Positions 1-64,000 of a DNA stretch of 64,000 nt are shown piece by piece. This stretch comes from an uncultured delta proteobacterium (lineage in GTDB: Bacteria; Desulfobacterota; RBG-13-43-22). Below the pieces are notes generated by a model. It was not told the origin of the DNA, made no database searches, and saw only the letters and a program-made list of their open reading frames with translations. Location: positions 384,001 through 448,000 of the forward strand of contig CAWJJC010000022.1 of the NCBI GenBank assembly GCA_963843145.1, given 5' to 3'. Made by a program: the position numbers and the translations under genes. Positions within the stretch are counted from its first letter, which is position 1. The number at the start of each line of letters is the position of its first letter.

Positions 1-378
1 CCCTTAAAGGAAAAATTGGCCCTGACCCTCCGAATTCATACCACAGCGGCCGTGGACTTTGATAAAATGAAACTCTTGGTCCATGATCAACGATCGTTGA
101 GCCCCGGCCATCGGAAAGAGCTAAATCAGAAACAAAGCGAGTATGTGAGCCGGCTTATTGCTATCCTGCAACAGCTCCAGGACCAGGGGGAGATGCTCGA
201 TATCGACCTGACGGTCTGCGCCTATGCTTTTTTCGGCATGGTCAGTTGGGCCTATCGCTGGTATCGGCCGGACGGGAAAGTGAAATTGGAAGAACTATCC
301 GAGATATTCTATACGATTTTTACCCAGGGGATCTATCGCGAGCGGGGAACTGGAACAAAGAAGGCAAAACGCAGCTAA
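1..378 (+). CDS. TetR/AcrR family transcriptional regulator, C-terminal part (5' end outside window)
   Basis: Frame open from base 1; C-terminal motif 'AFFGMVSWAYRWYRPDG' typical of TetR_C domains of KstR2-like regulators; lies directly upstream of the catabolic operon. Confidence 0.8.
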   Translation, partial: PLKEKLALTLRIHTTAAVDFDKMKLLVHDQRSLSPGHRKELNQKQSEYVSRLIAILQQLQDQGEMLDIDLTVCAYAFFGMVSWAYRWYRPDGKVKLEELSEIFYTIFTQGIYRERGTGTKKAKRS

Positions 379-508
379 AAAGATATTGACAAAAAGGGGC
401 TTTTTAATAGAAGGTGGAGCGGAAGGTTAAAGCAAGCGCTCAAATAAATCCAACACAACGCCCCAATAACCCGTCCTTCGGTTCGGCGGATCTTAATAGA
501 AACCGTTT

Positions 509-1393
509 ATGCCCATAGGCGACCAAGTAGCCCAATTCATTGTTTCCGGCCTAACCACCGGCAGCATCTATGCCCTCATCGCCCTCGGTTTTTGTATTAT
601 CCATAATGCCACCGGGATTGTGAATTTCACCCAGGTGGATTTCATCACCTTGGGCGGATTGATGATGTATACCTTTTTGCTGGGCCTGGGCCTGCCGCTG
701 CCCCTGGCCTTCGTATTAGCGGTCATCACCGTTACGCTGGTGGGGGGGTTGGTGGAGCGGTTGGCCATCCGACCGGCCAAGTCCCGCGCGGTCATCGTCC
801 TGATCTTTATTACCATCGGGGTCTCGATCCTGATGCGCGGGACCTTTAAAGTGATCTGGGGAAAAAACCAGATGGCCGTGCCTCCCTTTAGCGGGGATAC
901 GCCCTTTATCCTTTTACGGGCCGCGGTGCTGCCTCAAAGCATCTGGATTTTCTTCATCACTTTGGCCGTCGTCATCATCCTCCATCTCTTTTTTAATCAC
1001 AGCTTGACGGGCAAGGCCATGCGGGCCACCTCCTTCAACCCCCGGGCTGCCGCCCTGATGGGGGTCAATGTTAACCGCATGATCTTCCTTTCCTTTGCCC
1101 TGAGCGGGGCCTTGGGGGCCATTGCCGGTATTATTATCGTCCCGATTACCACCTTGTCTTACAATATCGGCGTCATGCTGGGGTTAAAGGGGTTTGCCGC
1201 CGCGGTCTTGGGAGGGTATGGAAATATTATTGGGGCCGTCATCGGCGGCTTGTTATTGGGGGTTTTGGAATCGTTGGGGGCCGGTCTGATCTCTTCCAGC
1301 TATAAAGATGTGCTCGCCTTTATCATCCTGCTCCTGGTTCTGTTTTTGAAGCCGAGCGGCCTGTTAGGCTTCGGCGAAAAGGAACGGGTCTAA
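509..1393 (+). CDS. livH: Branched-chain amino acid/aromatic acid ABC transporter permease (LivH family)
   Basis: 'SGLTTGSIYALIALGF', 'GKAMRATS', 'KGFAAAVLGGYGN', 'KPSGLLG' motifs; hydrophobic. Confidence 0.92.
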   Translation: MPIGDQVAQFIVSGLTTGSIYALIALGFCIIHNATGIVNFTQVDFITLGGLMMYTFLLGLGLPLPLAFVLAVITVTLVGGLVERLAIRPAKSRAVIVLIFITIGVSILMRGTFKVIWGKNQMAVPPFSGDTPFILLRAAVLPQSIWIFFITLAVVIILHLFFNHSLTGKAMRATSFNPRAAALMGVNVNRMIFLSFALSGALGAIAGIIIVPITTLSYNIGVMLGLKGFAAAVLGGYGNIIGAVIGGLLLGVLESLGAGLISSSYKDVLAFIILLLVLFLKPSGLLGFGEKERV

Positions 1394-1397
1394 CCTG

Positions 1398-2375
1398 ATG
1401 ATTTGGGGATGGATTAAGAATAAATCCTATTTGGGCTTGCTGCTCCTGGGCCTGATTCTCCTCCTCTTCCCCCTGGTCATCAACAATCCTTATTATTTGA
1501 ACGTAGTCAATATCATCGGCCTGAACACCCTGATCGTGGTGGGGCTCAATCTGCTGATCGGGTATGCCGGCCAGATCTCTCTGGGCCACGCCGCTTTTTA
1601 TGGCCTGGGGGCCTATCTTTCCGGCATTTTGACGGTCAGTTATCATTTTTCTCCCTGGATCGCCATGGGTCTGGCATTGATGGTCACCGGGTTGCTGGCC
1701 TTGCTGATCGGTATTCCTACCCTGAAATTGCACGGCCATTATTTGGTTATGGCCACCCTCGGATTTAATATAATCGTCAATATTGTTATGATCCAGTGGG
1801 ATCAGGTCACCGGCGGTCCTTCCGGGTTTCCCGGGATACCCAACCTGAAAATCGGGAGCCTGGTCTTCGATTCCGACCTAAAGATGTACTATTTGATCTG
1901 GTTCTTTACTTTTGTCGGGATTGCCTTGGCCTTAAACCTGGTTCATTCCCGGGTCGGCCGAGGCCTCCGGGCCTTACACGGCAGCGAAGTGGCCGCCGGT
2001 TCTCTGGGCGTAAATACCGCGGTCTACAAAGTGAAGGTCTTTGTTTTGAGCGCCCTCTATGCCTCCCTGGCCGGGAGCCTCTATGCCCACTATTTGACTT
2101 TTATCAGCCCGAAGACCTTCGATATCTTCTTTTCCATCGAATTGGTGACCATGGTCATCGTCGGTGGTATGGGCAGTATTTGGGGAACCCTTTTCGGGAC
2201 TACCTTCATCACCCCTCTACCGGCGATGCTGCACTTTTTTGATGAATATAAGGATATCTTTTATGGATTAATCCTGGTCTTTATTCTAATCTTTTTACCC
2301 GAAGGGGTGGTGGTCGCCCTTCGAAACCGGTTCCGCAGCGGAAAGCGGAACTTGAGCGGAGCGGATCTCCGGTGA
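1398..2375 (+). CDS. livM: ABC transporter permease (LivM family)
   Basis: 'GLNLLIGYAGQISLGHAAFYGLGAY', 'TGGPSG', 'SRVGRGLRAL', 'VGGMGS'. Confidence 0.92.
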   Translation: MIWGWIKNKSYLGLLLLGLILLLFPLVINNPYYLNVVNIIGLNTLIVVGLNLLIGYAGQISLGHAAFYGLGAYLSGILTVSYHFSPWIAMGLALMVTGLLALLIGIPTLKLHGHYLVMATLGFNIIVNIVMIQWDQVTGGPSGFPGIPNLKIGSLVFDSDLKMYYLIWFFTFVGIALALNLVHSRVGRGLRALHGSEVAAGSLGVNTAVYKVKVFVLSALYASLAGSLYAHYLTFISPKTFDIFFSIELVTMVIVGGMGSIWGTLFGTTFITPLPAMLHFFDEYKDIFYGLILVFILIFLPEGVVVALRNRFRSGKRNLSGADLR

Positions 2376-3139
2376 CGGATCTTATCCTGCAGGTTCAGGA
2401 GGTCTCCATCAGTTTTGGGGGATTGATGGCTCTGGGGGAAGTGAGTTTTGACCTGCCCCGGGGACGGATCACCGCCCTGATCGGACCCAACGGCGCCGGC
2501 AAAACAACCGCGATCAATGTCATTTCGGGAATTTATCGGCCGCAGAAAGGGAGGGTTCTTTTTAACGGGCGTTCCGTCACCGGGCAGCGGCCTTATCGGC
2601 TGGCCCGTCTGGGGCTGACCCGGACCTTTCAGAATATACAGATTTTTCAAAACATGACCGTTCTGGAAAACGTGATGGTGGGTCTGCACGGGCGGACACA
2701 CAAGGAGTTCCTCTCCTCCCTCTTTTTTCTCCCGGGTGTCCGTCAGGAGGAGCGGGAGATCGAACGGAAGGCCTGGGAGATTTTGGATCTTTTTAACCTC
2801 CGCAACCAGGGGCCCTGGTCGGCGGCCAGCCTGTCCTACGGGGATCAAAAGCGAATTGAAATGGCCCGGGCCTTGGCTTCCCAGCCCGATCTGATTCTGC
2901 TGGACGAACCGGTGGCCGGCCTGAATATGACCGAGACCCTGGAAGTGGCCAACCTGATTCGCCGGATCTGCGCTCAAGGGATTTCGGTGCTGTTAGTCGA
3001 ACACGACATGAACCTGGTCATGGGGATATCGGATCAGATCGTGGTTCTCAATTTTGGACAAAAGATTGCCGCCGGGCCTCCGGAGGCGATTCAGAAGGAT
3101 CCCCAAGTCCTGGCGGCTTACCTGGGAACCGAGGTCTGA
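2372..3139 (+). CDS. livG: ABC transporter ATP-binding protein (LivG family)
   Basis: Walker A GPNGAGKT, 'RTFQN', LSYG signature, LLDEP, C-terminal 'AYLG'. Confidence 0.93.
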   Translation: MTDLILQVQEVSISFGGLMALGEVSFDLPRGRITALIGPNGAGKTTAINVISGIYRPQKGRVLFNGRSVTGQRPYRLARLGLTRTFQNIQIFQNMTVLENVMVGLHGRTHKEFLSSLFFLPGVRQEEREIERKAWEILDLFNLRNQGPWSAASLSYGDQKRIEMARALASQPDLILLDEPVAGLNMTETLEVANLIRRICAQGISVLLVEHDMNLVMGISDQIVVLNFGQKIAAGPPEAIQKDPQVLAAYLGTEV

Positions 3140-3861
3140 TGTTAGCGGTAGAAAACCTGGAAGCCTATTACGGCGGCAACCAGGCTTTAAAAGGGGTCTC
3201 CCTGGAAGTTAAACCGGGGGAAATTGTTTCCTTGATCGGGGCCAACGGGGCCGGCAAGACGACCTTGCTCAATTGCCTCTCCAGCGTCCATCGCCGGCGG
3301 AAAGGTAAAATTGTTTTTATGGGGCAGGATGTCAGCGGGACGGATTCCCAGCAACGGGTCCGTCTGGGGATCGTTCAGGTTCCGGAAAGCCGACAGCTTT
3401 TTGGCCCCCTGACGGTCAAAGAAAACCTGGAAATGGGGGCCTTTGGCCGTTCCTGGCAGGAGAGGAAAAAGGCGCTGATCCAAGAAATAGAGCGGATTTA
3501 TGCCCTTTTCCCCATTCTTAAGGAGCGCCGAAAACAGCGGGCGGGTACCCTCTCCGGAGGAGAGCAGCAGATGCTGGCCATCGGTCGAGGATTAATGGCC
3601 AACCCCAAACTGCTCCTGCTGGATGAGCCTTCCCTGGGGTTGGCCCCCATGATCGTTCAGGAAATCTTTCGCATCATCAAGACGCTCCAGGACGAGGGCC
3701 GGACCATTCTGCTGGTCGAGCAGAATGCCCGCGGAGCGCTACAAATCTCACAGCGGGCCTATGTCCTGGAGACCGGAGAGATCACCTCCAGCGGTCGGTC
3801 GAAAGACCTGTTGCAGGATGGGAAGGTCCGCCGGGCCTTTCTAGGACAGGACATAACTTGA
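3139..3861 (+). CDS. livF: ABC transporter ATP-binding protein (LivF family)
   Basis: GANGAGKT, LSGGEQQM, LLDEPSLGLAP, VEQN. Confidence 0.93.
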   Translation: MLAVENLEAYYGGNQALKGVSLEVKPGEIVSLIGANGAGKTTLLNCLSSVHRRRKGKIVFMGQDVSGTDSQQRVRLGIVQVPESRQLFGPLTVKENLEMGAFGRSWQERKKALIQEIERIYALFPILKERRKQRAGTLSGGEQQMLAIGRGLMANPKLLLLDEPSLGLAPMIVQEIFRIIKTLQDEGRTILLVEQNARGALQISQRAYVLETGEITSSGRSKDLLQDGKVRRAFLGQDIT

Positions 3862-3903
3862 TCGCTTTAATCCGAACTATTCGTTTTCCCGAAGGGAGTT
3901 ACC

Positions 3904-5532
3904 ATGGGTGTAGCCAAATATCAGAAAGATAAAAAAGATGGGATCCAGGAAGTTACCCTGCAGTCCGGTATTAAGGTCAAACCGGTATATACCCCGAAGG
4001 ATTTAGAGGCGGCCGGTTTCCAGTATGAAAGGGATCTGGCCGATCCAGGGACCTACCCGTTCACTCGAGGTATCCATCCCCTGGGCTACCGTAGTCGGGC
4101 CTGGACTACTCGACAGTACACCGGCTTTGGGACTCCGGCCGAGACCAACGAGCGCTTTAAGCTGATGATCGGCCACGGGCAGACCGGGCTGAACGTGGCC
4201 TTCGATCTTCCCTCCCAGATGGGTCTGGATTCCGACGATCCCCTGGCCGAAGGCGAGGTGGGCCGGGTGGGCATGGCCGTGGATTCCCTGCGGGACTTTG
4301 AAATTGCTTTTAAGGACATTCAATTGGACAAGATCGGCGTGGGACTGACCATCAACGCCGTGGCTGACATCATGCTGGCCATGTTCCAGGCCATGGCCGA
4401 AAAATCCGGCTACACCAAGGACCAGATCAGCGCCACCCCCCAGAACGATATCCTCAAGGAGATGATCGGCCGCGGAGCCTGGATTTTCCCCATCGAACCG
4501 GCCGTAGCCCTGATCGGGGATACCATCGAGTATTCCATGAAGGAGCTGCCCAAATGCAATCCGGTCAGCGTCTGCGGCTACCACATCCGGGAATCCGGGG
4601 CCACGCCGGCCCAGGAGATCGCTTATGCCATCCTGATCGCCAACGCCTATATCGACGAGGTCGTCCGCCGGGGCTACACGGCCGACCAGTTCGTGGGTCG
4701 TTTTTCCTTCAATCTGAACATCTTCGGCAACCTCTGGGAACAGGTGGCCAAGTTTCGGGCCGCCCGGAAACTCTGGGCCAAGAATTTGAAGGAGAAATAC
4801 GACGTCAAAAAGGATAAGGACCTGTACCTCCGGGGTCTCTTCGGCGGCGGCGGCTACGGGCTGACCAAGGCCCAGCCGGAAAACAACATCATCCGCGGGG
4901 CCTACTATGCTCTGGCGGCCGCCTTGGGCGGGGCCCAGACCACGGCCCTCTGCTCCTTCGATGAGGCCTACACCATTCCGACTGAACGGGCGGCCCTGCT
5001 TTCCCTGCGGACCTTGGAGATCCTTATGGAAGAGGTGGGGCTCCGCGACACGGTCGATCCCCTGGCCGGCTCCTATTTCATCGAGACCCTGACCAAGGAG
5101 ATGGAAAACAGGATTTTGGCCGAAATGCAGGAAATTGAACAAATCGGCGGCGTGATCCGGGCCGTAGCCCAGGGCTACATTCAACAAAAGGTTTCCCGGC
5201 AGGCCTATGAATTCGAGAAGTCCGTCCAGGAAGGGGAATTGATCAAGGTGGGGGTGAACAAATACGTAGTCGGGGAGGAGGAGGACGTGGCCCTGCACGA
5301 CTACCGGGAGGAAACAGCGGTGGAGAAGATTAAAGACCTGCAGGCCCTGCGCCGGGAGCGGTCCGCCGCCGAAGTTTCCCGATCTTTGAAAGCCCTGGAA
5401 CGGACCGTAGGGGAAAAGAAAAATGTCATGCCCTTTCTGGTGGACTGCTGCCGGGCTTACTGTACGGTGGGGGAGATGACCCGGGTGTTCCGGGAGGCCT
5501 ATGGAACCTTTGAGGAGCCCAGTATTTTTTAA
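3904..5532 (+). CDS. Adenosylcobalamin-dependent acyl-CoA mutase, large (substrate-binding) subunit, methylmalonyl-CoA mutase family; no B12-binding domain
   Basis: 'PGTYPFTRG', 'WTTRQYTGF', 'AFDLP', 'QNDILKE', 'GYHIRE', 'FDEA', 'DPLAGSYFIE'; no DxHxxG domain in 542 aa. Confidence 0.93.
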   Translation: MGVAKYQKDKKDGIQEVTLQSGIKVKPVYTPKDLEAAGFQYERDLADPGTYPFTRGIHPLGYRSRAWTTRQYTGFGTPAETNERFKLMIGHGQTGLNVAFDLPSQMGLDSDDPLAEGEVGRVGMAVDSLRDFEIAFKDIQLDKIGVGLTINAVADIMLAMFQAMAEKSGYTKDQISATPQNDILKEMIGRGAWIFPIEPAVALIGDTIEYSMKELPKCNPVSVCGYHIRESGATPAQEIAYAILIANAYIDEVVRRGYTADQFVGRFSFNLNIFGNLWEQVAKFRAARKLWAKNLKEKYDVKKDKDLYLRGLFGGGGYGLTKAQPENNIIRGAYYALAAALGGAQTTALCSFDEAYTIPTERAALLSLRTLEILMEEVGLRDTVDPLAGSYFIETLTKEMENRILAEMQEIEQIGGVIRAVAQGYIQQKVSRQAYEFEKSVQEGELIKVGVNKYVVGEEEDVALHDYREETAVEKIKDLQALRRERSAAEVSRSLKALERTVGEKKNVMPFLVDCCRAYCTVGEMTRVFREAYGTFEEPSIF

Positions 5533-5541
5533 GGAGGAAAA

Positions 5542-7641
5542 ATGGCAGAAAAGAATTACCGGTTGGGCTGTGATATCGGCGGCACTTTTACCGACTTTGT
5601 CCTGCTTGATGATCACACCGGCGAGATAAAGACCGGCAAGTGCCTGACGACCCCTCGGGACCCCTCGGATGCCGTGGAAGAGGGGATACGGGTGCTGGAA
5701 GCCACCACGCCGGACTTTGTGACCAAGCTGGATGAGCTGATTCATGGAACGACCCTGGTCATCAATGCCATTATCGAGCGCAAAGGGTCTAAAACCGGAC
5801 TGATCACCACCAAGGGCTTCCGAGACGTCCTGGAAATCGGCCGGGAGATGCGCTATGCCCCCTACGACCTGTTCGCCGAATTCCCCCAGCCACTGATCCC
5901 CAGAAGATATCGGCTGGAGGTGGACGAGAGGGTCCGAAGCGATGGGAGCGTTCTGAAGGTTCTGGACCCGGAAGAGGCCCGACAGGTGGTCCGCGCCCTG
6001 CTCGGGTTGGGTGTGGAATCGATTGCGGTCTGCCTGCTCAATTCCTTCGAAAATCCGGCCCATGAGCTGCTGCTCCAGGAGATTATCGAACAGGAAGCCC
6101 CGGGCCTTTCCGTTTCCATTTCCTACCATGTTTTGCCCCAGATCAAGGAGTACGAGCGCACCAGCACCACGGTGACCAATGCCTATGTCAAGCCCCTGAC
6201 CGGACGGTATCTGTCCAAGCTGGCCGGCCGGCTGGAGGCCATCGGATTTCGAGGCAAGCTTTTTATTATGCTTTCAAGCGGCGGCGTCACCTCTCTGGAA
6301 ACGGCGGCCGAGTTTCCAGTGCGGATTATCGAGTCCGGGCCGACCGCGGCGGTTATCGCCGGCCAATACTACGGTAAACACTTCCATATTTCGGAAATGT
6401 TCTGCTTTGACATGGGAGGAACGACGGCCAAGTCCTGCCTGATCCAGAAAGGGGTGGCCGGTGTGGTCCCGACGTTTGAAGTCGGGCGCGTCCAACGGTT
6501 CATGAAAGGGAGCGGCCTCACCATTCAGGTCCCGGTCGTGGACCTGATGGAGATCGGCGCCGGGGGCGGTAGTATCGCCAAGGTAAGCAAGCTGGGCACC
6601 TTGCAGGTCGGGCCGGAAAGTTCCGGAGCGTCACCCGGGCCAATCTGCTATGGTCTGGGAGGCACCGATCCCTGCGTGACCGATGCCGATCTCCTGTTGG
6701 GTTACCTGGATCCGGACTACTTTCTCGGCGGGGCGATGAAACTCGACTACGAGGGGGCCCGGCGCGGCGTCGAGAAAAAGATCGCTCAACCGCTCGGGGT
6801 CTCTTTTATTCAGGCCATCTGGGGGATCCACGATCTCATCAATGAAACCATGGCGGCGGCCGCCAAGACCCACATCGCCGAAAAAGGCGGAAACCCCAAG
6901 CTGGTGACTATCGTGGCCTTCGGGGGTGCGGGACCGGTTCACGCCTATGGGCTGGCCAAGAAATTGGGGGCCCCCCGTTTGCTGGTCCCGCCCAATGCCG
7001 GGGTAGGGTCGGCCATGGGTTTTTTCACCGCCCCCCGGGCCTTTGATCTTCTCCGGAGTCACAAAGTTTCCCTGAATGAGGCGGCCCTGGATGAAATCGA
7101 GCGCATCTTCCAGGGGTTGGAGGGGGATTCGGCCAAGATACTGAAGAAGGAAGCTGGAGAGGAAACGCTCCAATTCGAGAGGGCGCTCGACATGCGCTTC
7201 GTGGGACAGGGTTCGGAGATCACCGTTCTCTTGCCTACTGGAGATTTCACCCGCCTCGAGAAAACTGAAATTCGTCGCCTCTTTGATGAGGCCTATGAAA
7301 AACTCTATGGCCGGACCTATCCGGACTCCGAAGTGGAATTCATTAATTTCAAAGTGCGGGCCAGCCTGCCCGAACGGCTTCTGCAACTGCCTAAATTGGT
7401 CGTCAAGGGGAAACAGTCCCTGGAGGCGGCCGTCAGGGGGCGGCGGCAGGCCTACTCTCCCCTGGCTCGTGAGTTTATCCCCTATACGGTCTACGATCGC
7501 TACCCATTGTTTCCCGGGGCCCGGTTTCCCGGTCCGGCTATTATCGAGGAGAAGGAGTCGACTCTCATTGTGGGGGAGGATGCCCGGGTGGCCGTAGATG
7601 ACTTCGGATTCCTGTGGATAGATTTGACCAAGCCTGATTGA
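5542..7641 (+). CDS. Hydantoinase A / 5-oxoprolinase family ATP-binding subunit (HyuA-like)
   Basis: 'DIGGTFTD', 'HGTT', 'EYERTSTT', 'SGP', 'DMGGTT', 'IGAGGGS', 'VTDADLLLG', 'FGGAG'. Confidence 0.93.
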   Translation: MAEKNYRLGCDIGGTFTDFVLLDDHTGEIKTGKCLTTPRDPSDAVEEGIRVLEATTPDFVTKLDELIHGTTLVINAIIERKGSKTGLITTKGFRDVLEIGREMRYAPYDLFAEFPQPLIPRRYRLEVDERVRSDGSVLKVLDPEEARQVVRALLGLGVESIAVCLLNSFENPAHELLLQEIIEQEAPGLSVSISYHVLPQIKEYERTSTTVTNAYVKPLTGRYLSKLAGRLEAIGFRGKLFIMLSSGGVTSLETAAEFPVRIIESGPTAAVIAGQYYGKHFHISEMFCFDMGGTTAKSCLIQKGVAGVVPTFEVGRVQRFMKGSGLTIQVPVVDLMEIGAGGGSIAKVSKLGTLQVGPESSGASPGPICYGLGGTDPCVTDADLLLGYLDPDYFLGGAMKLDYEGARRGVEKKIAQPLGVSFIQAIWGIHDLINETMAAAAKTHIAEKGGNPKLVTIVAFGGAGPVHAYGLAKKLGAPRLLVPPNAGVGSAMGFFTAPRAFDLLRSHKVSLNEAALDEIERIFQGLEGDSAKILKKEAGEETLQFERALDMRFVGQGSEITVLLPTGDFTRLEKTEIRRLFDEAYEKLYGRTYPDSEVEFINFKVRASLPERLLQLPKLVVKGKQSLEAAVRGRRQAYSPLAREFIPYTVYDRYPLFPGARFPGPAIIEEKESTLIVGEDARVAVDDFGFLWIDLTKPD

Positions 7642-7650
7642 AATTTTGGC

Positions 7651-7826
7651 TAAACCCGAAACTCGAAATACGAAATCCGAAACAAATTCAAATGACCAAA
7701 ATTCAAAATAAAAGACACTTGCTCTTGAACCGAAGCGGTCCATCAAGGGAGGTGAAGTTGTTTCAGTCATTTGAATTTTGAACATTGTTTATTGTTTCGA
7801 ATTTCGTGCTTCGGATTTCGAATTTA
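7651..7826. repeat. Palindromic intergenic element built of cgaaa(t/c) heptamer-like units (MITE-like), copy 1
   Basis: Left arm 'cgaaatacgaaatccgaaacaaattcaaatgacc' pairs imperfectly with right arm 'gtcatttgaatt...ttcggatttcgaattt'; a second copy lies at 34000-34202. Confidence 0.8.
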
Positions 7827-7898
7827 AAAATGCCGTTGTTTGAATGTGCGAAAAAAATCCTCAAATTTATTTTGTAAGCACCTAAGGGAGGTTGACTG

Positions 7899-9611
7899 AT
7901 GGGTCACGCGTTTGATCCAATCACGTTGGAAATTTTATGGCGCAGGCTGATTGCCATCGTGGACGAGGCGGACGGCAGTGTGGCCCGAACCGCCTTCTCC
8001 AGTTTGCTCCGGGATGCCCACGATTACACCTGTATGTTTACCGACCGCAGGGGTCGGGAACTGGCCCAGGGGACCTTTGCCACACCCGGCCAGTCGGGGG
8101 CCATGGCCCTGGGGGTAAAGGCCCTCATCAATAAGTATCCGGCCGACACCTACCAGCCCGGGGACGTATTTATTACCAATGATCCTTGGGCTCTGGCGGG
8201 GCACCTGAATGACATCTGTGTCATGAGTCCGATTTTCTACCAGAAACAATTGGTCGCCTTCACGGCCTGTGTTTTTCATCACTCCGATATCGGAGGCCGC
8301 GTGGCCTCCGACAATCATGACGTCTTCGAAGAAGGCCTATTCATCCCTTTCGTGAGGCTCTATGACCGAGGGGTCCTCAACCAATCGGTCCTGGATTTGA
8401 TCCGCTGGAATGTTCGGACGCCTGATGAGGTTACCGGAGATATCCGGTCGCAAATTTCAGCAAACTTCGTCTGTGCCGAAAAGGTAGGCCAGATGCTCAA
8501 GGAGAGTGACCTGGAGAACCTGGACGACCTGGCCGACCAGATTATCCGTCTGACGGAAAAAAGCATGCGGGAAGAGATCGAAAAGATCCCGGACGGTATT
8601 TACCGGGCCCAAGGCCTCATCGAACAGACCAGGGGAAAAGAGGACATCGTGATCCAAGCCCAGGTCGAGATCCAGGGGAGCGACATCCTGGTGGACCTCG
8701 CCGGCTCTTCCGGGCAGGTCAACTGGGGCGGCAACGTGGTTTTCAATTTTACCTTTGCCTATGTCTTCATGGCCATCAAAAGTATGTTTGCTCCGGATAT
8801 CCCTAATAACGAAGGCTGTGCTCGGCCGATACGTTTGACCGCCCCGGAGGGGAGCGTGGTAAACTGCAAATTTCCGGCCGCCGTGGCGGCTCGGATGGGG
8901 GTGGGACATTTCATGACCGAAGTCATCTATCGGGCTCTTTCCGAAGTGTTACCTCAAAAAGTCATTGCCGGATCCGGCGGGACCCCGGCGGCGATGAACG
9001 TCTTTTACGGGAGAAGGAAAGACGGGAAGCCCTGGCATTCCGTGATCATCCGGGGAGGCGGCATGGGAGCCGGAGCGGCCAACGACGGCAATTACGTTTA
9101 CATCTTCCCGGCCAACGGCGCGAATACCCCGGTAGAAATATTTGAAAGCGACACCCCGCTTATCGTGGAAAAGCGGGAGCTCCTCATCGATTCGGGAGGA
9201 CCCGGAAGAATGAAGGGCGGCCTCGGGAAAAGAGAGGTTTTTCGGATACCCGCTGACCAGTACGCCCCGATCCCGCCGGTCAACCTGGGAATCCAGGCGG
9301 GAAGGTTCAGCTATCCGGCGGAAGGGCTCTTTGACGGCCGGCCCGGTGCCCGGGCCCAATTCCTCATCAACGGGGAACCGGGGAATTCCTATGGATTAAC
9401 CCAGTTGAAGCCCGGGGACCGGGTGATCATCGATGCTCCTGGCGGAGGCGGCTACGGTTCTCCCTTTGAACGGGAGCCCGAGTTGGTGGCGGAGGACGTG
9501 CGGGAAGGGTATGTCAGTCCGGAAAGCGCCCGAAAGGAATATGGGGTTGAAATAGACCCCGAAACCCAGGAAGCCAATGGGACTGAAACAACAAAACTTC
9601 GGGGCCGGTGA
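7899..9611 (+). CDS. Hydantoinase B / oxoprolinase family metal-binding subunit (HyuB-like)
   Basis: 'DPITLEILW', 'NDPW..GHLND', 'HHSDIGG', 'NTPVEIFE', 'DSGGPG..KGGLG', 'PGGGGYG'. Confidence 0.93.
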   Translation: MGHAFDPITLEILWRRLIAIVDEADGSVARTAFSSLLRDAHDYTCMFTDRRGRELAQGTFATPGQSGAMALGVKALINKYPADTYQPGDVFITNDPWALAGHLNDICVMSPIFYQKQLVAFTACVFHHSDIGGRVASDNHDVFEEGLFIPFVRLYDRGVLNQSVLDLIRWNVRTPDEVTGDIRSQISANFVCAEKVGQMLKESDLENLDDLADQIIRLTEKSMREEIEKIPDGIYRAQGLIEQTRGKEDIVIQAQVEIQGSDILVDLAGSSGQVNWGGNVVFNFTFAYVFMAIKSMFAPDIPNNEGCARPIRLTAPEGSVVNCKFPAAVAARMGVGHFMTEVIYRALSEVLPQKVIAGSGGTPAAMNVFYGRRKDGKPWHSVIIRGGGMGAGAANDGNYVYIFPANGANTPVEIFESDTPLIVEKRELLIDSGGPGRMKGGLGKREVFRIPADQYAPIPPVNLGIQAGRFSYPAEGLFDGRPGARAQFLINGEPGNSYGLTQLKPGDRVIIDAPGGGGYGSPFEREPELVAEDVREGYVSPESARKEYGVEIDPETQEANGTETTKLRGR

Positions 9612-9631
9612 GGACAAGCTACGGGAAAACC

Positions 9632-9730
9632 CGTCATTGCGACCCCGGACTTGATCCGGGGGAAGCCATCCCATCCCGGTAACTGGTTGATTCTTGGGGA
9701 TTGCTTCGTCGCTTCACTCCTCGCAATGAC
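9632..9730. repeat. REP-like palindrome (GTCATTGCGA...TCGCAATGAC family)
   Basis: Terminal inverted repeats gtcattgcga / tcgcaatgac; 9699-9730 is the exact reverse complement of the 32 bp at 13929-13960. Confidence 0.8.
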
Positions 9731-9772
9731 AGAACAAAAATAATCTGAGGAGAATCTATTAAGAGAATACCT

Positions 9773-11062
9773 ATGCCAAACACCTTCATGCCTTCTTTTC
9801 ATTCCCTTGAGGAATTAGCCGCCCATCAACTTAAGGGCCTGCAATGGACCGTCAACCATGCCTATGGCGGATCGGCTTTCTACCGAAATAAATTCGAAGA
9901 AGCCGGAATCCAGCCTGAAGATATCAAATCGTTGGACGATATCCGACGGCTGCCTTTTGTCACCGCCCAGGACCTGCGGGACGGGTATCCCTTTCCGCTG
10001 CTTTCGGTCCCCTTGGAACAAGTGGTCCGCATCCACGCCTCCTCCGGCACAACCGGGAAGCGGAAAATCCTGGCCTATACCCAGAAAGACATCGACGATT
10101 GGGCCCATTTTTTTGCGCGCTGTTACGAGATGGCCGGATTGTCCCGCGAGGACCGGGTCCAGATCGCCGTGGGCTACGGGGTCTGGACCGCCGGCGTCGG
10201 TTTTCAATTGGGCTGCGAAAGGTTCGGAGCCCTGGCCATCCCGATAGGACCCGGCAATATCGATCTCCAATGCCAGTTTCTGGAAGACCTGCAGTCCACG
10301 GTCCTTTGCTGTACCGCTTCCATGGCCCTGCTGATGGCCGAGGAGGTGGAAAAGCGGGGGCTACGAGGAAAAATCGCTTTAAAAAAAATCATCTTTGGTT
10401 CGGAACGAAGCAGTGCGGCCCAACGAAAGCGCATCCAAGAACTGCTGGGGCTGGAAGAACTGTTTGATATCCCGGGATTGACGGAACTCTACGGTCCGGG
10501 AACCGGGTTGGACTGCGTTCGTCACGAGGGTATTCATTATTGGGCCGATTATTATCTGCTTGAACTGCTGGACCCCTTGTCCCTGGAACCGGTGGAACCC
10601 GGCCAGACCGGAGAAATGGTGGTCACCACCTTGTGGAAGGAGGCGGCGCCCTTAATCCGTTACCGAACCCGGGACCTGACCCGGTTGATCGCCGGCCCCT
10701 GCTCCTGCGGGAATATCCTGCCTCGGCACGACCGGATCTTGGGGCGTTCCGACGACATGATTATATTTCGGGGCGTCAATCTCTATCCGGCCCAATTGGA
10801 TCATATCCTTTCGGAAATCCCCGAGGTGGGCAGTGAATATCAGATCCATTTAAACCGGGGGACGGACGGGAAAGATACCCTGCTGGTCCGCCTCGAACGG
10901 GCCGGCGGAGAAGACGCGGCTCGGGATAGCGATCTCGCCAAAAAGATTGAAGCGCGCATCAAACAGCAGGTCTTGGTCAGCGCCCGGATTGAGCTGGTCG
11001 ACTACGGGATGCTGCCCCGATCGGAACGGAAGTCGAAGAGGGTTTTCGACAGCAGGATATAA
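9773..11062 (+). CDS. Phenylacetate-CoA ligase family (PaaK-like aryl-acetate CoA ligase)
   Basis: 'RIHASSGTTGK', 'GLTELYGPG', 'PLIRYRTRD', 'GRSDDMIIFRGVN', C-terminal 'KSKRVFD'. Confidence 0.92.
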   Translation: MPNTFMPSFHSLEELAAHQLKGLQWTVNHAYGGSAFYRNKFEEAGIQPEDIKSLDDIRRLPFVTAQDLRDGYPFPLLSVPLEQVVRIHASSGTTGKRKILAYTQKDIDDWAHFFARCYEMAGLSREDRVQIAVGYGVWTAGVGFQLGCERFGALAIPIGPGNIDLQCQFLEDLQSTVLCCTASMALLMAEEVEKRGLRGKIALKKIIFGSERSSAAQRKRIQELLGLEELFDIPGLTELYGPGTGLDCVRHEGIHYWADYYLLELLDPLSLEPVEPGQTGEMVVTTLWKEAAPLIRYRTRDLTRLIAGPCSCGNILPRHDRILGRSDDMIIFRGVNLYPAQLDHILSEIPEVGSEYQIHLNRGTDGKDTLLVRLERAGGEDAARDSDLAKKIEARIKQQVLVSARIELVDYGMLPRSERKSKRVFDSRI

Positions 11063-11145
11063 GCCGGCGTGAGGAGGTGAAGGGGGCTAACTTGCAAGAA
11101 GGAGAGGGTAATTTCCAATAAATTTCAAAAAAGGAGGAAGAACAA

Positions 11146-12309
11146 ATGAAAAAACTGGGAATCTTTGCTTTGCTGGGTTTGTTGGTGCTGTGCTGGTCTT
11201 CGGCCTTTGCCGCGGAGCCGATTAAGATCGGCGCCTTTTATTCCTTATCCGGCCCGGCGGCCGCCATCGGGACTCCGACGAAACTGGTTACGCAGATGGT
11301 GGTGGAAAAAATCAACAAAGAGGGAGGAATCAACGGCCGGCCTATCGAGCTGGTTCTGGGGGATACCGAATCCGACCCCACGAAAGCGGTGATGGTTATC
11401 AAAAAGTTCATCAACGTGGACAAGGTAGCCGCCATCATCGGCCCGGACCGTACCGACCTGGGCATGGCCGTGAAAAAACTGGTCGAGGAGGCCGAGATTC
11501 CCACCTTCATGACCGTGGGCGGAGATCCGGTGATCATGGGCGGCGGTCCGCTGGGGACGTTCAAATGGGTCTTCAAGTCTCCCCAGCGCAGTTCGACCGC
11601 AGTTGAAAAAGTTTACCAGTATCTGCAGAAGAAGAACCTGAAGAAGATCGCTTTGATCACCGCCTCGGACGGCTTCGGCAAGGACGGCAAGCGTTGGTTG
11701 GAAAAACTGGCCTCCCAACATGGACTGACCATTATTGCCGATGAGTCCTTTAATCCCAAGGATACGGATATGACCTCCCAGTTGACTAAGATCAAGGCCG
11801 CCAATCCCGAGGCGATCATCTGCTGGACTATTGGCCCGGCCGGAGCGATCGTGGCCAAGAACGTGAAGCAACTTAATATCAATACGCCTCTGTTCCAGTG
11901 CCATGGTCTGCCGGATCCTAAATATATTGAGCTGGCCGGATCGGCCGCCGAAGGGAACATGATGCCCTCCACCAAGCTCATGGCCTGGGAGCAGCTCTCC
12001 GACAAGGATCCCCAGAAGAAGGTCATCAAGGAATTTGTCCACCTGTATAATGATGTCTATCACCACGATAAACAGTTTGCCATCAATGCCCACTCGGGCT
12101 ATGCCTGGGATGCCATCTATATTGTGGCCAATGCCATGAAGAAGGTGGGCACCGAAAAAAATAAGTTACGGGACGCCATCGAACATACCAAGAATTATGT
12201 CGGCGTCAGCGGAATCTACAATTTGACTCCCGAAGACCACAATGGTTTGGGCACCGATTCCATGATCATGGTGCGCATTGAGAACGGGAAGTGGAAGCTG
12301 GTCGAATAA
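11146..12309 (+). CDS. ABC transporter substrate-binding protein (LivJ/Leu-binding family)
   Basis: Signal peptide; 'PIKIG..SLSGPAA', 'INKEGGINGRPIEL', 'DMTSQLTKIK'. Confidence 0.92.
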   Translation: MKKLGIFALLGLLVLCWSSAFAAEPIKIGAFYSLSGPAAAIGTPTKLVTQMVVEKINKEGGINGRPIELVLGDTESDPTKAVMVIKKFINVDKVAAIIGPDRTDLGMAVKKLVEEAEIPTFMTVGGDPVIMGGGPLGTFKWVFKSPQRSSTAVEKVYQYLQKKNLKKIALITASDGFGKDGKRWLEKLASQHGLTIIADESFNPKDTDMTSQLTKIKAANPEAIICWTIGPAGAIVAKNVKQLNINTPLFQCHGLPDPKYIELAGSAAEGNMMPSTKLMAWEQLSDKDPQKKVIKEFVHLYNDVYHHDKQFAINAHSGYAWDAIYIVANAMKKVGTEKNKLRDAIEHTKNYVGVSGIYNLTPEDHNGLGTDSMIMVRIENGKWKLVE

Positions 12310-12312
12310 AAT

Positions 12313-12408
12313 CAGGTACAAGGTGCAGGGCGCAAGGCTCAAGGTAAAACATAAAAGAAGTTATCCTATAAGCCTTCTGCCTTGCGCTCGTGCCTTGCAC
12401 CCTGAGCC
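12313..12408. repeat. Heptamer-repeat palindrome (aggtgca/gggcgca/aggctca ... tgcgc/tgcacc/tgagcc)
   Basis: Tandem 7-mers 'aggtaca aggtgca gggcgca aggctca' mirrored downstream by 'ccttgcgctcgtgccttgcaccctgagcc'. Confidence 0.65.
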
Positions 12409-12444
12409 AACTCCTGTTGGGAAAAATTGCCAGAAAGGATTTTC

Positions 12445-13320
12445 ATGCCTTCTTTCGAATACTTGAGACCAAAGTCCATTAATGAAGCCATTTCACTTTT
12501 GGAGTCCCATGGCGAAAAGGGTCGCTATATCGCCGGGGGTACCGATGTGATCGTTAAAATCAAAGAAAGGAAGATGACGCCGGAGTACTTGATTTCCCTG
12601 CGCCATATCCCCGACCTGGCCTATATCCACCGGGACCCGGAAGGCATCTTGCGTCTCGGCGCCCTGACCACCCACCGGATGCTGGAGCAATCGTCCTTGA
12701 TCCGTCGCTATTATCCCTGTATCTCCGATGCCGTCGAGCATATCGGGTCGGTGCAAATTCGCAATGTGGCCACCATCGGGGGCAACATCTGCAATGCCGT
12801 CCCCTCCGCCGATGGGGTGATCCCTTTGCTCATCCTGGGTGCCCAGGTAACCCTGGCGGGACCCAAAGGGAAACGTTCCCTGCCGCTGAAAAGTTTTTTT
12901 CTGGGGCCGGGCCTGACCTTGATGGAGCCGGGGGAGATATTGACCGAATTTTTTATTCCACCGCTGCCGGCGAACAGCAGCGGCGGCTATGTCAAGCATA
13001 CCCGGCGGGAGGCCATGGAGCTGCCCATCGTGGGCGTAGGCTGTTTCCTGGCCCTGAGTCCGGATCTGAAAACTTGCGCCAAGGCCCGGTTCGGACTGGG
13101 CGTGGCCGCTCCCACTCCTATCCGCGCTTATTTGGCCGAAGAATTTTTGGAGGGGCAGGAAATCAGCGAAGCCACCCTGACCGAAGCCGGCTTGATCGCC
13201 GCCAAGGAAACCAAAGTCCGCGACAGTATCCGCGGACAGGCCTGGTATCGCCGGGAAATGGTGGAGACCCTGGTCCGGCGAATGGGTTTAAAAGTGCTGG
13301 AAAGAATTAAGAATAAATAA
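12445..13320 (+). CDS. Xanthine dehydrogenase family Mo-hydroxylase, FAD-binding subunit (CoxM-like)
   Basis: 'IAGGTD', 'LGALTT', 'IGSVQIRNVATIGGN', 'PSAD'; ATG at 12445 preferred over TTG at 12427. Confidence 0.92.
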   Translation: MPSFEYLRPKSINEAISLLESHGEKGRYIAGGTDVIVKIKERKMTPEYLISLRHIPDLAYIHRDPEGILRLGALTTHRMLEQSSLIRRYYPCISDAVEHIGSVQIRNVATIGGNICNAVPSADGVIPLLILGAQVTLAGPKGKRSLPLKSFFLGPGLTLMEPGEILTEFFIPPLPANSSGGYVKHTRREAMELPIVGVGCFLALSPDLKTCAKARFGLGVAAPTPIRAYLAEEFLEGQEISEATLTEAGLIAAKETKVRDSIRGQAWYRREMVETLVRRMGLKVLERIKNK

Positions 13321-13356
13321 TCTTAGCATTCCTATTCAGGAGGTTCTAATCTTATT

Positions 13357-13855
13357 ATGCAAAAAATGGTTTTTAAATTAAACGGCCATCCGCTGGAGAC
13401 CCTGGTGGAACCCCACTGGACCCTATTGGAATTATTACGGGACCATCTGGAACTTACCGGGACCAAGGAGGGCTGCGGGCAAGGGGAATGCGGGGCCTGT
13501 ACGGTATTGCTGGACGGTCTGGCGGTCAACGCCTGCCTTTTCCCGGTGCTGGAGGCTGAAGGACGGGAGGTGACCACCATCGAAGGACTGGCCGGCTGCG
13601 GATGGATCCCTCCATCCCCTCCAGGAGGCCTTTATTAACTATGGGGCCGTTCAGTGCGGTTTCTGCACCCCGGGAATGATCTTGTCGGCCAAGGCGCTTC
13701 TGGACGAAAATCCCCATCCGGCGGAAGACGATATCCGGACAGCCCTGGCAGGCAATTTCTGCCGTTGCACCGGCTACGCCCAGATCATCCAGGCCGTTCA
13801 GTCGTTAAGCGCCTATGAAGAAAAGGACGTGGAGTTCATAACCCGGGAGACCTAG
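13357..13855 (+). CDS. Mo-hydroxylase 2x[2Fe-2S] subunit (CoxS-like), interrupted by a one-base frameshift near 13594
   Basis: Frame 1 gives 'TKEGCGQGECGACTV..NAC..TTIEGL'; the shifted frame continues 'DGSLHPLQEAF..QCGFCTPGM..GNFCRCTGY' to TAG at 13853-13855. Confidence 0.9.
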
Positions 13856-13859
13856 AACC

Positions 13860-13962
13860 ACGGATACTGGATAAAAGCGAAAGACGATGCTGGATACTGG
13901 ATGCTGAAAAGCAGGCCATTATCCCGCGGTCATTGCGAGGAGTGAAGCGACGAAGCAATCTC
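13860..13962. repeat. gat(a/g)ctg heptamer run followed by a REP-like half element
   Basis: 'gatactg', 'gatgctg gatactg gatgctg' units, then gtcattgcgaggagtgaagcgacgaagcaatc, shared in inverted form with 9699-9730. Confidence 0.7.
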
Positions 13963-14033
13963 CAAGGAACCGAGAGTTGCTATTTTCGAAGGTTGTCATC
14001 AAATTCTGAGAAACGATAAGAGACGAGGGACTT

Positions 14034-16304
14034 ATGGAAGAACTACAGGTCGTAGGTCAACGGATTCCCAAGCGGGATGCGTTAGATAAGGTTACCGGCC
14101 GGGCCCGGTATATCCAGGACGTGAAGCTGCCGGGGATGCTCTATGGAAGGATTCTTTACAGCAAATATCCGCATGCCAAAATAGAAAAAATCGATACCTC
14201 CCGTGCGGAAAAACTTCCCGGGGTCCGGGCAGTGTTGACCGGCGACCAACTTCCACCGCTCAAATTCGGGTTTTATAAAGACAACACGCCGCTCAAAACC
14301 GGCAAGGTGCGGTCCTATCGCGACGAAGTGGCCGCCGTGGCGGCCATTGATCCGGAAATCGCCCGGGAGGCCCTGAACTTAATCGAAGTGACCTATAGCC
14401 CGCTGCCGGCCCTCTTCGACCCGGAGGAGGCCCTGAAGGAAGGGGCCCCGCTGATCCATGAAGCGCATAAGTCCAATCTGCTCAAACTGCCCTGGAAACT
14501 CATCTGCGGCGATGTGGAGGAGTCGCGTAAAAATTCGGACTTTGTGGCCCAGGACCGGTTCAAAGTCACCTGGGTGACCCATTGCTGCCTGGGCACCAGC
14601 GGCTGCATCGCCGACTTCGATTTGCGCAACAACCTGACCATGTACAGCAATACCCAGATCCCCTCGCTGGCCCAGAAAGATTACCTGGAATTCTTGAAGG
14701 CCCTGGGGTTGAAGGAATCCCGGGTCCGGATCATCCAGACCTTCATCGGCGGGGCCTTCGGCAGCAAGCTGGACACCTATGCCTATGAGTACATCGCCAT
14801 CCTGCTGGCCCGGGCCGTCCGTAAACCGATCAAGATCATCTTTGACCGCCAGGAGGAATTCAAGGCCACCTCCACCCGCCAGCCGGCGATCATCGATATC
14901 GCCCAGGGCTGCACCCGGGAAGGCCAGCTCACCTTCCGCGACCTGACCATGATTCTCGATAACGGGGCCTACACTTCCTGGGGAGCGACGACCCCTTCGG
15001 TCATGATGATGCCCATCTCCTCCCTCTACCGAGTCCCGAATATCCGCTTTATCGCCCAGTGCGTCTATACCAACAACACCTATAGTCAAGCCATGCGGGG
15101 CTACGGCAATCCCCAGGCCACGTTCGCCATCGAAAGCCAGTTGGACACCCTGGCCGAAAAGGCCGGGATCGATCCCTATGAATTTCGGCGTCTGAACAGC
15201 AACACCCCGGGTGAAATCAGCCCTCAGGGCCTTAAAATAACCAGTTGCGGCCTCCCGGCCTGTCTGGAATCCGTGGCTCGGGAACTGAACTGGACGGAAA
15301 AAAGAGGGCGGCAGAAAAACCGTGGGGTGGGGATGGCTTCCCTGATCCATGTGGGCGGCGGGGCCCGGGTGTACAAATCCGACGGCTGCGGGACCATCAT
15401 CAAGATGGACGACTACGGCAAGGTGGATGTTTTTACCGGGGCCAGCGAAATGGGACAGGGATCGGAAACGGTGATCGCCCAGATCGTCGCCGAAGAATTA
15501 GGGCTGACGGTGGAGGACATCAACGTGATCAACCAGGATACCGACGTCTGCCCCTGGGACGTGGGCGCTCACGCCAGCCGGACCACCTTTGTGGCCGGCA
15601 ACTCCGCCCTGTTGGCCGCCCGCCAGGTGAAGGACCGGATTCTGGAAATCGCCTCCCGGGAACTCGAGGCCCATCAGGCCGATTTGATTTTGAGCGGTCG
15701 AAAGGTCTCCGTCAAGGGCAGCCCCGACCGGTCCCTCACGCTGGAGAAGGTCTTGCGCAAGGCCCACTACAGCCCCGGGGGCACGATGATCATGGGGGAA
15801 TATTTTTACGATCCAGCCAATGAAAACCTCGACCGGGAGTTCAAGGGGAATATGTCCATGGCCTACGCCTTCGGGGTCCACGGGGTGGAAGTCGAAGTGG
15901 ATCCGGAAACCGGCAAGGTCAAGATCCTGAACTACGTGGCCGCCCACGATGTGGGCCGGGCCATCAATCCTTTGCTCCTCGAGGGGCAGGTCTACGGCGG
16001 GATCGCCATGGGGGTGGGCTATGCCCTGAGCGAACAGCTCATTCTGCATAAAGGCGAGGTCATGAACGCCAATTTCCGGGATTACAAAATGCTCACCGCC
16101 AAGGACCGGATTCCGATCAAGGCCCTGGTGGTCGAAACCGACGACCCGGCCGGCCCCTTCGGCGCCAAAGGCATCGGTGAGCCGGGCTGCGTGCCCACCG
16201 CCCCGGCCATCGCCAACGCCATCTACGACGCCATCGGGGTCCGGATCCATGATTTGCCGATCACCCCGGAAAAGATCGTGGCGGCGTTGAAGCAGAAAAA
16301 ATAA
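14034..16304 (+). CDS. Xanthine dehydrogenase family Mo-hydroxylase, molybdopterin-binding large subunit
   Basis: 'DKVTGRARY', 'GGAFGSK', 'AMRGYGNPQ', 'EMGQG', 'HASRTT', 'HDVGRAINP', 'GAKGIGE' with the catalytic Glu. Confidence 0.93.
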   Translation: MEELQVVGQRIPKRDALDKVTGRARYIQDVKLPGMLYGRILYSKYPHAKIEKIDTSRAEKLPGVRAVLTGDQLPPLKFGFYKDNTPLKTGKVRSYRDEVAAVAAIDPEIAREALNLIEVTYSPLPALFDPEEALKEGAPLIHEAHKSNLLKLPWKLICGDVEESRKNSDFVAQDRFKVTWVTHCCLGTSGCIADFDLRNNLTMYSNTQIPSLAQKDYLEFLKALGLKESRVRIIQTFIGGAFGSKLDTYAYEYIAILLARAVRKPIKIIFDRQEEFKATSTRQPAIIDIAQGCTREGQLTFRDLTMILDNGAYTSWGATTPSVMMMPISSLYRVPNIRFIAQCVYTNNTYSQAMRGYGNPQATFAIESQLDTLAEKAGIDPYEFRRLNSNTPGEISPQGLKITSCGLPACLESVARELNWTEKRGRQKNRGVGMASLIHVGGGARVYKSDGCGTIIKMDDYGKVDVFTGASEMGQGSETVIAQIVAEELGLTVEDINVINQDTDVCPWDVGAHASRTTFVAGNSALLAARQVKDRILEIASRELEAHQADLILSGRKVSVKGSPDRSLTLEKVLRKAHYSPGGTMIMGEYFYDPANENLDREFKGNMSMAYAFGVHGVEVEVDPETGKVKILNYVAAHDVGRAINPLLLEGQVYGGIAMGVGYALSEQLILHKGEVMNANFRDYKMLTAKDRIPIKALVVETDDPAGPFGAKGIGEPGCVPTAPAIANAIYDAIGVRIHDLPITPEKIVAALKQKK

Positions 16305-16326
16305 GAAAGAATTCAGATGCAGGGAT

Positions 16327-16662
16327 TCAAACGGCTCGCCTTTTTTCCCTACGACCGTTCGATCGAGGCAGGCATTTGTCCAAGGTTTCACGAACGGCAT
16401 CGCGAAGAACGTCTGCCAGAGTAAGCCCCTGGGCAAACTGTCTTAATGCTTCGTTCATCAGAGTTTGGTAGTTGCCGCCAACCATTTCGGCACGGGCCTT
16501 GAAAATGGCCAATACATCACTATCAACCCTCATCGTGATGCGTGCCTTGTTGCCGGATTTGGCCTGCAGATTGAAAAGATGCGGGGTTTCGGCAACCGAT
16601 TTTGCTTCGGCAAAATCATACTCTTTAAATTTCTCGTATGCTTTATCGGAATTGATTTTCAT
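16327..16662 (-). CDS. BrnA-family antitoxin
   Basis: 'KARITMRVDSDVLAIFKARA..GGNYQTLMNEALR' matches the BrnA RHH pattern; GGAGG RBS before ATG 16662. Confidence 0.85.
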   Translation of the reverse strand: MKINSDKAYEKFKEYDFAEAKSVAETPHLFNLQAKSGNKARITMRVDSDVLAIFKARAEMVGGNYQTLMNEALRQFAQGLTLADVLRDAVRETLDKCLPRSNGRREKRRAV

Positions 16663-16690
16663 AACGCCTCCGTTGCGGTCGAACCTTTTT

Positions 16691-16756
16691 TTATTCGTAG
16701 TATTGGGCCGCCTCTCGGAATTCCTTGTCGGCTTCGGGAAGAAATTCAATGTTCAT
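16691..16756 (-). pseudogene. Truncated RelE/ParE toxin (21 aa: MNIEFLPEADKEFREAAQYYE*)
   Basis: ATG overlaps the antitoxin stop (ATGA); the sequence resembles the N-terminus of ParE-family toxins and stops at TAA. Confidence 0.75.
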
Positions 16757-16983
16757 GAAATGTCTTTAATCGCCCGTTGGAATACCTCTTCGGCCGGAAT
16801 CCCCCTAACTTTTCCCTCGCGATATTCTTGAAGACGACGCTCAGCCTCGGCTATCCAGAGTTTTTCTATCTCTTCTTCAGAGAGCTCTTCCAAGCTAAGG
16901 AGGATCTTTGCGGCCAGTTGCCCCCGTTCGTCAAGGCTGAGTTCATTCAAAATGGCCATGGCTTCTTCGAGTTTCTTGGACAT
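16753..16983 (-). CDS. Putative addiction module antitoxin component (TIGR02574-like)
   Basis: 'LSLDERGQLAAKILLSL...LWIAEAERRLQEYREGKVRGIPAEEVF'; AGGAG RBS. Confidence 0.85.
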   Translation of the reverse strand: MSKKLEEAMAILNELSLDERGQLAAKILLSLEELSEEEIEKLWIAEAERRLQEYREGKVRGIPAEEVFQRAIKDIS

Positions 16984-17126
16984 TTTTTGATTCTCCTTTT
17001 CAAGCCGCCCTGACTGCGGGTTTACTCTTGGCGAATCCTTGTGTAGCCTGAACCTCATTTCTAATCGCAAACGACCTTACAAGTCGTCTCAATCTTTGTC
17101 GTTTCGGTGACACTATATGCTCTGTC

Positions 17127-17687
17127 TTAGGAAACCGGGACCGTTCCATCCCTTTGGACATCCCAATATTTTGGTTGATTAGGCACAAGCTTCCCCTGTT
17201 CAATACTGACCGCAAAGATCTCCTTTTCAACTATAGCAAGAGCCTGAAGGTTCTGCTTGGCTAACTGTTTGAATGGAATTTCCCCAACCTTTGGATTCGT
17301 GTGATGAACGTCATTTCGGAAACTTGTCCAAATTCTTTCCGAAGCGTGCGCGCAGCCTTGCGAAATAATTCGTTTCAAGACAAGTATTTCCATGAGAAAC
17401 TGATGATCCTTATCTTGGATGCTATTCCGTTCGGCAAGGAACTTGAGGATTCCCTCGTTGACAGCCTGACTTGCCATAACAGTTGCAATAAAATGCCCAT
17501 CACGATAGAGATCGATGCATTCTGATGATGCCGCTGCGAAGTAGTGGCTTCCAATGATGTGCTGGTGATCTATTTCAAGGTAGCGGTCAACTTTCTCGTC
17601 AAGAGTTTGCTCACAAGCCTGGCGCAGATCCTCCTTGAGTTGCGCTCGACGAATGGCCTGCATCGCCTTTTCATTATTTGAGTACAT
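17127..17687 (-). CDS. Hypothetical protein, HEPN/DUF4145-like
   Basis: Helical protein with 'YRDGHFIATVMASQAVNEGIL' and an RX4H motif ('RNDVHH'); AT-richer composition. Confidence 0.55.
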   Translation of the reverse strand: MYSNNEKAMQAIRRAQLKEDLRQACEQTLDEKVDRYLEIDHQHIIGSHYFAAASSECIDLYRDGHFIATVMASQAVNEGILKFLAERNSIQDKDHQFLMEILVLKRIISQGCAHASERIWTSFRNDVHHTNPKVGEIPFKQLAKQNLQALAIVEKEIFAVSIEQGKLVPNQPKYWDVQRDGTVPVS

Positions 17688-17755
17688 TTTATTTTATCGA
17701 GCGAAAAAATGAACGCCGGTCTTGAAGCAGCCGTTGATATAATCGACTCCCATGA

Positions 17756-18202
17756 TTACTCATTTCTTATCAATTTAGTCAGTGTCTTGTCCATTAGAAC
17801 ATCGCGCAAAGAGTTAGTAATAATACTTGCTTCTGATTCAAGACGGCTGATTTCTTTCTTGTCATTTTCGTCAATTTGGTCTGTTGATCCTTCTCGCAGG
17901 TTACACAAATTATCGATGAATTTCACTATTTTTTCCTTCAGTTCTTCATCATCTATTAGCAGCGTGGCTTCTGAAGCAACCGCCACTGTCTCGAGTATGT
18001 CCTCCCGACTGTCCCTTAATCCAAGGGTTGCAAAGTCTCCCGACAGTTCCCTAAAGACTCTAAGCCTTTGGTCCCGAAGCCATCGGATGCTTTCATTCCG
18101 CAAAACGGTTTTTTGCAACCAAAGTATGTCGAAAAGCTTTGAAATGACGATACCAAGTACACTACCAATGCCAAGGATACTGACGAATTCAGTCCATACC
18201 AT
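17756..18202 (-). CDS. Hypothetical protein with N-terminal transmembrane helix
   Basis: Open frame with hydrophobic 'FVSILGIGSVLGIVISKLF' then charged helices; the start codon is uncertain. Confidence 0.6.
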   Translation of the reverse strand: MVWTEFVSILGIGSVLGIVISKLFDILWLQKTVLRNESIRWLRDQRLRVFRELSGDFATLGLRDSREDILETVAVASEATLLIDDEELKEKIVKFIDNLCNLREGSTDQIDENDKKEISRLESEASIITNSLRDVLMDKTLTKLIRNE

Positions 18203-18264
18203 ACCGTGTGCCTTGTAATGAGGGGAATTACTAATCCGAGATGGTTCCCAGGCAATAGGCGGAC

Positions 18265-18298
18265 AAAAAAACCCCATCGCTCAAACGAGAAATGGGGT
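18265..18298 (-). terminator. Rho-independent terminator
   Basis: Minus strand reads accccat...atgggg followed by a T run. Confidence 0.7.
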
Positions 18299-18376
18299 CA
18301 CCTGCCTCCATATTGCCTCCCGTAAAGGGTTTAAGAAAAAAACCGCCAAACGTTCTCAATAATTAAAAGATTATTT

Positions 18377-18405
18377 CTCATACCAAACTCCAGCCCACCT
18401 GTCAA
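18377..18405 (-). promoter_or_regulatory. Putative sigma70 promoter
   Basis: Minus strand TTGACA-17 nt-TATGAG with an extended TG; the -10 is imperfect. Confidence 0.45.
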
Positions 18406-18475
18406 TTCAAAGGGAAACCTCCTTGGAGGAGACGTATCCATTATTGGCCGTTACACGCAGGCTAAGCCTCCACAA

Positions 18476-18715
18476 GTGGCGGTCAACCGGCCTTTCCCAA
18501 CCTTTCGGCAATCCACTGGTTCAGGCTTTTGCCCGCCCCAGGTTCGGAAATCCCTGGGAATCGTGCCCGGAACCAAAGTCGACCTGGTGCGCCAGGAGGA
18601 CCTATTCGTTTTGGTGGCCGATCCCCTGGGACGGCTTAAAAAGAAATGGCGCGGTAAATATAGGAGTACTCAGACGACCGAACAATATATCGAAGAAATC
18701 CGGGGAAGCGTCTGA
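18476..18715 (+). pseudogene. AbrB/MazE-family antitoxin with a degraded N-terminus, followed by a VapC/PIN remnant
   Basis: 'QVRKSLGIVPGTKVDLV..LFVL' is the AbrB swapped-hairpin pattern; its stop overlaps an ATG (TGATG) giving 'MRVCIVNIFRR*', resembling a broken PIN start (M.V.IDTNIF). Confidence 0.6.
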
Positions 18716-18872
18716 TGCGGGTCTGTATCGTAAATATTTTCAGGAGGTAAAAGGCTACAGGAATTGTTTGAATCTTTAATTGCTATGACTTCTATCCCCT
18801 GAAGGATGGTAGATCCGCTCCGCTTGATCCACCTTGCAGGTATTGAGCGGTGGCTCGGTAAAAGGGAATAGT

Positions 18873-18908
18873 AAAAAAAACCCCGTCGCTCCAAAGAGAA
18901 ACAGGGCC
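18873..18908 (-). terminator. Rho-independent terminator of the galT-glgA-kinase operon
   Basis: Minus strand ccctgt...acgggg followed by a T run. Confidence 0.65.
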
Positions 18909-18957
18909 TTCAGTCCAACTATTTCCTTCCGAAACCGGAGGTGAAGAGCACATCGGA

Positions 18958-19101
18958 TTACATCTTCAGCTTTTCCTCCAACTGCCGGATATCCGCTTCC
19001 AGTTCCTTTTTCTCCCGGGGTGAAAGACGTTCTTCCTCCAGTCGCTTTTTCAGGGCCAGCAGCAGCAGGCCCTCGCGATGTTCATTACAGGAAACGGGCA
19101 T
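18958..19101 (-). CDS. Small 47-aa coiled-coil protein (not in ORF track)
   Basis: MPVSCNEHREGLLLLALKKRLEEERLSPREKKELEADIRQLEEKLKM*, between the response regulator and the terminator. Confidence 0.65.
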   Translation of the reverse strand: MPVSCNEHREGLLLLALKKRLEEERLSPREKKELEADIRQLEEKLKM

Positions 19102-19148
19102 GGGAATTCAGGCCGCTTCCGGTAATGGATAAAACAGCCGGGAAATCA

Positions 19149-19508
19149 TTAATCCTTCAGATGCCGCTTGACCGCGTCTTTCAACTCGGTTAAATCCGAA
19201 GATTTGACCACGTAATCGTCGGAGGCCCAAACCGAAAAATCCTGTTTGAATTCACTATAGGCCGAGCACAGGATAACCGGTATCTGGGGCAGCTTTTCCT
19301 TGATGATCCGCAAGGTATCGATCCCGTTCAGGTCGGGCATGCGAATATCCATGACGATCAAATCCGGAAGATGGTCCAGATCCTCCAAGCGTTCCAGGAC
19401 TTCCCGACCGGTGCCGGCCAGGATCACCTCATAGCCCTCGTCTTCGAACTCCTCCTGGTACAAGCGCTGCAAGGCCTCTTCATCATCGGCGATCAGAATT
19501 CTTTTCAT
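19149..19508 (-). CDS. Single-domain response regulator
   Basis: 'ILIADDE', 'DLIVMDIRMP', 'ILCSAY', 'YVVK'. Confidence 0.92.
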   Translation of the reverse strand: MKRILIADDEEALQRLYQEEFEDEGYEVILAGTGREVLERLEDLDHLPDLIVMDIRMPDLNGIDTLRIIKEKLPQIPVILCSAYSEFKQDFSVWASDDYVVKSSDLTELKDAVKRHLKD

Positions 19509-21936
19509 TAGATTCCTCTCCATTAAATTTAAATTTACGAAACAATGACGGCGATCCCTTCAATAGAGGCAACTTGACAAAGAAAGACACTCCCTCGCCG
19601 GGCCGATTGTCGATTTCCACATTTCCATAATGGCGGGTCACGATTTTATGAACAATGGACAACCCCAACCCTGAACCGCTGGCTTTGGTGGTGAAGAAGG
19701 GGTTGAAGATATTATGCAGGAGTTCCGGGGGAATGCCTCCTCCGGTATCCCTGATTTCCACCGTCACCCAACCCGGATCCGATCCCTTGCTCAGTTCGGT
19801 CCGGATACCCAGGACCCCGCCGTGCGGCATGGCCTGGAGGGCGTTTAAGAAAAGGTTATAGAAGACATGACGGATCTGGCGTCCATCGCAGTACAGCCGG
19901 GGTAGGGGATTCAATTCCTTCTGGACCACAATCCGGCTTTCATCCAATTCCCGTCGGATGAGCTCCAGTGCCCCCTCGACGATCTGGTTCAAGTCTTCCT
20001 CTTTGAACTTGCCTTGGGTATCCTGCGAAAAATCCAAAATCTCGTTTAACGTTTTTTCCAGGCGTTCCACTTCATTAATAATGACTTGGAAATAGGTTTG
20101 AACCTGGGCGTCTCCCTGAAATTTCTTAAAAAGACGGCGGACAAAACCTCCGATGGAAACCAGCGGATTGCGGATTTCATGGGCCATCCCGGCGGCCATT
20201 TCCCCGAGGGCCATTAATTTTTCGGATTCCAAAAGACGTTCCTGGGCCGACTTCAACTCCTGATTGGTCTGTTCAATATATTCATAAAGTCGGGCATTCT
20301 CGATAGCCAACCCGGCCTGACGGGCCAGCATGGATAAAATTTGAAGATCTTCCTCCCTGATCGGATGCCGATTGAGGGAATTGTCCACGGAGATCACCCC
20401 GATCACCTTGTCTTTGGCAAAGATGGGTACCGAGGCAAAGGCATCGATGCCCAACCGTTCCACGAGGCCTTTGTTGGTGCGGGGGTCCTGTTGGGCCCCT
20501 TTAATTGAAAAAACCCGTCCTTCCAGCACAGTCTGGGCCAGAATTCCGTTCTCCTTGCTCAACGGAATGGCGATGGGCTGGAGCAGGCGGTCCAAGGCCA
20601 GGGCCTCGGCCGATACCTGGGAGGCCTTGGAAACCAGCAGTTGACTTAATCCCGTTCCGGAAGTGTCGGGCTTTTCTTTGGCTGAAACCGTTTCCAGTTC
20701 CTGGACCGATCCTTTAACGGCCTTCAGCCTTTTGCTTTCCTCATCCACCAATAGAAGAATCGCCCGATTGAACCCCAGGCCTTCTTTCAGGGTGATGGAT
20801 TCCAGGATAATCCGGAGCAGTTCCTCATAGGAGGCCGTGGTCATCATGGCGCTGTTGATTTGATAAAGGATCGACAGGCTTTTGACCATCATTTCGTTTT
20901 TTCGAGCCAGGGCCTCCAACTGCTGAAAAGTCAGGGCGTTTTCCAGGGAACTGGCGATGATATTGCCGATGGTGGAGAGGATGGACAGCTCGTCCTGGCT
21001 GAATTGGGCCTCGCCCTCCGTTTCCCTAGCCACCCGCCCATAGACGCATAAACGTCCTTGATAAGGCCCTTTAAAGTGCAGCGGGGCACACATCCAGGAA
21101 GTCGGAGCATTCTCTCCCCTGGAGCGGGCCTTGGGTTGCCTTTCCTCCGGGACGGCCGGGATGGGGGCTTTGGGAGTTTCCAGGGGTGAAATATAGGGCC
21201 CCTTTCCCTCGAGGATTTCCCGGGTTAAAACACCCTTGGTGAAAGGCGGGATGACTCCAAATTCGGCTTCGATTTTGACGGCCTGATCGGCCCCATTGGT
21301 AATAATCAGCGCCGACCCCCTGGCGTTGATCACCTGGGCGATAATGGCCACGGTTCGTTTAGCCAGATCTTCCAATTCCAGGGTGGAGCCGATGACTTTT
21401 CCCACCTGGTAGAGAACGCTTAACTCCGCAATCCGCTTCTTCGCTTCGGTATACACTCTTGAATTTCGGATCACCCCGGCCATTTCCCGGCAGACCATTT
21501 GGAGAATCTCCTGCTCCTCCTCTCCCTGGCCCTGCCCTTCCTGGGATAGCAGACAAAGCAGTCCGTATAAATAATTATCATCTTCCACCGGCCAGACCAG
21601 CAAGGAGGCATATCCCTTTAAAAAGGGTATTTTTAATATGTTTTTATGCTCCCGGCGGTTTAATCGGGGGATGAAGAGGAATCGCCGGCTTTTCAAACAG
21701 TCGGCAAAAGGGTTCTTTTCCAGGGGGATCGACCAGGTCGGCCGGGGGACCTCGCGGGGGCTGATACTTTTCAGTTCCAACCTGTCCTTGTTGGGATGCA
21801 GGAGTAAAAGTACCCCTTTTTGAATATCTCCCCGATGGGTTACTATCTCCAGAATACCCTGCAGGCGCTCGTCAAAATCAATGTTGGCGTTGGCGACCTG
21901 GATAACTTTTTTAATCGTTTGAATTCCGGATTCCAC
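19483..21936 (-). CDS. Multi-GAF sensor histidine kinase
   Basis: Three GAF repeats ending in '..ENA../RNS'; H-box 'AHEIRNPL'; 'NALQAM', 'DTGGG', 'FFTTK..GSGLGL'. Confidence 0.92.
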   Translation of the reverse strand: MESGIQTIKKVIQVANANIDFDERLQGILEIVTHRGDIQKGVLLLLHPNKDRLELKSISPREVPRPTWSIPLEKNPFADCLKSRRFLFIPRLNRREHKNILKIPFLKGYASLLVWPVEDDNYLYGLLCLLSQEGQGQGEEEQEILQMVCREMAGVIRNSRVYTEAKKRIAELSVLYQVGKVIGSTLELEDLAKRTVAIIAQVINARGSALIITNGADQAVKIEAEFGVIPPFTKGVLTREILEGKGPYISPLETPKAPIPAVPEERQPKARSRGENAPTSWMCAPLHFKGPYQGRLCVYGRVARETEGEAQFSQDELSILSTIGNIIASSLENALTFQQLEALARKNEMMVKSLSILYQINSAMMTTASYEELLRIILESITLKEGLGFNRAILLLVDEESKRLKAVKGSVQELETVSAKEKPDTSGTGLSQLLVSKASQVSAEALALDRLLQPIAIPLSKENGILAQTVLEGRVFSIKGAQQDPRTNKGLVERLGIDAFASVPIFAKDKVIGVISVDNSLNRHPIREEDLQILSMLARQAGLAIENARLYEYIEQTNQELKSAQERLLESEKLMALGEMAAGMAHEIRNPLVSIGGFVRRLFKKFQGDAQVQTYFQVIINEVERLEKTLNEILDFSQDTQGKFKEEDLNQIVEGALELIRRELDESRIVVQKELNPLPRLYCDGRQIRHVFYNLFLNALQAMPHGGVLGIRTELSKGSDPGWVTVEIRDTGGGIPPELLHNIFNPFFTTKASGSGLGLSIVHKIVTRHYGNVEIDNRPGEGVSFFVKLPLLKGSPSLFRKFKFNGEESNEKNSDRR

Positions 21937-21940
21937 GTGT

Positions 21941-23401
21941 CTAGCGGTTCCTCTTTATGGCGATCGCCTTCCGGTACAATTGTTGATAGGCCTCGGCGGA
22001 TTTGGCCCAGGAGAAATCCTGGGCCATGGCCCTTTGCATCAAACGAGTCCAGCGCGGTTTATCTCGAAAAAGGTTCAGTGCCCGTTGGATCGTCTGCCAA
22101 AACTTTTCGGGTTCATATTCTTTGAATTTAAAACCGGTCCCCTGTTCGGTGTGAGGATTATAGTCTTCCACGGTATCATCCAATCCGCCCACGGCCCGGA
22201 CGATGGGGATGGTCCCGTATTTGAGGGCGTACATTTGATCTAGACCGCAAGGTTCATAACGGGAGGGCATCAGTAAAATATCCGCCCCGCCCTGTATGAG
22301 ATGGGCCAGATTGTCCTGGTAATTCAATTCCAGTCCGATTTGTCCGGGGTATTTTTTCACCATTTCCAAAGCCCAGCTTTGATAATGGTCCACCCCTTGC
22401 CCCATCAAAATGACTTCCAGATCCAATTCCATTAACTTGGGGAAAACTTGACTGATTAAATCCAGACCTTTTCGGTCCAGCAATCTGGAAATAATGGCTA
22501 TAATAGGGGTTTCCGCTTTCTTTTTTAGCAGAAAAAGCCCCTGCAGGTGATTTTTGCAAACCTTTTTCTTGCCCAGATCGGCAGCGGAATAACGGGCCGG
22601 CAGCAAGGGATCGACGGAAGGATTCCAGACCTCATAATCCACCCCGTTAAGGACGGCGAAAAGGTCTTTCTCCCGATTTTTCAGCACTCCTTCCAACCCG
22701 AAGCCGTTTTCCGGGGTCAGAATTTCGTTCCGATAGGTTGGACTTACCGTGTTGATCAGGTCCGCGAAGATGATCCCGCCTTTCATCAAATTGATCTTTC
22801 CAAAAAATTCCAGGGCGTTGGGGGTGAAAAGTTCCCAACCTAACCCGGTGAGGTGCAGATCATAATGCCAGAACAGGCCCTGATACCCCAAATTATGAAT
22901 GGTGAACAGACTGGCCGTGGACGCTAATTCCTCCTCCTGGGTGTAAATCGTTTTTAAATAAACCGGGATCAATCCCGTCTGCCAGTCATGGCAGTGAATC
23001 AGGTCCGGCTTTAGTCCCAGGGACTTGCAAAGTTCCAGTGTGGCCCGGGAGAAAAAGATAAATCGTTCGGCATTGTCCTGATAATCCCCGTATTCATTAC
23101 CGTAAAGTCCCTCCCGATCATAGAGGTCATCCTGACCGATCAGGTATACCGGGATTTGATCTTTTAAAGAGGATTGATAGACCTGGGCCGTTTTCTTCAT
23201 CCAGGAAATGGGGACTTCCAGGGCCGTCTCCACGAGCTTCAGGGAAGGTTTATTGGGTGAGGGGAGTCGATACTTTGGGGTTACCACGATGATCTCATGG
23301 CCCAAACGTCCCAGATAAGATGGCAGTGACTGGGAAACATCGGCCAGGCCTCCGGCCCGGGAGAAGGGTAGGACCTCGGAAGTAACAAAGAGAATCTTCA
23401 T
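21941..23401 (-). CDS. glgA: Glycogen synthase
   Basis: 'SEVLPFSRAGGLADV', 'HCHDWQT', 'TIHNLGYQG', 'VSPTY', 'PSRYEPCGL'. Confidence 0.93.
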   Translation of the reverse strand: MKILFVTSEVLPFSRAGGLADVSQSLPSYLGRLGHEIIVVTPKYRLPSPNKPSLKLVETALEVPISWMKKTAQVYQSSLKDQIPVYLIGQDDLYDREGLYGNEYGDYQDNAERFIFFSRATLELCKSLGLKPDLIHCHDWQTGLIPVYLKTIYTQEEELASTASLFTIHNLGYQGLFWHYDLHLTGLGWELFTPNALEFFGKINLMKGGIIFADLINTVSPTYRNEILTPENGFGLEGVLKNREKDLFAVLNGVDYEVWNPSVDPLLPARYSAADLGKKKVCKNHLQGLFLLKKKAETPIIAIISRLLDRKGLDLISQVFPKLMELDLEVILMGQGVDHYQSWALEMVKKYPGQIGLELNYQDNLAHLIQGGADILLMPSRYEPCGLDQMYALKYGTIPIVRAVGGLDDTVEDYNPHTEQGTGFKFKEYEPEKFWQTIQRALNLFRDKPRWTRLMQRAMAQDFSWAKSAEAYQQLYRKAIAIKRNR

Positions 23402-23411
23402 GGTTTCTCCA

Positions 23412-24410
23412 TCATAAAGTAACATCCCTCAAAAACTTGGCCGCGTCTTCGGGAGGGGTCGGGTTAATGTAAAAACCGGATCCCCATTCAAAACCGGCAA
23501 TGCGGGTCAGTTTAGGGACTATCTCGAAATGCCAATGGTAATACTCCTGGTGGTTTTCCTTAACCGGTGAGGTGTGGAGCATGAAATTATAGGGTCGTTT
23601 ATTCAGCGCCTTATCCAGGCGTTTCAGGGATTCCGAAAAAATTTCAGCCAGGGCGCGGTTTTGAGTCTCGGTGATCTGGGTGTAATCGGCGTTATGGATT
23701 TTGGGGATGATCCAGACCTCAAAGGGTTGGCGGGGGGCGAAAGGCGCGATAACCAGGAATTCATCATTTTCGCAAACCAGTCGGATCTTCTGTTCCTGTT
23801 CCTGGCGAAGGAGGTCGCAATACACGCAGCGATCCTTATAACTGAAATATTTTTTGGAGCCGTTCAATTCTTCGGAGGCAATCTCCGGGATAACCGGGAG
23901 GGCAATTAATTGGGAATGGCTGTGCTCCAGGGAGGCCCCGGCCGAACGCCCCTGGTTTTTAAAAATAAGGATGTAGCGGAAGCGGGGATCTTTCGACAGA
24001 TCCACAATGCGGTCACGATAGGCCCGGAGGACGTCCTGGAACCTTTCCAGGGGCATGGTGGAAAGGGTCTCCTCGTGATTAGGGGTTTCGATAATTACTT
24101 CGTGAGCCCCGATGCCATTCATTTTGTCATAAAGCCCGTCGCCCAGTTTTCCTAGGTTTCCCTCAATCACCAAGGCGGGGAACTTGTTCGCCACGACGCG
24201 CAAGGTCCATCCCGGGCTATTGGCTTCCCCCCCCGCCGGCCGAAAAGCAGCAATCTCCGGTGGGGTGGTCTTTTCATTCCCGGGATCGAAGGGACAAAAA
24301 CCGCCTTTTGCCGTTTCTTCTTCCGGGGCGAAATCAAATGGTCTCTTAGCCCTTTCCGTGGCTATAATCACCCATCGTCCCACAATGGGGTCTTTGCGTA
24401 ATTCGGGCAT
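23412..24410 (-). CDS. galT: GalT-family nucleotidyltransferase (galactose-1-phosphate uridylyltransferase / ADP-glucose phosphorylase-like)
   Basis: 'ELRKDP..WVIIATERAKRP', 'NKFPAL', 'GASLEHSHSQ', 'AGFEWGSG'. Confidence 0.88.
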   Translation of the reverse strand: MPELRKDPIVGRWVIIATERAKRPFDFAPEEETAKGGFCPFDPGNEKTTPPEIAAFRPAGGEANSPGWTLRVVANKFPALVIEGNLGKLGDGLYDKMNGIGAHEVIIETPNHEETLSTMPLERFQDVLRAYRDRIVDLSKDPRFRYILIFKNQGRSAGASLEHSHSQLIALPVIPEIASEELNGSKKYFSYKDRCVYCDLLRQEQEQKIRLVCENDEFLVIAPFAPRQPFEVWIIPKIHNADYTQITETQNRALAEIFSESLKRLDKALNKRPYNFMLHTSPVKENHQEYYHWHFEIVPKLTRIAGFEWGSGFYINPTPPEDAAKFLRDVTL

Positions 24411-24725
24411 TGCCTCCTCCTGATTGAAAGGGAATGAACCGTAAGGCGGTTTTAGGCCCGGTCCTCTGAGCCGTAACGATTTTCACCCCATCCCGGTTCA
24501 CTCGATTTTCTGGAATCATATTAACACAATGCAATTTTATCATTCTTCCTCCTGAAAGTATATGCTAAAACCAGAGTTTTTCCACTTGACAGTCCGGCTG
24601 CTCCCGTTTAATAACAAATTCAGAGTCTTTTGATGAATCCTCGGCCGGCTCGGCCTCCTGGACGATTTAAGAACACGGGGGGGCCGGTTAGGACCTGAGG
24701 GAAATACAGAAAGGGGCGGATAACA

Positions 24726-25406
24726 TTGAGGGAACTTTTTAAAACCCTACCCAAGGCCTTCCTGTTTTTTCTAATAACCGCGGCGCTGTTTTCTTGTCGT
24801 TCCTTCCTGCCGGCCGAAAAAGTGGTCTCTGCCCCGCCGCCCCCTTTAAAGCAGGGATTGCCGTCCTCTTTGGCCGTTCCTCCCGAGGCCGCACCCGCGG
24901 AAGATATCCCTCCCCTGGAACCTCGAAAACCGGCCGCTGTCAGGAAGCCTCCTCTGCTCCCTCCTCCTTCGATCGCTCTCTCGGAAGAATGGTTGATCGT
25001 GATTAAAAAAGGGAAACGCAAGCTTAACCTTTACCGGGATTGCCGGCTGGTTAAAACGTTTCCCATTGATCTGGGGGAAAACCCCCAGGGCCCCAAGCTT
25101 TGTCAGGGAGATATGCGGACTCCCGAGGGCTTGTATCGAGTCATCGAAAAAAAAGATCGGGGACAGACCAAATATTTTATGGCCCTGCTCTTGGATTATC
25201 CCAACGAACAGGACCGGGTGAGGCATGATTTGGCGGTCAGGAAAGGAAAAATTCCATCCGAAGCCGGGCTCGGTGGGTCAATCGAAATACATGGGGAAGG
25301 TCGAGGAGAGGATTGGACCTATGGTTGCGTCGCCCTCTATAATCAGCATATGACCGAGCTTTTTAAAAACATTCCCCCCGGCACCCCGGTCTTGATTGAT
25401 CCATAA
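24726..25406 (+). CDS. L,D-transpeptidase (YkuD) family lipoprotein
   Basis: Lipobox-like 'LFSC'; 'GDMRTPEG', 'IEIHG...WTYGC'. Confidence 0.85.
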   Translation: MRELFKTLPKAFLFFLITAALFSCRSFLPAEKVVSAPPPPLKQGLPSSLAVPPEAAPAEDIPPLEPRKPAAVRKPPLLPPPSIALSEEWLIVIKKGKRKLNLYRDCRLVKTFPIDLGENPQGPKLCQGDMRTPEGLYRVIEKKDRGQTKYFMALLLDYPNEQDRVRHDLAVRKGKIPSEAGLGGSIEIHGEGRGEDWTYGCVALYNQHMTELFKNIPPGTPVLIDP

Positions 25407-25501
25407 ATTTCTTCCCCCATGGCCTTTTCTTAGGGTCCCTCTTGCTTGACTAAATAAGAAGAATGATTATCATTTCAATAAATATGTTATTGGAGGGATA
25501 A

Positions 25502-25717
25502 ATGCCGATTTACGAATATAATTGTCTAGATTGTTCTAAGACCTTTGAAAAGATTGTTTGGAATACCGAGGAGAAAGAGGTATGTTGCCCTTATTGCCAG
25601 GGGAAAAATAACCTTCGTGTTCTTTCAGGTTTTTCCAAAGGGAGCGGGGGGATCAAAGGTATTTCGGCTGCTTCCAACTGTGGTCCCTCCAGCGGCGGGT
25701 TTTCCTGAGCCCATTAA
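25502..25717 (+). CDS. FmdB-family zinc-ribbon protein, possibly with Sec at TGA 25706 (ends at 25708 if the TGA is a stop)
   Basis: 'MPIYEYNCLDC...CPYC'; the TGA is followed by Ala-His-TAA and a SECIS-like hairpin. Confidence 0.88.
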
Positions 25718-25719
25718 AC

Positions 25720-25736
25720 AGGAACCGTGGGTTCCT
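25720..25736 (+). promoter_or_regulatory. Candidate bacterial SECIS hairpin 1
   Basis: AGGAACC-GTG-GGTTCCT perfect 7-bp stem; G-first loop starts 18 nt after the TGA. Confidence 0.65.
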
Positions 25737-25750
25737 AAGGAAAAACGACT

Positions 25751-25903
25751 ATGAAGACGGTAATTTGGATGGTGGTGATTTTTGGGGCCTGGTATTTAAT
25801 CAATCGCTGGATACTGCCTAAAATGGGGGTTCCTACCTGAATGGCCCCAAACTCCTGCCAGGTTCCTGGCCGGGACAATAAAGGGGCCGATAAACCGCTT
25901 TGA
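25751..25903 (+). CDS. Candidate 50-aa membrane-anchored selenoprotein (not in ORF track)
   Basis: AAGGA RBS; MKTVIWMVVIFGAWYLINRWILPKMGVPT-U-MAPNSCQVPGRDNKGADKPL*; TGA at 25838 followed by a GCCAG-GTTC-CTGGC hairpin whose loop starts 21 nt downstream. Confidence 0.65.
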
Positions 25904-25919
25904 TGGATCCAGGGGGATT

Positions 25920-26516
25920 TTAGGGGGATGGTTGGGCTTGGTCCTTCTTGGGCCCCTGAGCATTGAACTCATTCATAGCCCGTTCAACGCCGTCCCGGAG
26001 TATCATTTCCAAGGCCAAGCCGGCTTCCTCCACCAGTTGTTCCATTTCCGCACGCCGGCTTGCCGGGATTGTTTCCAGCACGTATACTTCCGGCGGTTGA
26101 TCTCCGGGGGGGCGTCCTACACCCAGGCGTAGTCGGACAAAAACGTTGGTTTGCAGGTGTTCGATCAGGGAAAGGACCCCTCGGTGGCCCGCTGCTCCGC
26201 CTTTGGCTACGATCCGTATTCGGCCCCAGGCCAAATCCAAATCATCGTGGACCACCACCAACCGCTCGGGGCTGCTGTGAAAATAGCGAACCCAGTGACC
26301 GACCGCCACCCCGCTTAAATTCATATAGGTCTGGGGAAGAAGGAGGTGAACTTTATGTCCCTCAATGTTTCCCTGACCGAAAATACTTTGAAATTTTTTT
26401 TGATTTAACGAAATTCGATGATTCTGGGCCAGGGTTTCAATCACCCTGAAGCCCAGATTGTGGCGGGTAAATTGATATTTTCGACCTGGATTCCCTAAAC
26501 CGGCAATCAGGTACAC
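25920..26516 (-). CDS. pth: Peptidyl-tRNA hydrolase
   Basis: 'GLGNPG..Y..TRHNLG', 'PQTYMNLSG', 'HDDLDL', 'GHRG'. Confidence 0.95.
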   Translation of the reverse strand: MYLIAGLGNPGRKYQFTRHNLGFRVIETLAQNHRISLNQKKFQSIFGQGNIEGHKVHLLLPQTYMNLSGVAVGHWVRYFHSSPERLVVVHDDLDLAWGRIRIVAKGGAAGHRGVLSLIEHLQTNVFVRLRLGVGRPPGDQPPEVYVLETIPASRRAEMEQLVEEAGLALEMILRDGVERAMNEFNAQGPKKDQAQPSP

Positions 26517-26530
26517 GGACGCCGCTTCCC

Positions 26531-27178
26531 CTATTCTTCTTTAGGTTTACCCTTTTTGGAAACCACTTCCACCTCAGCCGCCCCGGCCGTCGCTTCCTCA
26601 GCCGCCTTTTCCTCTATGGGCGGAACGACGGTGATTATGGTGGTTTGGGGATCGTTCAAGACCTGGATTTCTTCAGGCAATTGAAGATCTCGTACATGGA
26701 TGGAATCCCCGATATCCAGTCCGCTGATATCCACTTCAATATATTCCGGAATATTTCGGGGCAGGCAGCGAATCTGCAGATCGCGCCGGGCTTCTTGCAG
26801 CATTCCCCCTTTTTCCACGCCCTTCGCCTTTCCCAGAATCCGCAGACCCACTTCCACCTCCAGTTCCTTGGTCAGGGAAACCTCATAAAAGTCCACATGG
26901 AGGAAAGCCCGGCTGACCGGGTCCTTCTGAAGTTCTTTGAGCATGGCCGTTCTTGATTCTTCCCGTCCCTCCCCTTTTAACTGCACCTGAAAGAAGAGAT
27001 TCTCGCCGGAATGTTTTTTAAATATCTTTTCCAAGTCCATTTGTCGGACATAAAGGGAAATGGGCTGGGTTTCAGGACCGTAAAAAACAGCCGGAATTTG
27101 TCCCGACCGGCGCAAGGTTCGGGCCGGCCCCTTCCCCGATTGATTTCGGATAAATGCTTCTACCTGAATTTGTTCCAT
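26531..27178 (-). CDS. rplY: 50S ribosomal protein L25 (Ctc form)
   Basis: 'GKGPARTLRRSGQIPAVFYG', 'HVDF', 'GDSIHVRDL'; synteny between prs and pth. Confidence 0.95.
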   Translation of the reverse strand: MEQIQVEAFIRNQSGKGPARTLRRSGQIPAVFYGPETQPISLYVRQMDLEKIFKKHSGENLFFQVQLKGEGREESRTAMLKELQKDPVSRAFLHVDFYEVSLTKELEVEVGLRILGKAKGVEKGGMLQEARRDLQIRCLPRNIPEYIEVDISGLDIGDSIHVRDLQLPEEIQVLNDPQTTIITVVPPIEEKAAEEATAGAAEVEVVSKKGKPKEE

Positions 27179-27239
27179 GGTAACTCCTCATCTTTTTCCA
27201 GGCCCGGGCCTGCAACCTATTATTTTTTGTTTTAATTCG

Positions 27240-28181
27240 TTAGATAAATAAAGAACTGACCGAATCTTCCATATGGATCCGCTTGATGGCTTCCCCTAAC
27301 AAAGAGGAAACCGATAAGGCCTTAATCTTAGAACATTCTTTCGCCCGGGAGGAAAGGGGAATGGTATCGGTTACCACCAATTCATTTAGAGGAGAATTTT
27401 CGATTCGCTCCAAGGCCGGTCCGGATAAAACGGCATGGGTGGCGCAGGCAGAGATTCTTTTCGCCCCCGCTTCGGCCAAGGCCACCGCTGCTTTGGTCAG
27501 GGTCCCGGCCGTATCAACCATATCGTCCAGCAAAACGGCGTTCATGTCGTTGACCTGCCCGACGATATTCATCACTTCGGAGGAATTGGGACGGTCCCTT
27601 CTTTTATCGACGATGGCGAAATTGGCATTGAGTCGTTTGGCAAAGGCCCGGGCCCGTTCCGCCCCGCCCACATCCGGCGATACCAATACAATGTTGTTCA
27701 GAAAATGCTCCCGGATGTAATTGATCAGTATCGGGGCGGCGAAAAGATTGTCCACCGGAATGTTGAAGAAACCCTGAATCTGGCCGGCGTGGAGATCCAT
27801 GGTCAAAACCCGGCGGGTGCCGGCGGCCGTAATCAGGTCGGCCACGAGCTTGGCGCTGATGGGAACGCGAGGGGCCACCTTGCGGTCCTGCCGGGCATAC
27901 CCATAATAAGGCATAACCGCCGTGATCCGTCGCGCCGAAGCCCTCCGCAAGGCATCCATGATGATCAGCATTTCCATTAAATTGTCGTTGACCGGAGAAC
28001 AGGTGGACTGCATCACAAAAACGTCCTTCCCGCGGACGTTTTCCCCGATCTCCACAAAAATTTCCCCGTCACTGAATCGTCTGACCTGGACCAAGCCCAG
28101 CGGAATGCCCAAATAATCACAGATGCTTTCAGCCAATTGCGGGTTGGAATTGCCGGTAAAAAATTTTAACTGATCGTCCAT
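27240..28181 (-). CDS. prs: Ribose-phosphate pyrophosphokinase
   Basis: 'FSDGE', 'YGYARQDRK', '[11 protein letters not shown]', 'DDMVDTAGT'. Confidence 0.96.
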
Positions 28182-28238
28182 GGTTTCCTTACATTCCGAC
28201 TCGATCCAGGGGTATTTAAGTGACGCCATATAAATAGT

Positions 28239-28313
28239 TGGCTGGGGTGGGAGGATTCGAACCTCCGAATGCGGGTTCCAAAGACCCGTGTCTTACCGCT
28301 TGACGACACCCCA
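28239..28313 (-). tRNA. tRNA-Gln (anticodon TTG)
   Basis: Minus strand TGGGGTG...anticodon arm CGGGT-CTTTGGA-ACCCG...GGTTCGAATCC...CACCCCAGCCA with encoded CCA; classic position between ispE and prs. Confidence 0.96.
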
Positions 28314-28348
28314 ATCGTTTTAAGCCAAACGGACTGTTCGGTATCCCG

Positions 28349-29206
28349 TTAAGGCAATCCCGGGGCAATGAAAACCTTGCCCCAAGTTCCCTTTCTTAAA
28401 TGATGAAAGGCCTCAACCGCCGCTCTTTTTTCCCTCCAAAGACCAAAAAACGTTGACCCGCTTCCGGTCATCAGGGCGCCGAGGCTTCCCTGAGCCAAAA
28501 GGGCATCTTTGATCCGAGCAAGGTGCGGATAATGGGCCAAGACCGCCTTTTCCAAATCATTTTCCAGAAAATCAGGCCCTAATCCGATCGGGCCTGTTTT
28601 TAAACTTTTAATGTTAGTATATTGTTTTTTTTCTGTCAACGGAATTTTAAGCTCCTGGTAAACCCATCGGGTAGCCAGCGGAAATCCGGGATATATCAGA
28701 ACATACCACCAGACCGGAAAATTCGGCAGCGGTTCCAAAATCTCCCCCCGTCCCCGAGCCAGTGAGGTTTGTCGGGTCAGGAAAAAAGGGATATCGGAAC
28801 CCAGGACACCGGCCAACTCAGTCAAACGTCCGGCTGAAACCGGCCCACCCAGGAAATCGTTTATCCCGGAAAGGATGGCGGCGGCATCACTGCTCCCCCC
28901 TCCCAGACCCGCGCCCAGAGGAATCCGTTTTTTTAAATAAATACGAAAAGATAAACGTTTTTTTCCTTCCTCCTCCAGCAGACGCACCGCCTGCCAAATC
29001 AAGTTTTTCTTCCCTTCCAGGTCGGGGAAACCAGGGCAGCGAATCTCCAGACCCTTGGCGGCCGGTTCGACCCGGATGATATCCCAAAGGCCGATCCGCT
29101 GCATGATGGTTTCAATTTCATGGAAACCGTCAGCCCGTTTCCCTAACACCTTTAAGCGGAGATTGACCTTGGCCGGGGCCTTTAATTGAAATCCAGGGAG
29201 AGACAA
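28349..29206 (-). CDS. ispE: 4-diphosphocytidyl-2-C-methyl-D-erythritol kinase
   Basis: 'APAKVNL', 'KRIPLGAGLGGGSSDAA', 'GSDIPFF', 'NDLE', 'MTGSGS'. Confidence 0.95.
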   Translation of the reverse strand: MSLPGFQLKAPAKVNLRLKVLGKRADGFHEIETIMQRIGLWDIIRVEPAAKGLEIRCPGFPDLEGKKNLIWQAVRLLEEEGKKRLSFRIYLKKRIPLGAGLGGGSSDAAAILSGINDFLGGPVSAGRLTELAGVLGSDIPFFLTRQTSLARGRGEILEPLPNFPVWWYVLIYPGFPLATRWVYQELKIPLTEKKQYTNIKSLKTGPIGLGPDFLENDLEKAVLAHYPHLARIKDALLAQGSLGALMTGSGSTFFGLWREKRAAVEAFHHLRKGTWGKVFIAPGLP

Positions 29207-29252
29207 AGGAGTCCCCTTTTAATCGTTATAATAAAAGGGCGAAGAAGCAATT

Positions 29253-29284
29253 AAAAAGGGGGGCCGGTCTGCCCCCCTTTTTTT
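29253..29284. terminator. Bidirectional-type intrinsic terminator downstream of htrA/degQ
   Basis: aaaaagggggg...cccccctttttt inverted repeat. Confidence 0.75.
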
Positions 29285-29301
29285 AAGAAAATTATTTGAA
29301 T

Positions 29302-30768
29302 CTACTCGGCAATACGGATACTGACAAAGAGGTTGCTATCCCCTCTTTTTATCCGCAGCAACAAGGCGGTTCCTTTCTTTTGCCCGGCCATCAGATTTTC
29401 ATAAGACCTTAAGTCTCTGACCGGCTTGCGGTTAATCTCTTTGATTAAATCACCGGGCTGGATGCCGGCTTCGTCGGCCGGGCCGCCCTCTTTAACCTGG
29501 AGGACGATAACCCCGGGCTCATAATTGAGGCTGTAACGACGGGCCAGTTCCGGAGTGAATTCCTTTACCGATAATCCCAGGCCCTCTTTCGCCGGGCTGG
29601 GGCCGGCCTCCAAAGCTTTATCCTGCAGTTCCTGGATCTGGGCCTTGACCACTAAAGGTTCCCCGTTGCGCAGGACCTTGACGTCCACAGTTTTGCCCAC
29701 CGGGATGGCGGCCACCTGGCGCGGCAGTTCACTCATCTCCTGGATCGCCTTTCCGTTAAACTCGATAATGATATCACCGGCCTTGATCCCGGCCTTTTCC
29801 GCCGGGCTCCCGGAGATCACGTCACCCACCAGGGCCCCGGATTCTTGCTTCAGGTTAAAAGCCTTGGCCAGGTCCGGAGTTATCTTCTGAACATTAACGC
29901 CCAGCCAGCCTCGAACCACTTTACCTTTTTCTTTCAATTGGGATACCAGGTCCTTGGCCGTGTTGATCGGGATGGCGAACCCAATGCCCTGACCGCCGGC
30001 AAAAATGGCCGTGTTGATCCCCACCACTTCCCCTTTCAGGTTGATCAGCGGCCCGCCGCTGTTTCCCGGGTTGATGGAGGCATCGGTCTGAATGAAATTA
30101 TCATAAGGGCCCGCGCCGATCACCCGGCCCTTGGCGCTGACGATCCCGGCGGTAACCGTATTCTCCAAGCCGAAGGGGTTGCCGATGGCCACCACCCAGT
30201 CCCCAACCCGCAGTTCATCCGAATCGCCCAATTTGATGGTGGTAAGTCCTGTCCAGGACTTGATCTTGATCAGGGCCAGGTCGGTTTTGGCATCTCGTCC
30301 CACGACCTTGGCCTCGTAATCTTTATGATCTTTTAATATGACTTTAATTTCATCGGCATCATCGACCACATGATTATTGGTCAGGATGTACCCTTCATTG
30401 TCAATGATGAATCCGGAACCGAGGCTCTTTTGCTTGAACTCCCGCTGGGGCATCTCTCCCCCGAAAAAACGTTCAAAGAATTCATCCATGGGGTTCCGGC
30501 GTTCACCCCGGGGCCCCGAAAAGAATTCGTGTACCTGGCCGCCGCCCTTGACCCGCTTGACGGTGCTGACATTGACCACGGCGGGAGATACTTTCTGGGC
30601 TAATTCGGCAAAGGTGGGAACCCCGCCGACGATGGGGATTTCGCTCTTGGCCGACAGGGGGTAGGTCCAATTGAGATTGGCGGCAATAATCAGTCCGGCG
30701 ATTACGGACAATACCGAAACCCCGGCTAACGTCCAGATATAACGATGTTTGGCAAATGGCTTAGCCAT
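29302..30768 (-). CDS. DegP/DegQ (HtrA) serine protease with two PDZ domains
   Basis: 'GSGFI', 'TNNHV', 'DLAL', 'QTDASINPGNSGGPL', two PDZ domains. Confidence 0.95.
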   Translation of the reverse strand: MAKPFAKHRYIWTLAGVSVLSVIAGLIIAANLNWTYPLSAKSEIPIVGGVPTFAELAQKVSPAVVNVSTVKRVKGGGQVHEFFSGPRGERRNPMDEFFERFFGGEMPQREFKQKSLGSGFIIDNEGYILTNNHVVDDADEIKVILKDHKDYEAKVVGRDAKTDLALIKIKSWTGLTTIKLGDSDELRVGDWVVAIGNPFGLENTVTAGIVSAKGRVIGAGPYDNFIQTDASINPGNSGGPLINLKGEVVGINTAIFAGGQGIGFAIPINTAKDLVSQLKEKGKVVRGWLGVNVQKITPDLAKAFNLKQESGALVGDVISGSPAEKAGIKAGDIIIEFNGKAIQEMSELPRQVAAIPVGKTVDVKVLRNGEPLVVKAQIQELQDKALEAGPSPAKEGLGLSVKEFTPELARRYSLNYEPGVIVLQVKEGGPADEAGIQPGDLIKEINRKPVRDLRSYENLMAGQKKGTALLLRIKRGDSNLFVSIRIAE

Positions 30769-30803
30769 ACGCTGCTTCCTCCTCTGGTACAATTATAATT
30801 TAA

Positions 30804-31193
30804 TTAAGAAGCCCGGATAAAGCACATGCGCAAGTCGTACAACATGCTTTCCAGAAGCTTCTGTTCCTCTTCGTTGAGATTCCCTTTAGATTTTTCCTGA
30901 AGCATGGCCAGGGTATCGATGGCGTGCTTGGCCAGGGGCAAATTCTTCTGGCGCTCTCCAGTGCCCGGATGGGCGATTTCTCCCAAGTGGAAGAGGACCT
31001 CCGTGCTGAGGGAAATGATAAAAGTGGAAAAATTGACTTCCGGTAAAGGGGGATAAGCCTGATCATCTGTTTTTTCTTCCTGGGTCTGGACAGGTTCTTC
31101 CCGGGGTTTTTCTTCCTTAACAGGTTCCTCGTCTTCCTGGGAGAGTTTTCTTCGATCCTTAAAAACGAACCCCTTGTCCTCTGATTCCGTCAT
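30804..31193 (-). CDS. DUF1844 domain protein
   Basis: 'FSTFIISL..LGEIAHP..LAKHAIDTLAMLQEKSKGNL..E..LL..LYDLRM'. Confidence 0.85.
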   Translation of the reverse strand: MTESEDKGFVFKDRRKLSQEDEEPVKEEKPREEPVQTQEEKTDDQAYPPLPEVNFSTFIISLSTEVLFHLGEIAHPGTGERQKNLPLAKHAIDTLAMLQEKSKGNLNEEEQKLLESMLYDLRMCFIRAS

Positions 31194-31363
31194 AGTCCTT
31201 ATTGCCTCCTTTAGTCGGATTTCCATTTATTTGGACTAATGTTAACCATTTCCCGTTATAAAATCAATGCCCCCAAATAATTGACACCGTTAACAGGTTC
31301 GGGTTAAAATGGATTTAAGATCTTAACCCTTTAACATTTAGATAAAAATAGTCGATAAAAAAA

Positions 31364-31585
31364 ATGGGCCCTTTCGCCGGTATAGGAAAGCTACTGATTC
31401 TGATGGGGATTATCCTGATCGTTTTCGGCGGGATTCTTGTTTTTCTCCCTAAAATTCCGTGGTTGGGGAAATTACCCGGTGATTTATTCTTTAAAGGTGA
31501 AAGGGTCAGTTTCTATTTTCCTTTAACCACCTCTATCCTCATCAGCCTGCTGTTAACCCTGCTATTGGCCCTTTTTCGCCGTTGA
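31364..31585 (+). CDS. DUF2905 small membrane protein
   Basis: 'LGKLPGD...FYFPLTTSILIS'; TTGACA-18-TAAAAT upstream at 31281. Confidence 0.88.
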   Translation: MGPFAGIGKLLILMGIILIVFGGILVFLPKIPWLGKLPGDLFFKGERVSFYFPLTTSILISLLLTLLLALFRR

Positions 31586-31593
31586 ACTCCCTT

Positions 31594-32097
31594 TTAATTT
31601 GATTTTTTTGGGGGATATTGCCCATAGCGTTCCACGATACGGCGGATAATCTCCGTGGTGGAGATGCCGCCCAACAGCGCCACCCGGAAAACTCGACCCC
31701 CGTAAGAGCGGACCAACCCAGCCCCGATAATATCGTTCTCCGCCCAATCCGCCCCTTTAACCAGGACATCGGGTTTAATGGCCTCAATCAAGGTCAAAGG
31801 GTCCGGTTCCTCAAAAAAAACTACGTAGGAAACGCAACTCAAGGCGGCCAGCACCTCGGCCCGCTGCTCTTCGGGAATGAGAGGCCGATGAGGATCTTTA
31901 ATCCGGTTGACCGACCGGTCGGTGTTCAGACCCACGATCAGGCAATCTCCCTGGGCGCGGGCCTCGGTCAGGTAGCGGACATGGCCGGCATGGAGCAAAT
32001 CGAAGCAACCGTTGGTAAACACGATTTTCTTCTCTTGGACCTTCAGGGATTCAACCAGGGCGGTTAGTTCGGAACGGGGAATAATTTTTGAGTTCAT
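31594..32097 (-). CDS. rfaE2: D-glycero-beta-D-manno-heptose 1-phosphate adenylyltransferase
   Basis: 'FTNGCFDLLHAGH', 'VKGADW', 'STT'. Confidence 0.92.
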   Translation of the reverse strand: MNSKIIPRSELTALVESLKVQEKKIVFTNGCFDLLHAGHVRYLTEARAQGDCLIVGLNTDRSVNRIKDPHRPLIPEEQRAEVLAALSCVSYVVFFEEPDPLTLIEAIKPDVLVKGADWAENDIIGAGLVRSYGGRVFRVALLGGISTTEIIRRIVERYGQYPPKKSN

Positions 32098-32852
32098 TGG
32101 GCCACTACCCGGGCCAGGGTATAGACCGACACCTGACCCGCCCCGGCTTTCTTGAGCACCCGGGCACACTCGTTGACAGTGGCCCCAGTGGTAAAAACAT
32201 CGTCCACCAATAAAATATTTTTCCCCCGGACACCATCCGGGGCCTTGAGCTCAAAGGCTCCACGGACATTTTGACGTCGCTCATCAGGATTCAACCGGAC
32301 TTGCGGCGGCGTATGGCGGATCCGTTTCAGGATCCCGGGTTTAATTTTCCCCGGGGGAATATCCTCCAGGGCCTTGCTTAGAAGCAAGGCCTGGTTAAAG
32401 CCCCTTTCCCGGAGCCTTTTCGGATGCAAGGGGACCGGGATGAGGTAATCAAAGTCCGGTTTTTCCCATTTCAGCCGATTGCCCAACCAACCCAGAACTT
32501 CAGTTAACAGGTATTCCTTCCGATATTTGAAGCGGTGGATCGCCCCGGTGACCTGACCCTGATAAACGACCACGGCCCGGGCCTGGTCGTAAAAGGGCGG
32601 CCGTCGAAGGCAATCCTCGCACAGATGACTGCTGCCTCCGGCGGGATAAGGCAGTCCGCAACCAGGGCATTGGGGGGCTTCAATCCAGCGGATCTCCCGC
32701 TCACAATCCGGGCAGAGAAAGGCCCGGCGCTGAACGGCCACCGGGGATCGGCAAAAGGAGCAACGGGGGGGATAAATCAGGGCAGTAAATCCATTCCACC
32801 AAGGAGAATTTACCCCAAATGTTCGATCAGGGCCTGCCCAAAACCGGAACAT
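32094..32852 (-). CDS. ComF family amidophosphoribosyltransferase-like protein
   Basis: Double zinc ribbon, '[14 protein letters not shown]', '[11 protein letters not shown]'; the start is uncertain (overlaps icd). Confidence 0.9.
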
Positions 32853-33985
32853 GAAACCTCCCGGGCCCCGGTCATCTGTCGGGCCAGGTCGTAGGTGACG
32901 ATCCCTTCGGAAATAGTCTTCTGCAAGCCGTTATAAATCAATTCGGCAGCCTCTACCCAGCCCAGGTGTTCGAGTAATAAGGCCCCGGAGAGGATCAGAG
33001 AACCGGGATTGACTTTATCCTGCCCGGCATACTGGGGAGCTGACCCATGAGTGGCCTCAAAGATGGCGCAGGTATCCCCGATGTTGGCCCCCGGGGCCAT
33101 GCCCAGCCCGCCTACCTGAGCCGCCAAGGCATCGGAAAGGTAGTCTCCGTTCAGGTTCGGGGTGGCGATCACCGAATACTCTTCGGGCCGCAGGAGGACC
33201 TGCTGGAACATCATATCGGCGATTCGATCCTTAATGATCAGCTTGCCTATCCCTTCCGCCTGATCCTGACCCAGCAGCCAATCGGCTTCGGTAATGGTTT
33301 CCGAGGGAAATTCTTCCTTCGCCACTTCATAGCCCCACTGGCAAAAGGCCCCCTCCGTAAACTTCATAATGTTCCCCTTGTGGACCAGGGTCACGCTGGT
33401 TTTTTTGCGGCTCAAGGCATACTGTATGGCTCGACGCACCAACCGCCGGGTCCCGCTGCGGCTGATGGGTTTGATACCGATTCCGGTATCAATCCCCAGT
33501 TTTCTCCCGGTTTTTTCCTTGATCCACTGTATTAACTCCCAGGTCTCAGGGGCCTCGGCCGGCCACTCGAGGCCGGCATAAACATCTTCGGTATTTTCGC
33601 GGAATACAACCATATCTACTAGATCCGGGCGCTTCATGGGGCTGGGAACTCCCTGGAAGTAGCGTACCGGTCGTAAGCAGACATAGAGATCCAGTTCCTG
33701 ACGTAACTGAACGTTGAGACTGCGAAGCCCCTTGCCGACCGGGGTGGTCAAGGGGCCCTTGAGGGCGATTCCATAGTGACGGATAGCCTGCAGGGTTTCC
33801 GACGGGAGCCATTGCCCGGTTTGGGCAAAGGCCTTTTCCCCGGCCAGGACCTCCTGCCAGTCGATAGCCTTTTCGCCCCCGTAGGCCTTCCGGATAGCGG
33901 CCTCCAGCACCGGCCGGGTAGCCTTCCAGATATCCGCGCCGGTGCCGTCACCCTCAATAAAAGGAACCGTGATGGTTGTTGACAT
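32810..33985 (-). CDS. icd: Isocitrate dehydrogenase
   Basis: 'FIEGDGTG', '[14 protein letters not shown]', 'RENTED', 'HKGNIMK', 'NLNGDYLSD', 'EATHGSAP'. Confidence 0.95.
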
Positions 33986-33999
33986 GGTCATTTCATTTC

Positions 34000-34202
34000 T
34001 AAATTCGAAATTCGAAGCACGAAATCCGAAACAAACAACAATGTTCAAAATTCAAATGACCGAAACGCTTCCCCTCCCCTAGCGGGAGGGCGTAACTGTT
34101 GGATCCCCCGCTACGGCGGTGCATGCCGTTTCGGAGAACGGTTGTTTTGAATTTCGAATTTTGGTCATTTGAATTTGTTTCGGATTTCGGGTTTCGAGTT
34201 TA
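34000..34202. repeat. Palindromic cgaaa-heptamer element, copy 2
   Basis: Reverse complement shares 'cgaaatccgaaacaaattcaaatgaccaaaattc' and 'gtcatttgaattttgaacattgtt' with 7651-7826; the central loop differs. Confidence 0.8.
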
Positions 34203-34214
34203 ACCCCCAAAGGC

Positions 34215-35408
34215 TTAGGATACCTTAAGAACCAGGGCCGCCCCGGTGTCCCCGGCGGCGCAACCGGCGAAAAGCCCATAGCCACCGCCGATTTTGACCA
34301 GTTCTTCGATCAATTCAACGGTGCAGCGGGCCCCGGTAGGCCCCTGGGGATGTCCGAAAATCAGTGAACTCCCGTAATTGTTAAAGATTTCCCCTGGGAT
34401 TTTCATCAGCCGGGCCATGATGATATCGTTGACCGAGAAGGGGTTGTGGGTTTTGACCGCTGCTAAATCTTTAACCTGGACCCCCGCATTTTTCAGGGCC
34501 ATCTCCGAAGCCGGGGTCACGGCGGCCGCCATATGGGCTTTCTCGGCCCGGTTATAGCCGTAGCTCAAAACCTGGATGGTGATGTTTTTATCCTGGCTTA
34601 AATCCCTGGCCTTTTCCCGGGAGGTCAGGATCAGGCCGGCATTGCCATCAGCCGGGTGGGTTTGGGCGCCGAAGGAAATACAGCCTCCGGGGATGACCGG
34701 TTTCAGCGGGGCCAGCCCTTCGGCGGTATTGGGGGTAATGCCTTCGTCCGCTTCCACCAGGATCGACTTTTTCTTGGAGATCTTTATTTCCACCGGGATC
34801 ATATAGCCTTTTTGGAATTCCCGGTCATTGGCCATACCCATCAGGTATTTCTCATAGAGCCGGACAGCCAAGGCATCCGATTCTTCCTTGGTCACCCCGC
34901 CGTATTTGTTCCCCACGTTCTCGGCCGTTTGCACCATGGGCACTCCGCCATAGGGATCTTTGTTGAAATTATCCATCATCCAGTTTTCACTGATCACTTC
35001 TCCTCCCGGTCCGTTGGGATTGGGCCAGACGGTATGGGGGCCGTTGGAGCAGCGGTCGGTAGTCGCCACTAAAACATTCTGATACATCCCGGTTTCCAGG
35101 CCGGCCGCCGCCGTGTAAATGGACGTGGCGCTGGTGGCGCAAGCCTGGCTGATGGTCGGTCCGCTGATCTGATCATTGCCCATGAGGGCGCAAAACCAGG
35201 GGTTGGCGTAAAACCAGGCCCGCTGGCCGATAGTTATGCCCAGAATACAGCCGTCAAACATTTCGGGAGAATAGCCCCTTATTTCAAGGAATTTTTTGGC
35301 CGTGGCCGCGGCTAATTCAATGGAATTGATATTTTGAAAGGACATCTGCCAGCGGGAAAAGGGCGAAGACCAGTACCCCTTATGGGGGATGAAAGATTTC
35401 TGAAACAT
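34215..35408 (-). CDS. Thiolase family protein (atypical HNPF subfamily)
   Basis: 'QACATS' nucleophile Cys, 'KTHNPF' in place of NEAF, 'GHPQGPTG', 'GCAAGDTG'. Confidence 0.88.
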   Translation of the reverse strand: MFQKSFIPHKGYWSSPFSRWQMSFQNINSIELAAATAKKFLEIRGYSPEMFDGCILGITIGQRAWFYANPWFCALMGNDQISGPTISQACATSATSIYTAAAGLETGMYQNVLVATTDRCSNGPHTVWPNPNGPGGEVISENWMMDNFNKDPYGGVPMVQTAENVGNKYGGVTKEESDALAVRLYEKYLMGMANDREFQKGYMIPVEIKISKKKSILVEADEGITPNTAEGLAPLKPVIPGGCISFGAQTHPADGNAGLILTSREKARDLSQDKNITIQVLSYGYNRAEKAHMAAAVTPASEMALKNAGVQVKDLAAVKTHNPFSVNDIIMARLMKIPGEIFNNYGSSLIFGHPQGPTGARCTVELIEELVKIGGGYGLFAGCAAGDTGAALVLKVS

Positions 35409-35496
35409 GCCTGAGCCTCCTTGGTTTTCGTGTCCGACCCCGATAGTATGCCGGTGGCCGAACACCGAAAACTGATTGAAATAGTTTAGCTATACG

Positions 35497-35544
35497 CTGA
35501 AATACGCGTTTCAGGAGTATAAGAAAGTGCCGCCGAAGTGTCAA
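35497..35544 (-). promoter_or_regulatory. sigma70 promoter of the thiolase gene with an operator-like palindrome over the start site
   Basis: Minus strand TTGACA (35544-35539)-17 nt-TATACT (35521-35516); palindrome CTGAAA-tacgcg-TTTCAG at 35497-35514. Confidence 0.65.
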
Positions 35545-35778
35545 GGGAAAAGGAAGTCCGGGGGGCCTAAAATCCTTGGCCCTTCCGCCCGACCCGGTCG
35601 GGCAAATTACAAAATTGTTGTTTTCTGAGGTAACCTGTGGTAGATCTTTGACGGACTCGATAGATGTCCGGCATCAGCCCGAGTGCGATTTAGCGCCGGG
35701 TCCCACCCGAGGCGGGATGAGGGTGGGACCATTTGAATTCAATTCAAATGGCATCTCGATTGACCAGAGAAAAGGACG

Positions 35779-37347
35779 ATGAAAAACATTTTCCCCCCCC
35801 TAAAAGATTTGGAAAACTCCCATTATGTCCGGGAAATCTATTGCCTCTATGAGATCGCTAAAACCCTGAATGCCACCCTGGATCTGACCAAATCCCTCCA
35901 GGAGACCTTGAGTATTTTATCCAAGTTCCTGGGGATGAGCCGGGCCACGGTCAGTGTGTTGAACCCCCTCTCTTCCGAAATATCCATTGAAATAGCCCAT
36001 GATTTATCCCCTGAAGCCAGGCGCCGGGGCAAGTACCGTTTAGGGGAAGGCATCACCGGTCGGGTGGTTCAAACCGGCGAACCGGCCATCATCCCTCGCA
36101 TCAGCCAGGAACCCCTCTTTCTGAACAAGACCCGTTCCCGGAAGAACCTGGAAAAACAGGACATTTCTTTTATCTGCGTCCCTATCAAAATCGGCAAAAA
36201 AACCATCGGGGCCTTGAGCGTTGACCGATTGTTCGATAACGACATCTCTTTGGATGAGGATTTACGCTTCCTGACCATCATCGGGGCCCTGATCGCCGAG
36301 ACGGTCAACAAACTCCAGCACTTGAACCGGGAAAAAGAAAAACTCATTGATGAAAACCTCCGCCTGCGGAAAGAACTCACCGAGCGCTATCAGGTAGATC
36401 ATATCATCGGCAACAGTCGTCCCATGCGGGAAGTATATGAGATGATCCACAAGGTGGCCCAGAGCAACGCCACCGTCCACCTGCGCGGCGAAAGCGGCAC
36501 CGGCAAGGAACTGGTGGCCAATGCCATCCACTACCAAAGCCTCCGAGCCCATAAACCCTTCATTAAGATCAATTGCGCCGCTCTGCCGGAGACCCTCTTG
36601 GAGAGTGAACTCTTCGGTTATGAAAAAGGCGCCTTCACCGGGGCCACGGCCTTGAAATTGGGCCGCTTTGAACGGGCCCAGGGTGGGACCCTGTTTTTAG
36701 ATGAAATCGGAGACCTGAACCCCAATATCCAGACCAAACTCTTGAGAGTTATCCAGGAAAAAGAAATCGATCGTCTGGGCGGCCGCCAGCCGATACCGGT
36801 TGATGTCCGGATTATCGCCGCTACTCACCAGAATTTGGAAAAGGCCCTGGAAGAGAAACGTTTTCGGGAAGACCTCTATTACCGGCTGAACGTCTTTCCC
36901 ATCTATCTGCCCCCCTTGAGGGAACGACGAACCGACATTCTGCTGCTGGCTGAATTTTTCCTGGAGAAATACACCCAGGAGCACCATAAGAACATCCGAC
37001 GTATTTCGACTCCGGCCATCGACCTCCTGATGCAATATCACTGGCCGGGAAACGTCCGGGAGCTTCAGAACTGCATGGAGCGGGCCGTGCTGATCTGCGA
37101 AGAGGAAGCTATCAAAAGCCACCACCTGCCGGCGACCCTGCAAACGGCGGAGAGTTCCAACACCCAGGCCAGGCTTTCCTTCACTCCGGCGGTGGAGGCC
37201 TTTGAAAAGGAAATGATCATCGAGGCCCTGAAGAAAAGCAACGGGATCAGCTCTCGAGCCGCCCAGGAACTGGGCCTGACCCAACGAATCATGAACTATA
37301 AAATTGATAAATTCGGGATTGAACCCCGAAGGTTTAAGGTCAAGTGA
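35779..37347 (+). CDS. sigma54-dependent activator, GAF-AAA+-HTH (NifA-like architecture)
   Basis: GAF 'GEGITG', 'GESGTGKE', '[13 protein letters not shown]', 'FLDEIG', 'WPGNVREL'. Confidence 0.92.
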
Positions 37348-37355
37348 AGGGTTAC

Positions 37356-37688
37356 TTCGCCCTTTTGGGTGGGGAGCCCCAGGGATAATAGATCACCCTG
37401 AATCTAAGCTCGGGCCGTCTGGGTCTCTTGGAAAGGGTTTTCCAAGGGCCATCCGGACTCCGAATCCGGGCCTAAACATTAACTTGATTTAAAGGCAGGC
37501 CCAAAACCGGAGACCTTTAACGCCTTCCCATCTGGCCCTGCCTCCAGGACCGACTTGATAACCCAGGGGCCGGGTTAGAACGACAAAAGAAGTGTGGAAA
37601 ACCCTTTCCAAGAGACCCAGACGGCCACGAAGGCTCAGATTCGGGGTGATCTATTAAATAGATGGCCACCCACCCATAAAGGCGAAAT
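37356..37688. repeat. Long inverted-repeat element (about 90 bp arms, MITE-like)
   Basis: 'ggccgtctgggtctcttggaaagggttttcca' is exactly mirrored by 'tggaaaaccctttccaagagacccagacggcc'; imperfect pairing extends outward; nested hairpins lie inside. Confidence 0.8.
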
Positions 37689-37712
37689 GTTCAATTAAAG
37701 AAAGGAAGTCCT

Positions 37713-38867
37713 ATGAACAATTTTTCATTTGTCGGAGCTGGAGAGATTCATTTCGGCCGGGGCGCCATCCGTCAGTTGCCGGAGTTGGCTAAACGGTACA
37801 GTCGGGATACCGTCCTGGTAACGCTGGATCCTTTTTTTTCCAAAGGATCGTTGAAGGCCGATTTAGCGAAACAATTAAAGGCCGTGGGTCTCCAGCCGGT
37901 CTTTTTTGACAAACTGGAAGCCGAACCGGCCCCCGCTTCGGCCGAGGCCGGCGCCCGCCTGGCCGGGGATAAGAAATGTAAACTGGTCATCGGACTGGGC
38001 GGAGGCAGCGCCCTGGATACGGCTAAGGCTATCGCCGTCCTGGCTACGAACAAAGGGCAGGTCAGCGATTACGTCGGGCTGGACCGCGTACCCAAAGCCG
38101 GGCTGCCGACCATCCTGATCCCCACCTCTGCCGGGACCGGGAGCGAAGTGACTTTCACTGCCGTCTTCACCAACCGGAAGACCAAGACCAAGGGGGGAAT
38201 AAACAGTCGCTTTCTCTTCCCCACCGTAGCCCTGCTGGATCCGGAATTAACCCTGACTCTCCCCCCGCAGATTACCGCCCAGACCGGCATGGATGCCCTG
38301 ACCCACGCCATGGAGGCCTATACCTCCAACAAGGCCAACCCGTTAAGCGACCTGGTGGCTGAAAAGGCGATTGCCCTGATTGGCGGGTCCCTGAAAAAGG
38401 CGGTGCAGAAAGGGAACGATATGCAGGCCCGGGAAAACATGCTTTTAGGCAGCCTGCTGGCCGGGCTGGCCTTGGCCAACGCCGGGGTGACCGCCGTCCA
38501 TGCCATGGCCTATCCCCTGGGGGCTTTTTTCAATATCCCCCACGGCCTGGCCAATGCCGTGCTGCTGCCCTATGTCCTGGAGTTTAACCGCATCGGGCAT
38601 CCCGAGCGTTTCGCCCGCATGGAGGCCCTGCTGGGCGGCTCCGCTCCGGCCGACTCCCCGGAAAAGGGGGCTAAAAAATGCATCCAAAGAGTCACCCGCC
38701 TTTCCCGGGCTATCGGCATCCCCCGGAATTTAGCCGAATTGAAGATTCCCCGCAAGGCCATCCCGGAAATGGCCCCGGCAGCCATGAAAGTCGCCCGTCC
38801 CATCGAAAACAATCGCCGGCCGATCACCGAGGGGGATATCATCGCCCTTTATGAAAAGATGTATTAG
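37713..38867 (+). CDS. Iron-containing alcohol dehydrogenase
   Basis: 'GLGGGSALD', 'PTSAGTGSE', 'DALTHAMEA', 'HAMAY', 'PHG'. Confidence 0.92.
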   Translation: MNNFSFVGAGEIHFGRGAIRQLPELAKRYSRDTVLVTLDPFFSKGSLKADLAKQLKAVGLQPVFFDKLEAEPAPASAEAGARLAGDKKCKLVIGLGGGSALDTAKAIAVLATNKGQVSDYVGLDRVPKAGLPTILIPTSAGTGSEVTFTAVFTNRKTKTKGGINSRFLFPTVALLDPELTLTLPPQITAQTGMDALTHAMEAYTSNKANPLSDLVAEKAIALIGGSLKKAVQKGNDMQARENMLLGSLLAGLALANAGVTAVHAMAYPLGAFFNIPHGLANAVLLPYVLEFNRIGHPERFARMEALLGGSAPADSPEKGAKKCIQRVTRLSRAIGIPRNLAELKIPRKAIPEMAPAAMKVARPIENNRRPITEGDIIALYEKMY

Positions 38868-39094
38868 CCTTTGAAAAGGGGGAATGAATTTCCATGTATG
38901 ATCATAACCTACTGAAACGGATGACTATTATTGTTCTTGACTTGATTTTTCACCATGATAATATTTAAAAAATGGCTAAGTCTGGAAGACGATGTAATAT
39001 GATCTCCTTTATTGAATAGGTTGGCGAAAACCAAAATCTCCTGCCCAAATGACGTCTCATTGGTATTACTGGCGAAGAGGCAACCATAAAAAAG

Positions 39095-40273
39095 ATGAGT
39101 CTCTTAAATGAATATATCCAAAAACGTTTGAGTGGTAACGAGCTTGAAGCCGAGTTATTGCGCCTTATCTCCAAATATAATAAATTAAGGGACACCTATC
39201 TTTTTGTTTTTTCAGCAGCGATCGGAAAGCCCATCCCTGCGATAAGCCTGGAGCAAGCAGACTTCTATATTTTTCACGATCTCTTGTCGGGTAAAAATAG
39301 AAAAAGCGTCGATATCTATATTGAAACGCCAGGCGGAAGCGGTGAAACAGCAGAGGAGATCGTCCGGTTCCTACACAAGAACTTTGAAACCGTGTCTTTT
39401 ATCGTATCCGGGGAGGCCAAGAGTGCCGGTACGCTCATCGTCCTTTCCGGGGATGAAATATTGATGACAGAGACGGGCAGCTTGGGCCCGATCGATGCAC
39501 AAGTCAAAATTGGTAGGTCGGTTGTATCTGCCTATGACTACGTTGAGTGGGTTAATGAAAAACGCAAAGAGGCAGAAACCTTAGGTACTCTAAATCCTTT
39601 TGATGCCACCATGGTAGCCCAAATCACCCCTGGTGAATTAAGCGGCGTTTACCATGCTCTCAAATATGCAGAGGAATTGGTTGTCGAATGGCTAGTGAAT
39701 TATAAGTTTAGGAAATGGCATGAAACGGAGACCAGGAAATATCCGGTAACACTTGAGGCCAAGAAGAAACGTGCCGGAGAAATTGCCGCGGAGTTAACAA
39801 ATCATGCCAAATGGCGTCTCCACGGCAGGTCTATTAAGATTGACGACCTTGAGAATATCGGACTCAAGATCAAAAGGGTAGAAGACGATATCAAGTTAAG
39901 GGAATTGGTTCATCGAATTCAAATTGTTTGCCGTTTGCTTTTTGATACGACAACCACCTTTAAGATATTTGCCACGGAAGACACAAAAATCTTTCGCCAG
40001 GCTGCGCCCGCCAACGTACCGATCAAAATGCCCTTAAGGCCGGGCAAGGCAGACGTTTTACAGATTGATCATAAATGTCCGCAATGTGGCGTTGCTCATA
40101 AGATTTATGCTAAATTTAACCCAAATCCCAAAATCGATCAGGACCTTCAAAAACAAGGTTTTCGTCCGTTTCCAAAAAATGGTAAAATCCAATGTAATTG
40201 TGGTTTTGAGATGGATTTGACAGGGCTCAAGAACCAGATTGAATCCGATTTGGGCAAGTCAATGGTTTTATAA
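39095..40273 (+). CDS. SDH_sah/ClpP-like serine protease with a C-terminal zinc ribbon
   Basis: 'ETPGG', 'AKSAGT' (nucleophile Ser), 'LGPIDAQ', 'HGRSI'; C-terminal CPQC...CNC; AT-richer. Confidence 0.8.
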   Translation: MSLLNEYIQKRLSGNELEAELLRLISKYNKLRDTYLFVFSAAIGKPIPAISLEQADFYIFHDLLSGKNRKSVDIYIETPGGSGETAEEIVRFLHKNFETVSFIVSGEAKSAGTLIVLSGDEILMTETGSLGPIDAQVKIGRSVVSAYDYVEWVNEKRKEAETLGTLNPFDATMVAQITPGELSGVYHALKYAEELVVEWLVNYKFRKWHETETRKYPVTLEAKKKRAGEIAAELTNHAKWRLHGRSIKIDDLENIGLKIKRVEDDIKLRELVHRIQIVCRLLFDTTTTFKIFATEDTKIFRQAAPANVPIKMPLRPGKADVLQIDHKCPQCGVAHKIYAKFNPNPKIDQDLQKQGFRPFPKNGKIQCNCGFEMDLTGLKNQIESDLGKSMVL

Positions 40274-40287
40274 TTTATTTCAATAGG

Positions 40288-40473
40288 ATGCCTATTATGG
40301 ATAAGAAGATTAAAGAAAGAGAACTGGAAGAAAAAGCCTTGCTAACCTTTTTGCAAAGGACTAAGGAAGGGGAATATGCGACAATTGCAAAGTGTTCGAT
40401 GAGATTTATTAGGGAAAAGGAGCAGCGCGAGCCCATATATAATGATGAAGAATATTATTATAGCATAAGGTGA
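40288..40473 (+). CDS. Small hypothetical protein
   Basis: 61-aa ORF 14 bp after the protease, same strand and composition. Confidence 0.5.
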   Translation: MPIMDKKIKERELEEKALLTFLQRTKEGEYATIAKCSMRFIREKEQREPIYNDEEYYYSIR

Positions 40474-40865
40474 TTTTCACATTTAATTTTTCCAACCTAT
40501 AGGCGCGTTGTTATTGGGAATCAAACTTTATCGCTTTTGATGGCTTCGACCAATTTTCACATTCCACCTGTTAGGTTCTTCGGAAAAAATGCGGCAGGTT
40601 TATATTCTCTTTTAACTTGCTCTTACTTGCCCCCGAAAGACCACCAATTCCTTGCCGCTTAAAATCTCGGCAATATGTCCGGGTCCCTTATCAAGATTGT
40701 CGTATCAAAGATTTTCTTAAAGAACTTAATTCCAGCGAGGGCCTGGTTCCCGATATCCCATAGATATTCAAGGCCTTGAAGGCCAACGGCTCTCCGAAAT
40801 CCCGTTTTGAGACAAGATGAGGACCGGACCTATTTTGGACTCTTCCGGATCAATTTCACAAGGTC

Positions 40866-42022
40866 CTAATTTGATGCGTTTTCGGGTTCCGTCGGCTTCT
40901 CTCCGATCCGGGCTAAGAATTTTTTTTGTTTGTCCCTGTCCCAATGAGCGCAGAAGGCCGGCTTGCCGCCTATTACCCTTTTCAGGCATAAAGAACAGGT
41001 CGGTTCGCAGGAGACCAGCGGTTCCTGAACCAACCCTTCGGCCTTCTTAGGCCAGAGAGGATCGGCCAGGAGGACTCGGGCCAGGCCGATCAGATCGGCC
41101 TGGCCCGAGTCCAGTATCCGTTCGGCCGTCTCCGGAGTCTGAATCCTGCCGGCGGCTATCACCGGGGTTTTTGGGACAACCGCTTTGATTTGCCCGGCAA
41201 AGGAAGACATATAGCCTTCCTCTCTTTTCGGCCTTCAGGTACTCGGGCAGGAAAAAGGAATCATAGGTGCCGGCCATGACCGAGAGGTAGGCCACTCCCC
41301 GTTTTCCCAGCTCTTGGGCATAGAGGGTTGTTTCCTCGGGATGGAGGCCGTCGGGCAGCCACTCATCGGCCAGAAAACGGTATCCCACCGGGAAATCCGG
41401 TCCCACGGCACCCAGCACCGCGTCGACCACCTGTAAAGGGAAGCGCATCCGGTTTTCCAAATGACCCCCCATAGCCATCGGTCCGCTGATTGGTTCGGGG
41501 TGAAAGAAATTGGACCAACAGGTAGCCGGTTCCCCCGTGAAGTTCTACCCCATCGAACCCGGCCTCCTTCACCCGCAAGGCGCCGGTCACGAAGGCCCGG
41601 GTCACTTGATCCATATCCTCCTGATTCATCTCCCGGGGGACCACCCGATAGGTTTCAAAAGGGGACGGGGCGATTTTATCGGCCCCATAGGCATAGCGCC
41701 CCGCATGGTTGATCTGCTGGATGGCCAGGGCCCCCTGTTGGTGAATAGTTTTAGCCAGCCCGGAGAGTCCCAAAAGGAACCGCTCCTCATCCACACGGAG
41801 GGTAAAAGGCGATCCCATCCCCTTAGAGTCCACGGCCGCGTTTTCCACCACGATCAAGGAGGCCCCCGAGGCCGCCATCTCCTGATAATGGTCCAGGATC
41901 AGGGAATTGACCGTCCCATCGGGGTTGGCATAGCCCAGGAACAGCGGGGCCATGGTGATCCGGTTTTTTAGAGTCAGATTTTTTATGGTAAATGGAGAAG
42001 GCAGCAGCGTCTTTTTATTCAT
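40866..42022 (-). CDS. NADH:flavin oxidoreductase (Old Yellow Enzyme family), split by two one-base frameshifts (near 41460 and 41225)
   Basis: Three frames join: 'LKNRITMAP..QINHAGR..GFDGVELHG..FLSP..N.RTDGYGG' / 'ENRMRF..VGYR' / 'AAGRI..DLIGLARVLLADP..CEPTCSLC'. Confidence 0.88.
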
Positions 42023-42265
42023 AGTACCTCCAAGGATTGGTTGAAATGGCGTTAAGGGAAAAAGGCTGCTCAATCAAACCGGTTCGTAGCGACACGGTTT
42101 GGGAGAAACGACCTCACCCTGCTCTTTTAGGATAACAGAGGACAATTTTTTTTACAAATAGGGAAAATCCTGTAAAATAAGATAATATTTGAGGTGCCGT
42201 TTATGGGACTCTCTCTATCCGGCAGGGCCGCGACTTTGTTAAGAGGGCTTCAATATTCAAATTCA

Positions 42266-43045
42266 ATGGAAATCCAACCTGGACTGATGAACCCGATCTA
42301 TTGGGAAGAAGCCTATCGTCTTCGTACCTATGAAGTCGATTTCCAAAACCGATTGCGCCTCAGCGCCCTTTTTCATTTTATGCAGGAGACGGCCAGCAAT
42401 CAAATTGAGCGCCAAGGGGTAGGTATAGACATCCTGCGGACCGACAACTTGGCCTGGGTGCTTTCCCGCCTGCTGATCGTGATGGACCGCTACCCCGGAT
42501 GGGGGGAGGAAATCCTGGTTAAGACCTGGCCCCGGGGGATCGAGCGCCTGTTTGCCCTGCGGGATTTTCTGATTACCAGCCGGCAGGGCGAAGTGCTGGG
42601 TCGGGTTACTTCCAATTGGCTGCTCGTGAATCTAAGGACCCGAAGACCCAAGAGATTGGAGGAGGTTTTTAAACGTATGCCGATTGATCCCGGACAGCGC
42701 GCCTTAGATCGGCGATTGGAAAAGCTCCCTCCCCTGGAATCACCCGAGGAGACGCTGGGCTTCAAGGCCGCCTACCAACACATCGATTTGAACCGGCATA
42801 TGAACAATGCCCATTACGTCGGCTGGATTTTAAACAGTTTCCCTTTGGACTTCCATCAGCATTACCAGTTGGCCGATTTGCAGATCAACTTCCTGGCCGA
42901 AACCCAAGGGGGCGAGGTGCTCACCATTTACCGGGAAAGAATCGGAAAGGGCGAACGCCTTTCGCAGGGAATCGAAGGACGAAAAAATGACGGGCAGACC
43001 CTGGCCTTCCAGGCCAGAGTGGATTGGACCAGATCTTCTTCCTAA
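42266..43045 (+). CDS. Acyl-ACP thioesterase (FatA/FatB-like)
   Basis: 'RTYEVD', 'WVLSR', 'TWP', 'RDF', 'IDLNRHMNNAHY'; the start is uncertain. Confidence 0.9.
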   Translation: MEIQPGLMNPIYWEEAYRLRTYEVDFQNRLRLSALFHFMQETASNQIERQGVGIDILRTDNLAWVLSRLLIVMDRYPGWGEEILVKTWPRGIERLFALRDFLITSRQGEVLGRVTSNWLLVNLRTRRPKRLEEVFKRMPIDPGQRALDRRLEKLPPLESPEETLGFKAAYQHIDLNRHMNNAHYVGWILNSFPLDFHQHYQLADLQINFLAETQGGEVLTIYRERIGKGERLSQGIEGRKNDGQTLAFQARVDWTRSSS

Positions 43046-43133
43046 TTTGAAATTCCTTTGACAGGATTTAGATGTTAGGCTATTGGTTGATAACCATCAG
43101 GAGATCTAATTAGAAAATAAGGAGGCATAAGAA

Positions 43134-44333
43134 ATGCCCGGTTATGAAGTGCTTGGGGAAGAAGAAAAAAAAGAGATCCTGGAAGTTCTGGAAACGGGCG
43201 TCCTGTTTCGCTACGGGTTTCCGGCCCAGCGGCAGGGCCGCTATAAGGTTGAAGAGTTTGAAAAGGCCTTTGCCGCTTTTACCGGTCGGAAACATGCCCT
43301 GGCTGTCTCTTCCGGAAGCACGGCCCTGAGGGTGGCCTTGGCCGCCTCGGCGTGGGCTTCGGGGACGAGGTCATTACCACCGGTTTCACTTTTGTGGCCA
43401 CCTGGGAAGCCATACTGGAGACCGGGGCCGTACCAGTGTTCACCGAAATCGACGACACCTTGAATATGGATCCGCAAGACCTGGAAAAGAAAATTACCCC
43501 CCGGACCCGGGCCATCATTCCGGTGCATATGCTGGGAGCCCAGGCGAATATTGAGCCGATTCTGGAAGTCGCCGGCCGGCACAACCTGCCGGTTATTGAA
43601 GATACGGCCCAGGCCGCCGGGGGATTTATCCGAGGTAAGCACCTGGGGTCCTTCGGGGCCATCGGCACCTTTTCCTTCGATTCGGTCAAGACCTTGACCA
43701 CCGGTGAGGGTGGGATGCTGATCATGGACGACCCCGAACTTTTTCGCCGGGCCTCGGAATACCACGATCACGGCCACGACCATATCGGTACCGATCGCGG
43801 ACTGGAGGGCCGGAGCTTCATCGGCTTCAACTACCGGATGATGGAGTTGCAGGGGGCGCTGGGATTGGCGCAATTGCGGAAGCTCCCGGAGATGATCGTC
43901 CCGGCAGCGGGAGAACAAGCGCCGTCTGAAGGCCATCCTCTCGGGGTTGAAGGGAATCAGGTTCCGGCACCTGCCGGATCCGGAGGGCGACACCGCTACT
44001 TTCCTGGCTTTTTTCCTGCCCGATCCGGAAAAAACCCTGGCCTTTAAAGAATTAGCCGGGAAAGGCGGGGTGGGGTTGGTTTATTTTTTCCAGAACACCT
44101 GGCATTATTACCGCAACTGGGAACATCTGCTGGGACAGAAAACCTCCGGCCACAACGGCTGGCCTTTTCGGGCCGCTGACGGGCGCGATCTTCAATACCC
44201 GCCGGATGCGCTTCCCCAGTCGGATGCCTTGATGGCCCGGACCCTGGTACTGCCCATCAACATCAAGATGGACGAGGCGATATTCGGCAAGGTGGAGCAG
44301 TTGGTCTCCGAAGCCAATAATAAATTTTTTTAG
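43134..44333 (+). CDS. kdnA: DegT/DnrJ aminotransferase, KdnA-like (8-amino-Kdo transaminase), split by two frameshifts (near 43346 and 43901)
   Basis: 'MPGYEVLGEEEKKE..FRYGF', 'SSGSTAL', 'SFDSVKT', 'DHGHDHIG.DRG', 'GLAQLRKL' match Shewanella KdnA as I recall it; adjacent to kdsB. Confidence 0.8.
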
Positions 44334-44355
44334 CCAAGGGGGGCTAAAAAAATTT

Positions 44356-45093
44356 ATGGAAACTGTCATAATCATCCCGGCCCGCTTTGAATCCTCCCGA
44401 TTCCCCGGCAAGCCCTTGGCTCAGATTCACGGCTGCCCGATGATCGGCCGGGTGATTCTGCGGGCCCGGCAGATCAGCGGGGTTTCCCGGATCGCCGTGG
44501 CCACCGATGACGAGCGGATCATCGCCTGTGCCCGGGAATTTCAGGTCCCGATACTTCGAACCCGCTCGGAGCACCGAACAGGGACCGACCGGATCGCCGA
44601 AGCCGCCGATCAACTGGATCTGGCTCCCGACACGCTGGTGGTCAATATCCAGGGGGACCAGCCTTTTTTCCCCTTCCAGGCCGTTGCGGACCTGATCGCC
44701 GGTCATCAAGAGAATCCGCACTGGCCCCTGAGCACCCTGATCTACCGCATCACCGTCCCGTCCGAGATCCCGGATCCCAAGCATGTGAAGACCGTCTTCG
44801 ATTCCAGCGGCCGGGCCCTTTACTTCTCCCGCTCCCCCATCCCCTTTTACCGCGACGGCGATCCCGCCCCTGTTTATTACAAACACCTGGGCATTTACGC
44901 CTACCGCCGGGACTTCCTCGACATCTTTACTTCCCTCCCCACAGGTCCCCTGGAAGCCGCCGAAAAGCTGGAACAGCTCCGGGCCCTCGAGCACGGCTAC
45001 CCGGTCCAGGTGATCATTACCCTCCACGATTCCTTCGAGGTGGATTCTCCGGAGGACCTGCATCGGTTGCCGGGAGATAACCCCGTTTTTTAA
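44356..45093 (+). CDS. kdsB: 3-deoxy-manno-octulosonate cytidylyltransferase
   Basis: '[15 protein letters not shown]', 'TGTDR', 'NIQGDQP', '[10 protein letters not shown]', 'EKLEQLR'. Confidence 0.95.
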
Positions 45094-45137
45094 TAGCCGG
45101 TTGAAAAGGGGATTAGGAATGAAAAAGTCCGGATGCC

Positions 45138-45484
45138 TTGAAATCACAATTTGTGATTTCAAGTTGGGGTGTTTGCGGCGGGCTCGACCTTATGCCTTCA
45201 CTGAACAAGGCGTGGCCATGCTTTCCAGTGTGCTGCGCAGTGAGCGGGCTATTCAGGTCAACATCGCCATCATGAGGGTTTTCGTACGACTCCGCCAGAT
45301 GCTGGCAACCCATAAGGATCTGGCGACCAAGTTGGCCGAGCTTGAAAATCGGCTTAAGGATCACGATGAGCAGATTTTGGCCATCTTCGACGCCATCCGC
45401 GCCCTGATGGTCCCACCGGAAAAACCCAAGAAGAAGATCGGGTTCGACCTGAAGGAGAAACAAGCGGGATACAGAAAAAGATGA
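45138..45484 (+). pseudogene. ORF6N-domain DNA-binding protein, N-terminally truncated
   Basis: '[11 protein letters not shown]' (shifted frame), then '[34 protein letters not shown]...KKIGF'; the N-terminal half of the domain is missing. Confidence 0.8.
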
Positions 45485-45528
45485 AAAGATGGGGGGAAAA
45501 GAGTGTTATAAAGCCAGGAACGCCTAAG

Positions 45529-45630
45529 AAAAAACGCCCCCTCAACCAAAATTGAGAAGGCGTCGGGCCGGAGATGCTATCTCCGGGGCTGTTAATTATT
45601 GTATTTTACCATCTGCCTGCGTTTCGTCAA
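45529..45630 (-). ncRNA. Candidate small RNA (promoter, hairpin, terminator; no ORF)
   Basis: Minus strand TTGACG-16-TAAAAT, hairpin CCGGAGAT-agc-ATCTCCGG, terminator GACGCC...GGCGTT followed by a T run. Confidence 0.4.
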
Positions 45631-45641
45631 GAAAATAGAAA

Positions 45642-45728
45642 TTTTGGAGTGCGGCGACACGTCGCCGCTTTCCTATATCGGGACGCGTCCCAGTGATCAA
45701 AGCGCGGACGCGTCCGCGCACTCCAAAA
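45642..45728. repeat. REP-like compound palindrome (TTTTGGAGTGCG...CGCACTCCAAAA)
   Basis: 12-bp terminal inverted repeats enclosing three internal palindromes. Confidence 0.75.
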
Positions 45729-45777
45729 AAACCAACGGTCGCCATAACGGTATACTACACCGATAGAAGGAGGCAAA

Positions 45778-47244
45778 ATGCCAACCATCGGACGAAACGA
45801 CCCCTGTCCTTGCGGCAGCGGGAAAAAGTACAAGAAATGCTGTCTAAACGAAACCAAGGTGGTCTCCACCGAAGAGTTCCACTACCAGCGGTTGTCGGAG
45901 GCCTATAACCAGGTCTTCGACAAAATGGCCGAATTTTGCGGACGGGTGCTGGGGCCGGAGGCGGAGGACCGGGCTTTGTCCGAGTACTGGATGGCCGCCG
46001 GCGTAGACGTCTCTCCCGCCGACGAGGATATTAAACGGCAGATGCCTCTGTTCGCTCCCTGGATGGTTTTCAACTGGGAGGTTGACGCGTCTGCTTCCGC
46101 CAAAAATCGACCGGCCATCGAGGGGAAGACAGTAGCCGAAATCCTTCTCCAGGATCCGACTTGCCGGCTCGATTCCCTGGAACGCCAGTTGGCCGAAGCC
46201 TCCAATCGTAACCCTTACCGTTTTTTCGAAGTGCTGCGGGTGGACCCTGGGAAACGGGTCGATCTGCAGGACGTCTTGACGGGCGTCACGTATACGGTCC
46301 AGGAGCGGTCTGGGTCGCATTATATGAAACCGCATGACCTGCTCTTCGGTCGAGTGGCCGCGATCGACGAAGTCAACATGTTTATCGGGCTGATCCCCTA
46401 TCCCATTCCCCCCGCCTACAAGGTCGGCCTCATCGAATTGCGAAACCGGCTGAAGGCGGGAAAGGCGGAGATCACCGAGGCCGACATCCGGACCGGGGAG
46501 ACGGAAATCCGCCGGGAGTTTTTTCTGATGGACCACTTCCTGCACCATCCCCCCACCATCTGCAACACCGACGGCGATCCTTTGGAACCGCATAAACTGA
46601 TTTTCGAGATTGATTCGCCGGAAAGGGTGTTGGATGAACTGGCCTCTCTCAGTGTCACCGAATCCAAGGAAGAGATTGTCCGCAACGCCCACTACAACGA
46701 GGACGGCAGCCTTCAACGGGTGGAATGGGACTGGAGCCGGCCGGGCCACAAACAAAGCCCCGGAATGTCCAATACGATTCTGGGAAATTTGAAGATCGAC
46801 GGAAGCCGGTTTACGGTCGAGGTGAATTCGGCGAATCGGGCCAAAAAAATTCGAAAAACTATCGAAAAACGTTTGGGAACCACGGTCCGCTTCAAACTGG
46901 ACGAAATCACTCCATTCAGACCACAGGAAGTGTGGGAATCCGCCCAGGACCCGGATAGGCGGGAATCGGCCTCCGATAAATTCCTGATCCAGAACCCGGA
47001 GGTGCAACGGGCACTGGCCGAAAGCATGCGGTCCCATTGGGAAGGCTGGGTGGACATGAAAATCCCGGCTTTAGGTAACCGGACTCCGCGAGAGGCGGTT
47101 CGCACGGCAGACGGCCGGGAGGCCGTGGAGGCCCTGCTCATCGATTTTGAACGGGGGAAAGCCGTCCAACCGGAGTTGAACGAGTTCAACCGTCGTGGGG
47201 TTCAGCGGGTCAGGGAATTACTGGGCTTGGCGAAAAAAGGATAG
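45778..47244 (+). CDS. SEC-C motif protein with a C-terminal Xre/MbcA/ParS-like (DUF2384) domain
   Basis: N-terminal '[19 protein letters not shown]'; C-terminal '[31 protein letters not shown]'. Confidence 0.82.
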
Positions 47245-47913
47245 ATGTTGGACGCTCCTACCCCTCCAAAATGCCTCGAATGCGCCAAATTTTACCGGCA
47301 CCAGCCTCACGTCACGTGCCGGGTCTGCAATGACTTCAGGCTGGAAGAAACGCTCTTATGCGATCTGAACCGAATGATTCAGAAGCCGGACCCTTTCCAT
47401 TGTCACGCCTTCCAGCCCCGGCTCCACCTGGCCGGGACGAGGGAAGATGGACAGCCTACGAAATCGAGGCCGACTCCTCCTCGATCCCAGCTTCAATTCC
47501 TCCGGGATTTTTTGAAATCGGATAAGATCAAGTACCGAAAGGCCCTGGCCCTGCAAAAACTGGAACAGGACCCGGATGAGATTATAGTCAATCTTAAATA
47601 TCACCTGCTCTGGAACACGGCCCACCGAAGGCCGGTCTTTATTCCTCCCAAAAAGTATTTTGAAAATGTATTCGACCTGTTTCTCGGTTTCGGGGAATTG
47701 GTCGGTGGTACGGCCGCTTTGATGTGGCTGGCCCCGGATCATGTCCATGTCTATGTGGAAACGGATGGCGAGAAACCCTTGGAGGCCATTGTGAAGAAAT
47801 TGAAGGCAGCTTCCTCTAAAGCCCTTTTGGAGCAATTTCAAAACACGAAGGAGAATCTGACCAAAGGCGGACGCCTTTGGGATAAGGCTTATTTTGTAGA
47901 GACCATAGGCTGA
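47245..47913 (+). CDS. Cys-rich domain fused to an IS200/IS605 TnpA-like (Y1 HUH) domain lacking the catalytic YxxxQ helix
   Basis: 'CLEC..CRVC..LC..HCH', then 'LKYHLLWNT..R', 'PDHVHV', 'IVKKLK..SS', 'LWDKAYFVETIG*'. Confidence 0.8.
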   Translation: MLDAPTPPKCLECAKFYRHQPHVTCRVCNDFRLEETLLCDLNRMIQKPDPFHCHAFQPRLHLAGTREDGQPTKSRPTPPRSQLQFLRDFLKSDKIKYRKALALQKLEQDPDEIIVNLKYHLLWNTAHRRPVFIPPKKYFENVFDLFLGFGELVGGTAALMWLAPDHVHVYVETDGEKPLEAIVKKLKAASSKALLEQFQNTKENLTKGGRLWDKAYFVETIG

Positions 47914-48341
47914 AGGTATTTGTACAATTTTCGGCAGGTGGCGTCGAAGGACCGCGATTCCTCTTCCGAATCCAAGTGGCGACAATAGGGACCGCCCTCC
48001 AGTCCGATCGTTTCCATCAGTTTCTGTTGGGGAGTAAAGCGGAGGTATTCATTGTCATCGTTGACCTCCCGAATGATCTCCCCGCCGAGCAGCCAGAGGT
48101 TATCGATGTGGTTTCGGATAGTTGACTTGGACCACCCGTAATCGATAAGCGACTGAATGAAAGGACGAAATACCTCGACAAGTCCTTCCCCATAGGGAAC
48201 ATCTTTGTCCTCACCTTTCCAACTGTCTGGCCATTCCTGAAAATCGGGGCAGATCTTTTCAATGGTCAGGAGGGAGAGGGCCGCCCTCTTTTGCTTAAGG
48301 GGAGAATTCTCCACGCCCTTCTTGGTTAATCGAGTGCTCAT
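47889..48341 (-). CDS. Hypothetical protein
   Basis: Natural-looking globular sequence ('WPDSW', 'TIRNHIDNLWLLGGEII', 'FDATCRKLY'); ATGA coupling with the upstream ORF. Confidence 0.7.
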   Translation of the reverse strand: MSTRLTKKGVENSPLKQKRAALSLLTIEKICPDFQEWPDSWKGEDKDVPYGEGLVEVFRPFIQSLIDYGWSKSTIRNHIDNLWLLGGEIIREVNDDNEYLRFTPQQKLMETIGLEGGPYCRHLDSEEESRSFDATCRKLYKYLQPMVSTK

Positions 48342-48526
48342 TTCTTTCCCAAAGCCTCCAAGTCAGCCATTTCTTTTTGCTTCCGCTCGATTTCCTCTTC
48401 CAGCTCTTCAATGACCAGCAATTGGTGGGGGCGGATAGAGTGGGCCGGCAGGGCCGCTTCGCGGTCGACCTTATCCAACTTTAGTTTTTCTATCTCTTCC
48501 TGAAGCCGGGCTATTTTAGGGTCCAT
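48338..48526 (-). CDS. Small coiled-coil protein
   Basis: 'REAALPAHSIRPHQLLVIEELEEEI'; coupled to the downstream gene. Confidence 0.65.
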   Translation of the reverse strand: MDPKIARLQEEIEKLKLDKVDREAALPAHSIRPHQLLVIEELEEEIERKQKEMADLEALGKK

Positions 48527-48672
48527 GGGGAGTGATCCTATCAAAAACCTTGAAGAAGTCAAGAAGGCTTCAAGCCGTCATCCCCGATCAGGGCCGCAGA
48601 CGAAGTTGGGATCATTTAGATCGGCAGGGGAGCGACCACCTGGACCTCATAGGGGGGGGCATTTCGTCCCAT

Positions 48673-49512
48673 TTATGGGTTTATCGGCTCCGCCTGCTTG
48701 ATCCAGAAAAAACGTTTGTACTTGTCCCCCTGGTATTCCACCAGGGCCCTGATTTTTTGCGAGGGAATGAAAAACGGCTGGCGTATTTCCGAGAAGAGAA
48801 TTATTTCTTCGGTTTCTTTATCCTGCAGGAAATTGGGATAGCCCTTTACCGCCTCGGATTTATCCACCCGGACCATCACCCGGGTGATCTCTTTTTCGGG
48901 ATTCAGGCCCAGAGGGTTCCCGGATAAGGGACTGCTTTCCAGGACGGTCCCCCAGAGGATCGCCCGGCGGGTTTCCAGGAAACTTTCGGGCAGGTTGGTT
49001 TTTCCCTTTTGGATGCCCTTTCCTGTTGGAGAAAGTTCTACCTTCGAAGGGGGGACTGGATAAGCAAACAGGGTTTCTGGCTTGGTTTCTCCCGGTTCTG
49101 AAGGGAAGGTGAGCCGGGAAGGGCTGGAGGTGGATGAGGGTTCATTTTTTTGTCGATCAGGTGCCGGGCCGTAGAGCCGGACCCATTGAGCCACTTTATA
49201 CTCCCCTTTCCAGATAAAAGCCTGGGGAACAGATCTTTCTATCCGGGAGAGCAGTTGACGTGCCGGTTTTTCCTGCTTGAATTGTCCGATCCGGACGGCA
49301 TAGAGCGAGCCTTTTTTTTCAATACGTAGGGCTTCCAGATAGGCGGGTCCGAACTTTCGTTGGAGAGATCGGTATTGGTTTTCGGCATTTTTTATTTTCT
49401 GATAAATCCCGACCTGGACACTGTAGATTTCGGCTCCGAAAACAGTTCCGGGGCCAATCAACAGGACCGTCAGCAATAATAAAAACGCCCGTTTCAACAA
49501 TGATAACCTCAC
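48673..49512 (-). CDS. SPOR domain exported protein
   Basis: Signal peptide; 'YSVQVG.Y....NA', 'YAVRIGQF....A'. Confidence 0.75.
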   Translation of the reverse strand: MRLSLLKRAFLLLLTVLLIGPGTVFGAEIYSVQVGIYQKIKNAENQYRSLQRKFGPAYLEALRIEKKGSLYAVRIGQFKQEKPARQLLSRIERSVPQAFIWKGEYKVAQWVRLYGPAPDRQKNEPSSTSSPSRLTFPSEPGETKPETLFAYPVPPSKVELSPTGKGIQKGKTNLPESFLETRRAILWGTVLESSPLSGNPLGLNPEKEITRVMVRVDKSEAVKGYPNFLQDKETEEIILFSEIRQPFFIPSQKIRALVEYQGDKYKRFFWIKQAEPINP

Positions 49513-49785
49513 AAAAAGCCTGAGAATGTCCTTCCGTTTGGCAAGAGACCCCGCGGCCGTGAAGGGCCCTCACTTCATTTGAATATTGATTCGGTCCAGG
49601 CCGGATGCCCTAATTTTACGTGGATTTAGCAGGCTGTCAACTTTTAAACGCTATCGGTAAGGGCCGAATCATCCGCCTCCATTGGTAGGGTAGGGCCGTC
49701 GAGTCTGCGGGAAGGATTTTTCTTAATAGACCCATTTAGGATAACGGCCTTTACAAAACGGAGTAAAACAAATATATTTTTACTT

Positions 49786-50742
49786 ATGAAGTGGTCATCT
49801 TACTTCGCCAAAATACTGTTCACCCTGGTTGGGCTGCTGGTTACAGCCCCTGGTCTCGCAGCGCAAGAGCCAATGGCGCCCTTCTTTCTTATGGGCGACG
49901 GCTGGGTGCATATTCGGAATGCCCAGAATAACCTGGAGATCAAGGTCCATCTGCTCAACGCCGACGGGTCCTTAAACGATGCTGCCTTGAGCCGGGTCGA
50001 CACCGTCTTCGGCTTTTCCAGCAAAGATCCGGAGGATCACATCTCGCCCCGGTTACTTTTTATGCTCGATTACTTCTCAGATCTAGTGGCCCCGGGGAAA
50101 TTGATTCACCTCCATTCCGGGTACCGGAATCCGGAATATAACCAGAAACTGAAGCAGGCTGGCTTGACCGTGGCCAAGACCAGCCTGCATATAGACGGGA
50201 TGGCCCTGGATTTCTCCATCGAGGGGGTGAAGGGCCGGGACCTCTGGGAAATCGTCCGGCAGAAGAACTGCTGCGGCATCGGCTATTACGGCGGAGAGGT
50301 CGTTCACCTGGATGCCGGCCGGCCCCGATTCTGGGAAAAGGCCACAGCCGGGGTCGACACTGGGGAAAGCGACTATAACCGGCGCCTGACCCTCTCCACG
50401 GAATTTGATCGCTACCGTCCCGGACAAAGGGTGCGACTTATTTTGGCTTCGTTGAGTGACTTGGGGTTCGGGATCAACCGTTCGGGGGGCCTGGTCGGAG
50501 ATCGGGAAGGGGAAGAATTCGTTGCCGGCCTGAACCTCCAAAACAGCGGCAGCCAGGATTGTATCTTTATTCAGGACCGGAGGGCTACCCGTTTTATTTA
50601 TTTTGACCTCCCCCAGGAAATTACGGAAGGCCGCTACCGGATTCGTCTTAACTTTTGCCAACGGCCTTTTGAGCAGATGCCGCTCAAGGCGGTGTCCAAT
50701 GAGATCGAGATATGGAGCTCACTGAAGAAATCAGAAAAATAG
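49786..50742 (+). CDS. YcbK/DUF882 peptidase M15-family protein with a C-terminal extension
   Basis: 'SGYRNPEYN', 'VAKTSLH..GMALD', 'VHLDAG'. Confidence 0.85.
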   Translation: MKWSSYFAKILFTLVGLLVTAPGLAAQEPMAPFFLMGDGWVHIRNAQNNLEIKVHLLNADGSLNDAALSRVDTVFGFSSKDPEDHISPRLLFMLDYFSDLVAPGKLIHLHSGYRNPEYNQKLKQAGLTVAKTSLHIDGMALDFSIEGVKGRDLWEIVRQKNCCGIGYYGGEVVHLDAGRPRFWEKATAGVDTGESDYNRRLTLSTEFDRYRPGQRVRLILASLSDLGFGINRSGGLVGDREGEEFVAGLNLQNSGSQDCIFIQDRRATRFIYFDLPQEITEGRYRIRLNFCQRPFEQMPLKAVSNEIEIWSSLKKSEK

Positions 50743-50750
50743 CCGACCGC

Positions 50751-51029
50751 TTATTTTCCGCCGGAGAAAAAGGTCATCCAAACCCCCAATACCATAAAAA
50801 GCACCCCGGCCCCGATTTTTATCATCTGGGGTGGGATCAGTTTGTGGACGACCCCTCCCAGGAGCACTCCCAGAAGAGAAGTCAGGACCAGTGCTCCGGC
50901 CGAACCTAAAAAGACGGCCAGACGTGATGAGCTGTTGGCTGAAAAGGCAAAAGTGGCCAACTGGGTCTTGTCCCCCAACTCAGCCAGAAAAATCATCCCA
51001 AAGGTAGTGAACAAGGTTTTATAGTCCAT
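50751..51029 (-). CDS. TMEM165/GDT1 (UPF0016) single-repeat cation transporter
   Basis: 'FLAELGDKTQLAT' motif; three TM helices. Confidence 0.9.
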   Translation of the reverse strand: MDYKTLFTTFGMIFLAELGDKTQLATFAFSANSSSRLAVFLGSAGALVLTSLLGVLLGGVVHKLIPPQMIKIGAGVLFMVLGVWMTFFSGGK

Positions 51030-51132
51030 GAAATTCTCCCGGGTGTATTTTGTTATAACATTTGATTTTAAGGGTGTATATTTACCTGATTATAATACCG
51101 GATGACAACACCATTATTTAAAGGAGGACAAA

Positions 51133-51462
51133 ATGGCTGAATGCTTCTATCCCAAGGATGGCCGGAAGTATATTCCACAACTGAAGGAGCTGAAACCCGA
51201 ACTCTTCGAATCTTTCATGGCCTTGAATGAAAAGACTTTTGCCGAAGGATCCCTCTCCACTAAAACGAAGGAATTGATCGCTGTGGCCGTAGCCCACACC
51301 ACACGCTGTCCTTACTGTATCGAAGGCCACATTCAGATGGCCAAAAAAGCTGGGGCCACCGGGGAAGAGATTGCCGAATCGATATTTGTAGCCGTGGCTA
51401 TGAATGCCGGGGCAGCTTTTGCCCATTCCATCATATCCCTGGAAACCTTGGATTCCAAATAA
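51133..51462 (+). CDS. AhpD/carboxymuconolactone decarboxylase family protein
   Basis: 'LSTKTKELIAVAVA..RCPYCIEGH...GATGEEI'. Confidence 0.9.
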   Translation: MAECFYPKDGRKYIPQLKELKPELFESFMALNEKTFAEGSLSTKTKELIAVAVAHTTRCPYCIEGHIQMAKKAGATGEEIAESIFVAVAMNAGAAFAHSIISLETLDSK

Positions 51463-51497
51463 AGGGGGAAAACGATCGGGGGGAGTTGAACCTATCT

Positions 51498-52001
51498 ATG
51501 GCGAATATCCTTTGTTTTACCAGAAATCGATGCACCACCGTGGAAAGGGTGGATGATCAGACGACCCGATCCACCTGCCGCGTCCAGGACACGCTGATGG
51601 AGGCCTGGGTGGAGATCCTGGTTAGGTCTCCCGACCTGGAAATCGTTGAGGTGAGGGGTCAAGTCAGACGGTCCGGTGAAGGGGACCGGGCCGACATCTC
51701 CTCGGATCTGCAACAAGTCCTCGGCGCCCGGGTGGGGCCGGGGATCAAGAAGATCATCCGGGGTCTTATCGCCAATGGGCCTTTGGTGGAAACGTTCTCC
51801 ACCCTTTTGGAGGAATGCTGCAACGGCGTTATCCTGTCTTTTACCCGGGACGTCCTGGTGCTGGCCCCCCAAAACCGGGCCGGAGAGAAGGACTTCTTTT
51901 CCAACATGGTCCGGGCCAATCCCAGGCTGTATAACAGTTGCGCGGCCCTTTCCGCGGACAGCCCGCTGATGGCGGACCTGGATCTTGACTCTAAATGCTA
52001 A
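51498..52001 (+). CDS. DUF2889-like protein
   Basis: Shares its layout with the N-domain of the next gene; 'EECC' and 'LYNSC' Cys motifs. Confidence 0.55.
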   Translation: MANILCFTRNRCTTVERVDDQTTRSTCRVQDTLMEAWVEILVRSPDLEIVEVRGQVRRSGEGDRADISSDLQQVLGARVGPGIKKIIRGLIANGPLVETFSTLLEECCNGVILSFTRDVLVLAPQNRAGEKDFFSNMVRANPRLYNSCAALSADSPLMADLDLDSKC

Positions 52002-53116
52002 AATTCGCTCGGAATAAACTGACCAGCGTTTACCGGAAGGGTGAAGACCGGCTGTCGGTCCATGGGGTATTGGAAGACGATATCTACGGCCTGGAAATTG
52101 ACCTGGACCTGAGCCTCTCCGGTCTGGAGGTCCTGTCCATTAAGGGGCGCTGGAATCGGATGGAGAATGCGGAATGCCCCCGGGCCCTCCCTTTTCTTCA
52201 GGAGGCGGTGGGATTTCGGATCGATCAAGATTTTACCCAGAAGGTTCAGAAGATCGTGGGCCGGAGGTCCTGCCGCCATTTTGCGGATTTGATCCTGGAG
52301 TGCGGCCAAGCGGCCCGGGACGCCGCCTGGCTCATCCGGGGAAAGGATCCGGAACTTCAAAGGCCGGAGATGGAGGTCCAGGACTATTTCGGGAAGGCCG
52401 GCGGATCGAGGAAAACCGAGTCCCCGTCCGAACTTTCCGTTGAGGGAAAAGGGGAGGAACGCGACCGGGAGGCCTCCCGGGGAATGGTGATCGACCTCCA
52501 TGTCCATTCCTCTCCGGCCTCCCCCTGCAGTTCCAATCCGGTGGAGCGGCTGATTGAAGAGGCCCGGGCGATCGGTCTGGATGGAATCTGCCTGACCGAT
52601 CACAATTATGTCTGGGATCCGGCCGAGGTGGAAGGCCTCCGGGAAAAGCATGGCTTCCTTATCCTGCGGGGCAATGAAATCACCACGGACCAGGGAGATA
52701 TTCTGGTATTAGGCCTGGATGAAGATATTCAAGGAGTGATCAAACTGGAGGAACTCCGGGAAAGGGTTCTCAAGGCAGGCGCCTTTATGATCGCGGCCCA
52801 TCCCTTCCGAGGTTTTCTGACTTTCGGGATTGGGTATCTTGGTCTGACGCCGGAAAAGGCTCGGAAGCGGCCGGTTTTTCAAAGGGTGGACGCCGTGGAG
52901 GTCCTGAACAGCCGGGTATCCGAGAAAGAAAACCGCTTTGCCGCCCAGGTGGCGGAGGGCCTCGGACTGCCGCTGACCGGCGGGAGCGACGCCCATAAGG
53001 CCGGGGAGGTGGGCCGGTACGCCACCCGCTTTTCCGATCCGATTCGAAATGAACGGGATCTGGTCGAGGCCTTAAAGAAAGGCCGGTTTTCCCCGGTAGT
53101 TTTTCGAAAGCAGTAA
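51995..53116 (+). CDS. DUF2889-like domain fused to a PHP phosphoesterase domain
   Basis: N-domain 'ECP...SCRHFADL..EC'; PHP motifs 'DLHVHS', 'TDHN', 'AHPFR', 'GGSDAH'. Confidence 0.8.
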   Translation: MLKFARNKLTSVYRKGEDRLSVHGVLEDDIYGLEIDLDLSLSGLEVLSIKGRWNRMENAECPRALPFLQEAVGFRIDQDFTQKVQKIVGRRSCRHFADLILECGQAARDAAWLIRGKDPELQRPEMEVQDYFGKAGGSRKTESPSELSVEGKGEERDREASRGMVIDLHVHSSPASPCSSNPVERLIEEARAIGLDGICLTDHNYVWDPAEVEGLREKHGFLILRGNEITTDQGDILVLGLDEDIQGVIKLEELRERVLKAGAFMIAAHPFRGFLTFGIGYLGLTPEKARKRPVFQRVDAVEVLNSRVSEKENRFAAQVAEGLGLPLTGGSDAHKAGEVGRYATRFSDPIRNERDLVEALKKGRFSPVVFRKQ

Positions 53117-53277
53117 TCGGCTGTTTGCTAACCCCTTATCCCCAGGAAAATCATTATGTTCGGTTCAGCCTGCCGGACGCCTGACCGGGAAGCCGGGGAT
53201 TTGGATCTGATTATCGTTTATGATACTTCGAAGCGTTTTCTGGACCGATTAAAAGAATTGTATGAGGAGAGTGCTTC

Positions 53278-54726
53278 ATGGTAAAAAAATCAGAAGATAG
53301 CGGTATGAACGTATCCCGGGACTGGGAAAAAATCATTCGCAGGATGGAGCAATTGCTGCGCCTGAAATCTTTTCCCGTGGCCTTCAAGATGTTGGAGAAT
53401 AAAGAAGATCTGAGTACCATTCCTTTCATCCGCCGGCTGGACAAAAAAGTGACCCTCTGCCAGTTGATTACCCTGGCCCGGAACTTTGACTGGACGGTGG
53501 GTGCGGAGGTGGGCGACTTTCTCTCGCCCACCTGCCCCTCGATCCTGGGCCTGACCGAGGTCCCGGAAATAAACCGCGACGGGACCTTTCGCAGCATTGT
53601 CTGGGTCAAGACCCGGGAGGACGCCCAAAAGTTCGAGGCCGCCATCCCCCGCCTGCCCCTGGGGAAATTCCAGGCCGTGGTCCTGGCCCCCCTGGTCTAT
53701 AAACCTTTTGAGCCCGATATCGTCCTGATCTACGCCAATCCGGCCCAGATGATACTCCTGATCAATGCCCTCCAGTTTGAAAAATATGAGGTGATGCAGT
53801 TTTATTGCGTGGGGGAGTCCTCCTGTTCGGATGCCATCGCCCGCTGCTACCTGACGGGAAAGCCCTCGTTGACTATCCCCTGCTATGGGGAGCGGCGCTA
53901 CGGCCACGCCCAGGACGAAGACCTGGTGATGGCCTTGCCGCCGGGGGATGTGGAAAAGGCCTTAAGAGGGCTGGAGACCCTCTACCGGAGAGGCATCCGC
54001 TATCCTATCAGTTATGCCGGGGCCGAACAGGACCTAACCCGGGCCTTTCCCGGGTCCTATAACAGCCTGGGGCAACTGGAAGCGATCCGGGGGCAGGACG
54101 AACGATTCCTTCTGGGCGTAACGGGGGGGATCGCCACCGGAAAGACCACGGTGGTCAACCTGCTCCGGGCGAAGGGGGCTGCGGTGATCGACTTCGATCT
54201 TTTGGCCCGGAAGGTGGTGGAGCCCGATAAAGCGGCCTGGAAGGATATTGTGGCCTATTTCGGGGAGCAGGTCCTCCAGGAAGACCGGAACTTGGACCGA
54301 AAAAAGTTGTCGGAGATCGTTTTTCAGGATCTGGAGAAACGGAAAAAACTCGAGGGCTTTACCCATCCCCGGATTCTCGGGGAGTTTATTCAGGAGTTGA
54401 ATGAAATCGTCTCTGCTAACCCTCAGGCCATTGTCCTGGTGGACATTCCGCTGTTGATCGAGCTGAACCTCCAGTATCTGTTTCATAAGCTCCTGGTGGT
54501 TTATGTGCCGGAAGAAGAGCAGATCCATCGCCTGATGGAGCGGGACGCGATCAGCCGGGAGGAGGCGGCCGGTCGGCTCAAGGCGCAGCTTCCCATTGAA
54601 GAGAAGGTGGGCTACGCGGATTTTGTCATCCACAATGAAGGTTCGCTGGAAGAGACGGGGAAACAGGTGGATGCGCTTTGGAAAAAGCTAAAGCAGCTCC
54701 AAGAGGAAAAGGCGAAAGAGGCCTAA
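53278..54726 (+). CDS. coaE: DUF169 domain fused to dephospho-CoA kinase
   Basis: N-domain 'TLCQ..ARN', 'CP..LG', 'PDIVLIYANPAQ', 'SSCSD', 'PCYGERRY'; C-domain 'GVTGGIATGKT', 'THP', 'DIPLL', 'RLMERD', 'AQ'. Confidence 0.85.
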   Translation: MVKKSEDSGMNVSRDWEKIIRRMEQLLRLKSFPVAFKMLENKEDLSTIPFIRRLDKKVTLCQLITLARNFDWTVGAEVGDFLSPTCPSILGLTEVPEINRDGTFRSIVWVKTREDAQKFEAAIPRLPLGKFQAVVLAPLVYKPFEPDIVLIYANPAQMILLINALQFEKYEVMQFYCVGESSCSDAIARCYLTGKPSLTIPCYGERRYGHAQDEDLVMALPPGDVEKALRGLETLYRRGIRYPISYAGAEQDLTRAFPGSYNSLGQLEAIRGQDERFLLGVTGGIATGKTTVVNLLRAKGAAVIDFDLLARKVVEPDKAAWKDIVAYFGEQVLQEDRNLDRKKLSEIVFQDLEKRKKLEGFTHPRILGEFIQELNEIVSANPQAIVLVDIPLLIELNLQYLFHKLLVVYVPEEEQIHRLMERDAISREEAAGRLKAQLPIEEKVGYADFVIHNEGSLEETGKQVDALWKKLKQLQEEKAKEA

Positions 54727-54773
54727 CCACAAGTAGTTGATTAACAAGATTTAGGTGTTATTCCTTCCATGAT

Positions 54774-56081
54774 ATGCATATGAAAGATACCCCTCGGCCC
54801 TCTAATCTTCAGGACCTCCCGCGGATGCTCTATGCCGATGAACAAGGACGGATCTTTGAACATCCCTATCTGCGGATGGCCGGGTTCTTCGGACGCCGTC
54901 CGGCCCCCATCGTTAAGGATGATCTGATCCCCATGCCGGAATTCAGCAAGCTTTTCTATCTGCCGGGGTGTGCGCCCCTGGGCCTGGACCCGGAGACCGG
55001 TGAATACCGCCTGGTTTCCGAGATCCTCGTCGCCGGGGAAAAGATTCGTTGTTCAGCCGTGGCGGCCTTCCCCGAACCGGGGCTGGTGCGCAGCCATTTG
55101 CCGGCGGCGGACTATCGGTACCGGCAAGTGCCCCTGCCCCTTTGGGGGTATACGGCTGTGGGCTTCAAACGGGGCCGCTTCCGGATCGCCGCCTTCCGGA
55201 TTGAATCCAACTTCCGGTGGGATCCGCGCAATTTCGATGACCGAGAATTGATGCCGGCTATTCGGCGCTATCAAAAGAAGCAGGCTGGGGGGCCCCTCTT
55301 GGAACACCTCATCGCCTGCGCTGTTCAAAACCACTGTTTCGCCGCCAAGAACCTTTTCTTGGGCCGCTGGGAGGCACCCCTGCCGGTGAGTCGCCGCTGC
55401 AACGCCCGCTGCCTGGGTTGTCTTTCCCGGCAGGGAAAAGAGACCTGCGCCGCTTCCCATCAGCGCATCGGCTTTAAACCGGATCGGGAAGAGATCGTTT
55501 CCCTCGCCGTGCGGCATCTCCGGCAGGCCCCGGATGCGGTAGTCAGCTTTGGACAGGGCTGCGAAGGGGAGCCCTTAACCGAATACCGGCTGATTGCCGA
55601 CAGTATCCGGGAGATCCGTCGCCGGACCGACCGGGGGACTATCAATCTCAATACCAACGGCAGCCTGCCGGAGCGGGTTCTGCTGCTGGCCCAAAGCGGA
55701 CTGGACAGCATCCGGATCAGCCTGAACAGTGCCCGTCCCTCGTTTTACCAGGCCTATTACCGTCCCCAGGGGTATACTTTTCAGGAGGTGGTCACCTCCC
55801 TAAAAACGGCTGTGGATCAGGGCCTGTTTACCATGGTCAATTACCTGGTTTTCCCGGGCATCACCGACCAGGAGTCGGAGTTGAGGGCCATACAAAAGTT
55901 GATCCGCCGCACCGGCCTTAATTTCCTGCATCTAAAAAATTTAAATATCGACCCCGAGTTTTATCTGAGCAGGTTGCCCGTTTCCAGATCTCCTTCCAAA
56001 GGGCATAAAAATATGGTGACCGTTTTAAAAAAGGAATTTCCCGGGCTGCAACTGGGGTACTTTAACCAGGCGGTCAAGTGA
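54774..56081 (+). CDS. Radical SAM protein
   Basis: CNARCLGC motif; 'FGQGCEGEP', 'NTNGS'. Confidence 0.88.
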   Translation: MHMKDTPRPSNLQDLPRMLYADEQGRIFEHPYLRMAGFFGRRPAPIVKDDLIPMPEFSKLFYLPGCAPLGLDPETGEYRLVSEILVAGEKIRCSAVAAFPEPGLVRSHLPAADYRYRQVPLPLWGYTAVGFKRGRFRIAAFRIESNFRWDPRNFDDRELMPAIRRYQKKQAGGPLLEHLIACAVQNHCFAAKNLFLGRWEAPLPVSRRCNARCLGCLSRQGKETCAASHQRIGFKPDREEIVSLAVRHLRQAPDAVVSFGQGCEGEPLTEYRLIADSIREIRRRTDRGTINLNTNGSLPERVLLLAQSGLDSIRISLNSARPSFYQAYYRPQGYTFQEVVTSLKTAVDQGLFTMVNYLVFPGITDQESELRAIQKLIRRTGLNFLHLKNLNIDPEFYLSRLPVSRSPSKGHKNMVTVLKKEFPGLQLGYFNQAVK

Positions 56082-56222
56082 AAAAGAACGCGGGTTCAAT
56101 ACGAAAATAGGGTCCAAGCTCACCAGCGCTCAGGCCTTTCCCCTTAGGCTTTTTCATGCTTCGTGGCCTCAGGCGGCCATGGGGGTTATATTATCAAGCG
56201 CCACCTTGGGCATTGTTTTTGC

Positions 56223-56458
56223 CGTCATGCCGGACTCGATCCGGCATCCAAGTCCTTTGAGACGTAACTGAGGCCTGGATTTCGGATCGCGCTTCGCTTG
56301 TCCGGAATGACGAGATGACTCGATCCGATCAAAGCCTAATTACATGCTTCGCAGGTGGCCCTGATGAAAAACTCGTCACCCCCGAATGCTTTTATCGGGT
56401 ATCCACTCCTCTTCTCGAGAACCAGGATTCCCGCTCAAGAGCGCTGCGGGAATGACGC
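56223..56458. repeat. Two REP/RPE-like palindromes (CGTCA...TGACG)
   Basis: 'cgtcatgccggactcgatccggcatcc...tccggaatgacg' and 'cgtcacccccg...gcgggaatgacg'. Confidence 0.7.
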
Positions 56459-56512
56459 TCTCCTCTGAAGTAGCGACCATTGAGAGGCCAATTAGAGGTC
56501 AAAAAACCAGTT

Positions 56513-56896
56513 ATGCGTCCCCTCGACCTTTCCATGGATGAATTTGAAAAGATGACCTCCCAGGCCATCAGGGAGATACCGGAAGATTTCCTGGAGGCCC
56601 TGGAAAACGTGGAAGTCTTTGTGGAGGAAGAAGCCGGACAGGAGGTCTTGGACGAATTGGGGATTGGCTTCCCGGGGAGTCTCCTGGGTCTTTATCAGGG
56701 GGTACCCCGAGGTGAGCAGAGCGCCTTTAACCCTCCGCCCATCCTGCCGCACCGGATTATACTTTTCCTTCGTCCGATCCTCCGGATAAGCCGAAACCGG
56801 AGGGAAGTGGTAGAACAAATAAAAAAAACCCTGGTCCATGAAATTGCCCACCATTTCGGTTTTTCTGATAACCGTCTCCGGGAGTTGGGGTATTGA
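56513..56896 (+). CDS. Zincin-like metallopeptidase (DUF1025)
   Basis: 'LLGLYQGVP', 'TLVHEIAHHFG'. Confidence 0.88.
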   Translation: MRPLDLSMDEFEKMTSQAIREIPEDFLEALENVEVFVEEEAGQEVLDELGIGFPGSLLGLYQGVPRGEQSAFNPPPILPHRIILFLRPILRISRNRREVVEQIKKTLVHEIAHHFGFSDNRLRELGY

Positions 56897-56985
56897 GGCC
56901 CGTTTTTATGTTTGACAAAGGGGTTTACTTTTGGATATAGAAAATTAGATAAGGGACCGAAGCTCCACAAATAAAGGAGGTTGGC

Positions 56986-57918
56986 ATGAGTGCCCAGGGA
57001 AAACCAAAGGCCTTGATCTTGGTTATCGACGATGAAATGATCGTCCACCAGAGTATTTCCAGAATTCTCGAAGCGGAGGCCTATCGAGTGGATGGGGTCC
57101 TCCGGGTGGACGAAGCCCTGGAGCGGCTGAAAAAAACGCCCTACGATCTGGTGTTGACCGACCTGATGATCCCTGAAAAAAGCGGGATGGAGGCGGTCAA
57201 GGCCATCGCCCGAGATTATCCCGACATGGGCGTGGTGATGTTTACCGGTTTTCCCACCGTTGATTCCGCGGTCGAATCGATGAAGCTGGGCTCCCTGGAT
57301 TACCTACCCAAGCCCTTCACCCCGGACGAATTGCTGGCCGTGGTTGACCGGTCCCTGGAAAGAATCCAAAAAATTCGACGGGAACGGGAACTGGAGGAAA
57401 TATACTCCGAAGCCGAAATGGCGATCCAGTCCAGTCTGGAACTGAAGGAAATCCTAAATTCCATCAATGAAAATGTGGTTCGCCTCTTTAAAGTCAAAGG
57501 CAGTTCCCTTCTAATCCTCAACCAGAAAAAGGAGACCCTGGAACTGGCTTCCTCCCTGGGGCTTTCCGAGGGCTACTTGCAGAAGGGGACCATCGACGCC
57601 ACAAAAAGCGTGCCCGAGGTGCTCAGGTCCAGCGAAGCGGCGGTGGTCCAGGCCGACCAGTTTGAAAATAAACTTCAGTACCCGGAGGAGGCTCGCCGGG
57701 AAGGGATCTCCACGATCCTCTCCTATCCGCTCAAGGTGCAAGACCGGATATCGGGTATCCTGCGGCTCTACAGCCAACAGCCCCGTTCTTTCAGCCGGGA
57801 GGAACTGGACCTGCTCCAGAAATTCGCCGAACAGGGAACTCGGGCCATCGAAAACGCCTTAGCTTACGCCAAAGTGCGCAACGACCTGGAAGCGCTCCAG
57901 AAATACGTCCCGGAATAG
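56986..57918 (+). CDS. Response regulator receiver plus GAF domain protein
   Basis: 'VIDDE', 'TDLMIP', 'KPF'; GAF 'GLSEGYLQKG..QYPEEARREGI..AIENA'. Confidence 0.88.
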   Translation: MSAQGKPKALILVIDDEMIVHQSISRILEAEAYRVDGVLRVDEALERLKKTPYDLVLTDLMIPEKSGMEAVKAIARDYPDMGVVMFTGFPTVDSAVESMKLGSLDYLPKPFTPDELLAVVDRSLERIQKIRRERELEEIYSEAEMAIQSSLELKEILNSINENVVRLFKVKGSSLLILNQKKETLELASSLGLSEGYLQKGTIDATKSVPEVLRSSEAAVVQADQFENKLQYPEEARREGISTILSYPLKVQDRISGILRLYSQQPRSFSREELDLLQKFAEQGTRAIENALAYAKVRNDLEALQKYVPE

Positions 57919-58059
57919 ATTCTTACCTCCATTGTTCTGAGAATTTGTCTTTAACAATGGATGAAAGAATCTAAATTAAAAGACGTTAGCTTTAAATCTG
58001 TTAAGTGGTTTTTATTATAGCCAAAAATATTAGGAATATTTTTGGCTCGGGAGAAGAAA

Positions 58060-59016
58060 ATGACCGCAGAGATCAAAGGAAACGTCCTGGTTTTAGACGG
58101 CGAACCCCAGGTGCTGGATGAATTGACCCGTCTGCTGGAGGCCAATCAATACCGGGTATCCCCTTGCCGAACCGGAAAAGAGGCACTCGCCCTTTTTAAA
58201 GAGAAAGATTTTGATCTGTTGATTATCGAGTGGCAAGTGGACGGTCCGGACGGACTGGACGGCTTTCAAGTCATGGAATCGGTCGGCAAGCTGGATCCGA
58301 CCCTGGCCGTGGTAGTCTTGACGGCTTTCCCTGATGTGGATTCGGCCGTCAAGGCCATGCGCTTGGGCGCCAAGGATTATCTTAAAAAGCCCCTGGTTCC
58401 GGATCAGCTCCTGGCTTTGGTCGAAAAGGTGATCGAAGACCGAAAAGCCCTGAGGAACCGGAGGGAATCTAAGGCGGTCTTTGAAGACATCAAGCGGAAG
58501 ATCTCTTCATCTTTGAATCTTCAGGAGGTCCTGGACCTGATCGCCACCGGGGTAACCAAGGGGATGGGGGTAAAGGGCTGCACCATCGGCCTCCTGGACA
58601 AGAAGCGGGATCAACTGAAAGTGGTGGCCTACCAGGGATTAACCCAGAAGTATCTGGAAAAAGGGCCTATTGATCCCGCACGCAGCTTGGGCGGGATGGT
58701 CCAAAGCGGCCAAGACCTCTTGATCGAGGACGTCGCTCGGGATAGCCGGGTCCAATACCCCGAAGAGGCCAGGGAAGAAGGTATTAAATCCATCCTGAGC
58801 GTGCCTTTGCTGCTCAAACAGGAACTTATCGGGGCGCTGCGCATTTATACCGCCACGGCCCATAATTTTTCTCCGGAAGAATTCAAATTCCTTCACGACT
58901 TGGCGGATCAGGCCGCGCTGGCCATTGAAAATGCCCGCTCCTACGAAGACATGAAAGAAAAATACGAGGCCTTGCGTGGCGATCTGGTCGATTATTTTGA
59001 AGACGGCTGGACTTAG
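58060..59016 (+). CDS. Atypical receiver plus GAF domain protein
   Basis: Paralog of the previous gene; the phosphoacceptor position reads 'LIIEW' (Glu), the acidic pocket 'LDGE'. Confidence 0.85.
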   Translation: MTAEIKGNVLVLDGEPQVLDELTRLLEANQYRVSPCRTGKEALALFKEKDFDLLIIEWQVDGPDGLDGFQVMESVGKLDPTLAVVVLTAFPDVDSAVKAMRLGAKDYLKKPLVPDQLLALVEKVIEDRKALRNRRESKAVFEDIKRKISSSLNLQEVLDLIATGVTKGMGVKGCTIGLLDKKRDQLKVVAYQGLTQKYLEKGPIDPARSLGGMVQSGQDLLIEDVARDSRVQYPEEAREEGIKSILSVPLLLKQELIGALRIYTATAHNFSPEEFKFLHDLADQAALAIENARSYEDMKEKYEALRGDLVDYFEDGWT

Positions 59017-59106
59017 AACGCCTGCCGTATCCCGCAGCCCTCTTTATTCCTTAATTTTCTCGCCGCAGTAGGGTCCTCCCATACCATCCAGGTGGCTTAA
59101 CCCGCT

Positions 59107-60242
59107 ATGAAGAAACTGAAAAAAACCAAGTCGAAAATTCCGGTCCCAGCTAAGGGTAAAATCGCCGACCTCAACAGCTTACCCAAATTCTGGGCCAACC
59201 TCATTGAAAATTCTCCGGATGCCATTGTGGCCATCCGCAAGGGGGGGAGATCATCATCTTCAACCGGGCGGCGGAAAAGCTTTTGGGCTATCGGGAGGCC
59301 GAGGTCATCGAGCGAATGAACATTACGGATATTTACCCTTTCGGCCAGGCCAAAGCGATCATGAAGGATCTGAGGTCCGCGGAATACGGCGGACCCGGCT
59401 TGCTGGAGAAGAGGGAATTTCTCCTGCTGGATAAAAACGGCTGGGAGATCCCGGTCTATATTTCGGCCTCGATACTCTACGATGCGGAAAGGGAAATCGG
59501 TTCGGTGGGGGTATTCACCGATCTGCGGGAGAAGCGGGAATTGGAAAAGCAACTCCTGCGGACCGAAAAATTGTCTTCTCTGGGCAAGATGGCGGCCGGG
59601 ATTGCCCATGAAATCAACCAGCCGCTGACCGGTGTCTTGACCTTCGCCCACCTGCTGCTCAAAAAATTCAAGGACGATGAAGCGACCCGACTGGATCTGG
59701 AATTGATCGTCCGGGAAACCACCCGCATTAAGAAAATCGTTCAGGGGGTCCTGGATTTTGGCCGGGAAACTCCGATGAAAAAAGAGTTACAGGCCATTGA
59801 GGATATCCTGGACACCACCCTAAAAATCATCATCCACCAGGAACGTTTTTTCGGCATCAACCTGATTAAGAAATACGGCGCCGATATACCGCCGGTCAAG
59901 GCAGACAGCAGTCGAATGGAACAAGTATTTTTGAATATTATCTTCAATGCCCTGGAAGCCATGGGTGGTTCCGGCACGCTGACCGTTCAAACTCGAAAGA
60001 CTTCCGAAGGGGTCGAAGTGGACCTGAGCGATACCGGGCCCGGGATCCCCGCAGAGATCCTGGATAAGATCTTCGATCCTTTTTATACCACCAAGGATTC
60101 CACCGAAGGACTGGGCATGGGCCTGGGTTTGGCCGTTTGTTACGGGATTGTCAAGAAACACAACGGGGATATCCAGGTAACCAGTTCCCCCGAGTTGGGC
60201 ACCACTTTTACCGTCAGGCTGCCACTTGCTGAACCTGCTTGA
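59107..60242 (+). CDS. PAS-domain histidine kinase with a one-base frameshift in the G run at about 59241-59247
   Basis: 'ENSPDAIV' / 'IIFNRAAEKLLGY' PAS split across frames; 'AHEINQPL', 'DTGPG', 'GMGLGL'. Confidence 0.88.
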
Positions 60243-60346
60243 CAGGAAAACCCATTCGCCGAGACCCCATGGCCACAGAGGCCCGATTTCAGGTTCATTT
60301 GCCCTATATTGTGGCCACCCACCCAAAAGTGCGCACAACCATTAAA

Positions 60347-61468
60347 TTAAATCAAACCTTTCCCTTTAAGTTCTTTAAAGATGAACTGCCCTTCATTCAG
60401 ACCCCGATAAATGGCGGCTGAGGTGATGGTGGCCGTGGTTACGGCATCGACCTTGTGCGAAAAGTGAAAGGGGTTGTAAATATATCGGCCGATAATTCTT
60501 TGGCGCATCTTGGCGATATCGGCGTCATCCCAATTTTCATTACCGTATTTGGTCAGTTGAATAGGAATGAATTGAAGGATTTTTCCATTGGCTCCGAAAG
60601 TGTAGATAAAATGGGTATCATGACAGACGTCACAGGTGGGCAACTGGCTGACCACCTGGGCGAAGAGGCGCCGGCTTTCCCCGTTTTTTTCAACGACCCC
60701 CGTATAGATGACGCGTCCCTTTTTGAGGGTAACTCGATCAAAGCCGGATAGCCGCCCCCCTCCCTCGGTAAAGGCCTCCTTCACCTTGGCTTGAATCTCT
60801 TCCTCGCTGATGGGAGGCTTGAGGGTTATGACCTGGGCTTTGGTACTTTCTCCTTTTTTCCGGATAGCGGCCAGCGTCATACCGGACACGGCCTTTAACT
60901 TTTCTAACAACCCCTGAATGTCCTCATTGACACCCAAGTGGGTATCAGCCACCAGAGCGGGTTTAGCCGTAGGATCTCTGCGGACGAAAATTGAAAAGGG
61001 GGTCGGACTCCCGCCCACCGCCTCATGGAGGATATATTGGGTGTCGGGAATAATCGGATAGGGTATCTGGAAATGATCGCGAAAAATTTTAATCTCCTCG
61101 TCGTCGTTCCCTACGGCGATCCCGATCATTTTGATTTGTTTCCTGGTGGCCGCCTTCGATTGTATTAGGTCAAAGAGTCGGTTGTAGGAGGGGGCCTGTT
61201 TTTGGCAAGCGGCACAATAGACGTTCAATATCTCCACCAAAATGACTTTCGCCTGGATATCTTGGATCGTAAAACGATCACCCTTGGGAATTCCCAAGTA
61301 GGCCCTGTCTTTGGCCTTCAGCGGTGTTTTCAGGGCGGTAGCCGGAAAGTCGTCTCCGCCCTTGATGAATGTTTTTTCCTGTGCTCGGAGTTCGGCCGGC
61401 CCTCCGAAAAAAAATAAAAACATTCCTATGGCCAACAAGATCGGGATAAAAGCGAATTTTCTGGACAT
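60347..61468 (-). CDS. Exported TlpA/thioredoxin-like protein fused to an FMN-binding-like domain with CxxCH
   Basis: Signal peptide; 'YCAACQ' thioredoxin CxxC; C-domain 'CDVCH' and 'VDAVTTATITS'. Confidence 0.7.
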   Translation of the reverse strand: MSRKFAFIPILLAIGMFLFFFGGPAELRAQEKTFIKGGDDFPATALKTPLKAKDRAYLGIPKGDRFTIQDIQAKVILVEILNVYCAACQKQAPSYNRLFDLIQSKAATRKQIKMIGIAVGNDDEEIKIFRDHFQIPYPIIPDTQYILHEAVGGSPTPFSIFVRRDPTAKPALVADTHLGVNEDIQGLLEKLKAVSGMTLAAIRKKGESTKAQVITLKPPISEEEIQAKVKEAFTEGGGRLSGFDRVTLKKGRVIYTGVVEKNGESRRLFAQVVSQLPTCDVCHDTHFIYTFGANGKILQFIPIQLTKYGNENWDDADIAKMRQRIIGRYIYNPFHFSHKVDAVTTATITSAAIYRGLNEGQFIFKELKGKGLI

Positions 61469-61638
61469 GGCGGGTTTTCCTTCCCTGTTCATCGGAGATA
61501 ATCCTGCCGAATACTATTCATAGTCTCCATAGTAGAGATTAGCGCAACTTCTTTTCTTGCCTCTTATTAGCCGAAAGGGATGACGCCGGGTCGATTAGGC
61601 ATCTACTTTTTCGGCTGAGGGGACGGCGTCTGCGGCAC

Positions 61639-62226
61639 CTACCGCAACAGGGACTTCATTTCTTTGAACAATCCCGGCATGTCCTTATTGAAACCCAAAT
61701 GCGTGCCGGTCACTTGAAAGGTTTTCCCCCCCGCATCCCGGCGCACAATAATGGAAAAAGGGGCCGGTGGTCCTCCCACCGCCTTATGGAGGATGTATTC
61801 CGGATCGGAAACAATCGCGTAGGGTATCTGGAAATGATCTCGGAACTTCTTAATCTCCGGCTCCTCGTCCCCGACAGCGACCCCGAGCATTTTAATTTTT
61901 TCCCGGGTGGCCGGATCCGATTGAATCATGCCGAATAGCTGCTTGTACAGGGGCGCTTGAAGCTGACAAGGGATACAATACACATCAAATATTTCCACTA
62001 AAATGACTTCGGCCTTCAGGTCTTTGATCGTAAAATGGTCGCCTCCGGAAATTCCCAGATAGGTCCGGTCTTGAGCCTGGACCGGGGTTTTCAGAGCGAC
62101 TGTCGGAAAGGCCTCTCCCTTTTTGATCACCTTTTTCCCCTGGGCCTGGAGATCGCTCAGCCATCCGGATAAAAACAAAAGCACTCCCAATCCCAGGACC
62201 GTGATAAACGTGGATCTTTTAAACAT
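61639..62226 (-). CDS. Exported TlpA/thioredoxin-like protein
   Basis: Signal peptide; 'YCIPCQ'; clear paralog of the N-half of the adjacent gene. Confidence 0.8.
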   Translation of the reverse strand: MFKRSTFITVLGLGVLLFLSGWLSDLQAQGKKVIKKGEAFPTVALKTPVQAQDRTYLGISGGDHFTIKDLKAEVILVEIFDVYCIPCQLQAPLYKQLFGMIQSDPATREKIKMLGVAVGDEEPEIKKFRDHFQIPYAIVSDPEYILHKAVGGPPAPFSIIVRRDAGGKTFQVTGTHLGFNKDMPGLFKEMKSLLR

Positions 62227-63271
62227 GGGCAGTTTTTCCTCCTCTCGTCAGCTTTTTTCCTGGCCACCTTCGGGAGGCCATTTTCTCTCCATCCCGGGTC
62301 AAGAGCATGGCCGCCAGCCGCTCCTGCCGGTTTATCAAGGACAGACCCACTTCCGGACCTAAAAGCAGGAGGGCGGTGGCCAGGGCATCGGCTGTTTCAG
62401 CCGAAGAGGCGGTAACCGTGCCGCTGACCGCCCGGAGGGGAGACGAACCACTTACCGGGGACAGGATATGATGATGGATCTTTTCCTGGTCAAAATAGAC
62501 CATATAATTTCCCGAGGTAGCTACCGCCCCTTCCCGGAGCAAAATCATTTCCGGAGAACTCGTTCCGCCGTTCGGGTCATAGACCGCTATTCGCCAGGGT
62601 TTATCGTCTCCCCGGCCCCCGAAGACCCGAAGGTCTCCCCCCGCATCCACCAGCGCATGTCGAATTCCCTCTTTCCGGAGATAGGCGATGGTATCGTCGA
62701 CGATGGTCCCCTTGGCTATGCCGTCAAGGGTGACTCCCATGCCTTCCTTGGAAAAAGTGATTTCTTCGGGACGAACCTTCAGTGCGGCGGCGCCTACCCG
62801 GCTTAAGGCGTCCCGGACGGACGACTCCGCGGGAAGACGGCCTAGTTCCTTTTCAGACTCATAAAGGTCCAGTAAAGGTTTGGTGGTCACGTCAAAAAGG
62901 CCCCGGGTCTGGGCATGAATAGCCTGACATTGCCTGAGCAGCCGATGCAGTTCAGGAGGAGGACTCGAAAGGGCCCCCCGTTCATTTAGATAGCTGAGGG
63001 CCGAACGCGGATCATGGCGACTAAATATTCGGATCTGTGTTTCCATTCGCTGAAAACCCGCTCCCAGGACGGCCTGAGCCTGATCACGCGAAGGATGGAA
63101 AATGGTAATAGTGACAAAGGTCCCCATCAGGTTCCGGGTTTCGGAGACTTGTGACAGGGAGGAGGAAAAGGGGCTCGTGGTCATGGGCGCCGCCCAACCT
63201 TTGACCGTCCAGCCGGCGCCCAAGAGGCCCAGGCCTTGGAGAAAGGCCCGTCGGTTCCATAGCGTTTTCAT
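62219..63271 (-). CDS. apbE: FAD:protein FMN transferase with a Tat signal
   Basis: 'NRRAFL' Tat motif; 'MGT', 'FDVT', 'LDGIAKG', 'AGGD', 'ATSGNY', 'HHI', 'ADALAT'. Confidence 0.92.
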   Translation of the reverse strand: MKTLWNRRAFLQGLGLLGAGWTVKGWAAPMTTSPFSSSLSQVSETRNLMGTFVTITIFHPSRDQAQAVLGAGFQRMETQIRIFSRHDPRSALSYLNERGALSSPPPELHRLLRQCQAIHAQTRGLFDVTTKPLLDLYESEKELGRLPAESSVRDALSRVGAAALKVRPEEITFSKEGMGVTLDGIAKGTIVDDTIAYLRKEGIRHALVDAGGDLRVFGGRGDDKPWRIAVYDPNGGTSSPEMILLREGAVATSGNYMVYFDQEKIHHHILSPVSGSSPLRAVSGTVTASSAETADALATALLLLGPEVGLSLINRQERLAAMLLTRDGEKMASRRWPGKKLTRGGKTAHV

Positions 63272-63357
63272 AAGTCGTCTATCCTGTGAGGCAAAGTTGA
63301 GGTTAGGAAGAAAGAGTTGCCGTCGGTCGAGGAGTCCCTAGTCGTAGAAGGCGCCGT

Positions 63358-63392
63358 AAAAAAAGGCGGCGGGTTGAACCGCCGCCTTTTTC
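63358..63392. terminator. Bidirectional intrinsic terminator
   Basis: aaaaaaggcggc-gggttgaacc-gccgcctttttt. Confidence 0.8.
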
Positions 63393-63416
63393 GGATTCAT
63401 TGATTTCAGAATAGCG

Positions 63417-63809
63417 CTAGGGCTGTAGCGTTCTCATCATTTCGTCTTCAGCCTTTTTGCTCCAGACGACTTTGCCCTTCACGGTCATCGTATCGACATT
63501 AATGGCACTGTACTTCTTGTTCACGGTCCCGGAAACTTCGACGGTATCCAGGAAGTACTTGGCTTTGAGGCCCAGGCCGATATTGGACATGTAATAATAC
63601 TTCCCGTCGGCCGTAACCAACACAAAGTCTTTTTCCAGGTTGATCACCGGATCGGCCTTGTCAATCGGGCAGATGTAGCCTTTTAAGAGACAGGTTAACC
63701 CTTCAATTTTTCCCTTGACCGTCTCCGCATTGACAATCATGGGAATCAGTAGAAATATGACCAACAATACAGCCGGCACTAGCGTTTGCTTTTTGATTCC
63801 GTGCATCAT
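63417..63809 (-). CDS. Exported hypothetical protein (small beta-rich, two Cys)
   Basis: Signal peptide; 'TCLLKGYICP'. Confidence 0.75.
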   Translation of the reverse strand: MMHGIKKQTLVPAVLLVIFLLIPMIVNAETVKGKIEGLTCLLKGYICPIDKADPVINLEKDFVLVTADGKYYYMSNIGLGLKAKYFLDTVEVSGTVNKKYSAINVDTMTVKGKVVWSKKAEDEMMRTLQP

Positions 63810-63898
63810 ATCACCTCATAATTTGTAAGATTTGGTTTTCGGGGGGAGGGAAAGGCCGTTAAGCTTCCCCCTCCCCCGGGGTTTCGTTTAGAGTCAGG

Positions 63899-64000
63899 TT
63901 AGAATACAAACTGGAACTGTACGCCGCCCAACCATTCTTTGCCCAGGTCGGGGTTGCCGGCGACGTTCGGGTTCTTCCCGTAGTCATAATAGGTGAATTC
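63899..64000 (-). CDS. C-terminus of a probable outer-membrane beta-barrel protein (partial)
   Basis: EFTYYDYGKNPNVAGNPDLGKEWLGGVQFQFVF*: alternating final strand with a terminal Phe. Confidence 0.7.
   Translation of the reverse strand, partial: EFTYYDYGKNPNVAGNPDLGKEWLGGVQFQFVF

Follow-up and report, generated by a model that had tools for sequence, protein, structure and literature searches.

The first 16,304 bases of the window, the 64,000-nucleotide stretch of an uncultured delta proteobacterium genome that was analysed, hold a block of genes running in one direction on the plus strand. Based on Pfam and NCBIfam profiles, these encode a TetR regulator, the LivHMGF components of an ABC importer, a B12-dependent mutase large subunit, a hydantoinase-type hydrolase (A/B), a CoA ligase, a periplasmic binding protein, and a Mo-hydroxylase (Table 1). 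Each gene type named in an earlier sequence-only reading was recovered with these profiles at its position and strand. The block is bordered upstream by a divergent DHDPS-family gene and downstream by antitoxin-like minus-strand genes, and a scan of 50 further open reading frames in the window detected no pathway genes, with the possible exception of a thiolase-like gene. All of the block proteins score under the curated cut-offs of every named NCBIfam equivalog. As a reference for the anaerobic indoleacetate catabolism (iaa) genes, the cluster copy of Aromatoleum buckelii U120 was used, which stands in for the iaa operon of Aromatoleum aromaticum/Azoarcus evansii.

Table 1. Features of the gene block, its spacers, and the second locus (window positions, unless a contig is given)
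Feature	Position	Strand	Basis or remark
TetR-family regulator, C-terminal 125 aa	1-378	+	TetR_C_24, 88.5 bits
livH	509-1393	+	BPD_transp_2
livM	1398-2375	+	BPD_transp_2
livG	2372-3139	+	ABC_tran
livF	3139-3861	+	ABC_tran
B12-dependent acyl-CoA mutase large subunit (MM_CoA_mutase)	3904-5532	+	PF01642, 587.7 bits
hydA, hydantoinase/oxoprolinase A (ATP-dependent lactam hydrolase, large subunit)	5542-7641	+	Hydant_A_N, Hydantoinase_A, Hydant_A_C
AT-rich insert with 57-nt inverted arms, hydA-hydB spacer	7651-7826		Inverted repeat I1
hydB, hydantoinase/oxoprolinase B	7899-9611	+	PF02538, 488.2 bits
38-nt palindromic extragenic repeat, hydB-ligase spacer	9693-9730	-	97% inverted match to 13929-13966
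PaaK-family aryl-acetate-CoA ligase	9773-11062	+	AMP-binding, AMP-binding_C_2
Liv/Peripla_BP_6-type periplasmic binding protein	11146-12309	+	PF13458, 190.1 bits
XDH-family Mo-hydroxylase FAD subunit	12427-13320	+	FAD_binding_5, CO_deh_flav_C
Mo-hydroxylase 2x[2Fe-2S] small subunit, two frames	13357-13855	+	Halves match N- and C-terminal halves of small-subunit models
38-nt palindromic repeat, second copy	13929-13966	+	In 178-base spacer preceding the gene for the Mo large subunit
Mo-cofactor large subunit	14034-16304	+	Ald_Xan_dh_C, MoCoBD_1, MoCoBD_2
Thiolase-like gene	34215-35465	-	Weak Thiolase_N and Thiolase_C matches
Family-III CoA-transferase, IaaL homologue	G000:C12:88816-90069		Second locus
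B12 subunit, IaaH homologue	G000:C12:90073-90483		Directly after the CoA-transferase gene

The complete TetR gene (G000:C22:383773-384378; 201 aa, TetR_N and TetR_C_24) starts 228 bases before the window, and the block is probably under its control. This gene accompanies the cluster at one of 31 related loci (defined below), and a GntR/FCD regulator is found instead in three scanned relatives. The livHMGF genes encode the permease and ATPase components of an ABC importer of the branched-chain type, with scores under the NCBIfam LivHMGF equivalog cut-offs, and are part of the cluster at two of the 31 loci, both of the same family (f1). The binding protein, present at three of the 31, is only 28% identical to IaaM. 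The hydA-hydB spacer that holds the AT-rich insert spans 257 bases in the window and 62 bases in genome G338, and the two genes overlap at locus L081. The 38-nt palindromic repeat occurs in about 60 copies in the genome, and in two metagenome runs (X5 and X6) the summed contig depth reaches thousands at its second copy in the block.

Relationships of the encoded enzymes

The mutase large subunit, which is without a B12 domain, and IaaG are reciprocal best matches (56% identity, 661.6 bits; next best, 37–44%), and the mutases of the cluster form a single clade with IaaG (SH-aLRT 100) that leaves all tested paralogues outside. The motifs RQY(A/T)GF and IGRG(A/T)WIFP are common to the cluster mutases and IaaG, with other residues at GRG(A/T)WIFP in the paralogues from Aromatoleum and from the same genome. 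Fold and family are shared with methylmalonyl-CoA mutase and the 2-hydroxyisobutyryl-CoA mutase HcmA, the latter being the best solved match (4r3u, 437.6 bits) ahead of human methylmalonyl-CoA mutase, but the window mutase is nearer to IaaG and has its B12 subunit gene at another place in the genome. The cluster mutases retain a Tyr and an Arg that line up with the human enzyme and differ in HcmA. By sequence, this subunit is an IaaG orthologue, a putative arylsuccinyl-CoA/arylmethylmalonyl-CoA mutase. The candidate B12 subunit, the best IaaH match in the genome (52%), lies on contig C12 and adjoins a CoA-transferase that is the reciprocal best match of IaaL (41–43%; next, 25–32%).

Similarly, the large subunit of the Mo-hydroxylase and IaaK are reciprocal best matches (48–49%; next best, 35–37%), and the cluster Mo subunits form a clade with IaaK (SH-aLRT 100), with 11 paralogues from the same genome and three from Aromatoleum placed outside; by sequence, it is an IaaK orthologue. 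The 2Fe-2S and FAD subunits share 50–51% and 35% identity, respectively, with their Aromatoleum counterparts. The three-subunit architecture is common to the 4-hydroxybenzoyl-CoA reductase/xanthine dehydrogenase family, and of the solved structures, 4-hydroxybenzoyl-CoA reductase alpha (1rm6) matches the large subunit best (450 bits). However, the large subunit scores 625.2 bits against an equivalog cut-off of 994.55 for that reductase, carries GIGEPG in place of the EASEG of the reductase, and falls instead with IaaK. The catalytic Glu that the sequence-only reading had pointed out is present in the motif GAKGIGEPG at the end of the large subunit, and all three subunits of the enzyme it described are encoded, though the small subunit is split over two frames as assembled: the gene reads through 13357-13638 and then in the frame of 13574-13855, with one extra base near 13596/13597.

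The remaining two enzymes stand further from the Aromatoleum system. HydA is 35% identical to IaaC and the single-copy HydB is 32–33% identical to IaaE, with 34–49% identity between HydB and nearly all of the 150 cluster representatives listed. A FastTree phylogeny (144 rows) places IaaE in another, well-supported subfamily than HydB, a placement that is less sure because IaaE forms a long branch. By these comparisons, IaaCE and the hydantoinase of the block are not orthologues but members of different subfamilies (32–35% identity). The two-subunit family is common to CapAB, N-methylhydantoinase, and 5-oxoprolinase; the top NCBIfam models are caprolactamase alpha and beta, but with 517.7 and 252.4 bits the window proteins are far under the equivalog cut-offs (1000). 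Among solved structures, HydB is most closely related to N-methylhydantoinase (7hk5) and a chain deposited as ‘Hydantoinase’ (6yra_B), yet its clade is separate from CapAB, N-methylhydantoinase, and 5-oxoprolinase, and the nearest full-length representative among those listed is 49% identical.

The ligase has the domain pair of PaaK but scores under the PaaK equivalog cut-off (TIGR02155, 410.9 bits versus 646.3). It has no match within the Aromatoleum iaa region, and its best Aromatoleum matches are three PaaK-like genes outside that region (39–41%). IaaB, a classical AMP-binding enzyme of 512 aa, comes from a different AMP-binding subfamily. The ligase is not an orthologue of IaaB but a putative functional analogue, proposed to act as an indoleacetate-CoA ligase.

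Conservation of the cluster and the IaaF step

Anchored on HydB, the comparison covered 401 genomes of the phylum, 50 of which possess a member of the tight HydB clade (at least 63% identity), and 31 related loci from other genomes at this same threshold. The sequence-only reading had named co-conservation beforehand as a test of its proposal, and the gene set does recur: hydA is present at all 31 loci, the ligase and the FAD subunit at 29 each, the 2Fe-2S subunit at 27, the Mo large subunit and the mutase at 23 each, and the B12 subunit at 22. These partner genes were all missing from three control loci (HydB at most 42% identical). In relatives from the phylum the order is (CoA-transferase, ETF, IaaF-type dehydrogenase with GGG), B12 subunit, mutase, hydA, hydB, ligase, and Mo enzyme, with the ligase between hydB and the Mo-enzyme genes at most loci. 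Synteny of the core set across many further genomes marks its arrangement as more than accidental.

The CoA-transferase and an IaaF-like dehydrogenase are each part of the cluster at eight of the 31 loci. Both were described by the sequence-only reading as absent from the block, but the CoA-transferase is found elsewhere in the genome, adjacent to the IaaH homologue on contig C12. For the dehydrogenase, tblastn with two queries found no IaaF-clade enzyme in the genome (97.9% complete). The nearest enzymes are three with a GGG motif (39–42%) that fall in a sister clade to IaaF; of the two with scanned neighbourhoods, one lies beside carboxyl-transferase and aldehyde:ferredoxin oxidoreductase genes and the other is part of a separate aromatic-acid-like cluster. 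In the cluster dehydrogenases of the relatives (five examined), GGG takes the place of the YEG found in most acyl-CoA dehydrogenases; GGG marks the IaaF subclass (PMC8360864). Together with Aromatoleum IaaF, these dehydrogenases make up one clade (97/94). Genes for ETF alpha and beta adjoin the dehydrogenase in two of four scanned relatives (L095 and L097), and predicted iaa operons of strict anaerobes have been reported with ETF genes in this position (PMC8360864). The thiolase-like gene, at a distance of 18 kb from the block, matches the one preceding iaaB in Aromatoleum buckelii more closely than does any other gene of the genome (46% over 399 aa; next, 30%) and possibly has a link to the pathway.

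A candidate indoleacetate pathway

Taken with the known systems, the block is fairly likely to be an iaa cluster of the strict-anaerobe type in rearranged form. In common with the Aromatoleum cluster are the B12 mutase, the Mo-hydroxylase, an IaaL homologue, a two-subunit hydantoinase-type hydrolase, a CoA ligase, and a Peripla_BP_6 binding protein. The window differs in its hydantoinase subfamily, its PaaK-type ligase, its gene order, the placement of the B12 subunit and CoA-transferase genes at a second locus, the lack of a detected IaaF-clade dehydrogenase, and the addition of a TetR gene and a full LivHMGF importer. PMC8360864 (citing Schuhle et al. 2016) mentions predicted iaa operons in the strict anaerobes Desulfatiglans anilini, other sulfate reducers, and Ferroglobus placidus; their GGG-bearing dehydrogenase and ETF genes are likewise seen in relatives of the window, whereas the window copy is without either. 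Compared by this published description, the window cluster and those operons are probably of one type.

By homology to the Aromatoleum scheme (PMC8360864; PMC8453981), indoleacetate would be taken up by the binding protein and LivHMGF and converted to indoleacetyl-CoA by the PaaK-type ligase, after which the FAD/2x[2Fe-2S]/Mo hydroxylase would introduce an oxo group beside the ring nitrogen and the ATP-dependent hydantoinase-type hydrolase would open the lactam to (2-aminophenyl)succinyl-CoA. The family-III CoA-transferase encoded on C12 would then shift the CoA, and the B12 mutase, with its large subunit from the block and its small subunit from C12, may form (2-aminobenzyl)malonyl-CoA. An IaaF-type oxidative decarboxylation, a step with no enzyme assigned in the genome, and beta-oxidation would lead to 2-aminobenzoyl-CoA.

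The same enzyme logic could act on another aryl- or heteroaryl-acetate, such as a substituted indoleacetate or other N-heterocyclic acetic acid, which we consider rather unlikely. The ligase and hydantoinase, the first to meet the substrate or its lactam, are not orthologous to IaaB and IaaCE, the binding protein is distant from IaaM, and the ligase is under the curated score for a true PaaK. However, the mutase, B12 subunit, CoA-transferase, and the GGG dehydrogenase of the relatives are orthologous to the Aromatoleum enzymes for ring-opened arylsuccinyl and arylmethylmalonyl intermediates, as is the hydroxylase large subunit to IaaK, which limits the room for substrate divergence, and similar strict-anaerobe operons have already been read as iaa operons (PMC8360864). 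That the genes are an accidental grouping of housekeeping enzymes (methylmalonyl-CoA mutase, 5-oxoprolinase, xanthine dehydrogenase, and phenylacetate-CoA ligase) is extremely improbable. With every protein under the cut-off of any named equivalog, names alone decide nothing, but this grouping is contradicted by a gene order kept across many families of the phylum, by two other mutases in the genome that have their own adjacent B12 subunit genes, and by the placement of the mutase and Mo subunit in the IaaG and IaaK clades to the exclusion of tested paralogues.

Decay or inactivity of the cluster in this genome, to which the dispersed operon, the undetected IaaF-clade gene, the frameshift, and three repeat insertions between genes could all point, seems improbable. 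The extra base is also in genome G338, but it is absent from G171 and from a public contig that agrees with the window at all but 2 of 332 letters. Substitutions in the 2Fe-2S gene relative to G338 are seven synonymous and none non-synonymous in each half, and 26 and one, respectively, relative to G171 in the second half. The frameshift is probably an assembly artefact. Further, all other genes are intact, with 89–99% protein identity within the genus (83% for the ligase in G171), and the repeats are confined to spacers.

The hedged proposal of the sequence-only reading, that auxin or a similar N-heterocycle is degraded by an iaa-like and possibly variant pathway, is supported by the co-conservation, the IaaG and IaaK clades, which set the two subunits apart from methylmalonyl-CoA mutase, 4-hydroxybenzoyl-CoA reductase, and other paralogues, and the IaaL and IaaH homologues; neither the hydantoinase nor the ligase is an orthologue of its Aromatoleum counterpart. 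Judged from homology, the most likely role of the cluster is the degradation of indoleacetate, a plant hormone, or of a close analogue along the Aromatoleum route. It is widespread in strictly anaerobic relatives, and the window copy would be an addition to an already known kind of pathway.

Composition of the block and the Aromatoleum reference

ORF listing and Pfam/NCBIfam scans recovered a single co-directional gene block in the window, carrying the gene types that the sequence-only reading had named for it. The upstream neighbour is a divergent DHDPS-family gene, and immediately downstream lie two small minus-strand genes of the BrnA_antitoxin and Unstab_antitox families (16327-17070). None of the block proteins reached a curated NCBIfam equivalog score, and the family names by themselves therefore do not give function: the ligase scored 410.9 bits against PaaK (TIGR02155; cut-off, 646.3), the mutase 453.1 bits against methylmalonyl-CoA mutase (NF006944; cut-off, 876), the Mo enzyme 625.2 bits against 4-hydroxybenzoyl-CoA reductase (TIGR03194; cut-off, 994.55), and the hydantoinase 517.7 and 252.4 bits against caprolactamase CapAB (NF050156/NF050157; cut-offs, 1000 each).

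Features of the block (plus strand) and of the pair on a second contig (C12) of the same genome, with the number of 31 loci around hydantoinase B genes of other genomes at which each was found (counts are per locus, not per genome, and several loci stop at contig ends)
Feature	Position	Remark	Loci (of 31)
TetR regulator, C-terminal part	1-378	entire gene, C22:383773-384378	1
livH, livM, livG, livF	509-3861		2 (livH)
Mutase large subunit	3904-5532	without B12 domain	23
Hydantoinase A (hydA)	5542-7641		31
Hydantoinase B (hydB)	7899-9611		
PaaK-family ligase	9773-11062		29
Peripla_BP_6 binding protein	11146-12309		3
XDH-family FAD subunit	12427-13320		29
XDH-family 2Fe-2S subunit	13357-13855		27
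XDH-family Mo large subunit	14034-16304		23
CoA-transferase	C12:88816-90069	CoA_transf_3	8
B12 subunit	C12:90073-90483	B12-binding	22
IaaF-like dehydrogenase			8

Indoleacetate serves as a plant hormone and also arises from the fermentation of tryptophan. To our knowledge, its consumption without oxygen has been elucidated only in the denitrifying Aromatoleum and Azoarcus. According to PMC8360864, the iaa operon of Aromatoleum aromaticum encodes the binding protein IaaM, the indoleacetate-CoA ligase IaaB, the phenylsuccinyl-CoA transferase IaaL, the B12 mutase IaaGH and the decarboxylating benzylmalonyl-CoA dehydrogenase IaaF, in whose subclass the motif GGG replaces the YEG of other acyl-CoA dehydrogenases; an ETF paralogue lies beside iaaF in predicted iaa operons of Desulfatiglans anilini, other sulfate reducers and Ferroglobus placidus. 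IaaCE is described in PMC8453981 as a hydantoinase-like hydrolase (707 + 564 aa) with a proposed role in the opening of 2-oxoindoleacetate. A literature search for iaa genes with Syntrophorhabdus, Syntrophus or Desulfatiglans returned nothing relevant beyond PMC8360864.

A search with the gene-specific stretch of the iaaF primer from PMC8360864 matched 29 loci, of which only that in Aromatoleum buckelii U120 served as the reference cluster. Apart from a locus in Halopenitus persicus, the remaining matches are acyl-CoA dehydrogenase genes that share the start by chance. The A. buckelii order is thiolase-like gene, 512-aa AMP-binding ligase (the IaaB position), hydantoinase A (708 aa) and B (574 aa), dehydrogenase (377 aa), B12 subunit (139 aa), mutase large subunit (537 aa), FAD, 2Fe-2S and Mo subunits, family-III CoA-transferase and binding protein. 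The Iaa letters were set there by position and family, except for the primer-fixed IaaF and names given in the papers. For the Mo-hydroxylase subunits we assume the names IaaI, IaaJ and IaaK, as assigned in the sequence-only reading, and the gene order agrees. Pathway-like genes were absent among 50 further window ORFs scanned, except for a thiolase-like gene (34215-35465, minus strand) that shares 46% identity with the thiolase-like gene preceding A. buckelii iaaB (runner-up in the genome, 30%) and adjoins a GAF-domain sigma-54 activator (35779-37347).

Mutase, CoA-transferase and Mo-hydroxylase

The mutase large subunit is 56% identical to IaaG and the two are reciprocal best hits: the block mutase is the best match of IaaG in this genome, ahead of two other mutases (43-44%), each with an adjacent B12 subunit, and IaaG is the best match of the block mutase in the Aromatoleum genome (56%; runner-up, 37%). 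Phylogenetically (20 rows, quick IQ-TREE, LG+G4), 16 cluster mutases and IaaG form one clade (SH-aLRT 100), outside of which fall the two paralogues from this genome and one from Aromatoleum. The stretch IGRG(A/T)WIFP is common to IaaG and every cluster mutase, and together with the reciprocal best hit and the clade it identifies the block protein as a B12-mutase large subunit of the IaaG type. The cluster mutases also keep the Tyr of an RQY motif and an Arg that align with human methylmalonyl-CoA mutase, positions which we take to bind the substrate carboxylate and which are Ile and Gln in HcmA.

The B12 subunit and the CoA-transferase are encoded outside of the block. The best match to IaaH in the genome (52%) is at C12:90094-90477 and the best match to IaaL (41%; next best, 25-29%) is at C12:88888-90066, within two adjacent genes, a family-III CoA-transferase followed by an IaaH-type B12 subunit. 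The CoA-transferase finds IaaL as its best match in the Aromatoleum genome (43%; runner-up, 32%), a reciprocal best hit, and each gene of the pair is 63% identical to its in-cluster counterpart in a relative (G121). The sequence-only reading had reported the CoA-transferase as absent from the block; an IaaL homologue exists elsewhere in the genome. Of the genes that it proposed to seek outside of the block, which include iaaF, iaaH and iaaL, H and L were found and an IaaF-clade enzyme was not. Clusters in the genus of the window lack the B12 subunit gene, which a genome of the same family (G231) keeps in the cluster between livF and the mutase gene. IS200-like (Y1_Tnp) transposase genes occur in the window (47245-47913) and near the C12 pair (locus L040, 16484-17485).

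The Mo-hydroxylase is of the IaaIJK three-subunit type, with the small subunit frameshifted as assembled. The Mo large subunit is 48% identical to IaaK, which has it as best match in the genome (next, 37%), and in the reciprocal search IaaK is the best Aromatoleum match (49%; next, 35%); the 2Fe-2S and FAD subunits are 50-51% and 35% identical to their Aromatoleum counterparts. In a tree of 35 rows (quick IQ-TREE, LG+G4; like the mutase tree, midpoint-rooted and with long branches), 15 cluster subunits and IaaK form one clade (SH-aLRT 100) that leaves out 11 paralogues from this genome, three Aromatoleum paralogues and five second Mo enzymes of related loci. The clustering with unrelated functions that would speak against an iaa-like operon is therefore not seen for the mutase and the Mo subunit, which group with IaaG and IaaK instead (SH-aLRT 100 each).

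The 2Fe-2S gene requires a +1 shift near 13596/13597, where one extra base (13590-13600) splits it into two frames. The extra base is shared with one genome of the same genus (G338) and absent in another (G171). A public contig that covers 13404-13736 with two letters different has one base fewer at 13597, though its run is possibly the window's own source and the contig is then not independent support; a more distant contig from another run has one base fewer at 13596, and runs X2 and X6 held no contig spanning 13597. Against G338 each half, in its own frame, carries seven synonymous and no non-synonymous changes, and against G171 the second half carries 26 synonymous and one non-synonymous, which argues that the gene is under purifying selection. 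Two separate genes would need a start in the second frame, which has no ATG, GTG or TTG before the first Cys pair, and programmed frameshifting was rejected, since visual inspection showed no slippery site and the extra base is missing from a near-identical contig. An exact look-up of the 93-aa first-frame product matched nothing beyond its own sequence. The frameshift most likely arose in assembly or is very recent. An Oxidored_FMN (old yellow enzyme) gene elsewhere in the window (40866-42073, minus strand) also appears as two ORFs (236 and 114 aa) and may be a second frameshift or a broken gene in the assembly.

Hydantoinase, ligase and decarboxylating dehydrogenase

The two-subunit hydrolase shares its Pfam families with IaaCE at 32-35% identity (hydantoinase A to IaaC, 35%; hydantoinase B to IaaE, 32-33%), while its hydB belongs to a different subfamily of the hydB tree (FastTree, 144 rows). 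There, the hydB of the window groups with 15 orthologues in one clade (support 100), to which P0121 is sister, and IaaE falls in a separate 10-row clade (support 99) that meets that of the window only at the midpoint root. The topology suggests that the hydantoinase of the window was recruited separately from IaaCE, evidence that we regard as good but not final because IaaE sits on a long branch and the tree was built by a quick method, and the enzyme would be a functional analogue of IaaCE at best. Among its best 120 public matches, hydB is 82-93% identical to proteins from MAGs labelled Syntrophus, Syntrophorhabdaceae, Syntrophorhabdus or Proteobacteria, the few named ones generically so; among 50%-clustered representatives the closest full-length match is 49% and the others at most 44%. 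The H. persicus hydB, 34% identical to that of the window, was placed within the IaaE clade. It lies about 4 kb from the haloarchaeal dehydrogenase gene whose start matches the iaaF primer (L024/L033), and searches of the H. persicus genome with three block proteins gave a best mutase match of 42%, on another contig, and a best Mo subunit match of 32%; the locus may be an archaeal iaa-like locus.

The spacers of the block carry repeats. Between hydA and hydB lies an AT-rich insert (7651-7826) that fills the spacer and whose 57-nt inverted arms are 75% complementary. In G338 this spacer measures 62 bases, and in a more distant relative hydA and hydB overlap. A 38-nt palindromic repeat at 9693-9730 and 13929-13966 has about 60 copies in the genome, and the summed contig depth at 13893-13986 reaches thousands in runs X5 and X6, so the repeat must be very common in many organisms.

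Aromatoleum IaaB is a 512-aa protein with AMP-binding and AMP-binding_C domains, whereas the block ligase is of the PaaK type. No counterpart of the block ligase was matched in the 40-kb Aromatoleum iaa region, its best matches (39-41%) being PaaK-like genes elsewhere in that genome; conversely, the genome of the window has an IaaB-like gene (41%) outside of the block. The binding protein is 28% identical to IaaM.

Two queries recovered no IaaF-clade dehydrogenase in this genome, the best matches reaching 39-42%. The nearest are three dehydrogenases with the GGG motif (C11:34722-35858, C2:147923-149059 and C21:186388-187524) that form a sister clade to the IaaF clade with weak support (87/72), and no enzyme of this genome is assigned to the decarboxylation. 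Of two neighbourhoods scanned, the dehydrogenase on contig C2 adjoins carboxyl-transferase and aldehyde:ferredoxin oxidoreductase genes and that on contig C11 sits in another aromatic-acid-like cluster. IaaF-like dehydrogenases occur at eight of the 31 relatives' loci, and the five examined for motif and tree (three cut by locus ends were left out) have the GGG motif and group with Aromatoleum IaaF in one clade (97/94). The C11 cluster (C11:26001-64000; L107, L108) resembles aromatic-acid catabolism, with a three-subunit Mo enzyme 35-37% identical to IaaK and to the subunit of the block, a TetR gene, two acyl-CoA dehydrogenases (one GGG), an AMP-binding ligase, an enoyl-CoA hydratase, a fusion of old yellow enzyme with a pyridine-nucleotide-disulfide reductase, and two importers of the Liv type, as well as corrinoid and URO-D-like genes.

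Conservation in the phylum and likely role

Of 401 genomes sampled from the phylum, 50, that of the window included, have a hydB of at least 63% identity, which makes this form of the cluster common; 16 further genomes have only matches of at most 42%. About 9 kb per side was fetched for 31 of the 49 other hydB genomes, hand-chosen for spread and contig room (18 left out), and for three of the low-identity group, whose loci held no partner genes. In the former, the ligase and the FAD subunit each accompany hydB at 29 of the 31 loci and the mutase at 23, counter to the proposition that the gene set is not co-conserved; in G338 and G103 the mutase lies further along the same contig. The usual order is, optionally, CoA-transferase, ETF, dehydrogenase and GntR, then B12 subunit, mutase, hydA, hydB, ligase, FAD, 2Fe-2S and Mo subunits. 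Among four relatives scanned against Pfam, ETF alpha and beta and GntR/FCD regulators were identified, and MeaB in one. At the G338 locus (L071, contig C43), about 6 kb of other genes (12100-18250), including a 1292-aa ORF, splits the cluster between the mutase gene and hydA.

Judged from its sequence, the block belongs to the iaa kind of pathway, in a rearranged form of the strict-anaerobe type. The sequence-only reading of an iaa-like, possibly variant pathway is supported by the reciprocal best hits of IaaG, IaaK and IaaL and by the syntenic gene set in relatives. Compared to Aromatoleum, IaaB is replaced by a PaaK-type ligase and IaaCE by a hydantoinase of a separate lineage. Given the IaaG-, IaaK- and IaaL-like enzymes, indoleacetate is the most likely substrate and probably the actual one, while with a ligase outside of the IaaB type and a binding protein distant from IaaM the substrate may instead be a related aryl-acetate. 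Indoleacetate remains our preferred reading. More tentatively, and rather unlikely as a whole, the strict-anaerobe cluster would be an evolutionary mosaic and no plain copy of the Aromatoleum iaa operon, with a conserved back end (CoA-transferase, B12 mutase, GGG dehydrogenase and Mo-hydroxylase) coupled to a PaaK-type ligase and to a lactam hydrolase that was recruited independently.

The block reveals no new chemistry and is an addition to a known pathway. A homologous, partly re-tooled iaa cluster is conserved across many families of the phylum, and a tightly conserved, generically named hydantoinase clade is now given a likely role, with the ligase, binding protein and hydrolase as concrete targets for enzyme assays. 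If the mosaic were true, decarboxylation in the lineage of the window would be carried out by a dehydrogenase outside of the IaaF clade, and uncultured relatives labelled Syntrophus or Syntrophorhabdaceae could account for a large and so far unrecognised consumption of auxin or related indole acids in anoxic soils and sediments.

Follow-up and report, generated by a model that had tools for sequence, protein, structure and literature searches.

Two adjacent small ORFs in the window (the whole 64,000-nucleotide stretch of DNA that was analysed) are very likely to be genuine selenoprotein genes, each with a TGA that would be read as Sec by ordinary bacterial SelB/SECIS decoding. Gene 1 encodes an FmdB-family zinc ribbon and gene 2 an unannotated membrane micro-protein. 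All of the sequence features named in a preliminary description of this DNA were recovered, namely the FmdB reading frame ending NCGPSSGGFS-TGA-Ala-His-TAA with a 7-bp, GTG-loop hairpin at 18 nt, and the unannotated gene 2 led by a ribosome-binding site (RBS), with its helix, TGA and GTTC-loop hairpin at 21 nt. The C-x8-U and U-x5-C spacings that it gave for the two products were also correct. The features are as follows.

25446..25473, + strand: promoter-like sequence TTGACT-16-TATCAT upstream of gene 1, a consensus match only.
25502..25717, + strand: gene 1, FmdB-family zinc-ribbon ORF, 71 aa if its TGA is read as Sec.
25706..25708, + strand: candidate Sec codon of gene 1, its only TGA, codon 69, in the tail.
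25720..25736, + strand: SECIS-type hairpin 1, AGGAACC-GTG-GGTTCCT, with a 7-bp stem and loop GUG (-9.3 kcal/mol).
25751..25903, + strand: gene 2, unannotated 50-aa single-pass membrane protein, with RBS, ATG and a conserved TGA.
25838..25840, + strand: candidate Sec codon of gene 2, kept in relatives and with Cys homologues.
25854..25874 (approximate), + strand: SECIS-type hairpin 2, within the gene-2 coding region, with an 8-bp stem, one bulge and loop GUUC.

The check for Sec machinery in the genome found every component. The tRNA-Sec scored 75.1 bits and was called as SeC with anticodon tca by ARAGORN, and selA (609.4 bits), selB (368.8 bits) and selD (395.3 bits, itself with an in-frame TGA) were all above their curated cut-offs. 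A selA gene was also detected in 10/10 TGA-bearing genomes examined, but this is merely consistent with Sec decoding and carries little information because 371 of the 401 genomes in the phylum sample have selA. G002, a genome of the same genus that contains both TGA genes and is about 90 % complete, had no selA match at E≤1e-50. Reassignment of TGA to Trp or Gly throughout the organism (codes 4 and 25), with neither residue being Sec, has a negligible probability. A tryptophan is printed at the gene-2 position in 23 of 150 database representatives, as such a code would produce; against this, among the long ORFs of the genome 1349/3658 stop at TGA, no component of the Sec machinery is missing and the terminal stop of gene 2 is itself a TGA, 60 nt downstream of the first. 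An alternative genetic code was rejected on the first of these counts.

Gene 1 was assigned to the FmdB family as it passed both HMM cut-offs (TIGR02605, 51.2 bits with a cut-off of 31.3; PF09723, 47.8 bits with a cut-off of 34.4) and contains two CxxC motifs. The ribbon cysteines, C8, C11, C29 and C32, are all plain Cys codons. Its Gly/Ser-rich tail reads ...NCGPSSGGFS-TGA(25706-25708)-GCC-CAT-TAA(25715-25717), giving C60-x8-U69-A-H and then TAA, with only two residues after the UGA. TGA terminated 50/50 distinct FmdB tails of the GF[ST] type, a count that, like all conservation counts reported here, includes related sequences and so overstates independence, and that takes in 30 loci (L073-L102) fetched because they were flagged as TGA-bearing. 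A stop-blind sample gave the same picture, with TGA in 9/9 type-A (GF[ST]) tails and a mixture of 30 TGA, 24 TAG and 21 TAA in the other FmdB tails, and TGA was likewise present in all GF[ST]-type tails of the top-scoring loci (L051-L072).

The gene-1 TGA could instead be a normal stop that yields a 68-aa FmdB protein, with the hairpin doing something else, for example stabilising the mRNA, causing attenuation or regulating the RBS of the next gene. This would account for the mere two codons beyond the TGA, for the public records, one RefSeq entry included, in which the protein terminates at ...FS, for the failure to find a GF[ST] tail in a Cys form, and for the position of the hairpin next to the gene-2 RBS in this window. 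We nevertheless regard it as unlikely. Use of TGA in 50/50 tails, and in 9/9 of the stop-blind ones, is far from the 1349/3658 seen for long ORFs genome-wide. In 49/50 GF[ST] tails another in-frame stop is located +2 or +3 codons on, as compared with 93 of the 1348 ordinary TGA stops that served as controls, and the codon after the tail TGA is GCN in 48 of the 50 genes. Translation terminating at the TGA would place no selection on either the GCN codon or a nearby second stop.

Cys equivalents of the gene-1 Sec were sought in two sets. No GF[ST] tail had its U position occupied by Cys, either in the tails of 120 listed FmdB relatives or in 80 loci for which GFSCA[SH] was one of two search patterns, and 93 of the 120 database relatives have their C-terminus exactly at ...F[STGR]. 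FmdB paralogues with all-Cys, Cys-rich tails (CxxC-x4-CS[ST]CH) were observed, as were intermediates with Sec within a Cys-rich tail, as in L060 (CSTU-TSTN-CGSCH) and in L075, L093 and L099 (CxxC-AAT[ST]-C[AG]PS-U-[GS][GH]). The correspondence of Sec and Cys in gene 1 therefore rests on these tails, whose low-complexity sequence does not allow rigorous alignment.

Both TGAs are followed by hairpins of bacterial SECIS type. [quoted passage not shown] Hairpins 1 and 2 agree with this consensus, their loops (GUG and GUUC) starting 18 and 21 nt past the respective UGA. Hairpin 1 lies wholly 3' of the gene-1 TAA and is abutted by the gene-2 RBS, AAGGA (25737-25741). When the hairpin regions were folded alone and compared with 200 shuffles, the z scores were -2.22 (6/200 as good) and -2.14 (3/200). 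Single-sequence folding thus beat the shuffles only modestly, and it is the comparative evidence that places the hairpin signal beyond chance. An equivalent of hairpin 1 was present in 48/50 tail-type FmdB genes and a hairpin after the gene-2 TGA in 28/29 Sec forms, as compared with 272/1348 ordinary TGA stops. In metagenome loci of gene 2, the hairpin occurred in 43/44 Sec forms but in 10/22 Cys forms. The hairpin criterion thus also picks up 20 % of the ordinary TGA stops, as well as 10 of the 22 Cys forms, which are GC-rich.

Covariation was detected for hairpin 1 in a 17-sequence in-register subset tested against the named structure, with compensatory changes in 4/7 stem pairs and values that 0/500 shuffles reached. 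RNAalifold found no structure for 40 post-UGA segments aligned with MAFFT, an alignment in which the hairpins of different lineages are out of register, and an Rfam search over 25300-26100 returned nothing near any gathering score. The distribution of the hairpin also argues against a normal stop in gene 1. Its SECIS distance and G-containing loop are kept where gene 2 does not follow (as in L059, L065, L073 and L077-L083), and no such hairpin was found in the TGA-ending FmdB paralogues with Cys-rich tails (L068, L107 and L109).

Gene 2 starts at ATG 25751, downstream of AAGGA at 25737-25741, and reads MKTVIWMVVIFGAWYLINRWILPKMGVPT-TGA(25838-25840)-MAPNSCQVPGRDNKGADKPL-TGA(25901-25903). An N-terminal helix is followed by LNRWxxPKxGxxT-U30-x5-C36 and a basic tail. 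Exactly one in-frame TGA was present in 25/25 matches (E≤0.003; 23/41 related genomes), and W14, P23, G26, U30 and C36 were invariant across 20 sequences. Charge was strongly biased in 42 members of the family, with K or R at 2/56 residues of the N-terminal flank and 140/1050 after the helix, which suggests that the N-terminus is outside and the C-terminus inside the cell. Searches at E≤1e-3 returned 732 cluster representatives. In the best 150 of these, the residue at the U position was Cys in 85 and W in 23, and the protein terminated there in 34. A W at this position is what gene calling under code 4 would print. The preliminary description had proposed that homologues with Cys aligned to each TGA be sought; such forms exist for gene 2, in the 85 of the best 150 representatives, and the searches for gene 1 turned up no tail of the GF[ST]-C type.

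Gene 2 might not be real at full length, with only a 29-aa peptide or no product at all being made. Public records hold it as a 29-30-aa hypothetical protein or leave it uncalled, gene-caller products of 29-30 aa account for most of 44 matches, and the 34/150 representatives that terminate at the TGA would fit a short peptide, as would the lack of a match to any family model (0 Pfam families at E≤1; best NCBIfam E-value of 0.12, to an unrelated model). This explanation is highly improbable given that U-x4-5-C is conserved 3' of the TGA, that the 85/150 representatives with Cys at the TGA position are uninterrupted, and that the hairpin is far commoner in Sec forms than in Cys forms. Seven Cys forms also had no Pfam match at E≤1 and nothing meaningful in NCBIfam, and the nearest protein Atlas cluster is an unnamed 'hypothetical protein' (score 0.88). 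No longer, fused relatives were present among 8000 candidates, although this is weak evidence.

The combination of Sec machinery, conservation of each TGA and of the sequence downstream, and SECIS-type hairpins at canonical distance makes it very probable that each TGA is a Sec codon, as first proposed, and Sec is presumably inserted at both. The decoding mechanism of the two genes is ordinary. In gene 1, SelB that carries Sec-tRNA(Sec) and is docked on the hairpin at 25720-25736 would insert Sec when a ribosome arrives at UGA69; Ala and His would then be added before termination at TAA. The resulting FmdB zinc ribbon would have 71 aa and a flexible Gly/Ser tail that finishes with C60-x8-U69-A-H. 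In gene 2, UGA30 would be decoded via the in-frame hairpin at 25854-25874 to give a 50-aa protein, with the U30-x5-C36 pair about 12 residues from the membrane on its cytoplasmic face.

Comparison with known selenoproteins indicated that gene 2 is very probably a new family and gene 1 very probably a new form of a known one. The name UXX-star stands for Sec, two residues and a stop, and on this reading gene 1 shares its architecture with the UXX-star and KCU-star families. In this layout the SECIS element must lie beyond the stop codon. The UXX-star (NF041114 and NF041211) and KCU-star (NF033934) families are included in Table 1 of PMC13188914, which gives them by name and motif and lists NF041114 as a distant Grx-like protein. 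The domains of the UXX-star families differ from that of gene 1, NF041211 being gluta_UXX_star_2, and a search of gene 1 against NCBIfam at E≤1 returned neither NF041114 nor NF041211. Matches to NF041211 elsewhere in the genome were below its cut-off. The glutaredoxin-like UXX-star families were rejected as the identity of either gene.

FmdB selenoproteins were reported from the Global Ocean Sampling metagenome by Zhang and Gladyshev (2008; PMC2398784), where the published form consists of two sequences with Sec in a CxxU motif. FmdB is also listed under TIGR02605 in Table 1 of the 2026 review PMC13188914, with the motif given as UxxU and two Sec. Gene 1 resembles the FmdB selenoproteins described in these sources in being a predicted selenoprotein with an FmdB zinc ribbon and a bacterial SECIS. 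It differs in that the published form has Sec in the ribbon CxxC and gene 1 has it in the tail at the C-terminus, with two residues left before the stop; no tail-Sec form is included in the PMC13188914 table. CxxC_Se_CxxC, the dual-CXXC small selenoprotein (NF041197; OS_HP3 and 'hypothetical protein DW' in PMC1976440 and PMC12013277), is, like gene 1, a small protein with two CxxC motifs and one Sec, but its name implies Sec between the CxxC motifs. NF041197 had no match in this genome from 47 candidates, with gene 1 also unmatched, and was rejected as the identity of either gene.

For gene 2, TsoA (LULAxC motif; NF045695) is similar in that its Sec is followed, within a few residues, by a Cys. 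However, TsoA is a 144-position family whose model did not match the 50-aa gene 2, and the real TsoA of this genome is located elsewhere (G000:C22:127315-127746; 217.9 bits, one TGA). TsoA was rejected as the identity of either gene. FeoB-associated Cys-rich membrane proteins have a single helix and a short cytoplasmic tail that bears Cys. Gene 2 has a comparable N-terminal helix and short Cys-bearing tail but differs in its core, LNRWxLPxxGxxT[U/C]MSGxC, which is particular to its own family and unmatched in Pfam. Gene 2 is absent from the 119 selenoprotein families catalogued in the body of PMC13188914, and the main texts of the selenoprotein papers mention neither a tail-type FmdB nor a sequence like gene 2.

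Both genes are mis-annotated in public records, as standard annotation shortens them. If confirmed, the gene-2 family would count hundreds of members in metagenomes, in Sec as well as in Cys form, and a common tail-Sec subfamily would join FmdB, which the published account knows as a selenoprotein from only two marine reads. The gene-1 tail form apparently lacks a Cys equivalent, which would be unusual for selenoproteins.

Thiol/selenol redox or sulfur handling is the most likely function. Gene 2 would most likely provide a selenol/thiol pair anchored at the membrane, able to form a selenenylsulfide or else to carry or ligate sulfur or a metal; thioredoxin-type partners would recycle the pair, and gene 1 may supply a second C...U arm. 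Hints to this function come from gene neighbourhoods, whose content varies by lineage. One Cys form of gene 2 is fused to a thioredoxin (P0284, 105 bits), although this is known from a single 1016-nt contig, and thioredoxin genes adjoin the pair or gene 2 in L208 and L280. An operon of rhodanese/YgaP, MBL-rhodanese, gene 2, TauE/SafE and Pyr_redox_2 was scanned in L212, L213, L233 and L259, and the same ORF layout was present in L216 and L250. In other lineages, gene 2 is located in persulfide and sulfite-handling operons. Beyond the pair itself, no neighbour was common to all lineages. If the gene-2 reading is confirmed, these contexts would open a way to test how small membrane proteins take part in handling sulfide and persulfide.

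The preliminary description had presented the two genes as a module. Genes 1 and 2 lie next to each other, in both orders, in no fewer than seven families of the phylum (f1, f16, f42, f71, f81, f98 and f104) and also in loci L119, L150 and L290. Each gene is also found alone, however. An FmdB gene was located within 900 nt of a gene-2 homologue in only 1/72 metagenome loci. Where a Sec-tailed FmdB lacked an adjacent gene 2, gene 2 was found elsewhere in 2/10 genomes and nowhere in the other eight (completeness 95-100 %). This indicates that neither gene generally requires the other; a working partnership of the two in this lineage is a possibility we hold at clearly below even.

A stricter arrangement, in which the two proteins are obligate partners in a soluble-to-membrane relay of Se/S or metal and SECIS 1 couples gene-2 translation to selenium, is possible but doubtful. 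It draws on the adjacency in both orders across the seven families and three further loci, on the presence of Sec beside Cys in both proteins, on the predicted cytoplasmic location of both motifs, and on the recurrence of the hairpin-RBS-ATG arrangement, which this window shares with roughly half of the f1 loci. A redox or metal relay between the two proteins may exist, but an obligate one is not supported. Against it stand the 71 of 72 metagenome loci that have gene 2 with no FmdB within 900 nt, the eight of the ten genomes with an unpaired Sec-tailed FmdB that have no gene 2, and G006, a genome of the same family in which the two lie on different contigs. Coupling of gene-2 translation to selenium status through hairpin 1 and the adjoining RBS also fared poorly, as the distance between the genes varies across loci, from 33 to about 290 nt, and f16 and f104 have them in the opposite order.

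A broader and more speculative reading, which we consider rather improbable, is that gene 2 represents a widespread and so far unrecognised family of membrane-anchored micro-proteins of about 50 aa, in Sec and Cys forms, that provides the membrane-proximal thiol/selenol arm of sulfur trafficking or export in persulfide dioxygenase-rhodanese, TauE/SafE and thioredoxin systems. A soluble FmdB partner would have been acquired in part of the Thermodesulfobacteriota, its tail, apparently found in a Sec form only, taking part in a Se-Se/Se-S relay at the inner membrane face. Were this relay to operate, it would give a first mechanistic role to the large, functionless FmdB family.

Genes 1 and 2 are probably carried on one shared transcript. 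No terminator-like site was seen between them, and the sequence upstream of gene 1 was one of three promoter-like sites in the 900-nt region, where 1.3 were expected.

The open reading frames (ORFs), in-frame TGA codons and hairpins of the preliminary description, which had put forward two adjacent genes as a selenocysteine (Sec) module, were found in the DNA as stated and are as follows.

25502–25717, + strand: gene 1, FmdB-type ORF, ...NCGPSSGGFS, TGA (25706–25708), GCC CAT, TAA (25715–25717)
25720–25736, + strand: hairpin 1, perfect 7-bp stem, loop GTG, loop start 18 nt past the gene 1 TGA
25751–25903, + strand: gene 2, ORF of a 50-aa single-helix membrane protein, AAGGA then ATG at 25751, MKTVIWMVVIFGAWYLINRWILPKMGVPT-TGA-MAPNSCQVPGRDNKGADKPL-TGA, first TGA at 25838–25840
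25854–25874, + strand: hairpin 2, within gene 2, bulged 8-bp stem, loop GTTC, loop start 21 nt past the first TGA

Gene 1 scored above the curated cut-offs of TIGR02605 (51.2 versus 31.3 bits) and PF09723 (47.8 versus 34.4 bits), and gene 2 had no match in Pfam or NCBIfam. Folded alone, each hairpin region was only about 2 standard deviations better than shuffled sequences, and the case therefore rests on comparison with other genomes. The second TGA of gene 2 (25901–25903) is a terminal stop only 60 nt past its own Sec codon, so that one gene would read TGA both as Sec and as stop; most relatives have TAA or TAG at the equivalent position.

All of the Sec machinery named in the preliminary description was present in the window's assembly (5.3 Mb, 98 % complete), with matches to selA (609.4 bits), selB (368.8 bits), selD (395.3 bits) and tRNA-Sec (75.1 bits; called SeC, anticodon tca, by ARAGORN). 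The organism falls within the Thermodesulfobacteriota, going by the names of its closest database relatives. A reassigned genetic code was excluded because TGA is also an ordinary stop: of the 3658 ORFs with 250 or more codons, 1349 end in it. Beyond the window, selD (contig C27, 447576–448499) is itself a selenoprotein gene, its match containing a single in-frame TGA, and a full-length TsoA (LULAxC-motif selenoprotein, NF045695; 217.9 bits, one in-frame TGA) lies on the same contig as the window (C22, 127315–127746). The glutaredoxin-like UXX-star model NF041211 also gave two matches below its cut-off, both containing a single in-frame TGA (C32, 53520–53711; C28, 314356–314553), which are possible further small selenoproteins.

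Gene 2 was searched for in 41 genomes, comprising that of the window and 40 relatives. All 25 matches with E≤0.003, in 23 genomes, had a single in-frame TGA, always at the same position, with identity down to about 30 % and other families of the phylum reached. W14, P23, G26, the TGA position and C36 were invariant in an alignment of 20 sequences. A word-indexed protein search returned mostly 29–30-aa products ending at the TGA, together with full-length homologues with Cys at that position (...GVPTC[ML]SG[AS]C...), while an exhaustive profile search returned 732 cluster representatives (E≤1e-3). Among the best 150 of these, the residue aligned to the gene 2 U was Cys in 85, the protein end in 34, W in 23 (a code-4 gene caller prints W for TGA) and another in eight. 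The Cys forms had C-x4-C in 54 of 62 cases. Hairpins were scored as a perfectly paired stem of 5 bp or more, with the loop starting 15–26 nt downstream of the TGA and a G in loop positions 1–2. This test was passed by 28 of 29 distinct Sec forms of gene 2, compared with 272 of 1348 TGA codons that serve as ordinary stops in the window's genome. Metagenome loci provided an internal control for RNA versus protein constraints, with hairpins in 43 of 44 Sec forms, where loops recurred (CGUGC, GUC, GUU) at 20–23 nt, versus 10 of 22 Cys forms, where loops and distances were scattered. Stem sequences differed wholly between lineages and the structure was kept. The constant TGA, the Cys homologues and the hairpins support the proposal that this TGA is a Sec codon; judged from sequence, gene 2 represents a genuine family of Sec and Cys forms and is very probably a selenoprotein gene.

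FmdB tails of the gene 1 type (...C-x(5–9)-[G/R/K/S]-F-[S/T]) from loci of the phylum had TGA as first stop in all 50 distinct proteins, a set biased by 30 loci (L073–L102) that were selected for a TGA flagged in the search. Stop-codon identity played no part in the choice of two further samples, namely the top-scoring loci (L051–L072) and 80 loci of a species-wide genome collection, chosen by protein similarity. TGA ended every GF[ST]-type tail in the former and nine of nine in the latter, in which other FmdB tails ended in TGA (30), TAG (24) or TAA (21). The codon directly 3′ of the gene 1-type TGA was GCN in 48 of 50 and TCN in two, the next in-frame stop was two or three codons past the TGA in 49 of 50 (versus 93 of the 1348 control stops), and a SECIS-type hairpin followed in 48 of 50, with loops of mostly GUG, CGUGA, GGU, GUC, GGUC or GUU starting 16–24 nt past the UGA. 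Compensatory changes were detected in four of seven stem pairs in an in-register alignment of 17 sequences, values reached by none of 500 shuffles. FmdB paralogues with Cys-rich tails (CxxC-x4-CS[ST]CH) used all three stop codons, and those ending in TGA (L068, L107, L109) were without a hairpin. The tails of L060 (...CSTU-TSTN-CGSCH) and of L075, L093 and L099 (CxxC-AAT[ST]-C[AG]PS-U-[GS][GH], sharing the C[AG]PS element with the CGPSS...FSU tail) are putative intermediates linking the Cys-rich and GF[ST]-type tails. Only the window's copy of the six FmdB paralogues in the genome has a GF[ST]-type tail. Counted against gene 1 were the low complexity of such tails and a congener (G002, about 90 % complete) with both TGA genes and no selA match. 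Cys at the U position of the GF[ST] tail was not found among 120 listed database relatives of FmdB, 93 of which end at ...F[STGR], nor in the 80 loci, though GFSCA[SH] was one of two search patterns. The proposed Sec codon was supported by the constant TGA and the hairpins and not by a Cys-aligned GF[ST] homologue; gene 1 is very probably a selenoprotein gene, and its product very probably ends in U-A-H. In 'UXX-star' names, Sec is followed by two residues and a stop, a layout that gene 1 shares with families so named. Other FmdB loci (L128, L131, L153 [Chloroflexota records], L141, L140, L190, L117/L100) had several types of short tail past a TGA (...SCQPTG-U-GI-stop, ...GGWGGG-U-R-stop, ...CCATPSR-U-STCA-stop, ...SACMTST-U-GIPQS-stop, ...CTPSGST-U-SHSHGGS-stop), and tail Sec may be widespread in FmdB beyond the GF[ST] type.

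FmdB was reported as a new selenoprotein family in the GOS study, with two Sec sequences (CxxU motif) versus 807 Cys homologues (PMC2398784), and appears in a 2026 review as UxxU with two Sec and no accession (PMC13188914). Table 1 of that review (119 families and subfamilies) lists 'UXX-star' family names and holds neither the FmdB tail form nor a small membrane protein with the gene 2 motif. Looking up terms gave no passage on either gene's form: 'zinc', 'membrane' and 'C-terminal' do not occur in the deep-Sep paper (PMC12013277), nor do 'FmdB', 'zinc' and 'membrane protein' in the BSepDB paper (PMC13326102), nor 'FmdB', 'zinc' and 'transmembrane' in the Olavius symbiont paper (PMC1976440), where 'membrane' is confined to unrelated text. 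Further full-text searching of main texts returned nothing more on either. Gene 2 is an undescribed family and gene 1 an undescribed Sec position in a listed selenoprotein family; the predicted decoding of both is conventional.

In 16 of the first 20 loci, all belonging to the window's family, gene 2 was directly preceded by FmdB. In other families the pair occurred in the same order at eight loci (L056, L058, L064, L084, L089, L091, L092, L101) and in reversed order at L057 and in four genomes of family f16, whose FmdB ends in AFSUAG or AFTUAA; it was also present at L119, L150 and L290. Despite this recurrent pairing, the genes are separable. FmdB was within 900 nt in one of 72 metagenome loci with a gene 2 homologue and at 1.3 kb in one more, and where a Sec-tailed FmdB stood without gene 2 beside it (10 genomes), gene 2 was located elsewhere in two genomes and not found in eight. 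An obligate two-gene relay is not supported. In one relative, G006, the genes were on separate contigs. In the window's family the spacer varied between 33 nt, the value here, and about 290 nt, and contact between hairpin 1 and the gene 2 ribosome-binding site is therefore not conserved; the idea that SECIS 1 couples gene 2 translation to selenium is not supported.

K/R residues numbered 2 in 56 N-flank residues of gene 2 homologues versus 140 in 1050 residues past the helix, a charge bias that predicts a short extracytoplasmic N-terminus and a cytoplasmic U-x5-C motif, on the side of the membrane where the signal-less FmdB would also lie. The genes flanking the pair differed from lineage to lineage, with GlgA, GalT and YkuD in this window (Pth, L25 and Prs on the other strand), an Mrp/NUBPL-type ATPase, CMD/AhpD-like protein and D-Ala-D-Ala carboxypeptidase in another lineage, and NikR, a cobalt-type ECF transporter and thioredoxin in a further one. 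The YkuD-type L,D-transpeptidase ORF upstream of gene 1 (24726–25406, 74.5 bits) and the carboxypeptidase of other lineages are both cell-wall enzymes, which may be coincidence. Gene 2 alone was found in an operon of rhodanese/YgaP, metallo-beta-lactamase-rhodanese, gene 2, a TauE/SafE exporter and a pyridine-nucleotide disulfide oxidoreductase (domains scanned in L212, L213, L233 and L259; L216 and L250 assigned by like ORF layout), which holds Sec as well as Cys forms. It also adjoined molybdopterin oxidoreductase, cupin and rubrerythrin, or a thioredoxin-domain protein, or was upstream of cytochrome-bd-like membrane proteins. In protein P0284, known from one 1016-nt contig only, a linker connects a Cys-form homologue with a thioredoxin domain that is complete and has a WCSPC site (105 bits), a fusion that could be real or an artefact of assembly or gene calling. 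From the charge bias, gene neighbourhoods and thioredoxin fusion we infer a function for gene 2 as a membrane-anchored selenol/thiol pair, redox-active or sulfur- or metal-ligating; in gene 1, the tail of FmdB would provide another selenol/thiol arm, which may cooperate with gene 2 in this lineage. Gene 2 homologues also adjoined an ECF sigma factor or zf-HC2 anti-sigma protein at three loci (L207 of G006, L215, L222), which hints at stress-responsive expression.

Follow-up and report, generated by a model that had tools for sequence, protein, structure and literature searches.

Two genes lie in tandem on the forward strand of the window, which is the whole 64,000-nucleotide stretch of DNA from an uncultured delta proteobacterium that was analysed. 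The first encodes a large protein with a SEC-C motif, and the second, hereafter the Y1-like gene, a protein resembling the Y1 transposases (TnpA) of the IS200/IS605 family. The features of the locus are, in order:

45101..45484, forward strand: truncated ORF6N / PDC-S05-like reading frame, inside the variable segment 45092-45777
45642..45728, no strand: compound palindrome (inverted repeat, single copy), some 50 nt ahead of the SEC-C start
45778..47244, forward strand: SEC-C family gene, 488 aa, with a SEC-C zinc motif at the N-terminus, then an alpha/beta domain, and a helical domain at the C-terminus
47245..47913, forward strand: Y1-like gene, an open reading frame for a putative IS200/IS605 TnpA-derived HUH protein without the Tyr and with a six-Cys head
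47272..47406, forward strand: N-terminal Cys head in the Y1-like protein (residues 10-54; C10, C13, C25, C28, C39 and C53), presumably a metal-binding module
47518..47568, forward strand: amphipathic helix before the core (residues 92-108), with the conserved motif K-[YW]-x-x-A-[LY]-x-x-Q
47737..47748, forward strand: HUH motif D165-H166-V167-H168, which aligns to the HUH of solved TnpAs
47889..48341, reverse strand: convergent 150-aa reading frame; its 3' end and that of the Y1-like gene overlap by 25 nt

Counted from the ATG at 47245, the Y1-like protein has 222 residues. Translation probably begins instead with the TTG at 47248, for a protein of 221 residues, because the database protein 100% identical to the product is 221 residues long and because relatives retain TTG or ATG at this position, and not the window's ATG at 47245. 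The original prediction, made from the letters of the window, had the two genes abutting as TAG-ATG; they do share a strand, with TAG followed by ATG, but with the likely TTG start the gap becomes 3 nt.

Folded as single-stranded DNA, the palindrome, with arms that are 83% complementary, reaches -27.6 kcal/mol (z = -5.3 against shuffles). What had been described as a REP-like element is a genuine palindrome upstream of the genes, but as it occurs once in the 5.3-Mb window genome it is not a REP. It is found on the 5' side of the locus in two relatives (88% identical in G003; 91% over 70 nt in L112) and is absent from a third (L058), and nothing between 45000 and 48600 matches Rfam. The variable segment is not common to L058, and G003 lacks it in the interval from kdsB to the palindrome; its truncated reading frame matches the PADLOC profile PDC-S05 (E 2.9e-26) over positions 81-175 of 177 only. 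The convergent reading frame, without match in Pfam, NCBIfam, PADLOC or PHROG, stays beside the Y1-like gene in relatives of the lineage.

An HUH core without its tyrosine helix

Residues 115-222 of the Y1-like protein match positions 3-107 of the 121 in the Pfam profile Y1_Tnp (E 3.1e-15; 56.8 bits, above the cut-off), and the protein passes the NCBIfam IS200 equivalog (60.9 bits for a cut-off of 55). Database records of the family read 'transposase', 'IS200/IS605 family transposase' or 'RayT', the last given in one source as 'REP element-mobilizing transposase RayT'. Profile alignment of the core, some 108 residues, to the solved TnpAs 2EC2, 2XO6, 2VHG and 2A6M yields E-values from 2e-13 to 6e-8. 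With the TnpAs of IS608 and ISDra2 the family shares a first strand of the form YH..W...R, the D-H-u-H motif and a last strand W..YF..T.G. The HUH motif, predicted to be intact as HVH, is so: among 42 diverse representatives of the family both His are always present, and D165 is replaced once (41/42).

The likeness ends there. The alignment to solved TnpAs stops early, at residue 117 of 155 in 2A6M and 121 of 140 in 2XO6, before their C-terminal Tyr helices. The catalytic Tyr lies in the stretch beyond, as Y127 in IS608 TnpA according to the abstract of PMC3597680, and as Y132 in ISDra2 TnpA according to the title of PDB entry 2XO6. The Y1-like protein ends at YFVETIG, as the original prediction had read it, and has no YxxxQ helix; unlike the IS200/IS605 enzymes, the family is without alphaD, and hence without either the Tyr nucleophile or the Gln ligand. 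This truncation is kept in homologues: the stop follows directly upon ETxG in 65 of the 66 intact genomic copies (TGA in 36, TAA in 25, TAG in 5). As all three stop codons are used at that end, recoding is unlikely. Nor is a YxxxQ helix encoded downstream more often than expected (7 observed, 8.4 expected, 62 loci), and stop read-through or a split Tyr helix was rejected for these reasons and for a third: the YxxxQ-like string behind the window's TGA comes from the convergent gene, at its conserved 3' end, and lies about 200 nt away in L112.

A search with the family profile gave E <= 1e-30 for 74 of the 50%-identity clusters, with all full-length matches reaching the end of the profile; canonical TnpAs first appear at about E 1e-13, and none of the best 150 matches combines the Cys head with a Tyr helix in one protein. 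The alignment of the 42 representatives has no invariant Tyr column. In the absence of a conserved Tyr, the 5'-phosphotyrosine intermediate cannot form.

The family has about 110 extra N-terminal residues, a further difference from IS200/IS605 TnpA. The head of the window protein is laid out as C10-x2-C13, C25-x2-C28, C39 and H52-C53-H54, which accounts for every residue of the predicted CxxC, CxxC, C and HCH series. Its six Cys are present in 42/42 representatives; H54 is not conserved. A Pfam search with this domain returned only sub-threshold matches to the double-zinc-ribbon DZR_2 (E 0.06-0.17). Altogether, C10, C13, C25, C28, C39, C53, H120, R128, H166, H168 and F217 are carried by all 42 representatives, and these 11 columns, together with the length and the C-terminal end, hold down to 24% identity across the family. 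Strict conservation of both HUH His is unexpected for a pure binder, and may indicate catalysis.

The AlphaFold2 monomer of the Y1-like protein has a mean pLDDT of 63.9, with 75-81 for residues 11-60 of the head and less than 50 for the core strands; a helix is modelled at 93-108. The model is so poor that the placement of head and helix relative to the HUH site is not readable, and Foldseek finds with it only weak TnpA matches (best E 0.16).

Distribution of the family and tests of mobility

The family comprises 323 database clusters at E <= 0.001 (439 candidates), with a typical protein of about 223 residues. Representative genomes contributed 108 loci, and all named records among these are delta-proteobacterial or Desulfobacterota-type MAGs. 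The distribution is patchy, with the Y1-like gene in 10/60 relatives. By full-text searching we found no paper on an IS200-like family lacking the Tyr and bearing a Cys head. The family, confined to these groups in the records found so far, is a conserved derivative of an IS200/IS605 Y1 transposase. The original prediction called it domesticated; this stands in so far as the gene is conserved and is not a working transposon, but it overstates the case for a gene so patchily distributed and broken in 12 of 80 loci.

The Y1-like gene is not an active insertion sequence: it is single copy, it has no ends and its genome has no TnpB. Four genomes that are large or complete hold one family copy apiece (in one of them broken), and one of the four also holds four canonical 152-aa IS200 copies; in the window genome, 11 proteins match PF01797 and one of these is the family copy. 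Homology between loci runs out near the ribosome-binding site, some 15-110 nt before the start, and again about 10-60 nt past the stop, and at these borders no shared terminal structure, end sequence or target motif was found. The 250-nt flanks of 60 loci show no excess of hairpins over control windows (mean quantile 0.61 upstream, 0.51 downstream). One subgroup has at its two borders a short inverted match (TTCTGT...), which another subgroup lacks and which was taken as chance. The window locus lacks room for IS ends, since the upstream gene abuts and the convergent gene overlaps. The original prediction saw neither IS-end hairpins nor a flanking tnpB, and concluded that the gene is not a transposon; locus comparison and flank folding bear it out, and the TnpB-type domain (PF07282) is absent from the whole genome. 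The family thus differs from IS200/IS605 TnpA also in being single copy, without LE/RE hairpins and without TnpB. No relatives were found in PLSDB plasmids, INPHARED phages or IMG/VR. An integron gene cassette would be a promoterless reading frame followed by an attC site, within a co-oriented array. A crude attC scan (R''/R' boxes plus complementarity) gave no candidate in the 686,507 bases of 80 loci, and none in shuffles either; the upstream neighbour is co-oriented with the Y1-like gene in 60/74 loci.

Two other groups of HUH proteins invite comparison. RAYTs (TnpA-REP) are likewise single-copy chromosomal Y1-type genes, with a patchy spread consistent with gain and loss or with horizontal transfer. 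However, they have the catalytic Tyr and flanking high-copy REP/BIME sequences, whereas the Y1-like family has no Tyr, the window protein scores 24.3 bits with the NCBIfam model REP_Tyr_transpos (cut-off 80), and the only nearby palindrome is single copy. HUH transposases of the IS91/ISCR type are large Y2 enzymes of a different HUH lineage, with catalytic tyrosines and an N-terminal zinc-binding domain. They share with the Y1-like protein the joining of an N-terminal Cys-rich zinc module to an HUH domain, but no sequence similarity between the two was detected.

The SEC-C neighbour

The original prediction coupled the Y1-like gene to its upstream neighbour, read as a SEC-C motif joined to an Xre/MbcA-type domain. 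The SEC-C motif is secure (PF02810, residues 6-23, E 3.9e-10), and its C10, C12, C21 and C22 (CxC...CC) are invariant in 67 members of the SEC-C family; the second domain, Xre_MbcA_ParS_C (DUF2384-type, residues 423-455), is borderline at 25.5 bits for a cut-off of 24.5. What is shared with the Xre/MbcA/ParS-RES toxin-antitoxin (TA) systems is thus a stretch of 33 residues resembling, at the Pfam threshold, the C-terminal domain by which the antitoxin binds its toxin. By contrast, the SEC-C protein scores 20.6 bits with NCBIfam Xre_ParS_antitoxin (cut-off 90), no HTH domain being reported in it, whereas those antitoxins have the Xre HTH; it is 488 residues long and belongs to a large family (at least 1336 matches at E <= 0.001 among 8000 scored candidates). 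The Y1-like protein is no RES/MbcT toxin, and by Pfam no RES domain adjoins the SEC-C gene. The AlphaFold2 model of the SEC-C protein is good (pLDDT 85.4), with no PDB fold match by Foldseek at E <= 0.001 and, by VIA-align, Z <= 7.5 for single domains only.

Adjacency of the two genes is not conserved. The SEC-C gene is single copy in the window genome, and a SEC-C family gene adjoins the Y1-like gene in 1/80 other loci, that of the closest relative. The pairing is restricted to one genus-level lineage, which comes close to the pairing unique to this genome that the original prediction had named as speaking against it. Within this lineage, L111 keeps both genes, L058 has an intact SEC-C gene beside a Y1-like gene broken by a 180-nt deletion and a stop, and L112 has an intact Y1-like gene and no SEC-C gene; in G003 both are mere remnants, where the palindrome is still followed in order by the 3' end of SEC-C and by pieces of Y1. 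The pair, with its palindrome in front, is ancestral in the genus, but within the lineage the two genes decay independently. Either one survives whole where its neighbour is broken or missing, and the TA-like or regulatory two-gene system that was proposed is not supported. Co-folding of the two proteins scored 0.00 in two runs, which counts neither for nor against binding. The SEC-C gene would be an unrelated neighbour passed on inside a single genus-level lineage, and no functional partner of the Y1-like gene.

As an observation in its own right, SEC-C, DUF6398 and DUF1186 proteins are loosely linked neighbours of Y1-like genes in two or more separate clades. A DUF6398 gene comes next after the Y1-like gene in four loci; these form a single clade and therefore count as one event. 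Two proteins (P0236 and P0238) are fusions of the SEC-C family with DUF6398. With the window clade adjoining SEC-C, another clade DUF6398, and the two linked by fusion, there may be a class of partners. Be this as it may, the present locus shows that a stop and a start 0-3 nt apart can be an accident of lineage, not a system.

Possible roles for a Y1 core without a nucleophile

The reading that we favour, with a probability of roughly 0.55, is that the Y1-like protein is a stand-alone IS200 derivative, without the Tyr and with a six-Cys head, which would bind single-stranded or hairpin DNA by means of a metal and would not act as a recombinase, with the SEC-C protein no partner. The family derives from an IS200/IS605 Y1 transposase, of which it retains the RRM-like HUH core and the metal-binding His. 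The protein stops exactly at the last core strand, having lost the helix with the nucleophilic Tyr and the Gln, and has gained a six-cysteine module plus a short helix at its N-terminus. The head may be a zinc (or Fe-S) module that binds nucleic acids. The gene is a chromosomal accessory gene, present in one copy and equipped with a ribosome-binding site of its own. It lives in fast-shuffling islands rich in TA, restriction-modification (RM) and defence-type genes: by a reading of Pfam names, 36/143 nearest neighbours are TA, RM, Abi, Fic, integrase or IS genes, and blocks common to several family loci occupy different relative positions.

An unlikely but possible alternative makes the protein an effector of defence or conflict islands, in which the HUH domain and the Cys head sense foreign single-stranded DNA, or nick it hydrolytically (for example rolling-circle intermediates of phages or plasmids), a metal-activated water replacing the Tyr. 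The invariance of both HUH His, H120 and R128 despite the lost nucleophile would suit such an enzyme, as would the patchy presence and frequent loss that are typical of defence genes. The neighbourhood also fits: genes of the TA, RM, Abi or Fic type make up about a quarter of nearest neighbours, and the PDC-S05-like fragment lies in the window's own variable segment. Residence in an island is, however, weak evidence of function. Neither a fixed partner nor a system architecture recurs across loci: the largest neighbour cluster covers 5/80 of them. PADLOC gives no significant match to the protein (best PDC-M30A, E 0.0096, 13 bits, no stretch passing), and we know of no HUH enzyme that cuts without the Tyr. 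Still less probable, in our view, is the broader proposal that the family forms a functional new HUH class without covalent Tyr chemistry, either a metal-dependent sensor of single-stranded or hairpin DNA or a nickase working by hydrolysis, with a six-Cys (zinc or Fe-S) head, in the conflict islands of Desulfobacterota, maybe acting with SEC-C, DUF6398 and DUF1186 neighbours.

That the gene is a functionless relic, a slowly decaying transposase remnant by chance still open in the window genome, appears improbable. Most copies in the window's own lineage are indeed damaged: besides L058 and G003, the copies in L113-L116 carry D165E/H166Q and in two cases also a stop, that of L117 a frameshift and those of L119/L120 an N-terminal deletion. 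A published survey of Y1 proteins set aside sequences without core motifs as probably non-functional (PMC6006769). Against decay stand the 66 of 80 copies that are intact, beside the 12 disrupted ones, and the constant length, C-terminal end and 11 columns; an added head that is itself conserved is not expected of a remnant. The dN/dS ratios, which the original prediction had proposed to compute, lie at 0.15-0.33 in 13 of 14 informative pairs and at 0.57 in the other.

We give little credit to a non-canonical element still moving itself, or shuffling neighbouring cassettes, with a nucleophile supplied by the N-terminal helix, where Tyr 97 or 101 and Gln 104 would make a circularly permuted Y1 active site. 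Y97 and Q104 are invariant among 96 close family members; positions 97 and 101 lie on the same helical face, and 31/42 diverse representatives have a Tyr at one or the other. Yet of the 42 only 21 have Y at position 97 (W in 15, F in 2, another residue in 4), Q104 is found in 34/42, and 11/42 have no Tyr at either position, whereas the HUH and the Cys are kept in 42/42; the permuted Tyr was down-weighted for this reason. Copies from different species are 85-95% identical in nucleotides within unrelated flanks, and four MAGs, only, hold two copies (for example L050 and L053, 95% identical over about 800 nt), a count made doubtful by the fact that MAG bins can merge strains. Single copies in complete genomes, and the failure to find shared ends, hairpins, a target motif, or relatives in plasmid, phage and viral collections, speak against movement. 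Taken by themselves, patchiness, the 12/80 broken copies, the two copies in four MAGs and the 85-95% identity fit a selfish or mobile gene and an accessory host gene equally.

Least of all do we credit a pair of translationally coupled genes with a TA-like or regulatory role, perhaps exerted on the palindrome upstream: the 0-3 nt spacing on one strand, the ancestral order with its remnants in G003, the retention of both genes in L111, the borderline DUF2384-type match and the DUF6398 fusions and neighbours are what it has in its favour, against adjacency in 1/80 other loci, a DUF6398 link that is one event, the separate survival of each gene in L058 and L112, a SEC-C family far larger than the Y1-like one (at least 1336 against 323 clusters), an antitoxin score far under its cut-off and a Y1-like protein that is no RES/MbcT toxin.

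Whatever the role of the stand-alone Y1-like protein, transposase labels are misplaced on a family without the Tyr: mobile-element counts in genomes of sulfate reducers that include it are inflated, because the family lacks the residue that those enzymes need. With the HUH His kept and a new six-Cys module acquired in the absence of phosphotyrosine chemistry, the family offers a clean natural case of the HUH fold minus its nucleophile, and it opens the question of whether such a fold serves for binding, sensing or hydrolysis. If the family proved to be catalytic, the known chemistry of HUH enzymes would be widened.

The two genes and the segment upstream

Two open reading frames follow each other on the same strand, with an inverted repeat ahead of them.

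45642-45728, upstream of the SEC-C gene: palindrome (inverted repeat)
45778..47244, plus strand: SEC-C gene, ORF of 488 aa
47245..47913, plus strand: Y1-like gene, ORF of 222 aa

Residues 115-222 of the Y1-like ORF match Y1_Tnp (Pfam, profile positions 3-107 of 121), and the ORF exceeds the NCBIfam IS200 equivalog cut-off (60.9 against 55). Its translation bears out the Cys head, the intact HUH and the ETIG end of the original prediction: the first 110 residues carry C10-x2-C13, C25-x2-C28, C39 and H-C53-H, D165-H166-V-H168 forms the HUH motif, and the C-terminus reads ...YFVETIG. The predicted abutment is also present, the TAG of the SEC-C gene being followed by ATG without a gap, but translation probably begins at the TTG at 47248, which is the conserved start: a database protein of identical sequence is 221 aa long, and relatives retain a start there, not the ATG.

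In the first ORF, the SEC-C motif (residues 6-23, E 3.9e-10) was correctly read, and the Xre/MbcA-type domain is borderline: the Xre_MbcA_ParS_C match at residues 423-455 is at threshold level (25.5 bits, cut-off 24.5), and the corresponding antitoxin model of NCBIfam scores far under its own cut-off (20.6 against 90). The protein model is confident (pLDDT 85.4), and structure comparison found no clear solved relative of it. The gene is single copy in this genome and belongs to a family much larger than the Y1-like one (at least 1336 matches).

The palindrome is real, but it is not repetitive in the way that the label REP-like implies, since the genome has a single copy. Rfam gave no match to it. 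Within it a 10-nt palindrome stands twice, with about two helical turns between the copies, a spacing that would suit an operator; the whole may serve locally as a regulatory element or a terminator. It lies on the 5' side of the locus in the related genome G003 (88% identity) and in L112 (91% over 70 nt), and is absent from L058 and L113-L116. Between it and an N-terminally truncated ORF (45101-45484) are a strong 14-pair hairpin that resembles a terminator in minus-strand reading (45533-45564) and a minus-strand promoter-like site (45630-45603). The truncated ORF has matches to PDC-S05, a candidate defence family in PADLOC (E 2.9e-26), and to a PHROG of phage anti-repressors, and it sits in a variable 686-nt segment that the closest relative does not share. 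Further upstream, judging by the translations, a DegT-like aminotransferase gene (43134-44333) is apparently broken up into three frames that overlap (43134..43463, 43352..44047, 43947..44333), possibly by frameshifts or assembly errors.

A TnpA core ending before its tyrosine helix

A word-indexed search with the Y1-like protein, scoring 439 candidates, gave 323 clusters at E <= 0.001, mostly of 216-235 aa. An exhaustive profile search with the family yielded 1034 matches at E <= 0.001, 74 of them at E <= 1e-30. All full-length family matches terminate at the profile end; canonical TnpAs (132-158 aa), which run past it, start only at about E 1e-13, and none of the best 150 matches combines the head with a Tyr helix. 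Among 80 genomic loci (66 intact, 12 disrupted, 2 cut by contig ends), the stop directly follows ETxG in 65 of the 66 intact copies; TGA (36), TAA (25) and TAG (5) all serve, which argues against recoding. Invariant in 42 representatives, down to 24% identity, are C10, C13, C25, C28, C39, C53, H120, R128, H166, H168 and F217. Head and truncation are conserved across the family. The family profile aligns to the solved TnpAs 2EC2, 2XO6/2XM3, 2F4F and 2VHG/2A6M (E 2e-13 to 6e-8) and stops before their C-terminal Tyr helices, at residue 117 of 155 in 2A6M and 121 of 140 in 2XO6. The catalytic Tyr is named as Y127 for IS608 TnpA in PMC3597680, and as Y132 for ISDra2 TnpA in the PDB title of 2XO6. 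In this protein the metal site of the HUH motif and the core of TnpA are retained, no nucleophile is conserved, and the invariant six-Cys module is a new addition.

Its probable role would be to bind single-stranded or hairpin DNA with the help of a metal, but not to recombine it. Given the invariance of the HUH pair (H166, H168), it may instead be a hydrolytic nuclease or a sensor. There is a small probability that a relaxase-like circular permutation supplies the nucleophile from the helix just before the core, where Y97 and Q104 do not vary in 96 closer members; however, in the 42 diverse representatives position 97 is Y in 21, W in 15, F in 2 and another residue in 4, Tyr is at 101 in 10 W-type sequences, and neither position is Tyr in 11, whereas the HUH and Cys columns hold in 42 of 42, the pattern of an aromatic residue engaged in packing and not of a nucleophile. 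The AF2 monomer (pLDDT 63.9) is too low in confidence to place this helix. Nor do the downstream sequences encode a YxxxQ helix (7 observed against 8.4 expected, 62 loci).

The family descends from IS200/IS605 TnpA and would work like it, yet the defining catalytic and element-level features of TnpA are missing. Nor does the definition of RAYT apply, though some sources label the family RayT. Full-text search found no description of it in the literature.

Mobility and partners of the Y1-like gene

The Y1-like gene is not an insertion sequence, as had been proposed from the lack of tnpB and IS-end hairpins. Only one of 11 PF01797 matches in the window's genome belongs to the family, and no TnpB-type domain was found anywhere in that genome. 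Four large or complete genomes have one copy apiece, one of them broken; one of the four also holds four canonical 152-aa IS200 copies. Ahead of the start, homology between loci extends for about 15-110 nt, which takes in the RBS and, for one subgroup, promoter-like sequence; past the stop it ends after about 10-60 nt. These comparisons disclosed no common end structures, the 250-nt flanks of 60 loci have a hairpin propensity no higher than control windows, and searches of PLSDB, INPHARED and IMG/VR yielded no relatives. Homologs retaining YxxxQ in multiple copies with IS ends, the contrary outcome originally envisaged, are not what these loci display.

A conserved SEC-C neighbour did not materialize. 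Among 80 loci from other species, a SEC-C family gene lies upstream in the nearest relative, L058, alone; a small SEC-C-motif ORF downstream in L061 is unrelated. The largest neighbour-protein cluster spans 5 of the 80 loci, and the Y1-like gene has no fixed partner. In relatives from the same lineage as the window the locus keeps its synteny, and each of the two genes decays independently of the other.

Condition of the locus in relatives
L058: SEC-C intact; Y1 with a 180-nt deletion and a TGG-to-TGA stop
G003: kdsB, palindrome, last ~50 nt of SEC-C, first nine codons of Y1, 47-nt HUH fragment
L113-L116: SEC-C reduced to residues 1-38 and 447-488; Y1 with D165E/H166Q, and a stop too in 2 of 4
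L119, L120: N-terminal half of Y1 missing
L117: Y1 with a frameshift
L112: Y1 intact, straight after a truncated palindrome; SEC-C absent
L111: SEC-C and Y1 both present, as far as the contig extends

Loss in either order is more than a toxin-antitoxin pair would tolerate; the two genes do not form a two-gene system. Of the original picture, a co-opted hairpin-binding protein within a TA-like or regulatory pair, the separation from transposons stands and the pairing falls. In L058, a 148-nt partial copy of the SEC-C 5' end (3740-3887, 75% identity) lies upstream of the full gene.

A DUF6398 gene is directly 3' of the Y1-like gene in four loci (L026, L040, L056, L057) and 2 kb off in one more, DUF1186 genes adjoin it in three, and two database proteins (P0236, P0238) are SEC-C family proteins with a C-terminal DUF6398 fusion. 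Both domains are rare (0-2 copies, five genomes). Because the four DUF6398-adjacent loci make up one clade, with the DUF1186 loci neighbouring it, these adjacencies reflect few independent events and could be explained by common island residence; the links from SEC-C, DUF6398 and DUF1186 to the Y1-like gene make a weak network signal. Genome G061 carries one Y1-like gene along with four canonical IS200 copies that are identical; on its contig 1 (~1527604-1529293), one of these copies and a DUF1186 gene are about 650 nt apart.

Islands and selection

In some loci of Desulfobacterales MAGs, tandem-repeat arrays with units of 7 or 8 nt lie a short way upstream of the Y1-like gene (L018 2294-2368 and 5652-5800, L021 833-904), partly as long inverted arrays. 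In L021 the Y1-like gene is part of a 7.7-kb segment bracketed by two copies of a perfect 24-nt hairpin (2870-2939 and 10652-10700), which may be a repeat of the REP or MITE type in that genome.

Generic labels aside, all named Y1-like records are delta-proteobacterial or Desulfobacterota-type MAGs. The gene is patchy, being found in 10 of 60 relatives, among them one of the three in the same genus, whose copy is broken. As read from Pfam names, 36 of 143 nearest neighbours are TA (MazF, ParE, Phd, HicB, HEPN/MNT), restriction-modification, Fic, AbiEii-type ATPase, RloB, integrase or IS110 genes. Blocks common to closely related loci occupy different relative positions, and copies from different species are 85-95% identical in nucleotides within unrelated flanks. 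For the dN/dS ratio, proposed at the outset as a check, 14 pairs were informative; 13 of them give 0.15-0.33 and the remaining one 0.57. The Y1-like gene is therefore an accessory gene of shuffling islands, under selection yet dispensable.
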